From: Raillietiella orientalis
Lineage: Eukaryota
NCBI GenBank assembly: GCA_036172245.1
Contig: JAYWIR010000006.1
Location: forward strand, 3,038,001-3,102,000
Length of the DNA: 64,000 nt
Direction of reading: 5' to 3'
Shown here: positions 1-64,000 of the stretch, piece by piece
How positions within the stretch are numbered: position 1 is the first letter of the stretch
Layout: each line of letters begins with the position of its first letter
Program-made: the position numbers and the translations under genes
Notes under the pieces: model-generated
The model's input: only the letters and a program-made list of their open reading frames with translations
Databases searched by the model: none
What the model was told of the DNA's origin: nothing

Positions 1-199
1 CCTCTGCCAAGTGGAACGGTGGGATTCTTTCAGTGGCCAGAAGTGCCGTTGGTGGTTTCAGCGTGCGGACCGCTTCGGTGGTGAGAGATGGCGGGGAAGC
101 AAAAGAAATGGAGAACGCGGTCTTCGAGAACGGGTTCAAAGCTCGAATCGGGAAACCGAGCCTCTAAAGAGGAGGAAGAAGGATTTTTTTGCCAAGTGA

Positions 200-500
200 A
201 CCTGAATCCCGAGCGCGGAAGAATATGAGGACCAACACCGGAACGTTTCCGGAGCAGCGAGGGGACAGCATAGGGAAGCCGGGAAACACGGGCATGGTCA
301 AATTTCGGGAAAGCCGCGGATGCTTCGAGAACACCTTAACACTAAGGAGGATGGGTGGAACTCGCGTCTGGAAGTGGGCGAAGGCTAAAAGCCTTGGACT
401 TTCCGCGGAGAGGGTCCTCCAGGTCTGCCCGCAGCCGGACGGGAAGCTGTCCGGTAGCAAGCAGGTCCGATGCATTCAGAGGAACGTGAAACAAAACAAA
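200..500 (+). mobile_element. Possible hAT dimerisation-domain remnant
   Basis: KWAKAKSLGLSAERVLQ resembles LA...L..P.TS.SAERVFS; single weak motif. Confidence 0.2.
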
Positions 501-1349
501 GCAAAGCAGAAAAAAACAGAGAGATGATCGGTTAATTCTCGGGAGGATCAAAAAGTAGGAGAGGGAGGAGGTCAGAGGCTGCAGAATTAATCGGGAGGTC
601 TGGAAGTGCAACGAAAACCTCGGAAAGAGCACTCGACTTCCCTCCGAGCTTTTTTCCCTCTTTTTCTCCCTCCCTTTCTTTCTGCATTGATCCGTGAAAG
701 AGAGTTTCCACTCCTCTTCCGAGAAGCTGATGGCCTGCAACCACGAGAAGAAACACTTCTTCGTCCGGAAGAATTCGAGGATTCTCCGTGACACCTAGGA
801 GAAAGGCAGAAGGGCCCTTGGACGCGCGCGATGCAGCCTGGACCGGCAATTTCGTGCTCGGAAAAGCGTGGCGGTCCTGCCCGCCCCGGGGACGCTTTCG
901 TTCGAGCCTCAGCCCGGAGGAAGCGGGGCGACTGCGATCGGCGTGAAACGGGACGCCTGGCAGAGCCCGCACGTCAGCGCTCACGAAGCTGGGATCGTGC
1001 ACCGGGAGCGGCCGCTCGTGACAACAGGAAAACAGTTATCCTAAAGAGAAAGGAGACGGCCAACTAGAAGTCGAAAGCAGGAGCTGCCTCTGGAAGCGTG
1101 GATTCCAGAGATTTGGGGCGAACAGGAACGGGCGATTTGCGCGCGACAGATCCTCCCGTGGCCTGCGGGAGGAGCGAGTGCCCGAAGAGAACCCGCGTCC
1201 TAGGAAGAGTTTCCCAGGGCTTTTCCCGAAACGAGTTTCCTGAGAAGCGCAGTCAATGGATGAGCGCGAGATTACGTCACACTGACAGGCAGGGCGGAGG
1301 CGCGAGCACGCGGAATTCTAAAACGTCGGAGGGTTTGTGGTTAAGGCTT

Positions 1350-2190
1350 CCGCGCGTGGCACCGTGCGTCGCGGGTTCGAATACTGTGGCAGAAACTGAC
1401 GCCACTGCGTCGTTGGGTTCCGAGTTTCTCCTGCAATGGCGCTGGTTGGCCGAGACATTCGGGTGTGGCCCCGGCGGTAGATAAAGCCGGAGGCCCCCGA
1501 TGAAGACCGGAACAATGGGAAATTGACCTTCGGGTCTTCCCAGGAATAAAGGAGTGGGGAGTTCCCCCTCCAGTCGTACAACGGAAAGCGGACCCCCCCA
1601 CACCGGGGAGACCCCTCCGGTTTCAAGATGGAGCAGGAGCCCTCACGGGCACCTCTCCAGTTCAAAGGAGCGGACCCTCCCCGTTGCGGGGGGTCCCTCC
1701 GAGTCGTCACCTCTCCACAGAGTGCAAGGAAGCAAGCGAGAGCGATTCCGAGGGAAGCTGCAGAGCCCCTTCTGAGTTTCGGAAGCGTCCCTTCGGGGTT
1801 CTCTTCAGAGGAGTGAACAGGAGCGGTTCCCTTGAGGGTTCCCTCCAGAGAAGAAATTCCTACTAGCGGATCCTTTCCAGGTTGCTTTCGGAGAAGATGA
1901 AATGGAGAGGACAGTCCATCCCCATTGGGGGGTGTCCTTCCGGAGAGAATGAGGAAGGAGATTCTTTTCGGGGTTCCCCTTCGGAGACAACCAGGGTGGG
2001 AGGTGCGATTCCCCCATCCGGGGGGGATCCCTCCCCAAGCGTGAGAGCAACGGACTCCGAGCTCTTCCTAGATTCATAGGGAGGACCCCCATCCCGGGGT
2101 GCCCCCTACCCTGAAGAATTAGACGCCCCCCTGCGAGGCGTGGAAACAAAACAGTGTGTTTAAAGAGAGCCACGTGCGCCGCGAGGCACG
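1350..2190 (+). mobile_element. tRNA-headed SINE-like repeat, copy 1
   Basis: gtggcacc..cgtcgcgggttcgaat head; gcgctggttggcc..ttcgggtg core; 3' ggcgtgga...aaagag motif shared with the other copies. Confidence 0.6.
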
Positions 2191-5100
2191 ACAGGCTCTG
2201 AGGTACTTAGCGAACCAAAAAAAAAAAAGAAAACTTAAAAAAAAAAAAGCTGGAAGGAAAACAGCGAAGATAGGAGAAAAAGAAGAACCCAAGGATTACC
2301 ATCGTCTCGGAACGTTCGTAACAAAAAATTTAATTGGCGCTTATCCCTTCGAAGGCATTCACTACCCTTCCTCCACTTCTTCTACTACTACTACTACCGT
2401 TTTTTTTTTTTTTTTTCGGTTTAAAGGATACATGAACTGATCATTTATAAGATGCCCGTTGAGGATGAAGTGATACACAGACACGTAAATAAATAGAAGC
2501 ACTAACGAGAAACTCACGTCAGACGGTGGGAGAGGGAGGAGGAGGTATGGCAACACTGCTGAGGTGCAGACGGCGCATGCAAAAATTTTCGGCCCCGCGT
2601 GGCAGGCGGCAAAATGGAAGCCACGAGGCGCGTTCGTCCCGGGATTCGAGTAGAGGCTCCGGAAACCAATGGACGTCAGCAAATCTGTCACGGAGCCACC
2701 GTTCGCTTTTGCGCCGCAAGCGGCCGCCAACTGTTCGGATTCCAATTAGGAGTTATCGAGCTTCATTTACAAACTCCAAATGAAGAAACAGGAGGAGGGC
2801 GTCTGCAGCCTTGCTACAGCTCCTCCTGGGATGCGGGAAGAAGTTCACGGAACGTCTCCCCTCGCAGGTACCTGACGGAGTGATCTGAAGGAAGCGGAGA
2901 TGCATCAAATCCCGGAGCTCTCCATCACGCTTCACAGAGCGGATTCACACGGCAAGATTTTGTTTTCGAGAGATCCCCTCCTCCTCTTCTTCCTCCCCTT
3001 CCCTCACGCGTATCCTGCCCGTTTCTTAGGACACCCATCAGTCACGGAGGAAGAGTGTTCAAAGGACCATCAGATAATCTGAGAAGAAAGGAAAAATCAT
3101 GAGCCTGAAAATCCAAGATTGGATAGCGTAACGAGGTATCTAATAAATCAACACGGATAGAGAAGGCTTGTTTTCTAAGATCACGTGAAAAATAGAGGGT
3201 GACACCAGCAGGTTTTGTGAAAGGAAGAGGGAAGTGTGAAACTGAGGAATCTCCGCCGGTCGACGGAGTCGGACCTGCGTTTTGTGTGTGTGTGTGAGTC
3301 CTCTGAAATCGATACCAAAAACAAAAAGGATAACCGCCCCACCCCACCCCCCACCCCCCAAAATGCGGATTTTTCTGAAGTTCTGGGCGTAAACCCCTCC
3401 CGACTGTAATACTGTTTGGTGTGCCGAATTGAAAAAAACCATCCCGTGCTGCTGCGGAATCAAGCGTTCGCGCATGCGTGCAGATACAGCACACGTGCAC
3501 CTCCGAAGCTCCGAATCATCCTGTAGCGGGCATCCCACGGAGAACGAAGAGCTTTCCGAACCGAAGAATCGAGGACCCCACTGCAGCGTGCCAGGAGAAC
3601 GTTCCTCAAAGACCCTCAAACACGCATCGAACCAGCTGGCGGTGGGGAGGAAAACGTGCCAACACGCACACGGTGCAGGAAGAAGGACCTCTTTCACGAT
3701 AAAGGAGTTCTCTTCCGCGGTGCTCAAGAGCGTGCTGCTTGCTCGAACATCCTGCATCTCGAAGATCCAAACAGCTGGTCCCTTGCGCGTTCAGGCTCTC
3801 TCCCATTCATCTGCTAGAGGATCACACCACGGATTCTTCTTCTCACACTGGTTCATACGCCGCGGGTGGAACACGGAAATATGGACCACTTCTTTGGAGA
3901 CTGCGCCCCCCCTACTTGTCCGCAGGCTCGAATCCCGAAGTGTTTTTTTTTTTTCTTTCTTTCAAGCCGGCCTCGAGCGGCTGCCGTCTCTGAGCTGCCT
4001 GCTCGCGGTCCAGGACCGGAGCACGGATTCCGAGACGTTTCAGATGGGTGTTGTCCCCACACCATTAGGAAATCTTTGATTGATCTTCGATCTCACGCCC
4101 TTGGCACCAGCCTCCTTGCTTTCTCTCTCCTCCCACGCGTTTTCATTTGCGCATAACGGTTCATCCCAGGAGGAAGTGCAACAAAGGTCATAATCGAGTC
4201 GCTTACAAAGAACACCGGTCGAAATCCTGACCACCCCGCAGAAATCTCCAAGAACTGTTTGCTTTCAAAGTCGCTTCCTGCCTCCTTGAGTCGGGAGGTG
4301 ACTTCCGCAACAGCGGAGATCACCAACGAATCAATCGTCAGAAACAAAAACAATGTTGGATGTTGGCAATCTTTTTTAAAAAAAAAAAAAAAAAACACAC
4401 GAAGAGCGCTTCTTGGGGGAGCATCGGGAGACCATCCGAGACCGTACCCGAGACGGGATTTTTCTGCTAGACAGGATTTTCAATTGACTGAGAATCTTCA
4501 GGGTGAAAAACAAATAGCACCTCCTGCGCAGCTTCCACGCTCGTTACCACCGGAAACGGCGGCGTGTGCAGTTTGGAAATGGCGGAGGCACTCGTCTGAA
4601 CTGGGAGTCCTGGCTGCAACTTGAGAGAAATTAGCAGTTTTCCTGGTGAGGTTCCAGGAAAACTGCTTCCAGCTTCGCTGCTTTCAGCTTTCAAGGGCTC
4701 TGTTTTCCTTTTTTCTTGTGGTTACACAGGATCTGGATTCTTTCCGAAGAGTTAAAGCAAATGCGGTCTCGATGTTCCCGTGGACAGTAGATTGAGGAAC
4801 ACCAGATATCCACGAGGATAAAGGGCATTCGTCGGTCTCCGAATCCAGCTTCCCGTTTCCCACAGCATCCGTCAGCTCCTTGCATTTGGCAAGCTGAACT
4901 TCGTATTTGATGTAACAGAAACATGGAAAAGGTCAGAGGCAGTGCTCGAGCAAGGCCAGAAAGGTTGGCGCTTTGGGGAGGCACCCGGTGGCGGTGGGCG
5001 CGTGAAAAGCCGTCCTTGCTTCGAGAAACGAACGGGACTCCCGAGAAGACAAGCGTGATCCCAGCGTCTTCCTCACCACCACCACCTCGTCTGCTGAATT

Positions 5101-6449
5101 TGCGATCAGCAAAGTTGTCAACAAAGTAATACAATGTTGGATGCATAACCTTCCATAACCACTGGTGGCAGCAGAGGCGTGGCGAGAAGAATTCCGAGCA
5201 GGAACGCGCGCGGAAACGCGCACTGATGAGGAAAGGAAAGCCTGGAGAAACCAAAAGTTCCTGGATGCGGGAAGTTGGAATTCAATAGGCGGCCGGCTGC
5301 TGAGAAACAAGAGACGAAACCGAACGAGGCGCAGGGAGGGAGCAACCTCTGCTTATCGGTGGCTCGACGGGAGTTCTTGAGAAGCCTTGCGACCACGGGA
5401 GGGATCACGCAGGAGCCCACTCGGAGAATGAAGAGAGGCGCTTGAATGGGATCTTTCGCCGCGGAAAAAAGGCGCCGAACCCGCACCTCGTTGACCAGCG
5501 AATCGATGGCGAAACACACACACGGAGACGGACACACACACACTGACTCGCAGGGGACACGGACACACGAATCCGTTCCTCTTGTTGTTATTCCCGTGAG
5601 GTGGGTGAACGCGAGGCTGTCAAGTTCGCAGTGTGCCGGGGGGGGCGGCACCTTCCTCCTCAAAACAAAGGTGGCTGCAGGAAAAGGAAAAGGAAAAGAG
5701 AAAGATCCGTTTCTTAGCAGCAGGCGATGCCCTGGCGCGGAGGGACGAGGAGGAAGTGAGCCCGAGAATACCGAAGAGAGCGCTCGTTTCTTCCTTTCGC
5801 GGAGGATGGATGGGTCCCTGTCGGTAATTTTCTTGAGCGTTTCCTCTTTGGTACGCGAGTGGCGGAGACGCTTCGAAAGCAAGCAGCCGCAGATGCATTG
5901 CGTCCTCCCCCCCCCCACCCCATCCCCTTCCTTTTTTTTTTTTTTTTTTTGACAAAAGAAAAAAAAAAAAAAAACAAGGGGCGAGGGAGGAAGAAAGAAA
6001 GAACGAGGTTTCCGTTACGAGAGCAGGTCGGCTCTTTTACATGAGATCGTGAGAAGGGGGAGGAGGAGGCGGAGTTCCACGTTCTCTTGAGGTCGGCCGT
6101 CAGCCAAGTGAAGGATGCCCGCGGATTTTTCCGACGAAATGCTTTCATAGACCCGGGGCCCGGGGCCAGAAGGGGAAGAGTTGCCTTCGGAGAGCTCAGG
6201 GGCAAGCTTGGAGAGTGGAGGGGTCAAGCGGGAGAGAATAGGTCCGTCCGTCCCTGCTCCTCCGCGCGCCCGTCCGCTCCCGACTCTCGGCGGGCGCCTT
6301 TCGTCTGCAGGACGAAGCGAGCCCGTAGCCCCGAGGCGTTTGTTTGGGAGGCTGCGGGCATCGCGTAAAGTAATACACTAAAAATAGCCGGAGCCGTGCA
6401 TTCGATGACCTCATTCCCCGAAGCAGCTGGAGGTGCCTGCAAAAACTCG

Positions 6450-7250
6450 TTATTTAACAGGACCTCAACAACAGACGATCATCGGAACACCTTGGGGCGA
6501 TGTTGACCGCCTACCTGCCCGCTTCAGCTGAGGGGAGATGCGTAACCTACATTGAGCGATCGGAGCGTTCCAGAACGGCAGCCGTCGCTCTGGGCTGTGG
6601 CAGAGATGCGTCGTCCTCGGGGCGAGAGGTTGAGGAACGCTTCCGAGCCCCGGCAGCTGCGCGGCGGAGACCCCCGCTGGCGCGCTGCCTAGGTGCTCTG
6701 CTCGAGGTGGCATTCCCGTGGTAACGCTCCCCTGGGGAAAAGCGTGGAGGAGCGGGTTGGGGATGATCTACGCTGCGACGGGGCGGGGGTGGAGACAGAA
6801 CTCTGTCGCTTCCGTTCCCTGCGCCCGTCTCCAGACGCGCGGCGGCTTAGGTGTTTGCGCCCTGGGCCCGTGGGGCTCCCGCGTCAACCCTCCCCAAATG
6901 CAGAGCGAAGGTCGGGTCGGGAGGCAGGGAAACACGGGTCCCTCAGGAAGAAGGCCACATTCCGTGCTGGAAGGTGAGATTCCTTTGCGCCGGAGAACCG
7001 GCCCGAGGCGCAAATCGCTCCATAGTTTCGACTGCAGTCCACAAGAGGTGCTCTCTCGCGACGGTCGCCAGCGGCTTCTGCGGCACACTAGCGGCGCGCC
7101 CACTCGCAACGGTCGCCAGCGGTCTCTGCGATTTCCCACAGGTGGATCTCCCGGATTTTCGATGCTCCCTCCTCTGGCAACCCTGGAGACCAGCTCCCCG
7201 TTTTCTCCCTCTTCCCGGTGGTGCACCAGCGTAGAATGGAGACCCCTTCC
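6450..7250 (-). mobile_element. Decayed non-LTR RT N-terminal fragments
   Basis: DRWRPLRVGAPLVCR (cf. NWRP.T.G..L.R) and SAPAGVSAAQL (cf. SAPGPDG). Contains a 51-nt-period internal duplication at ~7060-7130. Confidence 0.35.
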
Positions 7251-8772
7251 TTAGGAAGGGGAAAAACGGGAAAGGGGTGCGTAGGTGGTGGAACCTTGAC
7301 CTCCAGAAGGAACCGCGGCTGGTCGCGCGCAGGAGCAGCATCGGCACCCGAAAATCCCGGAATGGCTCTCCACGATCCGGAGCAGCACCGGCGAAATTCC
7401 CCACTGCCGCCCAGCTGGTGATTTACACGGATCCCGAGAGGCCCGCCCTCCTCTCTCGCCCGCTCGCGTTCTCTCCCTCGTGCGCTCGCTCACGCGCCCT
7501 CCGCGGTCTCGCATCCTCGAGCGATGGACGTTAATCGGGACATCGAAGGTCGGGGGCGCGGAAAGTGGATCGCCAGAGAGGAATGTAGCAGCCACCCCGC
7601 CTCCGCGAGTTTGTTGTCTCCCGGAACGGCGGCAGCGTCGGGGGAGGCGGGCGAGCCGCGGAGCCAGCGGGCGCGTGACACAGTGACCCTTGTCTCGGTC
7701 TAGGGCGTTTTGGCAGGAGAAATCTGATAGGCCAAGAGGGACTCTTCCAGCACCCGCAGCAGGGCTGGCCGAAAACCGGGAGGGAGCGCGGGAATGTGGG
7801 AACCTGGAGTTTTCGGCCCGGCTGGGTGAGGGAGTCAGCCCTGCACGCGGAGGGGCCCGAAAGAGCATGTGGGCTGCCCTCCGGAAAGTGCCTTCTATCT
7901 CTCCTCCCTCCCTTCTCCTTTCTCCGCTTCCTCCATGCCAGCGCGTCCCGTCCTCTGCACACACGGAACTAGGGCGCTTCCGGGAGGAAGGACAGGACCC
8001 GGAAGGCGGCTCCGAAGGCACAAGAGGAGGGGGAGAGGGGCTCCGGACTGCCCAAGTGATGGGGCGGCCCCGTTCGCGCGCGAGGGATCGTCGAGCACGG
8101 ACCTGGTCGGCGCCCCCGCGCCGTGGGAGCGGTTACGGGTGAGAGTTTCGAGGCGATGGTGGCGCCGCCAGTCTCTTACGCGCCAATCTCCAAGGAGATG
8201 CTCAAAGATCCCCTTAGTGTGAACGCGCACGGCGGAAGCACGGGGACCATCCGGCCCGCGAAGTCCCTCGGAGTTGGGGAGGCGCCATTCCAGTCTGCCG
8301 GATCGGTCCGGCGTTTGGGAGTCGCGGCAGCATCCTGCCATCCTCACGGCAACTGCCCTTGGGCGATGCTCTCTACACGTGGATGGCAGGCGATTCTTCT
8401 CCGTGGGTTGGGGTGCCCCTCGCGCGGGCAGAGCTCCCGATTTCTCTGACTCGCCGCAGGAGGGTGGAGGAGGATGAAGAAAGAGAAGGAGGAAGAAGGG
8501 AAACAAAGAGAGGGAGGAGCAAGAATAGGGGGATGGGGAGGACGACGAAAAGAGGAGGGAGAAAGAAGGAAGACAAGACATCAAGGCGAGATAGAACTTC
8601 ATATGCAGGAGGAAGAGCACCATGAAGAGCAGGATGATGGGAAACGGGGAGAGTGGAGGTCGAGTAAATGGGGAATGAATGCCCCAGGGCATGAAAAGTT
8701 CTGGAAGAAGACCCCGGCAGCGAGGCACAGAAGTGTTGTGTGCTGAAGGGCAGCTGTTCTTGCGAACGCGTG

Positions 8773-9165
8773 TCACTTCCGGACCCGAGGAGGGAGAGAG
8801 CGCCTACGACGGCGGCGACGCGACCGCTCTCGGCGCGCCACAGCCTGACCTTTCGAATAGCGGTCTGTTCTGCAAGAGGAGGCTGGTGAGACATCCCCAG
8901 CCGCGGCGCAGATCATCCGCCGAGCCCTCCGGACTTCTCTTCTTCCTTGGGGTGCCTCCCTCGCCCCTGATCGGATGGGGCAGGGGGGAGGGGAAAACTC
9001 GGAAGAACTCTCCTCCTGCCTGGAAGCCGCCGATACCCGGAAGAGACACGAGTCTTCCCCCCTCCTCCTTCCAGGCTCGAGGCAGGAAAGAGGGAACGCC
9101 GACACCGTTACGCGGAAGGCTGGAGAGACAAAGAAGAACTCCTTTCTCTCGGAGTTAGCCTTCTT
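8773..9165 (-). pseudogene. Possible decayed paralog of the cluster genes
   Basis: One frame reads EFFFVSPAFRVTVSAFPLSCLEPGRRRG...EVRRARRMICAAAG. This echoes FFFFYPSVTTVTA, FPL...GRRRRS and EECAQRMLCRAGG in the correct order. Confidence 0.3.
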
Positions 9166-10092
9166 TTAGCAGCTGCAGGGGAGGTCCCTGCCAGACGGAA
9201 AGTGGCGATGGCAGCGGCGCGTCCGCCGATGGCGAGGACATCGGAGGGTCGCCTCTCCGACCCTTTCTCTCCGGCGGGGTCAGCGTAGCGTCCTGTAGTC
9301 CCCTCCCTACCGCACGCTTCCTCTTCCTCCTACGTTGCCATCGTCCCCTTCCTCCCGGCTGGCGCACCTCCCATTCCTCCGGCCGGTCCCTCGGGAAGCT
9401 AGTGATAGGGACGAGAAGGGAGGCGAGTGCCCCGTGCTCTCAGAGAGGTAGAAAAGGGAAGGCTGGAGGGAAGACCCCCCTCGGGGGGAGGAGTCGCTCA
9501 CCAGCGGGCGGCTCGACCGCGAGGATGGGAAAGAGGGGGAACGGATGGCTACCAGGGAGGAGGCCAACCCCTTTCGCACCCTTGGCTTTCCCGGTCGCTC
9601 CGTTCCCCATGGAGAGCGCAGGGGGAGAGGGGTCCCGCGATCAGGGGCGGCCCTCGCAAGGTTGCCGCCGCGGACAAAGGAAGGGGTGGCGCTTCCCCGT
9701 TCCCCCGTCTCCCCAGAGACCGAGCCTGGAGCGACTCACGCTCCCGCGAGCTCTCTGCCTGTCGCGGAGGATCGCAGGAAGTGCCGACAGCCCAAGGGTC
9801 GAGTCTGGGAGTCCTCTTCCCGCCCCTCCAGGGAGGACCCGCAGAAAAAGAGTCCTGTGCGCTTCCATCGAGGCGGCAGACATGTTCCTTTTATTTCCGG
9901 GGAGCCTGTCGCAGGGAGGGGAGGGCACCGCAGGGGAGTGCCAGGGGAGTGCCAGGGGGGCGACGATAGGGGGGAGAAGGGGAAAAGGACAGAGCGGAGG
10001 GGGGGGAGGAAGCGGTTCCCGGGTCCGCGTCTCCTTCCCGTCTTCCTCCTGGCCTTCCTCCTCCTCGCCTCGGTCCTCTCGGGCGGCGGCTG

Positions 10093-11181
10093 CTACCTCT
10101 CGGAGGGCGGGTCCAGGGCCGCGCAGCTGTACTGGGAGCAGTCGCCGTCCTCGTCTAGGAGGGAGTTCCTCAGCGCGCGCACGGACCGCGCGAGGGTTTC
10201 GGGGACGACTCCTTCAGCCATCCTGTGGGGAGAAGGTGGGAGGAGAGGCACCGGTCGCGGGGACGGGGTGGGGCTCACCTGAGAGCGGGCGGGAGGAACC
10301 GGAAGCCGCGGAAGGCGCCGCCCGCGCGGCAGAGCATCCTCTGCGCGCACTCCTCCCTTTCGAGCGCAGCCGTGACCCGGGAGGTCAGCTCGTTGAGGCT
10401 CTCCGCCCCGGCGTCCTTGAGGCTCTTCGCCGTGACCGTGGTCACGGACGGGTAGAAGAAAAAGAAGGCAACGGCCACGATGAGGATGGCTACGGCGATG
10501 GGCAGCAGGTCGACCAGCTTGAAGCCGCCCAGCCACAGGTCCTTGCGGTCCTCCTGTGCGGACGAGGCCGCCGCCTGTTGGGGGTAGTAGTAGTAGTAGG
10601 GGTAGCTGGGCAGTTGGCTGCCGCTTCCCTGGGCGCCTGCCTGGGACGACGCTTGCTGCTGGGCCGCCTCCACCGCCTGTGGCGAGAGCTGCTGAGCGCT
10701 GTAGCCTCCTCCCTGCTGCGAGAACTCCCTCTTGGCGTCGTCGCTAGACCCGGCGGCAGCTGCAGACGCTCCTTGGACACCGAAGGCTCTTCCGGTGAGG
10801 CCACAGGTGGCGTGCAGAAACAGGAAGAGGATGCACAGCTCCTTCTATGCAGGGGTCGAAGGGGGGGAAGGGGGAGAGACAGAGAGGTCATCAGCGATCC
10901 GGCAGAGGCTCCGCGCGCGCGCGGGTTCGCTCGCTCGGGGGCGAGGCCGCGGAGCTTTCACGGAGGAGGCCGCCTACCCCACCCCCCTGCCTCCTTTCTG
11001 GGGTGGGAGCCTTTCCTTTTCCCGCCTCCTCAGCTAGCTCCCGAACGAGGGAAGGGCTCGTACATCCCCTGGAGACACAGAGGGTCTCGGGTCGCTCCCT
11101 CCCGCTGCTGAGGTAGCAACCTCCGCTCCGAAAGGGGGTCCACCCCCCCCCCCACCCCTGATCCTGCGCACCGCTTACCAT
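10093..11181 (-). CDS. Cluster gene A (divergent): secreted/membrane protein with DM4/DM12-like 4-Cys domain, 232 aa; complement(join(10093..10222,10279..10844,11179..11181))
   Basis: ATG|gtaagc donor at 11178; acceptor cctgcatag at 10845 gives signal peptide M-KELCILFLFLHATCG. Then Q/A/G-rich region with YPYYYYYP, hydrophobic LVDLLPIAVAILIVAVAFFFFYP, and EECAQRMLCRAG. A 56-nt phase-2 GT-AG intron (10223-10278) leads to last exon ...GDCSQYSCAALDPPSER*. Exons sum to 699 nt. AATAAA lies ~200 nt downstream (~9890). Confidence 0.85.
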
Positions 11182-11281
11182 TGCTGACGACGGAAGATGA
11201 TCCGGCACGGAAGGACTGCGGTGGAGTCCCGCGGCAAGGACATGAGAACGACGAATCCGGGGACTCCCTCGACGCCCTCGG

Positions 11282-11289
11282 TTTTTATG
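11282..11289 (-). promoter_or_regulatory. TATA-like box (CATAAAAA) of gene A
   Basis: AT-rich motif ~100 nt upstream of the ATG-only first coding exon, in a GC-rich context. Confidence 0.5.
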
Positions 11290-11919
11290 CACTCCCCACG
11301 GAGGCGGAACCGAGGACCAGGGATGGACAAGAGGCCACGGAGGCGAGAGATTGCCATCTCGGTGGCCGGGCCCTCTTCCGCGAGCGACGCGGGAGGGAGG
11401 GGAGCCGAGCCACGCCCGAACGCGCCAGGTCGACCTTGAGGGCTCCTCAGGAAACCCCCGAGCCCGCCCTACACACAAAAACGCGCGCAGGAAACTCGCC
11501 CCGGGGCGCCGCCTCTCCCCTCCTGTTTTCGATGGGGGGAGCTGCGGGAAAACAGAGCGCCTCCCGCCCCAGCAGCCCCTCTGCGAGCAGCAACAACATG
11601 TTTGCGCCGTGAGGTTGCCACGACCTGTTTGTTTGCGGACAGGCGGGGGAAGGCCGCCGCCGAGGAGGGGAACATTCATTTGGGGAGCGACCCACGAGGG
11701 AAGGGTGAAGCCGGGACGGCGGATGGCGTCCGCTCCACGGCCCGCAGTGCGCTCTCGGTCGTCACTCGGGAGACGGGGGCGAAGGAGGAGGAAAGGGAGA
11801 AAAAAGGTTGTTTACGAATTCCCGTGCTAAAGCAGGGAATCCGTAGTCGCTGCGGAAACCCAGGCGGAGGGAGGCGCGGCCGCGCAGCCTCTTTCCCAGC
11901 CGACAGAGATGGTGTGGGG

Positions 11920-12210
11920 GAGGATAAACGGAGAAGGAGAAGAAAAGGAAGAGGAAGGGAGGAGGAGAAGGAAAGGGGGGAAGAGGAAGAAGGGAGGAGT
12001 AGGAGAACTAAAGGATCAGGAAGAGGAGGATGGGGAAGAAGGGAGGAAGAGGAGGGAGGAAGGAGGAGGAGAACTAAATGAGGAGCAATAGGAGGAGGAA
12101 GGGTGGAAAAAGGAGTGGAGGAGAAGCAAAGATGGAGGAAGACGAGCTTGTTTATGAGTCTCTGTGCCGAAGCAAGGATGGGGCGGGGCTCATAGTCGCC
12201 GCGGGAGTCG
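11920..12210 (+). repeat. (GAG/GAA)-rich tract with unique tail, duplicated at 15200-15415
   Basis: Both carry ggagaactaaa and end in tggaggaagacgagcttgttt.tga.tctc...caaggatggggcgg..ctcata. Confidence 0.8.
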
Positions 12211-12549
12211 AGGCGGGCGGCAGGTGGGCTGTCGCATTGTCTCTTCTCTCGGACCCGCCGGACAAACAGATGGGAGCGGCCCCTGTGGACGGCACAGACT
12301 GAAGATGCTCCCGCGTCACTTCGCCCATTTCCAGCATATTGTGACGAGAGCAGAGGAGACCCAGCGGAGGAGGCCTCGGGAGACCAGATGGGACTCGGGA
12401 GACTGCAGATCCCTAAAGCGCCCGCAGTTTGCCACTCCCCGACCTGGCACTCTCACGACTCTTTCCCTTGTGACGGCGCTGGGAACAGACGCATGCATCT
12501 CGGATCTTGCCACGAGATGTTTCAACTCGACATGAATTAGCATTTCTTA

Positions 12550-14400
12550 ATTATAACCATGCAAACTTTTGGTACAGGAGATGAAGCTTAAAAGGCGGAT
12601 TTGAGCAGGCGGGGAAGGAGGAAGAAGGGAGGAGGAGGAGAAAAAGAAGAGGATTCCACCGTCCACTTCCTTCAAATGCCCCTTCAACTCTTGCGTCTTT
12701 TGGAAGCCCTCTCGCTTACAGACGACAGTCCATGTCCGATGCTTCCGGAGCTCGTCACGGGATGAGATGCTGGCGAAGAATGCCGCAGTGACGCCCGACG
12801 GGAGTTCCGCAAATCGCAGGAAAGGAATGGACCGACTGACGACTTCCGCTGGCGGCGGCACGGTTGAAGGGCCGCCGAGGAAGGACCGACTGACGCCCCC
12901 GCTGGAGGCTCCAGAGTTTTCTCCGACGCGCTTTCCTGTGGAAATTCGACTCTTTGTCACTCCTCCTCAGATGCACGGGGCGGTCCTGGAGACCCTGCGA
13001 CGACCACCCTCGCCCGAGCCGCTGCACCCCCTCTGGATGTGCGCCGATCCCCTCATCTTGACCGCCACTCTTCCAAACCGCCCCCTCCGATCCTCTAAGG
13101 GAAGGCGACGATTGTTGGCGCCCTGGGGAAGCTTTCGCTTTCACCAGCTTCCTGACAGGATGCCGATAGGGGCAGTCCTCCAGACCTGGGTCACCAGCTT
13201 TCTCGTCCGCTTGCCGCGACTGCTTGCCTGCTCTTTGAGTGGGACGGTCGGTGACCATGGAAGCGCGAGGTCACCGAAACAGCAACGATGAAAGCCAAAC
13301 CCTCGTGCAAAATACCCATTCCTCTCTGCGAGAGTGGGAGCGTTCGTGCCTGGAAATAGCCGGGCGATGCCCTTGGCAGCGTTCGAACCGGGAGGGTGGG
13401 GCCTTTGTGGCCTGGCAGCTAAAGTGGGATTTCCCCCCTTAGGGGAGGTCACCTCTTCCGCCCCCTGTTCTCTTCCGTATCGTTCTATCTTTTTGCAGGG
13501 CTAGTTGCAACGTCATGACCACCGACACGGCGTCCCCAGACTGGTGGAAGGGCAAGTGCCTAGGGAGGACGAGTTATTTCTAAGTCGCTACGTCACGACG
13601 CTCGGGCTGAACGAGGTGTGCCAGGTGACCCACAACCTGCAGATCACGGATAATGATAACAGCATCAAGCTACACAGAGATGAGGTATCCTCGTGCGAAT
13701 CCGTTCCCTGCCAACACCGGCGGTGTTCTCTTCCAGATTACCATACAGACCAGCGAATAGGTCTCCGGCATTCCCTCCTTTCAAACTTTCTCGAGCAGCC
13801 CGTTGGTCAGTGCAATGCACGGTGGAGGAAGGTCCGCCCGATGCTCCCAATGCATTAGGTGGGGGTATCGGACAAGAAGCATCGTCTTCCTCGAGCCCCG
13901 TCGGCAAGCGCTCGTAAGGGAATGGAGCGTCCAGCACGACGACCGCCTCTCCCCTGCCCTGGCGCACTCGAATGGGTTTTGTCCTCGGATCTGTTCTTGT
14001 AATGGACTAACTGACGGGTGTCGACTCCCAGTGATCAGAGCTCTCGACCCAGGCCACTGACCTCATCCCGCTTCTCCTCAGCCACCTCCCCGTTGTCCTT
14101 CGGATGGCGTCCCAGGTTTTCCCGACCTCTTCCAGATTTCTTCCATGGAGAATCTGCAGGGTGCCAGTGAGAGGCATCCGCAAGGCAGGAGGTCGGTCAC
14201 GCAGGATGGATGGATCTTCGGCGAGCCTATGATGAGCTCCGTCGAACGGAAAGAGCCTCTAGGCGGTTGCCACGAAGCGCTTATACTGAGCGACGGGAGG
14301 TCTTTCTCAGACTGCGAAGGGCTCTTCGGTCGAAAGCGGCCGGGCGGGGTCGCTCCCGTCATGCGTCTCTCTCACGTGGACGGGGTCCGCTGCACGCCCC
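12550..14400 (-). mobile_element. Decayed R2-superfamily (REL) non-LTR retrotransposon fragments
   Basis: VIIRDLQVVG (cf. R2 VIVDVQVVS) at ~13650; EHRADLPPPC (cf. ET.AHILQ.C); RKLVTQVWRTAPIGILSG linker; VTKSRI...NSGASSGGVS and DELRKHRT..VCK (RT start). Many stops and frameshifts. Confidence 0.55.
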
Positions 14401-14439
14401 GCGGAGATCGGAAAACTCCGCTTCCCAGGCCCGCGTCCG

Positions 14440-15140
14440 GGGACCGCGTGACTGGGACTCGTGGCATCGAGAGTCGCAGGTTCGAATCCCGCCTGGGGAA
14501 GGAAGGATCGGAGCAGAGAAATGGGAAGTGCGTCGTGGGTTGCGAGTTCCCCCACCCACCCACCCCCCGCAGGACGACGCTGGCTGGCCCACGAACTTCG
14601 GGTGAGGCACTGGTGGAAGCCGGAAACCCCGGGATGCTCCCGTTGACTAGTCTCTGGGACCGGAAGTCGAGCCTCCAAGGTCCCTATGGGAATCGAGGTT
14701 TCCTTGAGAATTCCTCCATCTCGCACCATGAAACTGGTGGATTGATTCCCCTCCAGAGTGTCCAAGAATCTCACTGATTCCTTCGGGATCTTCAGAGGAG
14801 TACCAGCAAGGCGTGGTCCCTTCGCAGGTTTTCTTCGAAGGATCGATCCCTACAAACCAAGGGGTCCCTCCGGAAGAACAGGGGCGAAGGTTCCCTTCGA
14901 GATTCCTCCCTCAAGCGTGGGCGGAACGAACCCCTTCCTCCGGAGTCTTTTCTGAATTCATGGGTTCACAGAGTTGGACTCATAGAGTGGTCCCTAGGGG
15001 GTATAGGGGTTACCCTGTTAGACATCGAGTCATCGGGGTTACCCCCTATAACTCGATGAGTGACGCGCACCCTAGGGTGGCGTGGACAGCATCAAAGAGC
15101 TCCCGAGGAGGCGGATGGTTCTTCAGCACCCTTTGAGAAC
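14440..15140 (+). mobile_element. tRNA-headed SINE-like repeat, copy 2
   Basis: B-box ggttcgaatccc (14479); gacgctggctggcc..ttcgggtg..ctggtggaagc; 3' gggtggcgtggacagcatcaaagagc..ggttcttcagcac. Confidence 0.7.
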
Positions 15141-15199
15141 CCCCTGAAAAAGAAAAAGAAAGCTGGCAGGAAGAGAGCGAAACCAGAACTCCAAAGCGA

Positions 15200-15415
15200 A
15201 GCTGGCAGAAAGGAAAGAGGAAGGGAGGAAGAGAGGAGGAGAACTAAAAGAAGGAGAGAGGAAGAGGAGGAAGGGAGGGGAAGGAGAACTAAAGGAGGAG
15301 GAACAGGAGGAGGAAGAGTGAAAAAAGGGAAGGAGGAAAGGTGGAGGAAGACGAGCTTGTTTCTGAATCTCCACACCAAGGATGGGGCGGACCTCATAAC
15401 CACTGCAGGAATTCC
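15200..15415 (+). repeat. Second copy of the GA-rich tract plus tail
   Basis: Same motifs as 11920-12210. Confidence 0.8.
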
Positions 15416-15614
15416 CCATCATCCCGGGTCAATAGTAAGGATCTCCCCGTGAGGTCGCAGCTGGTCTTTGCTTAAAATAAAAAAAAAGGGAAAAATTCTG
15501 CTTGCGAGTTCCGGCCTGGGCAAGCTGATCCAGGTTCCTCTGCGCCGCCACAGGGGAACAGGCGGCGGCTCCCCGCCGAAGGCGAGGATGACCGCAGGGA
15601 GGACCTCACTTTAA

Positions 15615-16690
15615 CAAGTACGTTTACTCGTGCTTATTAACATACATGTGATTCATGTGATTAATGATACATCTATTGTGTACACTGATGTATATTATAT
15701 ATATGTTATGTACATTCATACATAGATTAATATGCAAATTTATTTTAACACACGTATTTATTCGTACTTACTAGCATACGTATTCGTGATAGTAATTTTA
15801 ACATATGCATATATGTGTATAATTCGATATACATATTAGTTTAATACATGGCTGGTGTATATTGGAACATATGTATATCTACATATATAGTAAACATATG
15901 TGTTTAGTTTTTATAAGTTTCGTAACATGCATTACTAACGAATTTAATAACTACGCGTGTTAGAATAAAGTTGCATATTAATCTATACATGGATATATTA
16001 ATCTATTCATACATTAGTATGCATAATATATAGATTTAACAGAAATTTATATATGGATAAACAGAAATTTATATATGTTTACGTATGACAATAACTATGT
16101 ACTGAACTAATATATAGTATCGGATTATAAACATATATACATATGTTAAAATTACTATCACGAATACGTATGTTAGTATGTATTAATAGGTACATATGTT
16201 CAAATGAATTTGCATATTAATGTGTATGCAAATATGTGTATTAATATACATAACAAGCATGTATATTTATTTTCCACAGTCTTTATAATATACATTTATC
16301 TCTATATTGATGTATATAATGGACACATTATAAATCGTATACATGTTAATCAGTATCAATAAATATATGTGTTAAAATAATATTGCTAGTAATCATGATA
16401 AATACGTGTGTGAAAATACATATGCATATTAATCTGTATACAAATACACATATCAATGCACATAACACATATATAATGCACATTAACATACATCACACAA
16501 CATTATACATACATAACATATACATAATATACATTAACATATACAATAGACATATTATTAATTATGTTAATCATATGTGTGCTAAGCAGTATTAATAAAT
16601 GCATATGTTGAATTAGTGTTTATGTGTGAGAATATATATTGATCCATATGTAAATGTATGTATCAATAATGTGTGTAGTGAACACACGTG
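15615..16690. repeat. AT-rich island with a long imperfect inverted repeat and degenerate subunits (foldback/MITE-like)
   Basis: 15771-15849 (ctagcatacgtattcgtgatagtaattttaacatatg...) is the near-exact reverse complement of ~16097-16177. The tgcatattaat module recurs at ~15972, 16211 and 16423, and inverted at ~15726. Confidence 0.85.
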
Positions 16691-16999
16691 TCTCTCTTTT
16701 ATGGCCTTTCGGGATTCCGGTCGACCGGGATGCGACCCGCACTGCTAGGGATGACTCCTGGAAGGCTGCTGCCTGCTGCTGGGGGGCAGCCAGGCGGAGA
16801 GGCTCCAGAGGGTGCCCATTCCCGGAAGGTGGCGGCAGAGGAGGGGCTGCAGCAGCAAGCCGAGGTACCAGGAAACCCGCAGCAGGACCGCTCCCCCCCG
16901 CACGACCGAGGCTCCAGGAGTAGTAGAAGTAGGCCGGTTCGTTCCCTCCCCCTCCTTCCAGGCAGGTAGCTCCCCGCCTTCCGAGAAACGCTCCTAGGT

Positions 17000-18300
17000 G
17001 TTGCTGGGAGGAGGGCGTCCTGGCCTACTTCCGGCTCTTCCGGCCATCCGCTCGACCGGGAAGACCAGGAATGTGGACCTCTGTCGCTGTCGGACGCGCT
17101 TTTCCCCTTGCCCCCCCCCCTCTCCCTCCGTTCACTGCTTTGGAAAGAGGGCGAGGCAGCCGGCGGCGTGCTCGCAGAGGAGGAAGTCTTCCCTCCCCTT
17201 CTCCTCTCTTCCTCCCGGGAACCGACCCGGAAGCTCCAAGGAGTTCCGCCGGTCTCCCAAGTGGAAGGAGCAGGGACGGAGCGGAGTTGGCCGCGCGGCG
17301 CCCTCACGCTGACGCGAGACGCAGCAAACGGTGGGGGCAGGGGAGTGAGTGAGAGTGGAACGTAGCCCCCTGCCTCCGCGACTTCTGGACCGGCTATCCG
17401 TCTCCCTCTGCTGCGTATTTCCAGGGACACCGTCCCCTTCCCGGCCTGTCGCGTAGAGACCTTCGCCTCCCTGATCTCTCAGCTTCTCTCCGGGTCCAAC
17501 GATCGCCAGCATCCCCCTCCCTTGGACCATGTGCAGCCCAGCATCAGGAGTCTTTCATGGCCACAGGCGAGTTCTCGGATGGGTCAGAGTGGTCAGTTCG
17601 TCTTCCTTCCCGACGCCCGAGATCTGGCCGGAGGTCCCCCCAGGGCAGGCCGAAGGTCACCAGCTGCCGATGCTTCCAGGCAACCACCCTCATCTAGACT
17701 CCCAGTTCCCAGCGCGCTCTGGCGATGGAGCCCGGGCCTCTCCTGCTGTGGTTCGGGAAAGGGGGGGTGCGCGAGGGCTTCCCCTCGGGCTAAGGAAACG
17801 TAGTGATCACCGGGAAACCGGGAGAGCGCCCTCACCCGTGGCGTTGGTTCAGCTCAGGACTTCGCCCCGAAGTCTTCGTTGAGCCGCAGGAGCACGTCAG
17901 GACGGGGGTCATCTCCACTGATGCTGGAGGCGGTCATCCACTCCTTTCGATCCAACGCCCGCGATACCTTCGAGGGACGTTCCTGACCTTTGCCCTTCCG
18001 CTCCGCCACCACGGAGGATGCGGGCACGGGATGCTCGCCTTCTTGGCCCTGGGGGCATCTCCAGACTCCCGCCAGCAAGACCGGGCCAGCAGCCGAGGGG
18101 GAAGCCCGCGGGCGATGCGAATTGCACTCCGAAGAACCCGCCGGAGACTGACCTCCGTGCTGACGATGTCCTCATGCACCATTCCGGGACCTGTTCACGA
18201 GCACTGTCGGGCGTACCCAGGGCACACTGCTTGACCCCTTGGGATCAGCCCCCAGGCATGCTACTTTAAAAATAGGGAGATGCAGCCGACAGAGACCAGG
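17000..18300 (-). mobile_element. Decayed R2-superfamily non-LTR 3' half
   Basis: LRSAIRIARGLP (thumb region), KGKGQE...KEWM...DVLLRLN, EALAH (knuckle trace), KTPD and KY traces, in the expected order. Confidence 0.4.
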
Positions 18301-19853
18301 CAGCGACCTTGCACAGGAAGCCCAGCTAGTCCGTTGCCCGGGATCTCTGGCCCTTCCCGCTCTCTTTCCTCTGGGGCGTCCGATGGCATCCCCGAGGGAA
18401 ATTTCCGCCTCTCCGAAGGCACGTGGGGCTCCCCTCGCCGTTCCTGAGGTTTGCCGGTTTTTATTGGAAGGAACGGAGGCATATTGCGGGCGGGTGGGCA
18501 GAGGGTCCTCAGGGTCGTTCATTCCCGGAAGGGGGAGGGAGAGTAGGGTCGCAGGGGCAAGTCGAGGTCCTGGGAACTCGCTGCCCGTCGCGGGCGAGGA
18601 TTGCAGTTGCAAAGACGTGACGACAGAGGGAAGAAGGAAAACGGAGTCTGTGACCTCGTCGGTCGATCCCATGGCCCCTGCAGCGCGATACGGTGCCGGG
18701 AACCCTCCCGCCTCCATGGCAACGGCTCAGGTGCGCGAGCCGGGGAGCCGAAGAGGAAGAAAGGCGAGGAATGGAGTTCTGCCCTCTCTCTCTCCGAGCT
18801 GACCTGAGGCTGTGAGGCACCCGGGGAGGGACCGCAGGAATCCGTGTTGATGCCGCAGTCCGGTCCAGCAAAACGCAGCTCCATCTCGAAGCTCCTCCGA
18901 GATGACGATGGTGGATGTGATCCACGGAAACAAACATCCCGTGCCCACTGGCTCGCCGCTCCACGCCAGTCTATCCCTTCTGGAGTTGCTGCTGGTCCGC
19001 CCGATCGGAACAGCCAACTCGGTGGGTGCATACGCCCTCTGCCTGTCTGTGAGGAAAGAGGCCGGTCGAGGAGGACTGTAGGGGCGACGGGGGCGGCAGC
19101 CTGCCTCCGGCCGTTCCCGGTCGGCGTTCGTGGGCGCCGAAAAGACGTGGGAAGCTTCCGTTGTCCCCAGGGTTGCCAGAGAACGCGCAGGTCACCTCGA
19201 GGAAGGGGAATGAAGAGCGGCTCCTCCACTTTCCCCTCCCTTCAAGTTCAAACCGTGTCGAGGCGCTCCCCGCAGTGAGTTGGGCGCCAGACGCGTCCGC
19301 CTTCGGCTCGCGCCAGCTCCCAGCGGGAAAAACAAGGAGTGGAGAAGCTCCCAGCTCCCGCTCCTTCCCATGGAGGAGCCGTCCTGCAGCCAGCCCACTC
19401 TCTGCCGCTCCTTCGCCTCGTTCCAGGCGCGCGCGCAGGAAGGTGCGGACGGAAGGGACGCACCGGCAGGGCCTCGGAGGCTGCTGCCCCAGAGAGGGGC
19501 GGTGGAGTCTCCGGGAAACCGGGAAGGCTGTGTCAACCGGAGAACATCTCCAGGTCCGGCTGCAAGCGTCCCGAACGCCGTCGTCGTGCGTCGCGGTGAT
19601 GTCTCGAGGGCAGGGCAGACCTGGGGGGTGGACGGAAAAGGAGAGAGGCCGCTTCCCTTTGACCCTCGGGGGGGAGGGAGGAAACCGAAAGCGAGTTGAG
19701 GCTTCTCTGGCCGCGGAGCGTTTTTGGCGGAACGGTCGGCTTCCCTTTTCCGCCCTCCCGGAACGGGAGCAAGCGCCCTCTACTCCCTCCCCTCCTCCCC
19801 TCCCCTTTCCGGACAGGAAAGGAACCGGGAAAGTCCTCTCTGGAGGGACTGCT

Positions 19854-21082
19854 TTATTGAGAGTGGGCGAGGCGGCGGCTGGACAGCTTCCTGGGCAAGC
19901 AGACATACTTTTGGCACTCCTGAGGACTGGACTCTTCGAAGGCCAGGAAGTACTTCTTCAGCCTCCTCGGGACGAACCTGATGATGATCCTGGAACGGAG
20001 GTGCGGGCGGACTCTCACGCTTCCCCGGCGGCGCACAGGGACTCACTGGTTCAGCTCCAGCTTCCGGTAGAAGGTCTTGTTGACGCCGTTCATCTGGCAG
20101 AGCACGCGCTCCACGCACTGCTGGCCGAGATCGTGAGCCTCCGCCAGGGACTTCAGGATGAGGGACCACCGCTCGCTGTCGATGGGCTGGAAGTCGTTTC
20201 CTGGGGGTGGGGGATGTCACAGGGTGGTCACCGGTCGATGGAGACGGGTGGCACGCGAACACCCCTCCGTGGCAGCAGGAGTTTCCCTTCCCCCCTCCTT
20301 CTTCCCCGAGGGCGACTCGGATGGTCGCAAGGCGCAGAGATGGCGGTTCACCTTCCCCGCCCTTTGCCCCCTTCCCGCTCCGCCGCTCACCTTCGTCCAG
20401 GGAACGCCTTCTCCTTCCCGAGTCGGGGACGATCTGCAGGTTCAAAGGGAAGAGGGTCAGGAGCGAGGAGAGCAAGAGCACGGCGACGACGGCATGGGCG
20501 ATAGGCAGGGCGATCAGGATGCCCCGCAGGGCCATCTCTCTTTGCGAGAACTCGGGCATGAATTCGTCATCCATGTAGAAAGGTTCCTCTTCGGGGAACT
20601 GCGGGGCGGCGAGATGCCACGTGGCCTGAGCGAGCAGCACCGCAAGCAGCGGTCTCCAGGGCGACGGTCTCTTCTGCAACGAGTCCGGGGGTGGGTGGGG
20701 CTCAGCTGAGAGGGGGGGAAGGGAGGCGACCCGAGGTCGAGAACGCCTTTTTCTCCGAGGGCAGGGGTGGGCGACGGCACCTCGAGACCTCTCCTCCCTC
20801 GGGAGGGGGGAAGGACGTCGGGACTCCTCCAGGGACCAGGGACCTCCACCGGACGCCGTCCGGGTTCCCCCTTCCCTTCCCTGCGCTTCCCGGAAGAGGA
20901 AAAGGAGGAAGGGCACAGGGAGGAGGGGCGAGGTGCCGGACTTTCTCGCCTCCCTCCTGCGGCGACCCCGAACGGATCAGTGCTGGAGGACTCCCGTCGG
21001 GTTCCCTCAAGGTCTCGTGGAGGAGCAAGGAGGACACGGGTGTAGGGTGCGTGGAGACGGCACTTACGTGATGTTGCTGCAT
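19854..21082 (-). CDS. Cluster gene B: signal peptide + hydrophobic segment + RRRRS + DM4/DM12-like 4-Cys domain, 195 aa; complement(join(19854..19989,20047..20200,20391..20673,21068..21082))
   Basis: gccgccATG MQQHH|gtaagt. Exon 2: KRPSPWRPLLAVLLAQATW...LRGILIALPIAHAVVAVLLLSSLLTLFPLNLQIVPDSGRRRRSLDE (phase 1, gtgagc). Exon 3: ...QQCVERVLCQMNGVNKTFYRKLELN (phase 2, gtgagt). Exon 4: IIIRFVPRRLKKYFLAFEESSPQECQKYVC...*. All junctions canonical, 588 nt total, AATAAA overlaps the stop. Confidence 0.9.
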
Positions 21083-21256
21083 GGCGGCTGGGGCGGAGAA
21101 GAGGAGGAGGAGGAGGAACGGAGCTGCGAAAGACGACGACGGCGGCGGAGGCTCTACAAGTGACTTCGGCAGCGGCGGAGGAGATGGCACATGGCCGGGA
21201 ACGACACCACGGATAGGAACCAGCCTGGCTGGATGCACCCGGTGACGTACGCCGAA

Positions 21257-21263
21257 TTATATA
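21257..21263 (-). promoter_or_regulatory. TATA box (TATATAA) of gene B
   Basis: ~175 nt upstream of the ATG at 21082. The motif is near-symmetric, so orientation is inferred from the gene. Confidence 0.5.
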
Positions 21264-22623
21264 AATGTACAGGTAACGGGACCGGGAAGCAAAAAACAAC
21301 TCGCGCATTCCTCGGAACTGGGTCTCCGGAAGTCGCGCGCGGGGGGAGGCGACGAAAAGGAAGGGAAAAAAAACGCGCTATAAAACAACCTGAGGGGGGG
21401 AAGAAGCGAAGGAGAGGAGGGAGAGGAGGAGGGGGAAGAAGAAGGGGGGGAGGAGGAGGGGAAAAAACAGGGAAAAAAGGCCGAGAAGAAGACGGAGGAG
21501 AAGGAGGAGGGCGGAGATGGGAAAAGGAGCAAAAAAAAAGAGTGCACGACTAAGGCGTCAGCAGGAGGAGGAGGCGGGGGGAAAGCAGCACGTGGCCTCC
21601 CGTGCGCAGGCGCGCTCGTGGGAGGGTGGCGCTCTGTCGTCAACGACCACGATGGCAGACGCCCCGCGCTTTCCTCTTCCTCCTCCTCTCCTCCCTCGCC
21701 GGACTCTCGTCGGTGGCTCGGCTTCCATCTCCTGAAGCAAACGATGACGCCGGGAGAGAGCGTGTGTGGTAAAAGGGCGGAGGAGACAGAGGCAACAAAC
21801 GACCTCTCCCTCCTCCGAGGGTGAGGGGGGGAGAAGCGAAGAACCGGGAGACCACCACGAGAGGTGGGCGAGGCGTCTGGCCAGTAGGCCACCCGGATAA
21901 CCTCGCGCCGGCACTCGGAAGAACAGTCTCGGGGCTGCCGTCGTCTGGCGGCGCTGTCGACAGCGGGTCGTCAGCCGCCCGTCTCTCCCCTGGCGGGAAT
22001 GCCATCCTCCCCGTAGGGAAGAGAGTTGGGCGAGATGGACGATGGCTAGGCAGCAGCCACCTCAGCGGCAGTCTCGTGACCCCTTCTTCCGACGAAGGTG
22101 GAGGAGAGAGAAGAGGTTAAAGGGCCAAGGACCTTGGCCCCATCATCACTGCCCCCCAAAACATCGAGGGGTGCGTGACCGCTTGCTCATTTTCCTCGCG
22201 GGGTGGGCAGTAGGTAATGAAGGGAAGAAGGATGCCCGGATGACCACCTCGTCATCCGTCGCCAGCGGTGGTGCAAAGCTGCGTCCCGTCCCGGAAGGTC
22301 TGGCCTGCAGCTTTGCCCCACCTACCTCTACCGAAGAATTCAGGAGACGACGAGCGAAGAGTAGGGGGGTGAGGTGGGCCGTAGGGCCTTTGCTGCACGA
22401 TTTCGAGTTGGTCAGAGCAAGCGTCCGCCTCTATCTTCCCTTCCCTTCGGGGCTCCCCGCAGCCGTAGGAAGGCGGCCCACGGCAGGAGAGGCTCGCGAG
22501 CAGCAGACCGGCCCACGAACGAGGAAAGTGGATGAGTCGTCCCCTTTTATTGACTCGTCGGAAAAGCCTGGAGCTCCCGTGGCCTTCTGAAGGGTCTCTC
22601 TCCTCACGGGCTCGTTCTGGCCC

Positions 22624-23868
22624 TCAGCCCTGGAGGATGGATCCTTTCTTCCTACGGGGGCGGCATGAGTACCGCCGGCACGCCTCGGGAGCGGACTCCT
22701 GGTAGGCGGTGAGGAGCTTCCGGTAGCGCTCGGGTACGAGTCGCTGGACGACGCTGCAACAGAAAAAGGATAGGCTCTGGATCAGCGCGTCGGCGGAAGC
22801 TTTCCGAGATAGAAGGGAGGAGAGAAAAGGCATGAGGGTAGGGACAGGGAGGAAAAAGAAGGGATTTTCCTCCTCCCTCCTCCCCTTTCTCAACCGCACA
22901 AGGTGGTATCGAGGCGAAATGGGAGGAGATAGGGGGGTAGAGGAAGGGAAGAAGAAGCCGCGACACCCCTCCTTAGGAAGCGAGCCCAGGAGGTGGACGG
23001 ACGGGAGCCGAGGAAGAAGCCTGTAGGGGCCCATCTGTCTCTCTCCCGGCGGGGAGCGAAAGGACGCTCTCCGACTGGTATGGAGGCCATGAAGAGGGGA
23101 CGAGGAAGGAGGACTAGGTAGGTAAGTCGCGGGGAGTGGGAAGGCAAAGGGATCGCCTCGGCCCAGTAGAGGGTCGGAGAGAGGACGGAAGGGTCAGGGA
23201 TCACTCGAAGTCTCCCTTACCTGTGCAGGCCCAGCGCTCGGTAAAAGCTCTTGTTGACCCCCTTCATCTGGCAGAGGGTCCTTTCGACGCACTCTCCGCC
23301 GGTCTCCGCGGCGCGAGCCAGGGACTCCAGGACTTCGGACCATTCCCCGACCTCGAGGGGCTGCAGGGCGTCGTTCCCTGCTGGGAGCAAGGCGGTGGAT
23401 CGCTCGCTCGCACTCTCCACCCCCTTCCCTCCCTCGACCCAGTGCCCTCATGGACTCACCGCTCTGAAAAGAGCGCCTCTTCCTCTTCCGGTTCTCGAAG
23501 ATCTGCAGGTCGAGCGGGAACAGCGTGAGGAAGGCCGGGAGCAGCAAGGCCGCCACGATGGCGTGCAGCAGCGGCCAGGCGATCAGCGCGCCCTTCAGCA
23601 CAGCGGTGTCCGTACCAACGACTGCCTCGGATTCGGCCTGGGGGATGTCCGGCGGTAGCAAGAAGATGCCTTCCTGGAGGTCGGGCTCGGGACCGGCCCC
23701 AATCGCGGCGCCGTGCTGCTGCGGGTACGGGGCGTCCGCCGGAAGCAGGTAGGATGGCACCCCGTAGGTATGGCCCTCGGCCGGAGTCGCGGCTCCCAGG
23801 AAGAGCAGCAGGGTCCAGGAGAGGAGGCGAGAAGGAGGAGCGTTTCCTCGGAGACGGTGGCTGTGCAT
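22624..23868 (-). CDS. Cluster gene C: same architecture, ~231 aa; complement(join(22624..22753,23221..23377,23460..23868))
   Basis: Signal-like LLSWTLLLFLGAATPAEG; LKGALIAWPLLHAIVAALLLPAFLTLFPLDLQIFENRKRKRRS with phase-1 gtgagt donor. Exon 2: GECVERTLCQMKGVNKSFYRALGLH (phase-2 gtaagg). Exon 3: VVQRLVPERYRKLLTAYQESAPEACRRYSC...*. Clearly paralogous to genes B and E with identical intron phases. Confidence 0.9.
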
Positions 23869-24309
23869 CGGGGCTCCTTCTTCGGCCGCGAAGGGGGACG
23901 AGGAAAGCGGCGCGAACGCACAGGCGCGGATTCCCAGGCGAACAGTGGACGGGAGGGAGGAGGTCGTCGCTTCCGGACTATGTCTCCTAGGCGACCTGCC
24001 TCATGAGACGCCTCGATGAGCTCCATAGCAGCAGCCGCCGCGCGCGCGCGCAGACACGGAGGCGCGCACCTCCTGGCCTCTGCGACCAACAGGGGACGCC
24101 TTGCACCGCATGGCGACCCGAGGAGCCGGCGGGGAAGGGCGCCATTTCCGTCGCCACATCAGACCGCCGCCATCCGCAAACATCCCGCTCCCCCTTGCCT
24201 TCTTTCCTCTCCACCTTCCCCCGCACTCGACAGTCGCCGTAAGCTACCAACAGCTAGCTGAGGACTCATCCTTGGTCTCCAGACAGCTGCCCGCCGGTCA
24301 CTCATGTCT

Positions 24310-24710
24310 CTAGGTGCTGAAGACCCGTTTGCCTCCTTAGGGTGAGGGGGGCTGGTGAGGCTCTTTGACGCCGTCCATGCCGCCAGAGGGAGCATGCAAC
24401 CCTTCGAGTTATTGGGGGCAATCCCGGGAGGGGACCGGAGGAAGGAGTCCGTTCCTTTTGCGCTTGGAAAGAAACCCCGAAAGAAACCCCCACTTCTTTG
24501 ATCTCTCCCCGGAGGAGCCCACCGGTCTGTGGGGGTCTCCTTGTTTCTTTTCCGAAGAAAACCCACAAGGGAATGCTCCCGGTTTCCTCATCCGAAGAAC
24601 CCCGAAGGAGCTCTTCCCGAGTTCCCTGGAGGGTGCTTCCCGAAGGGAGTAGCGAGCTTCTGACACTCTGAAGAGGCGGCTTCCTAAGGGGGCATCGCCC
24701 AGCTCCATGG
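24310..24710 (-). mobile_element. SINE-like repeat, copy 3 (3' half only, inverted)
   Basis: Reverse complement reads ggcggcatggacggcgtcaaagagc..ctaaggaggcaaacgggtcttcagcac and ggaacggactccttcctcc, as in the other copies. Confidence 0.65.
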
Positions 24711-24719
24711 TTCGCGATA

Positions 24720-26450
24720 GACGGATCCATTTTCACAAACGGTAGGAAACCCCGAAGGGAACTGACTCTTTGAACTGTCCTGGAAGGACTTCCCAAGGTT
24801 CAAATTTCAATCTCTGCCAGTCAACAGGGCATCCGCCTTCTACCGATACCGCTCCCAAAACCCGTGGGCCACGCAGCGTCGTCCTGCGGAGGTGACTCGA
24901 ACGCAATACCATTTCTCGACTTCGATCTTTAAGGGTATTCGAACCCACTACCACACGCGGAGACCACATTCACAAAAACGCCAACGCGGGCGTTGATATC
25001 GCTGAAACCAGATCACTCGCCTATTAATTGTTGGCCAGAAATTCCTCTTCACTAGCCATTTACTTGTGCCCACGGTAAACCACCGGTGAGAGACTCGCCC
25101 TCGAAGCTAATTGCCGGAGGGAAATCTTGAAAGTCGAGTGCTGACAAGAATGCCATCTTCGAAGCTTGGTACTTCTGAAAACTCACCCTCGAAGCTAATT
25201 GCCGAGGGAAGCTTGTCTCCAGATCTACTGGAGAAATACTAGCTTTCAGTCTCAAGCACTGCCGAGCAACTCTCTTCTGCAACGAGTCCGGGGGTGGGTG
25301 GGGCTCAGCTGAGAGGGGGGGAAGGGAGGCGACCCGAGGTCGAGAACGCCTTTTTCTCCGAGGGCAGGGGTGGGCGACGGCGCCTCGAGACCTCTCCTCC
25401 CTCGGGAGGGGGGAAGGACGTCGGGACTCCTCCAGGGAGGCCAGTCAATTTATAATCTTTATAGATCAGCACTGGTGAGAAGCACCTCTACTGTAAATCA
25501 GAAGTTAGCTTCCGCCGGTGGTCGGTTATATCCTACCGCGCAGCTGCTCATGATCAGGGTGAACTATTTACCGCTCGTTCTTTTCCTAGATTGCTGATCA
25601 GCCTCCCGAACTCACGATCTTTTTCAGTTATCTACTCCATTAAGAACTGCTGGTTGCACAACCGATGACCGCCGTTGGTCATCGGACAGTTTTGGGTCGT
25701 TTGGACAAATCAGTGCTGATCGCTAAAAGCCAGCAATTGCTGGTATCCCACGTGGATGACCGCTGACCAGCTACTGCTCTCCACTTTTAACCACTAGTCA
25801 ATCACTTAATTCTTGTCTTTAGATGGACCATCGAGTCCTCACTCGTCTCCGATGGCTACAAGTTCCCGAATTCTCGCAACCGGCCGGTACAGAAAATCAG
25901 CTAGAACGACGAGTACTGGATCAGTGCGCGACTCTCCGATGCAGCACTCCTTCAAAGCCGGTTACTGCTCAGGCATTCTTCGTCACTTGTGGTTACTAGC
26001 CAGTGGCGCTTTGCTCCGTCACTCGGCACGAAGGAGAGATACTTTGTCTTCGAAAAGTGGCCACGGTCGGTCTTCAGCGCAGGCCAGAAGCCGATCGCCT
26101 GGCTCCGCAACGTACCATAGACCTTCTTACTCATCACTGGTCTTCAGGACCGGGCTTTAGCTACTGCTCAGGACTTCTCCAGCAGCTGCATATGCCATCG
26201 CCTTTCCCTTCTCCTTCGTTACGAGTTCTCCTTCTTCGCCGCTAATTAGCGGTCGGTCACCCGACTTCCTCCGTTAATTGCCGGTTGTTCACTGGTTTTC
26301 GATTAGCTTTCTTTCCGGTGGTCTGTCTCTGGCCGGTGGTGCGCTCTTTCGCCTCAATAGCTTGGGTGATGGCGGTCCGATGAGGACCTGACCGGTGACG
26401 TACCGCTCTTCCTCACCGGTCGCTCTTCGTCTCCGAGTCAATGAGTTGCC
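24720..26450 (-). mobile_element. Possible decayed Ty3/gypsy LTR-retrotransposon internal fragment
   Basis: Lower-GC block with gag-like LADFLYRPVARIRELVAIG (~25880) and RNaseH-linker-like STPALAF...PRVVVGSNT...MVL (~24950). It truncates a SINE-like copy. No LTR pair seen. Confidence 0.3.
25271..25438 (+). repeat. 168-bp direct copy of 20668-20835 (3' end of gene B intron 1)
   Basis: Identical by eye except one substitution (ggcac versus ggcgc). Confidence 0.95.
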
Positions 26451-27726
26451 GATCCCCCCACCAGGAGGCAGGGTGGGGAGGTCGCGCGTGCGCGAGCGCG
26501 TGCTCGGTGTCTCGGACCCCTCGGGACTGCCCTCCCTCCTTTTTCATCTCTTCCACCGGGCGCGTTTAGCCGGAGAGCTTCGAGCTGCCGCCGGTAGATG
26601 GCTGGGTGAGGCCGCACTGGACTCTCGACCTTCGCCCAAAGCCTCCGCGGCTATTTCTTCCCCTCATATCCTTTTCTCTTTTCGATGAGGAGAGGTAGAA
26701 GAAGGTGACCAGCAGCATCCTCCCTTTTTTTTTTTTTCTTCCCTCCCCTCCCCTCTCTTCCTCCACTTCACCTCCATCGCGATAGAGGGGCGGTGCGACC
26801 CGCCCAGGTCCACGAAACGGCGACCTAACAGACCGCGAGTAGCTGCGCTCCTCACGCCCATCCTCCTCTGCCGTTTCTATGGGGACGAGGCTTCCCTTCT
26901 GCGTTCCCAGTGAGCGCCGAGGAGTCTCCCTTGAACCGGGGAGAGTCGGCACGTCCTCCGGTCGACCTCCACCAACCGCGAACTGGCGTATGCCCCAGCG
27001 GGAGTGCGCGGATCCTGTAGGCGGGTTGACCGGGATGAACACGCTGGAGGGGAAGGGGGCGCACACCGTAGCCTCACAAGGCGCACCGTCGATAGCTAGG
27101 GGCGCCGGTTGCGACAGAGCCCCTTCGTCTTCCTGTCAACGCGGGGCGTCCCAAGAGGAAACATACGGAGGGGCGCACGTGGCCTTCGAAGGAACGGGAG
27201 CCGGGAAACTGGGGAGAGGGACAGCGATTTGGACCCACGCTTGGAGGTGGTCTGCATTGGCCCCTGAGTGTTTTCTGAGGTGGAGGGTCGCACGTGACTT
27301 TTCGAGAGGGCGGGCATCCGAAGAACCGAAGGAGTTGACCGGGGAACAGCTCGGAACGGCTGACGCCTAGCGGCAGCTCCATCGCTGCTCCATCTTCCTC
27401 GCGACGAGGGGGTCCTTAACTCCTCCCCACGTGCCTCCATCTCTCCCTACTACCCTTCGCTCAAAGGACGCGCCCTACAACATCGACCCCTACGCGACAG
27501 GGGTTCGAGGGTTCGCGGGTCTGCGGTCTTCCGACAGGGAGGGGTCATGAACTCCGTCCCTTTCATTCGAAGGCCTGGAATGACAGGTCCGTGATCCGGA
27601 CAACTTCGCGAGCTCCTGGCACGCCCGCTGCGCTGACTGGGGCCCCAAGGGGCAGCCTCCGGCAAGGCATCGGACGTGCAGGAATGAGGAGGCGCGTGAG
27701 GAAGAACAAGGAGGATGGTACCTTAC

Positions 27727-28112
27727 CGGGACTCCTTCCGGAAGTGTGGGCTCGGCTGGAAAGGTGGCGCAGCTGTCTCCTTCCCTGCTGCCGTAGAGTC
27801 GACGCGCGGGTGCTGGGCGCTGCTGTTGCCGGGGCGCTGATCCCTCCGAAGGGTCCGCTGGCAGGAGACGTGGGGCAGACGGAGGCAGGAGGGAGGTCCC
27901 GAAACGGGTGGGAGCAGGAGGCCGGGCTTCTCCGGAAGTTCCCGGAGAGGACGTAAGGGGACAGGGGCGCAGCCGCGCTGCAAGGAGGGACAGGATGGGG
28001 TGGGAGGATCCGAACCGGGGAGCTTATCGTTCCAGAGGGGCGAGCGGACCTTCGTGTGGGAGGCGGCGGCGGCGGCCTGTTCCCGGAGGACCTCCTCTGC
28101 GCGGCTTTTATA
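27727..28112 (-). pseudogene. Orphan TATA box + ACG-AAG|gt mini-exon + 251-nt exon: probable decayed gene
   Basis: TATAAAA at 28106-28112; ACG AAG|gtccgc at 28055-28050; pyrimidine-rich acceptor ccttgcag at 27978; donor cg|gtaagg at 27726. There is no ATG and no clear family motifs. Confidence 0.3.
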
Positions 28113-30032
28113 GGCGCGCGGAGGCCATCCGGGGCAACGGCACCACCCGGCCCGCCTGCTGCCGCCGTGGCCGCGGCACCGCGGCTCCCGTCGATCCAGG
28201 CCAGACGTGTCCGGAAGGCCTCCGGTTGTTTTCCTTTCCCGGGCGCCTACCGTCGGAGGGAGCCGCGCGCGTTCTTCCCCCGGTTGGTAAACAAACGGAA
28301 GCTTTCGCACGCGCGCGCGACCTCTCCGGTCACCTGACCTCTTCGGTTGGTGGGGGAGAAGGAGGAGGAGGAAGACAAGACGGGAGGAATAGGGAGACCG
28401 AAGGCACGGAGGCGCGACGGGACGATCAATACCCGCCACCGCCGCTGCTACCATGGCGACGGACCACCCCTTTGCCTTCCTCCTCTTCAGCTTCCAAATC
28501 AACGGGAAGCACATGGACTCTACATCCTCCTTATGCTCCATAGCAGGATAAGACGATATGAGAAGGAGGAGGAAAGGGGGAAAGGGAGGATGAAAAAGAC
28601 GAGGATGGCAAGAGGATAAGGAAGTGGAAGGGAGATGGAAGAGGCGGAAGGATGGAGGAGGAGAGAGAGGAGGAGGAGAGGAGGGGGAGGAAAAAGGAGG
28701 AACGGACATGCAGGAAGGGTCGTTGTCAGTTCTTCTCTTCCTGAGTGAGGGGAACGGACGTCAGGAAAGCGGGGAAGTTTCTCTGCTCCCGGAAACCCCC
28801 CCACGTCCTGTATCCCAGGGAAACCACTCTCGAGTCGCTTGGGAACGCACGCTCCGACGCGCGGTTCCTTTTATTGTCGCCAGCCATCTTCAAGTTTGCC
28901 ATGCCGGCGAAGCCTTTACCGCCAATGCTAGAGTCTCCTCGCCAGCACTGCTGCCACCGTCGTCGTCGTCGTCCCGCTACTGGTCTGCTGGAAGAATCGC
29001 CGCCCTCCGGCAGAAGTTGTGATCCTGGTAGGCAAGGTCCTCGGTCTTCCACCTGAGGCAGTGAAGAGTACACTTTCCTTTCTTCTCCTTTTCTGTCTCT
29101 TTTTTTTGCCCCTCTTTTCCCCGCCCCGCTATCCTGTACAGGGATGCACGGCGCCCTCGGTTCGCCGTGCAGCCCTGTGCAGCGGGAGGTGACGAGCGCG
29201 CTCTGCAAACCTCCGGTGACCTGAGCAACCGGAAGTGGGGAGGGGAGGAGGAGGAAGACGACGGCGGCGGAAGCAAGCGAGGGCACACAGGGACGGTCGA
29301 GGGCTGGATTCTCCCTGCTTTTGTCTCTTCCTTGTCACCCATTCTTGGGGTGTGGGGTAGGGGAGGACCTACCGTCTCCTCTCTCCCCCTTGTCTCTCTC
29401 ACCTGCTTTCCTTGCCCTCCTGAGCCTGGTTGCAGCACCGATCGAGGGATAGAAGTCCAGTTGCTGCGCATCCACCCTGGCCGTGAGGGCAGACCTCAGG
29501 ACGCCCTCCGCCCTTTCGTCTGGAAGGACAAAGAGACCCCTATGGAAATGCAGAGGAGGTGGTGAGTTGACGGACGCCCCCCTCTTCTGCCTCCAATCCC
29601 CCTCACCCGCAGGGCAGTCCTCTAGCTTCCCCACCAACCGATGTGAGCGCGCTTTCCCTCAGGGTTTTCCGGGGAGGACGCACCAAAGGCAGAGCCTTTG
29701 GCTCTCAGAAACTCCCTCTGCCCTTTCTTTGCTGACTGCCTCCCGCATTCGCCTTGCCCCATTAGTCCGGCGGACTTGAGTCCCTCCAAGCAAGGATCCG
29801 GTAAGAGAATTCAGCGGCTCTCGGCCTCCAGCAGTACACAGGAGGAACAGCGGGCGACCGGTTTCCGTGGAGACCGCGACGTCCTCACGGGGGACGAGTG
29901 AACACCTCCCAGAGGCTTCGGGTGGCACTGGCGAGTTGGTTCCCGGAAAGCACACGCCCGTCCGCTCCCTCCCATCCTCTCCGCTTCTCTCTTCAGGAAG
30001 CCCCTCGTCTCCCACGGAAGGGACGCTCCCAT

Positions 30033-30607
30033 CTAGTAACTCCGGAAGCGACCGGGGAAGAGTGGGAGGAGCCCCTTCTTCGCTACCTCCTCCGCTGCTG
30101 TTGCTGAGCCAGAAGGGGACGGAGATCCGCAGCTGCGTGGTTCATTGGCCACCACCCCCCCCTCCCAAGCGGGAGGTGGGGCGACGGACCACTTGCCGAA
30201 GGAATCCGAATCTTCGTCCCCTCTCAGCTCTGCCCCCACATGCGCTGTAGGGAAGGGAGGGATCTTTCGCTCCACCCGTCGCGAGAAAAAGGAATACCTA
30301 TGGACCGCTTTTGCGGCTGGCTGCTGGTGATGCTGAGGTTCACTGGGAACATGAGACTGGCCGCATTGGCCAGGATGATGGCGATGATCAAGAAGAGGAC
30401 GGGGTAGGCAATGAGGGCCCCACGGACGGCGTCGGTTGCCAGCTCGTCGGCGTCCTGCCTCAGCACCAAGGAGTCCTCGTCGTCGCCGTCGCTGCTGTCC
30501 TCGTCCAGCAGCCGCCTGTGGTAGAGCCGCAGGCTCTCCGCCATGCACCAGGACGGCGCCAGCACCAGCAGACACAGAGGCACTACTCTCATCACGTCCG
30601 TCCCCAT
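30033..30607 (-). CDS. Cluster gene D: signal peptide + acidic region + hydrophobic segment + QKRS, no Cys domain in the nearest exon; complement(join(30033..30244,30298..30607)), ~173 aa, 3' end uncertain
   Basis: MRVVPLCLLVLAPSWCMA signal; DEDSSDGDDED; VRGALIAYPVLFLIIAIILANAASLMFPVNLSITSSQPQKRS aligns with the B/C/E hydrophobic segment. Phase-1 donor ag|gtattc at 30297 and a 53-nt intron to ccctacag. Exon 1 is secure; exon 2 is tentative. Confidence 0.7.
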
Positions 30608-31819
30608 GTCGGACGTCGGATGTCACCTGAGGAGCAGCGGATGAACGCAGAATCCGACGGATGGGGAATAGGAGGGAGATGAAGAGGGTATGAGGAGGTA
30701 TGCGGGGATAGGATGAAGAGATGTAGGAAAGAAAATGCTCGAAGGCGGACGGTGGGGAGGCGGGAGGGGGAAGGCTGACCTGAGGCAGTGCGGCCCCCTA
30801 GGAGGCCGCACCACCTGAGGTTCGCCACGAGAGATCCCTCCCTTCCTCCAGCCACTTATCTGAAATCCAGGAAACCCTCCTTCCTGCTCGAAAGGGGCCG
30901 TCCACCCCGTCCCTGCTTACACGGACGCTGCACTCCGCTCCTCGCCTTCTTCTTACGCTTTCCCTTCTTGGTCCTCTGCTCAGCAGCCGGGAGAGGACCA
31001 CCTCGCTGACTCTTAGCGACTCGGCTTTGCCACCGCAAGTGCAGCGGCGGCGGAATACTAAGTACCGGAGCGGGTCACTAACGGATCCTAGCAGGAAGTG
31101 ATACACTTGATCAGTTCCCGAAACCCTTGGCAACCTCCACGTTCCGCGGTCACCTCCGGATGACATGGCGCGCTGACCCCAGCCCCTCGGTTCCGCGCCG
31201 CTTCACTGTCCACCGGGCAACCTCTGTCGAAGACCTCTGCGAGAAAGAGGAGCGATCGTGGCCGCCTGCCTCCCAGAGGAGGGGAGCGGCAAGAGGGAGG
31301 CAGCGGAGTCTCCCAGCGCGAGCACCCTCTGACTCGACCGCGAGAGGGGAGAGTTGTGCGTGACCCCTTCGGGTCCGTCCCGACGAATGCCGACTTCCTT
31401 CCTCGGGAACCCTGGGCTCAAGCCAGGGGAAGAAGGCCTCAGAGAGTGACGGGGCCGCGTAAGTTAGCTACCCTGACGGCGCTAGGAGACCTCCTGGCTG
31501 GTCCGAAATCGCAATGTCCGATCCGCAACCCCGGGGGAACAGTTGGCCGACCCTTCTAACCTGCTGCGCACGGGGAATGGAAAGGCTGAGGAGAGGGAAA
31601 GAAGTGATCTGAGTCTGGAGGCACGTCGATGCCTCCGGAAATCAAATTCCATCTCCGCACACGAGGAGCCTTCCTTTTCGTGGAGGGCACCGTGTCTCGC
31701 CCGGAACCAGTAGGAGGCTCCAAGGTGAACTGCCGTTGCTTGGGTGTGGGAGTCGCAAGTTGCGTGTGCCCGCCCCTGAGACGAAAGGAATCGACCCAGG
31801 AGAGATGGGTTGTCAAGGA

Positions 31820-32130
31820 GAGAAAGGGAGCAGGAATTCAGGAAGAAAAGGAAAAGAAAAGGAGCAGGATGGATAGAGGAGGTGAAGAATAGGGAGGAGG
31901 AGGAGGAAGTGGAAGGGAGGAGAACGAGGAGGGGAGGAAGGATGGAGGGGTGGGGAGAAAAAGGAGGATGGGAAGGACAGAATTGGAAGCTAGAAGGAGG
32001 AGAGGAAAAAATGAAGGTGAGAAGAAGGAGGAGGAGAAAGGGAGGAGAAGGCGGAGGATGGAAAGAGGAGGAGGAGAGAAAGGGGAAGGAAGGATAGAGG
32101 AAGAGGAAGGGTAGAAGAAGAGAAAACGAA
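31820..32130 (+). repeat. Polypurine (GGA/GAA) low-complexity tract; similar tracts at ~8470-8640, 21390-21540, 28560-28700 and 51840-51975
   Basis: Almost pure A/G sequence on the plus strand. Confidence 0.85.
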
Positions 32131-35100
32131 GGAAAGCGATTCTCTATAAAAAAGCAACAGCATAGAACGCAGACAGAGAGCCTCCCTTTCGCCCCCTCCT
32201 CCTCCTCTTCCAGGGAGATCTCCAGTGCTTCCCTGAGGCTTACTAGCTGCAAAGGCGTCCCTCATTCTCTATCGTCCTAGGGACGCTAAATCCTAATTGG
32301 GACCCATCTCCCAAAATAAGGGAAAGACAACGAGCGGGAGAAGCGAAAGGTGAAAATGAGGACTTCAGAGTCCTCAATGTTTCCGGGCTGCAAGGAGGAA
32401 GCTGGGCTGCGGCGGGGCGCTCCTCGAATTCTCAGGTCATCACTCTTGGATTCCGTGCCGTCACCTTCCCGGGCATGCGAAGCCGGGAAAAAGAGTTTGT
32501 TTATTCATGCGAGCGCACCCATCGTCTTCCCACCTCCGTTCGAGGATGCCACATAAATCGCACGGTGTTGTTTACACAGATTCCGGTGTGTGGAAGTGAA
32601 GATGATTTGCTGCTCGCAGCGTCCGCCTTGCTGACGCGGGAAGTCGGGAAAAGTAACGGGTGCACCAGGCGTTCCGGCTTCTCAGGGAGGCGCGAATCGC
32701 TTCAGGCGGTTCCTTCTCCGGAGGACGTTTGATTCGGAAAATCCGGCTTCTCCCTTTCTCCCCGGATTCTTCGCTGGCTGGAGGAAAGGAAGAAGAGGGG
32801 AGGTCTGCGAGGAACGAAGGTGAGGCAAAGCCGCCTCCCGAAACTGCAAAATCCTCCCTACGGAAGCATCCCCGTAAGCTGTCGCGTTCTCTGCAGATTG
32901 GTGCCTCGCCCTTGGGTCGTCGGGCGTGCGGCGAACGCAAGGGTCCTCGCGCGTGATTCCAGGAGACTCAACCAGGAAATTCCCTACCAGCCCCTGCGGA
33001 ACCCTTCCTGGGCTGCGGCGGCTGTCTCTTTTTTCTTCTTCTTCCCCCTCCCACCCACCTCCCTCTCTCTCTCCTAGGGATGCGCAGCTCGTGGACCGCT
33101 GAGGGAGCGAAGCGCGCGCAGGGGGAAGAGGATCCCGACTGCGAACATCAAAAAGGAACGACCAGACCATAAAAGCGAGAAGGATCGGGCAGAATCTTCG
33201 ACGGACCGTTTTATGGACGCGTTCACCCATCCAGGAGAACTGAAGGAGGACAAAGGCAACGTGGTCGATAAACTCTAGGGGAAGATTAAATGTTGACTTT
33301 CGAGGGTTGAAGAGCAGCATCCGAAGAATTTGCTTGAGCTCTGCGTTTTCAAGTCATTAAGCGAGGGTCACGCTCAGTCATTTTTCAATGAAAAATGGAG
33401 AACGCCATCGCGCAAGCGTATACCTTTTTTCCCTTCCTTTCTTTCTTCCTCCCTTCCATTTTCCTGTTGTTGTTGTTTTGTTGTTGTTTTTTTGCCTCCC
33501 AGAAGAGTTCTTCGATCACTAAATGAACTCCGGGAATTCCTCTCGAGCATTTCTGTGAATAACCGCTGCCTTTCTCTGTTGCTGTGGAAACACGTAAACG
33601 GTTTCGCTGAACCGAAGGCTGGAGATTATTTTCGTAACTGCCATAACGACGGACGCAGGACAGCAAACGAAATCGGAATCAACGGTTCTCGTGGAAACGA
33701 GACCTGTGTGATCCAGCGCGAGGATTTCTCGATTCGGCGGTTTTCCAGCATTGCCGGAAGGGGCGTGGAGCGGCTCCGCGGAATGCTATCGGGTACCAAA
33801 ACCCCCACCTCCCACCCCCCACCCCGAGTAGCTCTTGCCGGGAGCCTCGGCGAGTGCGCGGAACGTACACGCGGAACGCCTGGATGCCCTTCCAAGTAGC
33901 CATGGCGATTCCGGGTCGGTTTTCGTCCGCCTGGTTCCTCCTCGAAGGAAACGGCGTACAGGGCGAGATGAAAGGTGGACTGCCGTTGCGTTTCCAAGCC
34001 ATCTCGGTCGCTTATGATTATGACTCATTATCATAATTATCGAATAGAACATCGGGAGGCGAGGATCCGTGGGTGCAATTTGATCCGCGACCTAAATGGT
34101 TTCCTCTGAGGAACACACGGGTATTCTTGTGGGGGAGTCTCGAACGGAGCGTCGTAAATATGGTAATCTCGCTCAACTTGTGATCCAGGCGCATGAAGAA
34201 TGCGAAAATAAATCACCGCTGATTACTTTAAGCGTGCCCTCATCAACTCGGAAACTCGGAGAATCCTCCGTGGGTTCCTCGAACTCGCCGAAGACATCGA
34301 TCGAAGCCCGCTGAACGTCAACAAACTCAACCGCCCTCCTCCCCCCCCCTTCCCCATTCTGCTGGCTGGGCCGGCCTGGGTGGTGGCGGCACACCAATTC
34401 TCCCCTCCAAGGAGCCGTCTTCCTGCCTCAGATTGTGGTAGCTCTTGGGGCGAGAGGGCCTTCCGCCACATCCTGCTGGACGGACCGCTTGAGGTCCCAG
34501 ATCCAATCGTTTCCCCAGAGAACGCCGCCCCTCTTCCAGAACCGTCCCGTCGACGAAAGAGCGGCCGAAAGGACACCGTGAGCGTGCGCTGTTTCCGTTT
34601 TCTCCTGATTACCAGCTCGTCGCGGGATCCGCCTCCGCATCCCTAAATGCTCCAAGCCCCAAGGGCAACTCTTTCCTTGGAATCCCTTCCATCCGTGGGT
34701 CTCCTGCCTCCCCGCTCAAGACGGCGCGTTTCTCCCGTGGGTTTCGCACACAGCGGAGCTGACACTGCTGCTTCAGGGTGGCTCGGACCGGACGGCTCGC
34801 TCGCCACCGCAATTCCGTCGACAACTCGCGAGTCTTCCTCAAACCTGCCTCGCCCTCTTCGCGGAAGCCCTGCGGTTGTCACGGCGCCAGCTTGTCGGAA
34901 GGTCCGACCGAGAGCAGCTGCCTCACCGTCTAAGCAGACCACTATCCGGAGGGAAGAACAAAGATGGTACCGATTCGCGGTTGGCCAGTGGCTGGAACCA
35001 GGCCGACAGCGCGCCACATCAGGCTCATAGGGCCCACCGGCCCGCTCTCGATACCACCGACAAGGGCTGGCCCGTTTCCCCGAGTGTTTCATTTCAGCAT

Positions 35101-38100
35101 GGCTGAGCACTGGAGGCGCCGCCTGCCGCGCAAAGAGCCATCCAAGCACGACAGATTTTTGAACCCACTGCAGGTAACCAAACGGCCAGCCTGGGGGTTC
35201 CGTATCCAAGCATGTCACTTCCTGCTCCTTTGGCTGTTTTTCAAAAACAGCAGCTCTTTCCGTCTTTTCTTCTTCTTCTTTTCTTTTTTTTTGTTTCCTT
35301 CTTGTTGTTTTGCTTTTCCCTTTGGTGCTCGCCGAGTGAGAGGCGCTTGGAGGACGAGCGGCGTCGCTAGCGAAACCTCTCCAAAAGAACCGGTCGGTGC
35401 ATGAAAAGGCTCCAGGGGTCGAAGCCGCGTATTTGTTGCGGAAAACACCATTAGCGTGTTCGCGGAATCCAACACGGGCCGAACCGGACGATGTTTTCGC
35501 CGCGGAGGAGCTGCACAAGCCGGCGGTGGGCTCTTTCTGGAAAGTGGGACTGCGGAGGACCACGCCGCCGGACAGGTGGGCCGAACCTCCGAAAGCTGCG
35601 CCGCTCGCAGCTTTGAAGAAGGAAAGAAAGAAAAGGAGGGGGAAAACCGCGTTTCCCCGTGCGCCGTTCCCGGTGCTTTCCGGAGGCGGCTTCCCTCACA
35701 GCTCAGTTCGTTGGATCCACCCTTTCGCCGTGATCGAAGGGACTCTCTGACTCCTTCCCTCCGCGGGTCGGTTTCGACTTCCCTTAGCCTTCCTCTTAGA
35801 AGTCGAGGGACGTTTGCTAGTTGGCCGGAGGAAGTCGGCCATCCGCACGCGCACCTCATCTTCTTCCGTGGGAAATCGAGGAGGATGTGGACAACGTCCT
35901 TGCCATGCTTTCGCGGCTTTCCTGGTTCAGCTATCGCGACGTCCTCCCGTCCTGAAGAATCGTTTTGCGCCTTCTCTCCGACTGGTTGAGGAGGGAGCTT
36001 CACGCACCACGAGAAGGATTCTTCTTCCCGGAACTTTGCTTCACTCCCTTCCTCTTTTTCCCCCGAACCTCAGTTGTCCATCGGTTCCTCCTTTGGGAGG
36101 GCAACTGAGCTTCCGATGAGCAGCCGGTCGCTGCGCCTCTGCAACTCTTGGCGCCAGCACGCCCGACCCGCACACAACAGCTGGCAGGTTTCGAAAACGC
36201 CGAACCTCCGGGTTTTGTTGTTGTTGTTGCTGTTTTTTGCTGCTGTCTGCACGAACCTTCGAGTCGGAGGAAGCGCTAAAGGATTCATGCCTTAGGCGTT
36301 CTCTCCATCTTCGAGTGAACAGACTGCCAGCAAAGTCCCGAGTCCTTCCACGCAAACAGGCAGCAGCGAGCAGGCGGGAAGGTGTGCAGCAAGTGGACCG
36401 CTGCACCCAGCATCGCCTGCTATCGGACGACCGACTTCCGCGTCCACAGCTCTGAATCCCTAATCTTCGAGGTGAATGCCGCTGCTGGACGCGCACGGGT
36501 GCATCTTCTCTTCTCCGCTCTCCCCGCCAACCGAAAGAGAAAAAAAAAATTTCGAAAAACGCTCCCTCCGGCCGATTCCTCCTCGACCCACCCTTAAGAA
36601 CGCCATCTTCAGTCATCTTTCAGGTCTCAATCCCGGAACTCTGCCCCTGCCGCACCCCTCTCCTTCCTCTTCCTCCATCACCGCTTGTGCGGATCAACTT
36701 CCTCCTCTTCTTTCCACGACCCAGGAGGCGAGATTTTTGTTTCGCGCTTTCTGAGATGCTTCGCGCCTCGGCGCGGGACGCTGAACTCCTGCAGCTCGCC
36801 GCGGACCGGACGGCGGGCACTGTTTGCGCGCACTCCCGCTGCACATCACAACCCTCCCGCCGCGCTGCGCCGAAGAGCGGCGGCGGCCAGGGGTCCGACC
36901 GAAGCAGAAACCACGCGTCCGAAGGCACTGCCCCTCCGACCAGGAAGGGCCCATCGGTCGGTCGAGACCCGGCCGAGGCGAGACAGTCAAAGCCTTCCAT
37001 CAGACAGCAAGGCAAGGGAGCAGCGGGAAGAAAGTCTGCCGATCACGGAGTGCGCGAGCGCGCCTCCATCTTCCGGTCTGCATTTTGAGCAGTGGTCAGT
37101 TTGAGCGTAAAAGGGCACACAGAGCGCAGCTACAGAAATGAGGGGAAAAGGTAGGCAGGCATCTACTCGCTCCACCCCATGAAGTGGTGCTCCCGGAAGC
37201 CAGTCAGTCCTGCCAGAGCGCGGCAGCGCCTTGCCGAAGGCACTCCTTCCAGAAAGGGGCAGGGCGAAGTCTTTAGAGCACGGGATCCACGCCTGCCTGC
37301 TGGCGGCAGGTCCGCGGCTCTTCGCGAAGGCCAAGCAGCGAAGGGAACCTTCCAGAAAGATGGCGGACGTGGAGCGCATGCGGCCACGATGGATGGTCTC
37401 TCAGTGTAATTGATCCACAGCTGCTCACGCGCGTCTACCACCCCCGCGTGACTCTCATGAGGTTTTTTGCTCGCTCACGGATCTCCCGTTCCGTCAGACG
37501 AACTCCAGTCGCCGTCACTGACAAGAGAGCGTCACTCTACGCGGACCACATGTGTGCAGGCGCGTACGCGTGAACGCAACCCGTGCCGGTGTCGCTCGTC
37601 GATCCACACTCGCGCGGACGTGCGATCGGATTGGCTCGACCGGTTGCGGGGCGAGACGCTTCAGCGGCGGGTTCCGTGCCGTTGCGCACGCCACAGAGTG
37701 GTGGATGGAGGGTTGCTGTAGCTTCGATTGCTGAAAGAGTAATAGATAGTCGTCGGGTGCTGCTCTGTGAGGCTCCAAGCACGTCCAAGAGCAGCAAGAT
37801 GAGCAGCTGCTCCGCTCAGGAAACTCAACTCAACAGCAAGCGGTGAGAAACGCGAAGACTCGCGCGGGGGGGAACCGCAGCCACCCAGCGCTGAAGGTAG
37901 AAGGAGGATGCAAGATAGGGAGGGAGCGAAAGGTGCCCACGTATCCCGCCCTACTCTGCAGCCACTGGCGGCAAGAACGCGCGCGTTTCGCTCGCTTCCT
38001 CGGGACAGACCAGCCACGCCCTTTTATGCCTTCAGAGCCTTCGTCCTCGTCCGCGTGGCTGCTTCCCGTGAGCTCGTCGGGTGGTCCGCCTCCCTCTTTG

Positions 38101-38589
38101 CCTCCCGCGCGGAGTGGTTTCTTACCTGGAGGGAGCCTGCAAGATGGAGACAGGTCACATCCATCCGTCCTCTCTTTGGAGCGGTTGCTGTGGTCCGCGC
38201 ACGTCGGAGGACCCCAAAGAGATTCTATTGCATCTAGAAGCCACCACATGGGGTGGACCACCTGCCAGACTCAGTCGCAGCCAGGGAAATGAAGTTGACC
38301 CAGGTGAAACGACCGGCAGAGAACTTATTCCCAGCCCGGAGGCACCCACTCCTCTGGGGGGCGCTGCCTACAGGGTCCGAAAATGGCTCTGCCAAGCGCT
38401 GCCCCTGGAGGAAATCTGACGATCCGGGGGCGGCAGAGAGGAATCCGGATATCTCCGCTGACCAGGCTCTAAGGATGGAAGTCGACCCTCCTGGATCCTT
38501 CTAGGAATCAAGGAGCCCTTCGGGGCACTCCTGATGGAGCGACGGGACACGGAGGTGTTGTAGGAGGGGGAAAAAAGGACACTCACAGA

Positions 38590-38800
38590 ATGAGACCAAG
38601 AAGGACGATGGCAAGCTGCTCATCCAAGTCCACCGGGTGGGATCACTTCCTTGTCCTGCTGAAGAAGGTGGTCATCGCAACGATGATGGTGCTTCCTCCA
38701 CCTGGAGTCTCCCGGACTGCTCTTTGCTCTCCGACCGTGCCTGAGAGGCACAGAGTGAACAAGGACGGGCATCATTGTATGAAGAGGCACTCCAGCTGGC
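38590..38800 (+). mobile_element. Possible BED zinc-finger remnant (hAT N-terminus)
   Basis: KSTGWDHF...ALC...DGHHCMKRH resembles S.VW.HF...A.C..C...GT..L.RH. Confidence 0.3.
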
Positions 38801-38829
38801 CCGCGCCGGGGACCATGTCGCTGCAGCCC

Positions 38830-39490
38830 TCCCCGCGCGTGGCGTCAGGCGTTGCGGGTTCGAATCTTGCCCGGGGAAGAGTTGACGCAGAGAACGGGAG
38901 GCGAGTCGTGGGTTTCGAGTCTCCCCGCAAGATGACGCTGGTTGACTTGCAGGCTTCGGGTGCGGCGCTCGTGGAAGCAACCGGAAACCCTTGAATGTGC
39001 CCGTTGAGTGACCAACATCAAAAGTTGACCCTCAGGACTGCTCAAGGAGCACCGGTCCCCTCCGGTTCTGCAAGCGAAGTGTTTCCCTTTCCTTCCTGGG
39101 GTGACTTCTCCATCTCGTAAAACTGGTGGATCGAGGATACCTCCCCAGAGGTATCCTCGCCAAGAAGCGCGCTGCTCCCTTCGAAGAGTCACCTTCAAGA
39201 GAAATTGGGAATCTTTCCTCCGGGAATCTCTTCAGAGAAGGGAATGAGGAATGGATCCTTTCCGGGGGTCCCTCCAGAGAGAATAAGGGAGAGGTCCCTT
39301 CGGGCTCCCTCCCAAGCATAAGGGGAACGGGTTCCTTCCTCCAAATGCTTCCTGGATTCATAGAATGGTCCCTCAGGGATCTCCCCCAAACTTGAAGGAG
39401 GACATGAACCCTGGGTTGGCGTGGCCAGCGTTAAAGAGCTTCACGACGTCCGCCTTAAGGAGGCAAACGGTTCTTCAGCACTCCTTGAGA
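38830..39490 (+). mobile_element. tRNA-headed SINE-like repeat, copy 4
   Basis: gggttcgaatc; ccccgcaagatgacgctgg..ttcgggtgcggcgc; gatacctcccc..aagaagcgcgctgctccc; 3' ggcgtggccagcgttaaagagc..ggttcttcagcac. Confidence 0.7.
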
Positions 39491-39599
39491 ATCAAAGAAA
39501 ATTCGAAAGAAAAACAGCTGGAGGGGAAACAGCGAAAGAAGAACCCTAAGTCCATCCAACGGCATGTAGGGGGTTATCATCCCCCGCACTGGGCACCTG

Positions 39600-40392
39600 A
39601 CTTTCTCCGGAGACTTAGAATCGACTGAACCATGCTCAAAGGCTGTTCGCATGGAAACGCTCCTCCACATCAGACCTCCAGGATCTCTCTGGAGTAGTTG
39701 CTGCTACCACCAAGATCTATGCCGACGGCGGCTCCAGGCGAGCTCCCGCCCAAACCCTTCTGCGCGCACCGTCGCAACACTCCTACTCGCCGGAACCTGA
39801 GGAACCTGCCGTTCCTCCGCAACTACGCCCGGAAGGCAGGATTGGCTCTGTCTCGACGCTTGAGCGCCATCCATTTTCAGGGCTAGTTGCTTCGGCAGGT
39901 GAGTCGCTACACAATCCTTCGCGAATTCCGACTTCCATGGCCACCGTCCTGCTGTCCATAGCAACCAACACCTTTCATGGGATCTGATGAGCGTCGCATC
40001 GAGCGCCGTAACCCAACGTTTGGTTCATCCCAAAGAGCCAGTCTGCTTACCAAAATGGACCCACTGGGCGCTCATGGATCCGACAGTTCGAGCTTCAGCT
40101 TTCAAGCAAGCCGGACTTCTCGCTCATTTAAAGTTTGAGAAAAGGTTGAGGTCATTTCGGCCCCAAGGCCTCTAATCGCTCACTTTAACGGATGAGACTC
40201 TGTCCTTTTTCTGCTCCAGTGAGCGCCAGCTATCCTAAGAGAAACTTCGGAAAAAACCAGCTACTAGATAGTTCGATTAGTCTTTCGCCCCTATGCCCAG
40301 GTCTTACGACCAATTTGCAGGTCAGGATCTCTGCGGACCACCAGAGTTTCCTCTGACTTCGCCCTGGCCAGGCATAGTTCACCATGTTTCGG
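39600..40392 (-). pseudogene. 28S (LSU) rRNA fragment, decayed copy (from about D3 to about D7a)
   Basis: Reverse complements of universal LSU motifs: catagttcacca, cagctactagat.gttcgattagtctttcgcccctat, gagcgccatccattttcagggctagttg.ttcggcaggtgagt, ccgacttccatggccaccgtcctgctgtc, cttag.atcgactga. Substitutions at normally invariant sites (e.g. atcctaagagaaacttcggaaaaaacc for atcctgagggaaacttcggagggaacc), and no flanking rDNA. Confidence 0.93.
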
Positions 40393-40499
40393 AGCCGTAA
40401 TCACAAAGCCTCTGACGCCGCTGGGGGCGTTTGCCGACTCCCTCGGAAAGTCAGCAGGTTCCCGACAACCTGGAGCTGCCTTCGGCGAGTTTCTGGAAT

Positions 40500-42600
40500 T
40501 TCCTGCGGGGACAATGGAAGACTCCTCGTCGCATCCGACATGGGGGAGGATGGGGGGAGGCAGGGAAAGAACGCCTCCCTGAAGGGATTCGTCTGCATTC
40601 GGAACGGATCCGGGATGCAGACGAAAGGAGCAAGTGGACTAGAGGGCGTCGACAGGCGGAACCGCCTCCATCCGAGGTCCCCTCAGGACAGGGGCGAGGC
40701 GGAAAGCGGAACGAGGACACCTGCAGCGGAGACCTGGTTTGCACCTGCACGTGCTGGACCGCCTTCTCACCGGTTGCGTTTTCAGAGCGGCAGAGCAGGG
40801 AGCTTGCCTGCGTGCTGGATCGGCCGCCACCAGCTGCCTGAAAGAGAGACTGCTGCTGCTCCTGACGCTGGTACTCGCAAAGTCCCACACAGAGTCTGAT
40901 GACCTGCATCGTCTCCTGCGACTTCGGTCCTCGACAACGAAGCGTTGGACGGCGATTTTCCAGAGATCCGGAATCCACCTCTCGGCTTTTTTTCCTTCCG
41001 GGAAGACATGTCGGAAGAGGTGAGTGCTCCAGAGGAGCTACAGAATGTCTGCACCGTTCAAATCTACCCAGGCACCAGGAAGCCCGCTGGTCTTCATATC
41101 GGAGGCCTTCGAGGATTGTACCCAAGGCCATATGTTAACACATGAGCTCCGCTCCGAGAGCGGCGGGATTCCTCCCTTTGGTTCAATGTTGGACGTCCGG
41201 AGTAAAAAATTCCGAGTCTCCACTCACAGACCAGGACTTGGTCAGGAGGAGAGCCAAGAGGGGGAGCGCCGACGGGCACGCGCAAGGATGGAATTCGCTC
41301 CATCGACAGTGCTTGATGATGCAGCTTCAGGGTTTCAGAACCTATCCAGACGATGATTCCGCTGGAGGCATTGGAGCAGAGGTCTTCAGCGTCTTCGGTT
41401 CCGTAGACGGGTCCTCCACTGACTCTACCTTCACTGAAAGAACTGGGGCTCATCCAAGAAGGGAAGGCTAAAAACAACTACCTGTTCGAGGTCAAAAGAG
41501 AAGACGAAAGCAAAAGTTGGGGTTTGGTCATCTTTATGCCACTGGCTGGGTTCCGTTGGCTGCTTGAATAGCTTGAGGACCTGCTTCGGGAGACGAACTC
41601 TTCCTGGACGGTAGGCTCGGCACGGACATTGCTGTTGCTATTGCCCCAAGGTCAGGTGCCGGGTTACACGCTTTGAGCAATGCTTCTGAAAAACCTCTGC
41701 ACGTCGCGATGAGACCTTTCTCGGTTATCTTCAGATTCGGCTCTAACGGCTCCCCCTGCCTCCCCATTTCCGAAAGGTGCCTGAAGACCTCCCGGTCGTG
41801 AGAAGAGGCCACCGGCTCTGAGACCGAATGTTCTTCCGACTCTTCCACGACCCTCGAGGCTTCCGGTTGCTCTCTCGTCGCCCCAGCTTTTGGCCGGTCG
41901 GCGCGGCACGGACGAGTCACGAGTGTCTCTTCGCAGGTTCGTCCGTCGAAGTAGATGGTCTCAGGACAGCGCCACGAGGTCGCCGCTGCTCGGATCGTTC
42001 CTTCGCGGTCCTCCGCCATCCTCGCGAAACAATTCGTCTCCCGGTCGGTCTTTCCCGGCCCCTCCCGTGAATTCTCCTCCGCCTTTGCAGCCGTTGCGGG
42101 CGCTCGTGCCGCCGATGGAGAGACCTTGCCGGTATCCCGAGGATGGCGCAAAGGTCAACCGAACCGGTCCCGCAGGACGCATGCACAGCTCTCAGCTGGG
42201 GAACTCCTGGCTGCCGGTGGAGCTCGGAGAAAGTTCCCATCGCGTGTGAGTCTCCCCGATCCTTGAGAAGGCAACAGGCAAAACCTGCCAAACTACCTGC
42301 CCTCCAGGAAGAACTTCGAATTGTCCGGAGCACAGGCGCGGAGGTGGAACAGAGGGATGTGGCTCCATCCGTTCTGTTTTCTCAGTCAAGTTTCTGCTTC
42401 CGTTCCAAGTCTTCGTGTCCCTTCGGGGAAGAGGAGGAACCGAAACTGCCGGAAACGAAATCAGGCAGCGGCATAGTTGCCAGGGCAACCATCCCGGGGT
42501 TGCAGACACCAGGCCGCGAGGTCGGGGGGCAGCTTCATCACGATCGAGCGAAGATGGCTCGTGGATCCTCAGCAGCAGCCTCTGAAGCGGGAAGGACATC
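40500..42600 (-). mobile_element. Probable decayed hAT transposase
   Basis: THTRWEL at ~42240 (cf. TRWNS) and LRVPASGAAA/SLFQAAG at ~40850 (cf. L.IPASSA..ERLFS.AG), in the correct order. Confidence 0.4.
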
Positions 42601-42679
42601 CGAAGGACCTTCAGGCTGCACCCAGCAGACGGGAGCATCCAGGCAAGTCGCTAAAAATGAAGAGGGGCGCCCCCACGTT

Positions 42680-43130
42680 AGCGGCCGTGGTAGCTGCGGT
42701 CTTTGCGTGCGGCACAGAACGTCGCGGTTTCGAATCCCACCCGAGGAAGATCGACGCCGAGAACGCAGGGTGCGTCGTCGGTTTCGCATCCCTCCGCAAG
42801 ATGATGCTGGCTGGCCTGTTCGGGTGCGGCGCTGGTGGAAGCAGCCGGAAACCACCGGATGCCCCCGTTGAGTTGTCCCGGATTGTTGTCAAAAGGGAGC
42901 GTCCCCACACGAGGGTGAGACCCTACATCGCGTGCCATGTAGCTGATTGATACCTCCCTCGGGGGGTGTGGCCTTTAGAATGTAAGAAGCGCGCTGTTCC
43001 CTTTGGGGCTCCCCTACCAACAGTAAGAGGAACGGACTCCTTCCTCCGGAGCCCTTCCTGGATTCGTAAGGTCGTCCTTCTTTCTCTGTTGCCCCCTAAC
43101 AATGGAAAAAGAGCTCCTCCGCGAAGACGT
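42680..43130 (+). mobile_element. tRNA-headed SINE-like repeat, copy 5 (3'-truncated)
   Basis: ggccgtggtagctgcggtc..ggtttcgaatccc; ccgcaagatgatgctggctggcc..ttcgggtgcggcgctggtggaagc; gatacctccc..aagaagcgcgctgttccc. Confidence 0.7.
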
Positions 43131-44039
43131 GATCCCGAGCGCAGTTGCTGAGTCGCCAAGTCGCATTCTCGGCTTCTCTCTAGGCCAGTGGCCTAGAGAG
43201 AATTTGGTGTTTCCGTGCGGAGGCAGGGTCGCGTGGATATGTAGACGAAATGCTGCCGCCCGCAGGAAGGAAGGGGGGGGACTGATTCGCACGCCCACCG
43301 CGAAATGCTCCCCGTCGTCCTCCCTATCCCTGATGCTCGCGAAGAGCCCGATTTGCATGCAGGACGGCGGGGAAACCACTGCATCGCCGCCCGGAGGTCA
43401 CGTCGGTCTACGGCATCACAACAGCACACACCGCATCGTGCCCTGGAGTGACGTACTGGTCTCGCAGCCAGCGTGGGCATGACGATGCCACTTTGAATCT
43501 TCAAGTACTCGGAAATCTCAACAGCAAAAAAAAAAAAAAACGGAAGAGTTCGCTGTTTGTTGTTTTTGTCCTTGTTTGCTTGTTTTGCGCGCGTGCTCGC
43601 GTGTGCTAAGTTCTTATGGTAACGCGGCTTCAGAATCTCCCTTTCCTCCCTTCATCTTCTAGGCAACGCTTGCTGGGGATTCCAAGGAAAGCGAAGGGGG
43701 GGGTTGCCAGGCAGACCTCCAGGACCGCGCTCTGGTTTCCCGAAAGCGTCCCTGCGCCGCGTGTGGGGTCTCCATGCCGACGAGAAAGAAAACCAGAATC
43801 GTATAAACAAATAGAGTGTTTAATTTCTGTGCACAATTTGTTAGGGACAGTACGTATGAATACGCAACAAGCAGCAAGCAACAATCCAGGGGACTTTCCA
43901 GGACGTGTCATCCAAGCCCACACACGATCCGCCGACCGTTACGTAATTCATACTTGTTCTCTCTGGGGTTTGCTGGTGGTGACTTCTTCCTCGTCTCATG
44001 CGGGGGAGTTACTCCTGAGGAATATTCGCCCGTGAGCCA

Positions 44040-46022
44040 CTAGAATCCTGTTCTTGTTCGGTCGCTCTTGGAGCACTTGTAGCTGCTGCACATCTTAGAG
44101 TCCGTAATCTTGTAGGCGTCTAAGTATTTGCCTAGCCTTCTTGGAACGAAGAGCTTCGCGATTCTGGGGAACAAAAGTCGTCATGAGCGAACCGAGCTTT
44201 CCGATCCCCGGCAAAGTCACAGCCCCCTACTGCCCCCCCCCCCCTTCCGCAACGTTCGCAGGACGCATGCTGGAGAGGTCGCGGGAGGCCCTCATCGATA
44301 GGAAATTATCAGATTCGCTTTCCAGAGGTTACCGGGTGACACATTTTGGAAATGGAGCAGATTCGAATCAGACACCCGCGCAGCCAGGAATACAAATCGG
44401 AAGCGGCCGCTCGCTCTTCGCAGCTGACGAAGTCTCTCGATTTCGCAAGGAGTTGCTTGAATTTTGGTTACACGAAAAGAAAACCGGAAAAAAATTAAAT
44501 AACATGGAAAGCTCCCACTCTGTAATCGGGTCGAGAAGTACGAACGAGCCGTTGACGAGAAGAGGGGGATTAATCGATGGCAGGTAGATTAGTAAAAAAG
44601 AAGACTTGAACCATTTTTTCTTTCTTTCTTTCTTTCGTCTCCCCTTATGCTGCTAATTCCTTAGTAGCACGGTGAAATTTCAGCGCGGAAAGACGCACTC
44701 TTTTCGGGGTGAAATTGCTGGAGTAGAGAGTGAAGGACACCTACTTGTGGACCCTTTCCTTGTAGAACTGCTTGTTGACACCACCCATTTCGCAGAGCAT
44801 CCTCTCCATGCACTCTTCTCCTCTCATCGCAGCCACGTAAATCTTGTTAAGGTTCTCCTTCCATTCCTCGACGGTCAGGGGATGAGAGCCATCTATGAAA
44901 TGAAATCGGAATTACAGGAGCGCTCTTGAGACGGGAGGGGGCCGTCCCGCGACGAAGAGGAGCTTAGGTGCGGTGCACAAGTGCCAAGGAGGAGGGGGTT
45001 TTTTTGTCTTTGTGAGAGTGTGCGTAGGTCCCTTTACTCCGCCCCGCCCCATCTCCCTCCCCACGCCACTCCAAGTGAGGTGGAGTTCAGTGCTTGCTGG
45101 AAACGGGGAGCGCGGGGGAAAAAGGTGCCGCGTCCACTTACTGTGCTGATGACTAAGCCACATCTGGGCACATGCTGTGGTCACTTACTGTGCTGATGAA
45201 TAATCCACACCTGGGCACGAAGTGCATCCTGGACACGTCGGCGAACCCGGAGGAAGGAATCGGAAAGAGGAACGTACACACACAAAAAAAGGATCCTCCA
45301 GGGCAAAGGGCGGAAGCTCGTGTCGCCCTTTCGCACTGCTCGAAACGGAGCGAGGGAAGCTGAGAAGACAGCCCTGCAGGGTGATCGGCCTCCCATCCTC
45401 GCACGCCTCGAACTCCCGGCCGGACGAAGAGCACTCTCACCCTTCGTCCGGCCTTCCTGCGTCTACCCCACCCGCCCTTGTTTTTCCCCCGACCCGGATC
45501 CCCCCTGTCGGGCCTGCCGGCTTCCGCCGGAAAGCCTCTGCGGGGGGATGGGGCGCGCACATAAACCAGTAGGACGGAGGCATCGGAGGCCTCACCTTCC
45601 GCATGCAGGAAGGGGGACACCTCCTACCCCTAGAGATCGAAGGGTGACCGCCGCCCTCGCAGCAACGACAGTGGCTATGCATCGGCCAGGAGAACACATG
45701 TCGGAGGGGGGGGAGGAGAAGAAGAGGGCATGAAGAACTCACCGTCGAGCGCAGACCTTCTCCTCCTTCCTTGGGTAGGCGTCACGGTGATATTCAAAGG
45801 GAAGAGACTGCCCAGGGCCGCGAGCAAGAGCGCGGCTATCACCACGTAGATGATGGGCCACGCGATCACGGCCTGCCTCAGCACGATCAACTTCTTCTCT
45901 AGGTCGTCGTCGTCCTCGTAATCGTAAACGGGGAAGTCGTTCGGGCTATAGTTGGCTCCGTTGCTAAGCGACAGGGCGCTCACGGAGAAGAAAAAGAGTG
46001 CTGTTCTCGCCAGAGGGTGCAT
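44040..46022 (-). CDS. Cluster gene E: same architecture, 183 aa; complement(join(44040..44163,44745..44892,45743..46022))
   Basis: accgccATG; signal TALFFFSVSALSLSNG; YDYEDDDD; LRQAVIAWPIIYVVIAALLLAALGSLFPLNITVTPTQGRRRRSALD (phase 1, gtgagt). Exon 2: GEECMERMLCEMGGVNKQFYKERVH (phase 2, gtaggt). Exon 3: IAKLFVPRRLGKYLDAYKITDSKMCSSYKC...GF*. 552 nt in frame. The minus-strand frames of exons 2-3 are not in the ORF track. Confidence 0.9.
45135..45220 (+). repeat. 47-nt tandem duplication in gene E intron 1
   Basis: cacttactgtgctgatga.taa.ccaca.ctgggcac at 45135 and 45182. Confidence 0.85.
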
Positions 46023-46458
46023 GGCGGTGAAGGGGTGCTGAGGAAGATAAGACAGGGTGCTTACGGTCTCCTTGGCCTCCCGGGGAAAAAAAGGAAGAGG
46101 AGATGCAGAGCGGGCTCAGGGTGCTCGTTCCTCGGGACCACGGGGGTCCAGCAACACCCCTCCTTCCCGTTCCCTCCCGTGAGACGACCCTCTATCCGCC
46201 TCCCATCTTTCGACCCCTTCCGGGAACGCAGAGAAGGTGCAGCGGCAACCTCTTCCGTCCTCATCAACCCCTTCGTGACCTTCCCGCCCCGGGGCTTCCG
46301 GATTCATTCGGAGCTACGCGGGGCTTCTCGAGTTGAACGGGTGAACCGCCGGGGGCAAAGGGCGCACGCTACCGGGCTGCTTCGGGTCGTAGACCGAAGA
46401 AAGCGCCTTTTCCTCTGGTCTTCCCTCGCAAGGACTCCCGGGAGTCCAAGCAGGGGTG

Positions 46459-47083
46459 TCAAACGAACAAAGAGAGGGAGGGAAGGAGGGGGGAGGAAAA
46501 GGCTGCATGGATCCACAGCGAACGTGGGCGGTGGTTCCTCTTGGCTTCGTTCTTGAGGTCGACTCCTTCTGCCAAAAGTGCTGTGGGAGGGGAAGGGGGA
46601 AGGGGGGAGGTTGGGCGTGCCGGTGGTGCTGGTGCCTGTGCTGGCGCCTGTGCTGGTGGTGCTCTTGCGGTGGTGTTCTGGGTGCATCTTACCCTCCTCC
46701 GGTCCGTCGACGCTGCGGCGGCGCCTGACGGCGGCCAGCGTGATCCCTGGTCCCAGAAGGAGACCCAGCATGCCGATGGCAGTGAGCCCGAAGAGCATCA
46801 TCGGGATGCTCATGCCAATGCGACTGCCCTGGTCCACTTCGTCGTACTGCAGCTCCTCCTGCTTTGGGGGGGTGCCGCGGAAGTCGTCGTAGTCGACCGG
46901 GAACCCCTCCGCGTGCTTCAGCAGGGACCCCTGCTTGGGGTAGATGGGCACCCTGTAATCTCTCCCCTGCCGGGGTTGCGGCGCGCTTTCGTTCGCTGCC
47001 GGCGACGACGACGACGACGACGTTGCCGTGGCGACAGCAGCGGACAGCACGAGGCACAGCTTGAAACCTGAGACTAGCTGCAT
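46459..47083 (-). CDS. Cluster gene F: signal peptide + RQGR + Gly/Met-rich hydrophobic segment + RRRRS, short Cys-less tail; complement(join(46459..46580,46693..47083)), ~170 aa, 3' exon uncertain
   Basis: MQLVSGFKLCLVLSAAVATA signal; PRQGRD; IGMSIPMMLFGLTAIGMLGLLLGPGITLAAVRRRRSVDGPEE with phase-1 g|gtaaga donor at 46692. The nearest acceptor cccacag (46581) gives in-frame ALLAEGVDLKNEAKR...FV*. Confidence 0.75.
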
Positions 47084-48253
47084 ATCTCCGGGAGCTTTCC
47101 GGAGGACACAAAGATCATCAGCTTCATCTGCGGGAGCGGCGGCACGCGCCCCTCGCAAGAAGATTTGCCCTCCTCCGACCCCTCTTTCCGCGGTCTCCCC
47201 CTTCAAGCGAGCCACTCCCTCCCTCGACCCCCTCCCCGTTCCTCTGGCTCGTCGGTAAAGAAGGAGGGGAAGGGAGGGAACGACCCGCTCCCCAGGAAGG
47301 TTCCCCTCCCCTTCCCCTGCCCGGCGCTCCCCACACCGACGACTCCCTGGATGAAGGGATGCCGCTGCCGCAGCCTTCGCCGCCACCGAGCCACTCGTAG
47401 CCGTGGAGACCGCACTCCTCCCGTGCCCCTTTTTCTTTTTTTGCCCACCGGTGGCTGCGGGCGGGCGGGACCGACTCGTCTCTCCCCCCTCCCCGCGCTC
47501 CTGCTCAGCCGCCTGCCTCAATCCCTCAGAGGTTTGGGAGACGCCGAGCGCCCTTCGGACGAGGTTCGGCGCCGGAGAGCAAGCGGCGAAGGAAGAGAGG
47601 GGAGGGCACCAGCATCCCGCTGCTGCCGACCCCTCACCTTCCCGAAGGAGAGGGGGAGGAAGCGCGCTCGCCGGGCCCTCCGGGGAAGAGGCGCCGGCCA
47701 CACGGACCGCCGACTCCCTTCGGCAGGGTCTTGGCGGAAGAAGGAGGGAGGTTTGGAGCCGGGGAACAGCGGCAGGGCCTTTCTGGAAACATCTTACCGG
47801 GAAGAGCAGATGGGCCGAGCCTGAGAGGGCGCGGGAAAAGGAGAACGGGGGCGAGAGGAACTCTTTCGGCGGGAGGCGGGGGCGGCTGCTCTGCTGCCTC
47901 CTCTTCGGTCGGGCGTGGTCCCTGCCTGTCGATCGCACCCGTGAGCGGCGGCGGCGGCGGCGGAGGCGGAAGGGCTCGGGTACGACTGTCGCGGGGGGGC
48001 CGGGGCCGGGGTTCTGGCTGCCCTCTTCGGCGGCGGGGGGCTGCTGCGGAGCACACGGGAGGTGGTCAGGCGAAAAGCGGGATGAACGGAAGGGCCGCGA
48101 TCCCTACTGGTTGCACCCTCGCGGCTGTCTCGAGCGGTTTGACCGGCCGGACGGGATGACGGACGCCGCCGATAAGAGAGAGATGCGGACGCAAAACTGT
48201 ATCACTCGACCGTCGCTGCCACGATTTGGGTCAGTTTCGCCGGGGGCTCCTCC

Positions 48254-48260
48254 TTATATA
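48254..48260 (-). promoter_or_regulatory. Candidate TATA box (TATATAA) for gene F, via a non-coding first exon
   Basis: Isolated TATA in GC-rich DNA. A candidate donor cg|gtaaga (47797) and acceptor cccgcag (47128) lie between it and the ATG at 47083. Confidence 0.35.
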
Positions 48261-48789
48261 CGTGACTATGTGTGCTTCTCCCTCTTCACGTCTTTACTAT
48301 TTTTAAGAACAGGACCTGGTGCCTGTCGCCCGAGGCGAAGAGTAGCCGATATGCCGCGCTTTTTTCGACGGCAGAGCGCCCGAGTGATGAACCGCGCGCG
48401 CCCGGGACACGGAGACCCTCGGCTGACCCGCTTCCGCCTCAAAGAAAAGCTCGCGAGCTTGCCTTGTGCCGCTCTGCCTCCTCCCATTCTTTTCCTTTCC
48501 GCCTGGCCGCTTCCCGACTCGCCCCACGGAAACCGGGCGAGGCCCGTGGCGCCGGAGCACGGCCGCTGCCTCCACGGCATTAGAGAGCACCCGTAACAGC
48601 AGCAGCAGTATCAGACCCCCCTTTCCTCCAGTCTTCCCCTCCATGGGCGCCCTCCTTCTCCCCTTTTCTACCCCGACTGCGATGGTGGCGGCGGCGGTAT
48701 GGCTTCCCCCCATCCGTGACGCTGTATGTTGTCGGTGCCGCCGGATTCCGAGCGCGGGACGATCGTGAGGAGAAGAAGGGGGGGGAGCA

Positions 48790-48945
48790 GCACGGCGACG
48801 TTGCTGGGGTAACTGTTCCCAGCGCCCTCATTGTTGCGCGCGAGAAGCAGCCGGGAGATCGCGCTGATGAGGAGGGGGAGGGAGACGCAGGGACGGTGGC
48901 GTTGCCGGGGTAACTGTTCCGGGCGTCCTCATTGTTGCGCGCGAC
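48790..48945. repeat. Tandem duplication with ~100-nt period
   Basis: cgttgc.ggggtaactgttcc.g.cg.cctcattgttgcgcgcga occurs at ~48799 and ~48900. Confidence 0.75.
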
Positions 48946-51900
48946 AAGAGGCTGCGCGCTTTCCTTAATTAGTCGACCCGAACGTTCCGTTCCGCTCGGA
49001 CACACACGCGAGCTCCACGGAGACCTCGCCGCCCAGAGGCGCCAGCGGGTGTGCGGACGAGCCGCACGCCGACGGACCCTTCTGCAGTTCCTCTTCTCCG
49101 GAAGACCCCTCGCACTCCCTCGAGAAAAAGGCTCGGCGGGTACTTGCGGTCCGCTTGCACGCTGCTGCCGCGCGTGCCACGCGGGGGCGAGTCCGGAGAG
49201 GAGATGGGGCGGAAAGACACGCAAAGAAGGGTCGAGAAAAGAGCGAGTGGCTTCGTGGGCGACGGTGTGCAGGCGCTGTATGTGACGTGCCCATGCGGGG
49301 GCGGCACCGCTGCGCGACCCTAGTGGCCGGCGTTCTAAACACCTGAGTCCGAGAACCAAGGGAGCAGGGGACGCCGGCTCGAACATTCCTCTCTCGTTTC
49401 TCTCGCTCTGCCGCCTTTAAGGAGGCGTCTTTCTGGGACTGCAGGAAAAAACGATCGGTTCCCTGGAGAAGAGGTGGAAAGCAAAGGAAACGGGGGAAGC
49501 CGCATTCCCTCCCCTCCCCTTCCTTTCCTGGCTGAGACAGGGAGGGAGAAGTGGAGCCACTGCTGCCGCTTGCGCGTCCCTATGGTGACGGGCTGATGCC
49601 GCTCTTGTCGCGTGGAAGGTTTTTGCTCTTTCGCCATGCGCCACGGGCGGAGCCTTGCTGTGGGGACACGAGGAAAGTGGACCCAGTCCTCCCACCCGTC
49701 CTCCATCCAGCGAGCGAAGTCCCAGGATTCCCACTCGTTTCCATGCCGGCGCCATTTTACTTCCTCCTTTTTTCATGCTTTTCATCAGCTTGTTTTTCTA
49801 TTTTTCCACCCTCATTTTTATATTCCCGTACTTCTATCTTCCTACTTGCTATTTTCTATTTTTCTTACTTTCCGCAGTTTTCTTTTGTTTTTTAATGTTT
49901 TAGGCAAGTTTCCCTGGCAACGGTCCCTCGCCAGAGTTGAGATAGTCTGGGAACGCACTCGCCTCCCTCGCCGGTCTCTCCAGCCGCACGAGGTCCCGGC
50001 GCGAACCCCCCCAAGCCACGAGACCTCAGAGGGCACGCGCCACCTCGTGGGACATCTGCATCTCCCGAAGCCCTTCGCGGACTCTGACCTCCCCCACCTC
50101 GGGGTCTCCAGACCACTCGTTGGGTGCATGAAATTTTTGTAGTCAGCAGGGGTCGGTCATCTGAGGGCTTGAGGGGGTTGACTTCACCGGGAACAGAGCC
50201 GGGAGGGGATTGCCGATGGGGAAATAAAAAGGGGCACAAGGCGCGCTCCCTCATCCACGTCGGAGGACGTGACCGGAGGTGACCTGCTCAGACCACGATC
50301 GTCCTTAGGCCAACTTGTCCTTAGACCCACGCGAGGGCGATGCAAATGGCTGCTCCGGATGGCATCCGCTCCTTCAGAGATCGGCAAGAGAAAGAGGCAA
50401 GTCACCGGTGACCCCGGAAGAGTGAGTCTTCTCCGATAAGTTCCCGGAGCCCATCCTGGGGAAGCAGCGGTGCTCCCGTCGCAGCCTTCGGAGCATCCCG
50501 GAAGCAGCTCCCCGAGGGGAATGCCCTCCCTCGCCCAGACGTGGCGGTCTCGAGTGTGCTGCCAGCAAGGTGACGCCATGCGCTCCGCAAGCCATGCTCC
50601 CGCAGAATGCCTTGCAAGCAGGACCGAGAACAGCCGCTAGGGATGTGACGCCTGCGGCACAGGCGGGGCTGCCATAGGAATCGCGCGCCAGGGGCACCCC
50701 CCGGGAACTTGGAAAATTCGCATCGAGGGCACCTCCATGTCTGAGACGCCTCTCGAGAGGCGCAGAATGGGCGCTGCGACCTCAAGAGTGGAGAACGGCC
50801 TCCCCTTCTGGCGCCCCTTCCGGTCGTCCAAAAACTTTCCTGGGTCGTTCCTCTCCTCCTCCCCACCCCGCCCTATTTCCCTCCTTCCCCCTTTCGTTTT
50901 CTTTTTCCGCCCGTCCTCGTCTCAGACCGGACGTGGGACCCGGGCGCCTCGCGGGGCCGCGGGCGCTTATCTCGCAGCACGCGCGCATCCGGAAGCGTTT
51001 CCCCTCCTCCCCCGCCTTCCGTGTTGACGTCACCTGCGGTCCGGACAAAGCTGCAGAGCGGCGGCAACAATGCGTCTGTCTGTCCCGGAGGCCGAAGTGG
51101 AACGAACCCCGACGGATGCGCCCGGCTGGACGCGTCCGGCCGAGAGCGGACGCAGGAGGCGGCGACGGTGGCAGCGGCGGACAAGAGCGCGCGGCGATCC
51201 CAGACTTTTTTTTGTTCTTTCTCAGAGCCGGACGCCGTCTGTCCTCCGGGATTATCCGCCTCCCCCGTAAGGAGCGCTGACTCCGGGGCCTTCAGAGTCC
51301 AGCTCACCACCATTTTTTCCGATGGAAGGATGAGGTCCCCACCGGTCAATCGGCTATCTTCGCGCTCGCCTCCTCCCTTTCCGTGCAACCCTTCCCCGAC
51401 TTGGATGGACGCCAATCCCGAGTAGCTCTGCTCCCATGAACTGACCCCGTCCCAGATGACCAGCCTTGGCGTCTCGGACTCTCAAGAAGAAACCCCACCC
51501 GGGGCAGGTCCAGGGAGGGAAGACCTGGTGGCAGATTCAGAGATGGGGCGGACAGAACCCCGTGGCGCACCGCTTAGGGAGAGGGAGGGAAGAAAACGCA
51601 CGGAGAAGGAGGGAATGGGGTGCTACCGCCAGTTCCGCTCCAGTCGTTCCATGGGCTCCCTACGCTTCCTGCTCTCGCAGCTTCCGGCTTGGACCGTTTC
51701 CCAGATCCGTCCCGTCCCCGAATGCGAGAGGCGGCGGCCGCACCACGGCCTCCTTCCGCTTCGTGAGGTCGTGCGCGAGGGGCCAACTACGGAGTTTATG
51801 GACGCAACTTCGGCGATGTCCTCCTGGGAGGCGACTGCGAGGAGAAGGAGCAAAGGACGAGGAAGAAGAGAGGAGGATAAGAAGAGGAAGATGGAAGGAG

Positions 51901-52099
51901 GAAGGAGGCGGAAAGGAAGAGGAAGGGAGGAGGACGAGCAAGAGAAGGAAAGGTGGTAGGGAGGAGGAGGAGGAAAGCACGATGCTCGTTGCCGTGGAGA
52001 TCGCTACGGTGCCCGTGCACGGAATAGCCTCGTCACGGCGTCGGTGAAACCACTGCGCCAGGAGAAGCCTCCGGCGACGATTCCCGAGCAGCTGGAGCT

Positions 52100-54450
52100 C
52101 AACAAATGAGAACTTTCGGGAGGGACAACGGACCCTCTCGGATCGTGTCTCTTCGGGCTCTCTCTGCCGAGACGGCGGCGGCGCTGGCGGGAAGGAGGGC
52201 AGACCTCTGTCCCTGCCTAGAAAACGCCTCCTCCGGGTGCCTGCGCAAAGCCCCTGGAGGGGAAACCGAGTAGAGGCCGTCCCTCGATTCAGCAAAGGAG
52301 TGTGGCAGCATTATCTTGGAAGAGCAAGAGGAGCGCCTCCCTCCGCACAGGATCGGGACGTGAGGCGACTCCGGCGACAGTCGAGAGGGGCCAGTGAACC
52401 TTTCCGGGGCATCGGAGGGAGGGACGGAGCTGCCGCAGCGGAGCTCGGGGGTAGAAGTCCTCCCCCTCTGTCCTGTGGATCGCGATGGAGAGCGGATGCT
52501 GGACCATGGACCAGCTGCGCGGGTGTCCCGAACGCCAATCGAGGACAGCCACATGCCCGCACCGCTCCCGGGGAGTTGTAATCCGCGAAGTATCACCTGA
52601 GTCGTCGCGACCAAGGGCACCAGGGACCTCAAGGGGCGGACAGTTGAACGCGACGTGTCTTGGAGGGGGGGGGGGAGGGAGGCGAATCACCAAGGGTGCA
52701 AGTCACCGCGAGCCCAAGTTCTTCCGCTGCAAAAGCACTTCGAAAATTAGCATGAGGGGGGAGCCGCCAATCAGCAGATTCTCTCCTGGATGAGGGGGCC
52801 TTCCGGACACGGCCGCGGCAGACGTGAGGGTGGCCCGAAATTCACCAGAGCTCCCTCATTCTCCTGGAAGAGTAAGGTGGTATCGTCCTGTCTCTGTCCT
52901 GTCTTCTTCCTGCCCTTCTCGCTGAAGGACGAGGCGAGGGGAAACGGGGCTCGCCCTGCCAGCGCAATCCTCCGCCGCCGAGGGCCGCACTGGTCGCTCA
53001 CGAAGGCGCCCAGGATAGGCGACGCCCGGACTCGGGAACGCCACTGAGTGGGCACTCGAGAGCATCCGCCCTCAGATCTTCCCGATTTCGCGATCGAGGA
53101 GACGGTGCCTCTCCCCGCCTCCGACCGAGTCCGTTCTCGCGCCCTGGGTGCCCTGGGAGCTCCCATCGACCCCTCCGCTTGGGCCCTTCCGGACCGTTAC
53201 ATCGACAGACGGACGGCTTCCGGACTCACCTCTCCTCGAGGCTGCGGAGCCACCGACCTTCCCTCCTCCCGAATTCGCCGAGGGGTGGATAGCAGACGGT
53301 GGGGAACGTCCATTCGGGAACGGTGAAAACCGCGTGGACACGCGCGCTGATAGTGCGCCGCATCGCACCACCAGCGCCTGGAGGCGAGGGAACCACGCTT
53401 GCGCACAAGACTACGTCATCTCCTCCTGAGACCTTCGCCCTGGAAGGCGCCAGAAGACTGCCCCTAGAGGATTCCTGCGTCAGCTCCACTCTCGCTGTAA
53501 GTACTCCTCAACTTCCACCGTCTGGCGCTCCTGAGGAGTGCCAGAAGGTACCCGTTCATCCTAACTTTCGGGATGCGCCCGAGGCAACCGGGACTTCGAA
53601 CCCCAGCCAAAGATCCCTCTCCAGGGTGACACTGCAGCAACCTGGGTCCAGGAACAACCGTCCTTCCTTCCTGTTTCGGGACTCGCCGTGCCACGGCTGC
53701 TTCTGTCCCCCTTCTCTACCCTCCCGCGTGGGCCCGTCCGCACCGTCTGAGCCCTCCGCCACTACGACCTTTTAAGAAATGGAGGGAAGTTCCACCGTCT
53801 GCTTTCTTCGGCGGAACCGACCCGGAGGTCTCCAAGGGAACCATGCTGGAGCTTTGCCGTTCGCCCTGAGACGCTCCCGGGCAGAAGCCAATGAGATGCC
53901 GGGGCGAGAAGAAGGTCGATCCGTCTGCATCCTTGATCGAGAGTTGCACCGGAAAGTGACGAGTCCGAGGTCGTCGGTGACTTCAACCTGATACCTGTTG
54001 GTAGGGAAGAAGCCCCATAACGTGAGACGCATGCGGCGTGGCTTTCCATCGAACTGGGGCCCGCAGACGAGAGTGCCTTCTTCCTTTCCATCGGTCCTCA
54101 GAATCCCTTCCGACTCCCCCCAGCGTCCACACCTTGGCCACAAGGTGCTCGCAGCTCGCGGAGAGCCCGAAATTCTCCTCCCAGGATCCTCAAAGTTCAA
54201 ACTGGGTGCTCTGATGCCTCCACCGAGGCAAGAAAAGAGGAAAAGGGAGAGCTATATTTGCCCATGCACCCCCCTTCCCTCTCTGGAGGAGAATCCGTGC
54301 CTCCGATTGGTGGATTTTCTGGCTGCCATTCCGGATTCGTTGGATGTCCGACGTGCTTGCATTCTCCCGGAGGTTCGGCGACCTGCCGTCCATCCGCAGC
54401 GCGCCCCGTGGCTCCGTTTGGTCGTTCCTTCGGATGCCCCGGGGTGCGCG
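52100..54450 (-). mobile_element. Decayed non-LTR (R2-like) RT region
   Basis: GTVSSIAKSG...TQWRS, NFRSAFA (cf. DF.KAFD) and ILRGLQLPG (cf. RGV.QG) in RT order; no intact YADD. Confidence 0.35.
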
Positions 54451-54479
54451 TCGACCGCACTCCGCCGCAACCTCTGCGG

Positions 54480-54720
54480 GTAGGATGGTCCGGGGCGCCT
54501 TCATCCGGAGGTGTGAGTGAGTGCTCCCGCTCCCATCCTTCCAGGACACGACCACGAGGAGGTGAGCGCAGGCAGAGGGTCAGCAAGGGGGAGGAAGAAA
54601 GCGAGGCGACGATGGCGGCGGCAGAACTGCTGACGGTGGTGGAGACAACGACGCCGACGGTGGTCATGAGGGAGAGGAGGAGGAAAGCAGGGCTTCCGCA
54701 GACCACGCCGTGACCATGGT
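54480..54720 (-). pseudogene. Possible decayed hydrophobic-segment exon of the cluster family
   Basis: AIVASLSSSPLLTLC versus gene B AVVAVLLLSSLLTLF: 33/48 nt identical ungapped by hand count. Preceded by signal-like PAFLLLSLMTTVG. Confidence 0.3.
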
Positions 54721-55449
54721 TTCCGTGAGAGGAGGGAGCGAGTTGGTGGGTAGATGAAACGGAGACGGCAGTTGCGGTAATGCCTGAGAAAGGAAGGTCT
54801 CAGTCCCCTTCCTCCCACGAGCTCTTCCGAGCGCGTCAGGGGTGGAGGACGATGAGGAGGACGAGGAACACGGGAGGATGGTGCAGTTTTCTGGCATCTC
54901 GGCTGCTGCTGCTGGTGGTGATGGCGTTGGTAGTGATGGAAATGGTGATGGCAAGGATGGAAGCGGTGATGAGGAAGAGGAGGAAAATGTAGTTCCCTTG
55001 TATTCGGCTGCTGATGCTGAGACTAATCGATGGCGGTTACGAGAGGAAGGAAAAGGGAAGTGCGACTTTCGAGTATCTTGGCGAGCTCCAGCTGCTTCAT
55101 CCAAGACGATAACATCTGGGGACAGAGCTGTCCGCGGCGAAGTCAGTGGCCTCGTCTCGGTCTTGGCCTCGCCTCCCGGTAGACTTATTAGACCAAGACC
55201 TCCCTCCGAGTGGTCGGCATAAAAAGAACCGCTTGCTTCTCTGCTTCGACTGGAATCGGCTTATTCCAAACAGCTTGGTCGGACATTGGACAGTGCGTAT
55301 CAGGATGTCTCAGAACGGACATGTCGGAGCCACTGAGGTGAAATCAGGCCTTCATGGGGTTTTCCCGTTATTGTGGGATTGGAGCGGAGAGAGACGCTTT
55401 TATTCAGGTTGCTGGAGAGCCCGGTTTCGCAGCACAGGTTTCCCTAGCG

Positions 55450-55780
55450 ATGGTCGGTGGAGGGAGGGGAGGGGATGAAGATGCATCCTTTGCTGGGTTC
55501 TAGGTCCCGCAACATTGCTTCAAGGAGGGAGAAAACTCTTTCCTGTCCGGAAACTGGAACCTGCTTCTCCTTCCTACCTAAGTCGATATGGAAACGCGGA
55601 GCCCTAGCGGAGGTGCCCAAGTCGGTGCGGGTCAGCAGACCTCGGGTATGGAACAGCTTTGGAGAGCAGATAAACCTCCGAGTCTTCGTTATTCGTTCCC
55701 TTCCTCTCCCCTGCGTCATCGAACGGGGGGTCTTAGTGTCGGCGATCGACGTGTTCCCCCTCATTCACGTTCCGCGCACC
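55450..55780 (-). mobile_element. hAT transposase C-terminal dimerisation-domain remnant
   Basis: EVYLL...SADPH...SAFP, then (frameshifted) LGRKEKQVPVSGQERVFSLL, matching DPL.W...FP.L..LARK.L.VPA.S..ERVFS. Confidence 0.55.
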
Positions 55781-57049
55781 GCATCACGTCCTCGTTGATT
55801 TCCCGTCCCTTCCCATCCGGGAGGACGGCTGAAACGCTGCTTTTTGCGCGCTGCCCTTGGAGCTATACTTTCTTCCAGCAGCCCTGCTACTGTAACCAAA
55901 GCGGACGGCTACTCGGTCCTCGGTAGCAAGACAGGTGTCAGGGTTGCGTTAACGCAAAAAAAAACAAAAAGTAAAATTGAAAGTTGCCGAGAGGAAAATC
56001 GGCAAAGAATGAACGAGCAGGGTCAACTGTGCAAAAAATATTCTTGCATCCGATGATAGTGAAAACGATGGCGCGTTGCTCGATAGGAGAAGAAGGAGAA
56101 AAGCAAGAAAAAGAGGGGAGAAACAAGAGCGAGATAAACACTCCGGAAAAGCGAAGGGCTTTTGCACAAACCTGCAAAACCCTCTACGAGCAGACTCGTT
56201 TCCAGGGAAACGGTGCAAGCGAAGAGTGAGCTGTAAGCGCCAACAATGCCGGCTGGACGTTTCCCGGCTACCACCTCCCGGTCAAAACATGACATGCGCT
56301 CTCCATATTTCCCGCTCTGTGGGCACTCGATGAGGTGGCGCACCGCTCCCTCGAGCGCTCGTCTGCTGTGAGCACTTTGTCAGGCGGTGAGGCGCAATCA
56401 CGATACCCGAAAAAAAAAAAAAAAAGGGAAAGAAAAAATTAAAAACAGGAAAAGAAAAACCATAGCAAAGATTCGATCTGGTGCGAGAAGCGACCTGACC
56501 TTCGCAAGACCCGTCAGTGAGATTCTCGGGCGGTGAGGGGCGGGGAAGAAGCTGTTCCTCTTCTTCCCCGTCCCACGAAAGTGAGAGGGGCGCGGGGTCA
56601 GTAAAAGTGGTGGAAGGGCTCCCAATGCCCTTAAGTGAGGATTCCGGACGGACGGGTGCATCCGCTGCAGCGGGAGTCGCTCCCCCTCGGAGGTCTTTCG
56701 CTGAAGAAGAATCCGTGGTTTCTGCGAGAGGTTTTCAAGACACGCGGGAGGGGAGGAGAACAAGCACGCCTGCCCCGCGTTAAGCTGGGATTGGGATTCC
56801 TCCGCAGGAACGCCTCTCCTCCCTCAGCGGAAAGACGCGCGGGACTTCCGAGGTCGTCCCGGGGAAGATTGGGGCTTATCCCTGAGGACGGAAGAAAAGA
56901 GGAGCAGAAAGCCTCGGCGGGCAGATGGGGTGAGGGAAGGCAAATCGCTCTGTCCGCCACTCGCCTTCCCGCTTTCCAGCTCACCTAAGAGCGGGAAACG
57001 TTTTCCCGGCCATGGAGTAGGTGGCAGCGAAAGAGACCGCAGTGCCCAC

Positions 57050-57690
57050 CGGCACCGTTGCCTTTGGGAGGGGTCTACTTGCCGGCCCGAGCAGGCATAA
57101 AGTCGGGTGCTGCCTACAGATGCCCGATGGAGGCGCTCCGGTTCGCCGCGCTCCTCCCGCTGCCCAAGGAAGGACGACCTCTCAGAGCCCCTGGGACCGA
57201 CTCCGGCCCCTCTATGTGTATTCGCTCCCTCCTTAGGTCCCTGTCCCTCCTGGAAGTCGCTCGGCCTTGCCCCCGCCCAGTTCTTCAGGAAGCCTTGAGT
57301 CTCTCCTTATGGTGCATTCCCTGGGAAGTCTCTTCGAGACCCGACAGCCGCAGACGCGACCTGACTCGACACCTATGGAGGAGCACCCCTTTTCCCTCAC
57401 CGGAGCGCCCTTCCACCTTCCCAGTCCGGCCCCTCCCCGTGTTCGCGCACAAAGGCGGACACGCGCACCCCATCTCTCCTCCTCCTGCAGAGTGCACAGC
57501 GGCAGTTCGCTGGGCCGCGGCTCTGGCACGATGGGCCCACAAGAGGTGGCGCTCGAAAGCTTTCCCAAGCGCATGAGAGGGCAAAGAGAGGTTTCCTCGG
57601 AGTTCCCCAGGAAGATCCTGGGACACAGCAGTCCCTCGGCGCCATCGGAACGCTGCCACCTTGCCGAGACCTCATCCGGGAGGACCGCCA
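57050..57690 (+). mobile_element. Decayed non-LTR RT fragment (plus strand)
   Basis: ALLPLPKEGRPLRAPGTDSGPSMCIRSLLRSL resembles .L.PK.G.P....D.RPI.I.S.L.R. Confidence 0.35.
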
Positions 57691-57699
57691 GACAAAGCG

Positions 57700-60400
57700 C
57701 CAGAGGCAGCACCAGGGCAGCGGCTGCGTTGCGGTGCCGTCCCCAACGAGACCCTCAGAACCTTTCCAGAGAAATAGCAAAACCTGCTGTTTATTCGTTT
57801 CCGGGATCCCACGAGCCAAGGGTTTCAATGATAAAGGCATGTACAGTGGGTGGCGATGTCCTTTGGGGAGATAGATCCCTCTACGCTTTGGTATTTTTCT
57901 TCCTTTTCCAGTGCTAAACGCATCTCCGTTCTCAGACGTACAGGCTACATCTAGCACAATCATCCCGTCACCCTTTCGCAGCACTGAGAATGTAGGATCC
58001 ACTCCAGGGACCTGCTGATTATCCGAGATCGCCCTCCGTCCAGCAGACGGGGAAGCGGCCTGTTCTGATCGTTCCACTGTGACGTTTCTCCTTGCTTTGT
58101 ACAGAAAGGAGTGCCTCATGTAGTGATTTGGTCCATGAAGCGATGTTTCCTTCCATGTATCACACCTGCGACACAACGACACAACCTGTCTGTTTCCGGT
58201 CTTCTTCGAGGGTTCCGAGTTGGCAACGAGCTGAGCCTTGCTGCACGGATGAAGAGATAATCCACAAATCTTAGGTAGTCACTGTGGAAAAAGGCCGAGA
58301 AGCAAGAATCTCCAATGATGATTGCGGTGGTGATGGACTGCTGAAGGGAACTGTGAAGGAAGAGGTGCTGTAGTTTGGTGTCGGGGCTCATGAACACACA
58401 CACACACAAGCTCACACGCACACGCGGAAGAAAGCATAAAAAAAATAATCTCCAAGCCCACACGTAACCAAAATCCTCGACATAACCGCGCAGCTACCAC
58501 AGGCATCAACCATCAGTAAACAGCGGAGGATTGATCTGCGCAGCTCTTCAGCGCAATACAACATCAAGTGACAACCACCAGCAGCGTGTATTGCCTCATC
58601 GAATTAACGAAGAACTGCTTCTCACTCAGCCATCCGACCAGCCACCAGAGCAGAATACATTAACATACCCACCCAAAACATCTCTCTGAAATCACTGCCA
58701 CGCCCAACAACAACGAAATCTTTAACGGCCGACGATACTCACAGACGGGCAGCAGTCGTTCGCCACAGCCATGAGTGGCTGGAACAGCCAAGCGTCGTGC
58801 CTTCGAGGATTCTAGAGGCATCCAGAACGACCATTTCCCGCATGTTCCCCCTCCCTTCCCCTCTGCGCTGGCTTCCAGCAGGAGGAGGAAAGAAAGGAAA
58901 CAAAGTGCACGTCCACCTCTCTGATGTTTTCAACTCCCATCGTCCCGGCAGACTTGACGGCTGCAGCTACGCGGCGTTCTTCGATACTGGGCGGCGGCTT
59001 GTTGCAACGCGCCATCCGCTGCCATATGTCTGAGGGGAAGAAGAGAGACTTCCCGCTGGGCGCCCGGCATTCCGCGTGGCAGCATGGCGGCGCATCGAAG
59101 GCATCGATCGCAAGTCGCCACGTTAGCCACAGTGTCCCCTCCCCCCCCTTCTTATGTTTCGGTGCGCACGCTTTGAACGAAGGATCCGCAGTCTGCATAC
59201 CTTCCGCGCGGCAAGGTGGCACCGCGCGAAAGACGTGACGCATGGCCTCGACAAACTCTTCGAGCACAAGAGCCGGAAACCTCAGGTGGCTGCGGGCAGC
59301 GGGGCGAACAGGCTAGTGACAAAGAACCAACACGAAGATGGATCGTTCCTCTGGCTGTTGGCGTCGATGGCACTCGAACTCGTCTTCTTCTGTGACGGGG
59401 ATGCCGTTGCGATTTCGGGACGCGCGACGACCACCGGAAAACCTCCGGCAGAGCTCAACGTGAACGCGCCGGATGTCTCCTCCTTCATCCGGACCGTTGT
59501 TTCCTTCCCGCGCGACATCGGGTGCACGAGGACTCCCCTGTTCGGAGGGTGAAAGGACAAAATCCGGCGCTGGCTTCGCGACGGCGAGCCAGGCGGAGGG
59601 CGGACGGCGTCCATCGTTCTCTGCTTCCAGTTCGTCGAGAGCTCAGGTGCTCCGGGCGCGAACCGCTGCTGACGCATAAGGCTCCGATGTCCAGGACCAG
59701 AGGGTTCCCCGAAAATGCACGCCAGCAGAGGAAGCGCGCTGGAAAGGAAAGGCGTCCCACGCGTGTGCTGCGTGCAGGATTGTACGAATCGGTGGGTACC
59801 CACCTCCCGCCGGCGGGGGTCCAGCCTCTACGAGGGCCTCTCCAGAGCTCCGCTGCTTCCCAGGAAGACGCCAGAGCACCCGTTCCAAGCGCCGCAGACC
59901 TAACGCCCTTGCGGATAGGAGAAATAATAAGGGTGCCCGCGGGTTGATAGGACTACGATAGCGACCCACATCTTTAAGGCATAACGGTCGGCAGTGGACT
60001 TTGCGTGCTACATAAATGATGACCGATAGGGGTCAGTGGTGGAATCCGCCAAGAGAAATTTCCGAAGAAACGAGAAAGAGACTTCGCGCTCCTCCCGCGC
60101 TCTGGAGGCGTTCTCACGACGTTCCGTTGAATAGAGGATGCTGCCCAGCCGTCGTGGAACGGGATCTTTAGCTCCCGGAACTTCCCTCTGCATTCCCGAG
60201 CACACGCGGACCGCGGCTTCCTCAGGCGGGGATGAAAGGCGGCGGGAGAGGTCAAGCGGCACACAACTCTTTTTTTTCTCCTTGTCACGGCTCACGCCCT
60301 CCCGGAAATCTGTGTTCGGCGCGCGAACTGCTCGTCCGCTTCTGCTGAGCCGCCACTTCTGGAGGAAAGACGAAACGTGCGCGCGTGCGAGTGCGCGGAG
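57700..60400 (-). mobile_element. Decayed Utopia/NeSL-like non-LTR retrotransposon (RT + CCHC knuckle + REL endonuclease), interrupted at ~58310-58740
   Basis: Frameshifted motifs: DYLRFVDYLFIRAARLSSLPTR (cf. RFADWRFIHRARLN.LP); CRRCDTWKETSLHGPNHYMRHS..KARRN; VLRKGDGMIVLDVACTSENG; AFIIETLGSWDPGNE. Weaker RT traces lie upstream. Confidence 0.75.
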
Positions 60401-60594
60401 GGGGGGAGGGGGGGTCGCTGGAGACGAACGAAAGAGTTGCTCGAATCACACGGTCGGTTGACGGCGAAATGACGCGGATGTCGCACTCCGTCGCGGGCGG
60501 CAGAACACGTGACCGGCGGTGTGGCACATCGTTGACCAGAGTACTACATTGAACCGCGCGCCAGCAGCTGACCGCCAGCGGGCGGCCCGTGCTG

Positions 60595-61260
60595 GCAGCC
60601 GTGGCAGCTGCGGTCTATCCGCGCTGGGCACCGGGCGTCACAGGTTCGAATCCCTTCCGAAGAAGGATCGATCCCGAGAACGAGGGGTGCGACGTGGGTT
60701 TTGAGTCCCCCTCCCCCGCAAGATGACGCTGGCTAGCCTATTCGGGTGCGGCGGCACTGGTGGAAGCCTAATGCTCCCGTTGATTGGCAGGGATTGGAAG
60801 TTGACCTGGAGTCTTTTCTGGAATCAAAGAAGGGTTCCCCTCCGGTTATGAAAACTGAGCCGTCCTCTCCTTCCGTAGGGGGAGGGGAACCCTTCATCTT
60901 GTACCATGGGATTTGTGGATCGATACCTCCCCAGAGAGTCCAAGAAGCGTGCTACTCCCTCCGGGGAAATCGGGAATTCTCTTCAGAAGGGAAACGGGGA
61001 GCGGATCCTTTCCGGATTCCCTTCGAAGAGACGAGGAGCAAGGGACCCCACAAACCGGAGGGTCTTACTGGAGACAACCGGGGCGAGTGTTCCCTCTCAA
61101 GCATGAGATGAACACTCCTCCCTCCGCAACCCTTGCTGGATTCACAGGGTGGTCCCCTCCCGGGGCACCCTCTAACTTCAAGAGTCAACACGCACCATCG
61201 GGTGGTTGGAGAAGCGGCGTCGAGAGTGGAGACCCACAAAGAGTGGGGAGGTACATCCCC
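60595..61260 (+). mobile_element. tRNA-headed SINE-like repeat, copy 6
   Basis: gccgtggcagctgcggtc..ggttcgaatccc; ccccgcaagatgacgctggctagcc.ttcgggtgcgg; gatacctcccc..aagaagcgtgctactccc. Confidence 0.7.
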
Positions 61261-61649
61261 TCGGAGACCCGGAGTGCCTGACGGAAGCCCTGCGACCGCC
61301 GGCTCTCTGGCGGAGGCGGACGCCCCCGCCGCAAGAACCAAACCTGCCTCCTGCCATCTTCCGAGGACCGTCGAGGGAACGAACACCGAGGGGGAGGGGG
61401 GAGAGTTCGGAGGGGTGGTTCATCGTGAGGGGCGGCTGGTTCCCTTCCGGCTCCTTCTATGCACTCCGCCGCAGCGACGAGCGGGTTCCGAAGGTCAGTG
61501 TCACCTTCCAAGCTAGTCTCCCGGAGACTTTCTCATCCCGCCAATCTGAAGATCAAGATTTCGTGGTCCAGATGCAAATGCGATTAGAAGGACGCGTTTG
61601 GAGTTCTTTCTTTCTTTCTGCCCCTCCCCCTTCCCCCCCCCCCCACACA

Positions 61650-63900
61650 CACCTTCTCTCCCTCCCCCCTCCTCCAACGCCACGGATCTCGAGGGACTGC
61701 TGCGCGATCCATCGATGCTTTCCCGACGCTGGCGCCGCCGCCATGCCCTCCTGGAGTTCCCGAGGGCGACGGCACTTTTAAACACGGCTTCCACCCTTCG
61801 GGGGATCGGTAGGGACCGAAAGTGCGACCTCACACAACCCCGGCCAGAAGTCCAGTCTTGGAAGGGAGGTCTGCAAGGAAGCGCCGACGGTCCGTTGCTC
61901 GGGAACTCGCAGCATGGCTACCCGTCCGCTCGGCCCTCGAGATCTCACGCGGTCGTTCCGAGGATGATGCCGATTTACGGGTGTCTATCTCGCAGGGCAT
62001 GCAGAGGACGGGGACAGGACAATCCTCTTTCACTTTCTGTTCGGCAACGCCTGCTTGCAATCGCTGCCCGGGATTGCCACTCTTCCTTCCATGACGTGTG
62101 GCCGCGGCTGTTTCCCCACGCCATAAGAGAGAGTGAGAAGGAGGATGAAACCCCAAATGGCTCATCTTTTTTATCGACAGGATCACCTGGTTGCGGGTGT
62201 CCAGGAACGCTCATGGTAACGTTCCCTTTCTGCTCCGCCGAGGATAGTCGAGGGACCGTCTGCCCCTTTCCTGGAGGGAAGGGGACGGCTCCTGATCGGG
62301 TCGCGTGCCATTATTATTATGCTTCAGAGCTTTAGCCCGGAGGCCAGGAAGCTGCCCCAAGCGACGCGTTGGAACCCTCCAAGAGAAAATACCGAATGGG
62401 CTTGCCCCCTTTGCTGGCGCTCCGTATAGAGCGCAGCCACTCCAATCGGGCACCAAACGATCGTGTAGGAGAGGAACGGCTGCGCAGAAGCTCCTCACGC
62501 TTAGCGGCAACGGGAGGTTGGATGCACGTCTTCCGGCTGGAGCTCATCCCTGCACTTGATCCTGTGGCGTTCTCGCGACTGCTTGCTGCGGAGCGCAGTT
62601 TCCCCTCCGGGCGAGTCGGCCCTTCCCGAACGCCGTGCCATCTTCGCCGCTAAGAGCACGCGATCGATCTCGCTTGCTCTTAGCGTTCCCGTGCTCTAGC
62701 CCTCCCTTCTGCGGAGCTTCGGGTCGACTTCCGGAACAATCTCTGCCGCGCACACTCGCTGCCCCAGGCGGCCAGATGCCCCCGCGTCGAGGCAGCCCTC
62801 GGTCGAGCGGTTCGGCAGATCTCGTTCGGATTCGGCACGCGCACGGCACGCGGCGAAGCAACACCGCCTCCGAAGGGGCGCCCGACACCGGGCATGGGTT
62901 CGGCCCCGCGGGGCGATTTGCCGAGGGTGAACGCGCTGCCGGGAGCTCGGGTTCCCGTTGCTCACGTCGAGCGAGGTCCGAAGCTCCGTTCCCTTAGGGC
63001 TCGGTCTTTCTTCTTCCGCCCGAGGTTGCGAGCAGCGGGAGAGTTGGCCAGCTTGCCTCTCGGACACCTGCCAGATGTTGACTCGCTCTCCGTCGCCGTC
63101 ACGGTTCCGGAGGAGGCTGGCGTGTGCCGACTGGCCAGAAGAGTCTCCAGGATCCAAGAGACCGACCTTTCGGAACGAAAGTTCACCGGTCCAGCGGCGA
63201 GCAGCCTCCTCATCTGCATAGGGGTGATGGACGACCTGGCATCGCTCCGCCGGCGCGTCGCTCCCTCGCCGACACTTCATCCTCCGAGTTCTGGACCAGA
63301 GGAACTGGTGGTAGTGAGGGGGGGCCCTCGGAAATTTCCCGAATTTTTCGGCTTTCGCCTTACATCTGACGGCCCTCCTTCGCCTCGGGCCCATCCAAGC
63401 CGCAGCGCGCCGCCGCCTCGCCCGCAGTCTTCCAGAAGCCGCGTGGGCGGCAGCACGAGATACGTCTCGCCCGGGGCAGGAGGAAGCGGGGCGGGAAAGC
63501 TCTCCGACACCTCGCGCGGGAATTCAGCGCTTCCGGCAGTGCTCGCTCGCTCGTCTTCTTCCGCTGCGCTGGAGGCCGGAAAGCGACGGCCCGAGGTTTT
63601 TCCCGAGCGAAGAGTGAGGGTGGTGAGCGGCCCTCGACCTCCTGGAGCCACTCCCGCCCCTCGAAGGGGGCGCGGACTCGTCCTGCCGGGCGGAGAGACG
63701 GAACTCTTCGTGGTCATCCTCCTCCCGCCTCGAGGCCACCGCTGCTCGGTCGCAGAGGGGGACATCCAGGCAACTGTGTTTGAGATCCCCGCCTCCTCTT
63801 CCTTGCCTTCCTTCCACGGGATGAGAGGAGAGCCCTCTTCAGTGATGCTGCGGGTCAGCGGAGCCCTCCATCGACCCCTTCAACTTCCTTTCGGTTTGCA
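61650..63900 (-). mobile_element. Decayed R2-like element, 5' half (ZnF/Myb + RT start)
   Basis: VHHPYADEEAARRWTGE (cf. H...H...RWT.EE Myb start), followed by HFRSLPIPRRVEAVFKSAVA and RQRRESIDG (RT domains 1-2). Confidence 0.45.
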
Positions 63901-64000
63901 CGGGCGCCTCGAGCGGTGACCTTTCCGCCGTCTCCTCCTTGCGGGCTTCGAGACCCTTCCGCAAGTTCACGGGGATCATTGGTCGTGGTTCCCACGATCT

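Follow-up and report, generated by a model that had tools for sequence, protein, structure and literature searches.

The six genes A to F of Raillietiella orientalis were confirmed as a real cluster of minus-strand neighbours, spanning 37 kb (10093..47083) of the 64-kb stretch of DNA analysed here (the window). As judged from sequence comparison, the Cys domain of A, B, C and E is a divergent sister subfamily of Pfam DM4_12 (PF07841) that Pfam misses, and the family is not peculiar to R. orientalis, forming an unnamed, widespread side-branch in crustaceans. With a probability of about 0.45, somewhat under one half, we read the products as secretory precursors that would be cut by a convertase at a basic site, keep a disulfide domain in the lumen and act at the cuticle of epidermal cells.

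The gene models consist of the following features, where P0001 (231 aa) denotes the intron-free gene A product encoded by public contigs, the longest of 918 nt.

Gene A exon 1, 11179..11181, minus strand: start codon only, then a phase-0 intron; TATA-like word near 11289; P0001 begins with the joined form.
Gene A exon 2, 10279..10844, minus strand: signal peptide, Ala/Gln-rich stretch, poly-Tyr-Pro motif, 30-aa uncharged segment and first half of the Cys domain; phase-2 donor.
Gene A exon 3, 10093..10222, minus strand: rest of the Cys domain, then the stop codon; polyA word AATAAA at 9895.
Gene B coding exon 1, 21068..21082, minus strand: 5 codons; TATA-like word near 21265; junction predicted only.
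Gene B exon 2, 20391..20673, minus strand: signal peptide, acidic stretch, 33-aa uncharged segment, Gly and four Arg; phase-1 donor.
Gene B exon 3, 20047..20200, minus strand: first half of the Cys domain; phase-2 donor.
Gene B exon 4, 19854..19989, minus strand: second half of the Cys domain; stop overlapped by AATAAA.
Gene C coding exon 1, 23460..23868, minus strand: signal peptide, spacer, hydrophobic segment and polybasic site; phase-1 donor.
Gene C exon 2, 23221..23377, minus strand: first half of the Cys domain, with another possible acceptor 3 nt upstream; phase-2 donor.
Gene C exon 3, 22624..22753, minus strand: rest of the Cys domain; polyA word AATAAA at 22551.
Gene D coding exon 1, 30298..30607, minus strand: signal peptide, acidic stretch, 37-aa uncharged segment and dibasic site; weak non-consensus phase-1 donor.
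Gene D candidate 3' exons, 28928..29539, minus strand: 29496-29539, or 29403-29519 with 28928-29052; AATAAA at 28875.
Gene E coding exon 1, 45743..46022, minus strand: acceptor 46037; signal peptide, acidic stretch, 36-aa uncharged segment, Gly and four Arg; phase-1 donor.
Gene E exon 2, 44745..44892, minus strand: first half of the Cys domain with a weak Pfam DM4_12 match; phase-2 donor.
Gene E exon 3, 44040..44163, minus strand: rest of the Cys domain; polyA word ATTAAA at 43824.
Gene F coding exon 1, 46693..47083, minus strand: signal peptide, Ser-rich and acidic spacer, 31-aa uncharged segment and four Arg; phase-1 donor; TATA word 48260 upstream.
Gene F candidate last exon, 46459..46580, minus strand: no AATAAA or ATTAAA ahead of gene E.

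GT-AG splicing of A, B, C and E gave intact proteins of 183-232 aa, namely A with 232 aa (intron phases 0,2), B with 195 aa (0,1,2), C with 231 aa (1,2) and E with 183 aa (1,2). B, C and E have four Cys each, all inside the C-terminal domain, and the promoter of gene C is likely to lie at the TATA word 28112. The sequence-only reading had proposed that its splice junctions be checked against expressed sequence, and both junctions of gene A were matched by the intron-free contig sequence of P0001. Model A aligned with P0001 from end to end with 14 differences, both junctions being crossed without insertion; 10 of the 14 differences fell in residues 1-79 and none in residues 80-147, and exon 2 showed 93% identity. 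No intron-free product of B-F was found among 8000 candidates scored by first-exon alignment, nor in a mixed-alignment search that returned P0001 and three palaemonid proteins only, and none of 587 pattern matches to C exon 2 in metagenome contigs was confirmed; these results are not a sign of silent genes. An Atlas search with C exon 1 reached 0.85 at best with low recognition, and is a lead only.

The co-oriented six-gene cluster was recovered as first described, with its motifs in place. When six frames of the 64 kb were searched, [LVIM][RK][GQ]xx[IL]AxP had exactly four matches (B 20529, C 23598, D 30427, E 45881), C-x-[EQ]-R-x-[LVI]-C exactly four (A 10349, B 20117, C 23291, E 44812) and NKxFY three (B, C, E), and we also found the phase-1 donor 3' of the basic site in B-F and the phase-2 intron inside the Cys domain in A/B/C/E. 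The shared signal peptide stood in part: by hydropathy and inspection by eye, leaders were judged present in all six genes, and an N-terminal 19-residue window exceeded 1.6 in A, D and F only. An old, diversified family had been proposed as well, and it agrees with a paralog identity of 25-53% and dN/dS of 0.34-0.57 (B-C 0.57, B-E 0.41, C-E 0.34); the paralog values stay below 0.6, where a value near 1 between orthologs had been named as speaking against function. GC3 was 0.74-0.88 across all six genes, D and F included, and A-E have polyA words of their own. On an HMM of 10 homologues from elsewhere, A scored 94.5, E 62.8, B 34.0 and C 32.9 bits, and the controls (200 shuffles and one reversal per protein) scored at most 9.4. 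B-E form a local subgroup, and their [LV][RK][GQ]xxIAxP...FP motif was not seen elsewhere in the R. orientalis genome. No additional copy was found within 80 kb on either flank. The cluster region includes repeats and an rDNA fragment. As a genomic arrangement, divergent paralogs in tandem are nothing unusual.

By their first coding exons, D and F are, on sequence similarity, paralogs of A/B/C/E. With D and F left out of the family HMM, the first coding exon of F scored 25.7 bits and that of D 19.3, against maxima of 5.3 for F and 5.0 for D in 1000 shuffles each (948 and 812 scored). D exon 1 reached 35-36 bits on the HMM of B, C and E with a GC3 of 0.88, and F just 1.0 bit on an HMM of these three alone. 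No Cys domain was found in the gene models of D and F. Exon 29403-29519 of D was rejected as a degenerate Cys exon, 443 of 3000 shuffles equalling its score against B (62-210 of 1000 at the DNA level), and so was exon 46459-46580 of F, where 1035 of 3000 shuffles scored as high. We did not accept a 599-codon open frame around F as coding beyond 47083 in the upstream direction; the frame has a high GC content, runs across strong splice signals and lacks a Met ahead of that position. F may instead have its transcription unit and Cys exons in common with E, the F exon splicing in frame to E exon 2.

The likeness of the Cys domain to DM4/DM12 held as a relationship, seen in a profile-profile match, but not as plain membership, the scores lying below the Pfam gathering cut-off of 22 bits. 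The Pfam scan for PF07841 and DUF1676 that had been suggested gave, with B, C and E scanned exon by exon, a sub-threshold DM4_12 match in E exon 2 (14.8 bits, E-value 0.048) and no DUF1676. P0001 did not match the DM4_12 Pfam profile, 4 of 8 outside homologues matched it at 14.3-18.7 bits, and a DM4_12 scan of the genome gave 15 places, none of them inside the window. In hhalign, the subfamily aligned with DM4_12 members at an E-value of 8.4e-4 and a score of 24.2, with a probability of only 24%, and 60 column shuffles did not exceed 16.1; with the window domains alone the E-value was 0.016 only. On a profile of 8 C7 domains, E scored 12.3, C 9.1, B 6.1 and A 1.1 bits, and outside homologues 7.6-20.6 bits. 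The top three Atlas hits (0.91-0.92) had DM4_12 on 28%, 91% and 10% of their members.

A/B/C/E and 10 other subfamily rows share with DM4_12 four conserved Cys in a helical domain of about 85-115 aa, with C1-x5-C2 in a CxxRxxC[EQ]-type motif after a helix, and in both groups the domain is preceded by a basic site and divided by a phase-2 intron. All four Cys were retained in the 14 subfamily domains compared. These domains, however, have C3-x4-C4 in 14/14 cases, whereas C3-x6-C4 was found in 7/7 others, a criterion taken from R. orientalis' own Pfam-positive members and not from Pfam's text, and a tree split subfamily and other DM4_12 domains at 100/99. The window subfamily further differs in a conserved [FV]VP motif, in a strong hydrophobic segment of 27-66 aa and in a phase-1 intron before the domain, which is phase 2 in canonical members. 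The inner intron position is common to the window genes and the C2 paralog (Cys2+17); it lies about 6-7 codons earlier in the alignment than in canonical DM4_12, so in spite of the same phase we do not claim it as common to both. NCBIfam gave no real match. AlphaFold models of P0001 from two runs (13 and 9 rows; mean pLDDT 52 and 56) showed a four-helix domain with a pLDDT of about 70-80, for which no solved fold, saposin-like or other, was matched by Foldseek (best E-value 2.9) or by a VIA fold search of 48,161 chains (Z under 5, best 4.7), and a PDB sequence search gave a best E-value of 0.22.

Uncharacterised homologues were found in Penaeus, Palaemon, Halocaridina and Macrobrachium (XP_027225796.1 of Penaeus vannamei, KAK7069727.1 of Halocaridina rubra, XP_068216489.1 of Palaemon carinicauda, and P0013/P0014 of Macrobrachium), and the A-F family is therefore less novel than the sequence-only reading held. 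They share the signal peptide, the Tyr-Pro motif seen in A, the hydrophobic segment, a basic site and C-x5-C...C-x4-C, but are merely 21-32% identical to A, and their source records name no function.

The uncharged run of 27-66 aa exceeds a single membrane pass, and it is followed by a convertase-type site that is furin-type in B, C, E and F and dibasic in D, with a small or acidic residue after it. Among 16 proteins, the residue after the first basic run is S or D in 13, R-x-[KR]-R occurs in 5 (B, C, E, F, P0003), and Gly, which ahead of basic residues is an amidation signal, precedes that run in 7, against 31 of 251 other basic runs (p 0.002, a post hoc value from rows that are not independent). 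Nine of the 16 are without Gly, P0013/P0014 have no clear basic site, and A has a single Lys at this place with no furin-type or dibasic site. The proposed cleavage site is indirectly supported, and the pattern in B, C, E and F fits a membrane anchor equally. In the canonical DM4_12 cluster of R. orientalis, the pre-domain intron splits an Arg codon in 6 of 9 genes examined, and the 75 residues before the domain reach a KD19 of only 0.69-1.65, versus 2.0-2.8 in A-F; there the domain thus follows a basic site without a transmembrane-grade segment. N-glycosylation sequons C-terminal of the hydrophobic segment occurred in 9 of 13 proteins against 5.3 expected, a weak excess equalled in 59 of 2000 shuffles. 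For A, AlphaFold rendered the segment as one helix of 21-22 residues; confidence was low (pLDDT 56-66), and the models did not suggest that the helix packs against the domain (pTM 0.31-0.34).

From these data we propose that A-F, by homology an old tandem array of a divergent, crustacean-wide DM4/DM12-like subfamily, would enter the secretory pathway by their hydrophobic N-terminal leaders. The long uncharged segment, which contains Pro and Gly, would associate with membrane or lipid while the C-terminus does not end up in the cytosol, which would make the basic site and the four-helix, four-Cys domain lumenal. A furin/PC2-type convertase would cut the basic site and set free two products, the domain with its disulfide bonds and a hydrophobic peptide that is amidated in some cases; D and F would retain the hydrophobic cargo without Cys exons of their own. 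In the least certain step, proposed by analogy, both products might be brought at moult to the apical face of epidermal or sensillar cells that secrete cuticle, and there help to build or seal the lipid-rich outer cuticle.

The cuticular site and the co-regulation of A-F would follow from an analogy with Osi17 and Osi24. Desiccate (Desi, CG14686), which presumably carries a DM4_12 domain, resembles A-F in size and layout as far as its description goes; orthology is not claimed. In the accessible text on it, Desi is an epidermal single-pass protein of about 260 aa that is present both in the cuticle assembly zone and in sensillum lymph (PMC4661605). Planthopper Osi17 and Osi24, in the accessible part of their report, carry DM4_12 near the C-terminus and a transmembrane region, and their knockdown gives soft-cuticle, wing and hatching defects (PMC12825958); the fly knockouts are described as lethal, and Osi genes as expressed in cuticle-secreting cells, in the portion available of another study (10.1101/2024.02.06.579014). 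On the same partial basis, A-F resemble them in signal peptide, hydrophobic or transmembrane segment (here by hydropathy) and C-terminal DM4_12, and in being a clustered, co-oriented gene family (PMC12825958). The cuticle link, however, derives from Osiris fusions with DUF1676 (PF07898), a domain absent from the A-F proteins and unmatched in any window exon or homologue; the N-terminal Cys pair and AQxLAY motif are absent from the A-F models on inspection, and Osiris is reported, in the text available, as insect-only. A search run without a positive control gave no DUF1676 candidate in the R. orientalis genome. In a genome scan likewise without one, 7tm_6 was unmatched; RR cuticle domains had 14 matches in the genome, which supports an arthropod source, a non-insect pancrustacean one being likely at most.

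The main rival, tentative but to be taken seriously, is that the proteins are uncleaved type-I membrane proteins with a lumenal low-complexity N-terminus, one helix and a cytosolic domain, working as apical or endosomal trafficking adaptors in the epidermis, as proposed for Osiris and Desi. A signal peptide with one segment of KD 2.0-3.1, preceded by acidic and followed by basic residues in B, C, E and F, is the classic type-I, positive-inside pattern; both AlphaFold models have a single helix, and the accessible descriptions of Osi17/24 (a transmembrane region and a DM4_12 domain close to the C-terminus) and of single-pass Desi (PMC4661605) agree with this topology. The four invariant Cys argue against it, as do the S/D conserved behind the basic run and the Gly often found ahead of it, the net neutral or negative 15 residues downstream in most outside homologues, and the canonical members, in which the related domain comes after a basic site but no strong hydrophobic segment.

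It is unlikely that A-F are instead gland secretions or signalling or defence peptide precursors (cement, seminal, salivary, immune, hormone-like) with no role in cuticle building. The layout, in which a signal peptide is followed by an acidic spacer, a hydrophobic peptide and a Gly-basic site, resembles that of peptide precursors, the paralogs diverge fast, and the finding of an intron-free product for A only may mean different tissues or stages; yet the segment that would be released carries no charge, in contrast to cationic defence peptides, repeated peptide units are absent, and the functional data found for DM4_12-bearing proteins, in sources available in part, all point to the integument. 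Very improbable is a mostly decaying array with A alone functional and D and F truncated pseudogenes: D and F have no Cys domain, the D donor is weak, B-F products were not found and the region holds repeats and an rDNA fragment, but frames are intact across 3-4 exons, A-E keep their polyA words, GC3 is high in all six genes and dN/dS is below 0.6. That D and F alone are pseudogenes is more probable than decay of the whole array, although still rather doubtful. As an extension of our precursor reading, DM4/DM12 could be a cleavable disulfide-bonded escort that carries very hydrophobic, lipid-like and partly amidated peptides of 30-60 residues along the secretory pathway to the outer cuticle, for which the BRICHOS domain of surfactant protein C is a working analogy; it would be pan-arthropod, older than Osiris and taken over in Osi17/24, with F borrowing the Cys exons of E by in-frame phase-1 splicing from a shared promoter, and D those of C or in trans, as a cargo-swapping cassette. 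Taken jointly, these steps are quite improbable.

DM4/DM12 is arthropod-wide, and the literature found, with subscription journals and supplements outside the search, calls PF07841 function-unknown and assigns it no biochemical role. No earlier description of the A-F sister subfamily was found in that literature, and one is possible in those journals or supplements. Two essential Osiris genes carry the domain, as far as their reports are accessible, and the A-F array defines a sister subfamily, missed by Pfam, that is unannotated in farmed shrimps and prawns. The question is thereby sharpened to whether the domain is lumenal and cut off from the hydrophobic peptide, or cytosolic. An answer on this topology would bear on how the lipid-rich outer cuticle is built in arthropods without Osiris.

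All six genes, A to F, are on the minus strand and span 10093-47083 of the window (C6:3038001-3102000 of the 210 Mb source assembly). The motif positions reported by the sequence-only reading were found again, and its three most specific patterns had no other match in the six frames of the window; its intron phases were also reproduced when exons were joined at GT-AG sites. The predicted joins gave intact proteins of 232 aa (A), 195 aa (B), 231 aa (C) and 183 aa (E), the exon junctions of B to F being predictions. In D and F only the first coding exon is clear, and it ends in a phase-1 donor; the exons after it are ambiguous in both, and no Cys domain was found in the candidates. A polyA word was present downstream of each of A to E, and TATA-like words upstream of A, B, C and F. 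A family HMM was run against 6,982 frames taken from a 224-kb stretch with the window at its centre, and only A to F matched (domain E <0.001; next best 0.19); thus the array is bounded, and tblastn agreed with these limits. The following other features were observed in and around the genes:

14463-14652, 38833-39009, 42681-42877 and 60595-60768: copies (70-78% identical) of a dispersed ~160-bp repeat with a tRNA-like box
15640-16690: AT-rich island with imperfect AT/AC simple repeats and inverted self-matches, in surroundings of 60% GC
25271-25438: in the long 5' region of C, a 168-bp copy (99.4% identical) of the B intron 1/exon 2 junction at 20668-20835
39634-40447, minus strand: between D and E, an isolated large-subunit rRNA fragment (model positions 665-1888 of 3401)
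47074-47127, minus strand: 17-codon upstream ORF, starting at the first base of the F exon and overlapping the F start codon in another frame

The 168-bp copy is a very recent local duplication or mobile-element capture, and the rRNA fragment is probably an rDNA pseudogene. The dispersed repeat, in which ARAGORN found no tRNA, is possibly a SINE.

With exon 2 of A as a protein query, a single match was obtained: the protein P0001 (231 aa), which is encoded by a public contig of 918 nt. It aligned with model A over the full length and lacks both introns (334 and 56 nt). Of the 14 differences, 10 fall in residues 1-79, and residues 80-147 are free of them. The simplest reading is that the contig, whose run type is not stated, is a spliced transcript of a near relative. 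B, C and E share 39-53% pairwise identity, with dN/dS of 0.57, 0.41 and 0.34 over 134-140 codons, and GC3 was 0.74-0.88 in all six genes. We concluded that the array is real, bounded and under purifying selection.

Searching 1.84 billion representatives with P0001 by phmmer gave eight distant matches (E 1e-7 to 3e-4). Three of these have names, all as uncharacterised proteins, and come from Penaeus, Halocaridina and Palaemon; a further search brought two Macrobrachium proteins into the homologue set. On an HMM of 10 proteins from outside the window, A scored 94.5 bits, E 62.8, B 34.0 and C 32.9, with controls at 9.4 or less and D and F at only 0-5. When the HMM was made from B, C and E, D scored 35-36 bits and F 1.0 bit. 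The first exons of D and F scored 19.3 and 25.7 bits (shuffles at most 5.0 and 5.3) on a combined HMM from which both genes had been left out. When the whole genome was searched with the outside homologue P0003, three of five matches fell on A, E and F. Together, the HMM scores and the P0003 matches support the earlier proposal that the six genes are paralogs, most weakly for F. A single paralog of A, of poly-Tyr-Pro type, was also found at C2:441600-443100; it is one further member of the subfamily, and the inner phase-2 intron position is common to both.

Immediately downstream of D and of F lies a gene with the domain, and the phase-1 donors at the ends of D and F are compatible with it. 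When these donors were joined in silico to the neighbour's Cys exons, the frame stayed open for 220 aa in the F to E product and for 198 aa in the D to C product. On the outside HMM the two products scored about as E and C do, which is no surprise because the domain drives that score. Splicing of F to the Cys exons of E is plausible from the sequence, because the 437 bases before E contain no AATAAA or ATTAAA (one AATGAA) and no TATA word, the first coding exon of E carries an acceptor (46037), and no TATA word upstream of E lies closer than the one at 48260, beyond F. Splicing of D to the Cys exons of C would be less plausible, because each gene has a signal of its own there, AATAAA for D and a TATA word for C.

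A likeness of the Cys domain to DM4/DM12 had been suggested. In Pfam, DM4_12 was the best family each time but stayed below its cut-off of 22: exon 2 of E reached 14.8 bits, and 14.3-18.7 bits were obtained for four of the eight homologues; P0001 had no match in this search. The top three ESM Atlas results were arthropod clusters bearing DM4_12 (0.91-0.92). A DM4_12 scan of the genome gave 15 matches, none inside the window, of which 13 were above cut-off and 10 were clustered on contig C7. A profile made from eight C7 domains after splicing, in some of which the last exon is doubtful, matched the subfamily profile with a score of 24.2 (E 8.4e-4; 60 column shuffles at most 16.1). The subfamily has C3-x4-C4 spacing in 14 of 14 sequences, whereas the spacing is C3-x6-C4 in seven of seven sequences of the other group, and it splits off in the tree with support of 100/99. 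On sequence grounds, given the Pfam scores below cut-off, the profile match and the clean split in spacing and tree, the window proteins are a sister subfamily of DM4/DM12 and are not filed as its members. They are not Osiris proteins, because they lack DUF1676. Two AlphaFold models showed a four-helix domain at pLDDT of about 70-80, for which no match to solved folds was obtained. The subfamily to which the array belongs is unnamed and crustacean-wide; searches of the open literature turned up no account of it.

The canonical DM4_12 cluster at C7:520000-550500 holds at least 10 genes, distributed over both strands. A gene at C11:1210142-1211590 has a Gly-rich spacer, a hydrophobic segment, a first domain half like that of B, C and E, and a second half with canonical C-x6-C; it shares 42% identity with exon 2 of C over 38 residues (E 0.1) and sits on a long branch of unsure placement. 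By these mixed traits it appears to bridge the two subfamilies.

The earlier term "precursor" hides a topology problem: with a signal peptide and one membrane pass, the basic site and the Cys domain would be cytosolic, where neither furin nor disulfides act. In the reading that we prefer, at a probability of about 0.45, the C-terminus with both elements would be lumenal and processed at the basic site, with a role in the cuticle. Uncleaved type-I membrane proteins are a tenable but less probable reading: KD hydropathy in a 19-residue window is 2.0-3.1, B, C, E and F are acidic before the segment and basic after it, and the AlphaFold models have one helix there. The uncharged run, however, is 27-66 residues long and contains Pro, Gly and, in B and C, His, which counts instead for a lumenal C-terminus. 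The residues that flank the first basic run point the same way and argue for processing as well: 13 of 16 proteins have S or D after it, and Gly stands before it in 7/16 (vs 31/251 elsewhere), patterns noticed post hoc among related rows. A Gly-basic pattern is an amidation signal.

Also counting for a lumenal, processed C-terminus, five of the 16 proteins have a furin consensus, and sequons are mildly enriched C-terminal of the hydrophobic segment. In addition, six of nine canonical C7 genes have an Arg codon directly before the domain, split by a phase-2 intron, and a preceding segment too weak for a membrane pass; for the remaining three, no credible upstream exon was obtained. Counting against lumenal processing, A has only a single Lys at the site, and the Macrobrachium homologues P0013 and P0014 have no clear site. 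Secretion of some other kind is unlikely. Shortly past the signal peptide, A (10744-10755 region) and the outside homologues P0004, P0008, P0009, P0013 and P0014 have Lys-Arg followed by an acidic residue, a possible second convertase site on the N-terminal side.

The cuticle step of the preferred reading would hold by analogy, from papers about other proteins, including Drosophila Desiccate, which we take to bear DM4_12. In these papers, planthopper Osi17 and Osi24 carry DM4_12 and give cuticle and hatching defects (PMC12825958), knockouts of fly Osi17 and Osi24 are lethal (10.1101/2024.02.06.579014), and Desiccate is a single-pass protein that occurs in the cuticle assembly zone and in sensillum lymph (PMC4661605). 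RR-type cuticle-protein genes gave 14 matches in the present assembly, which identifies the source animal as an arthropod. The array is ordinary as genome structure, and it offers a way into a domain that has no known role.
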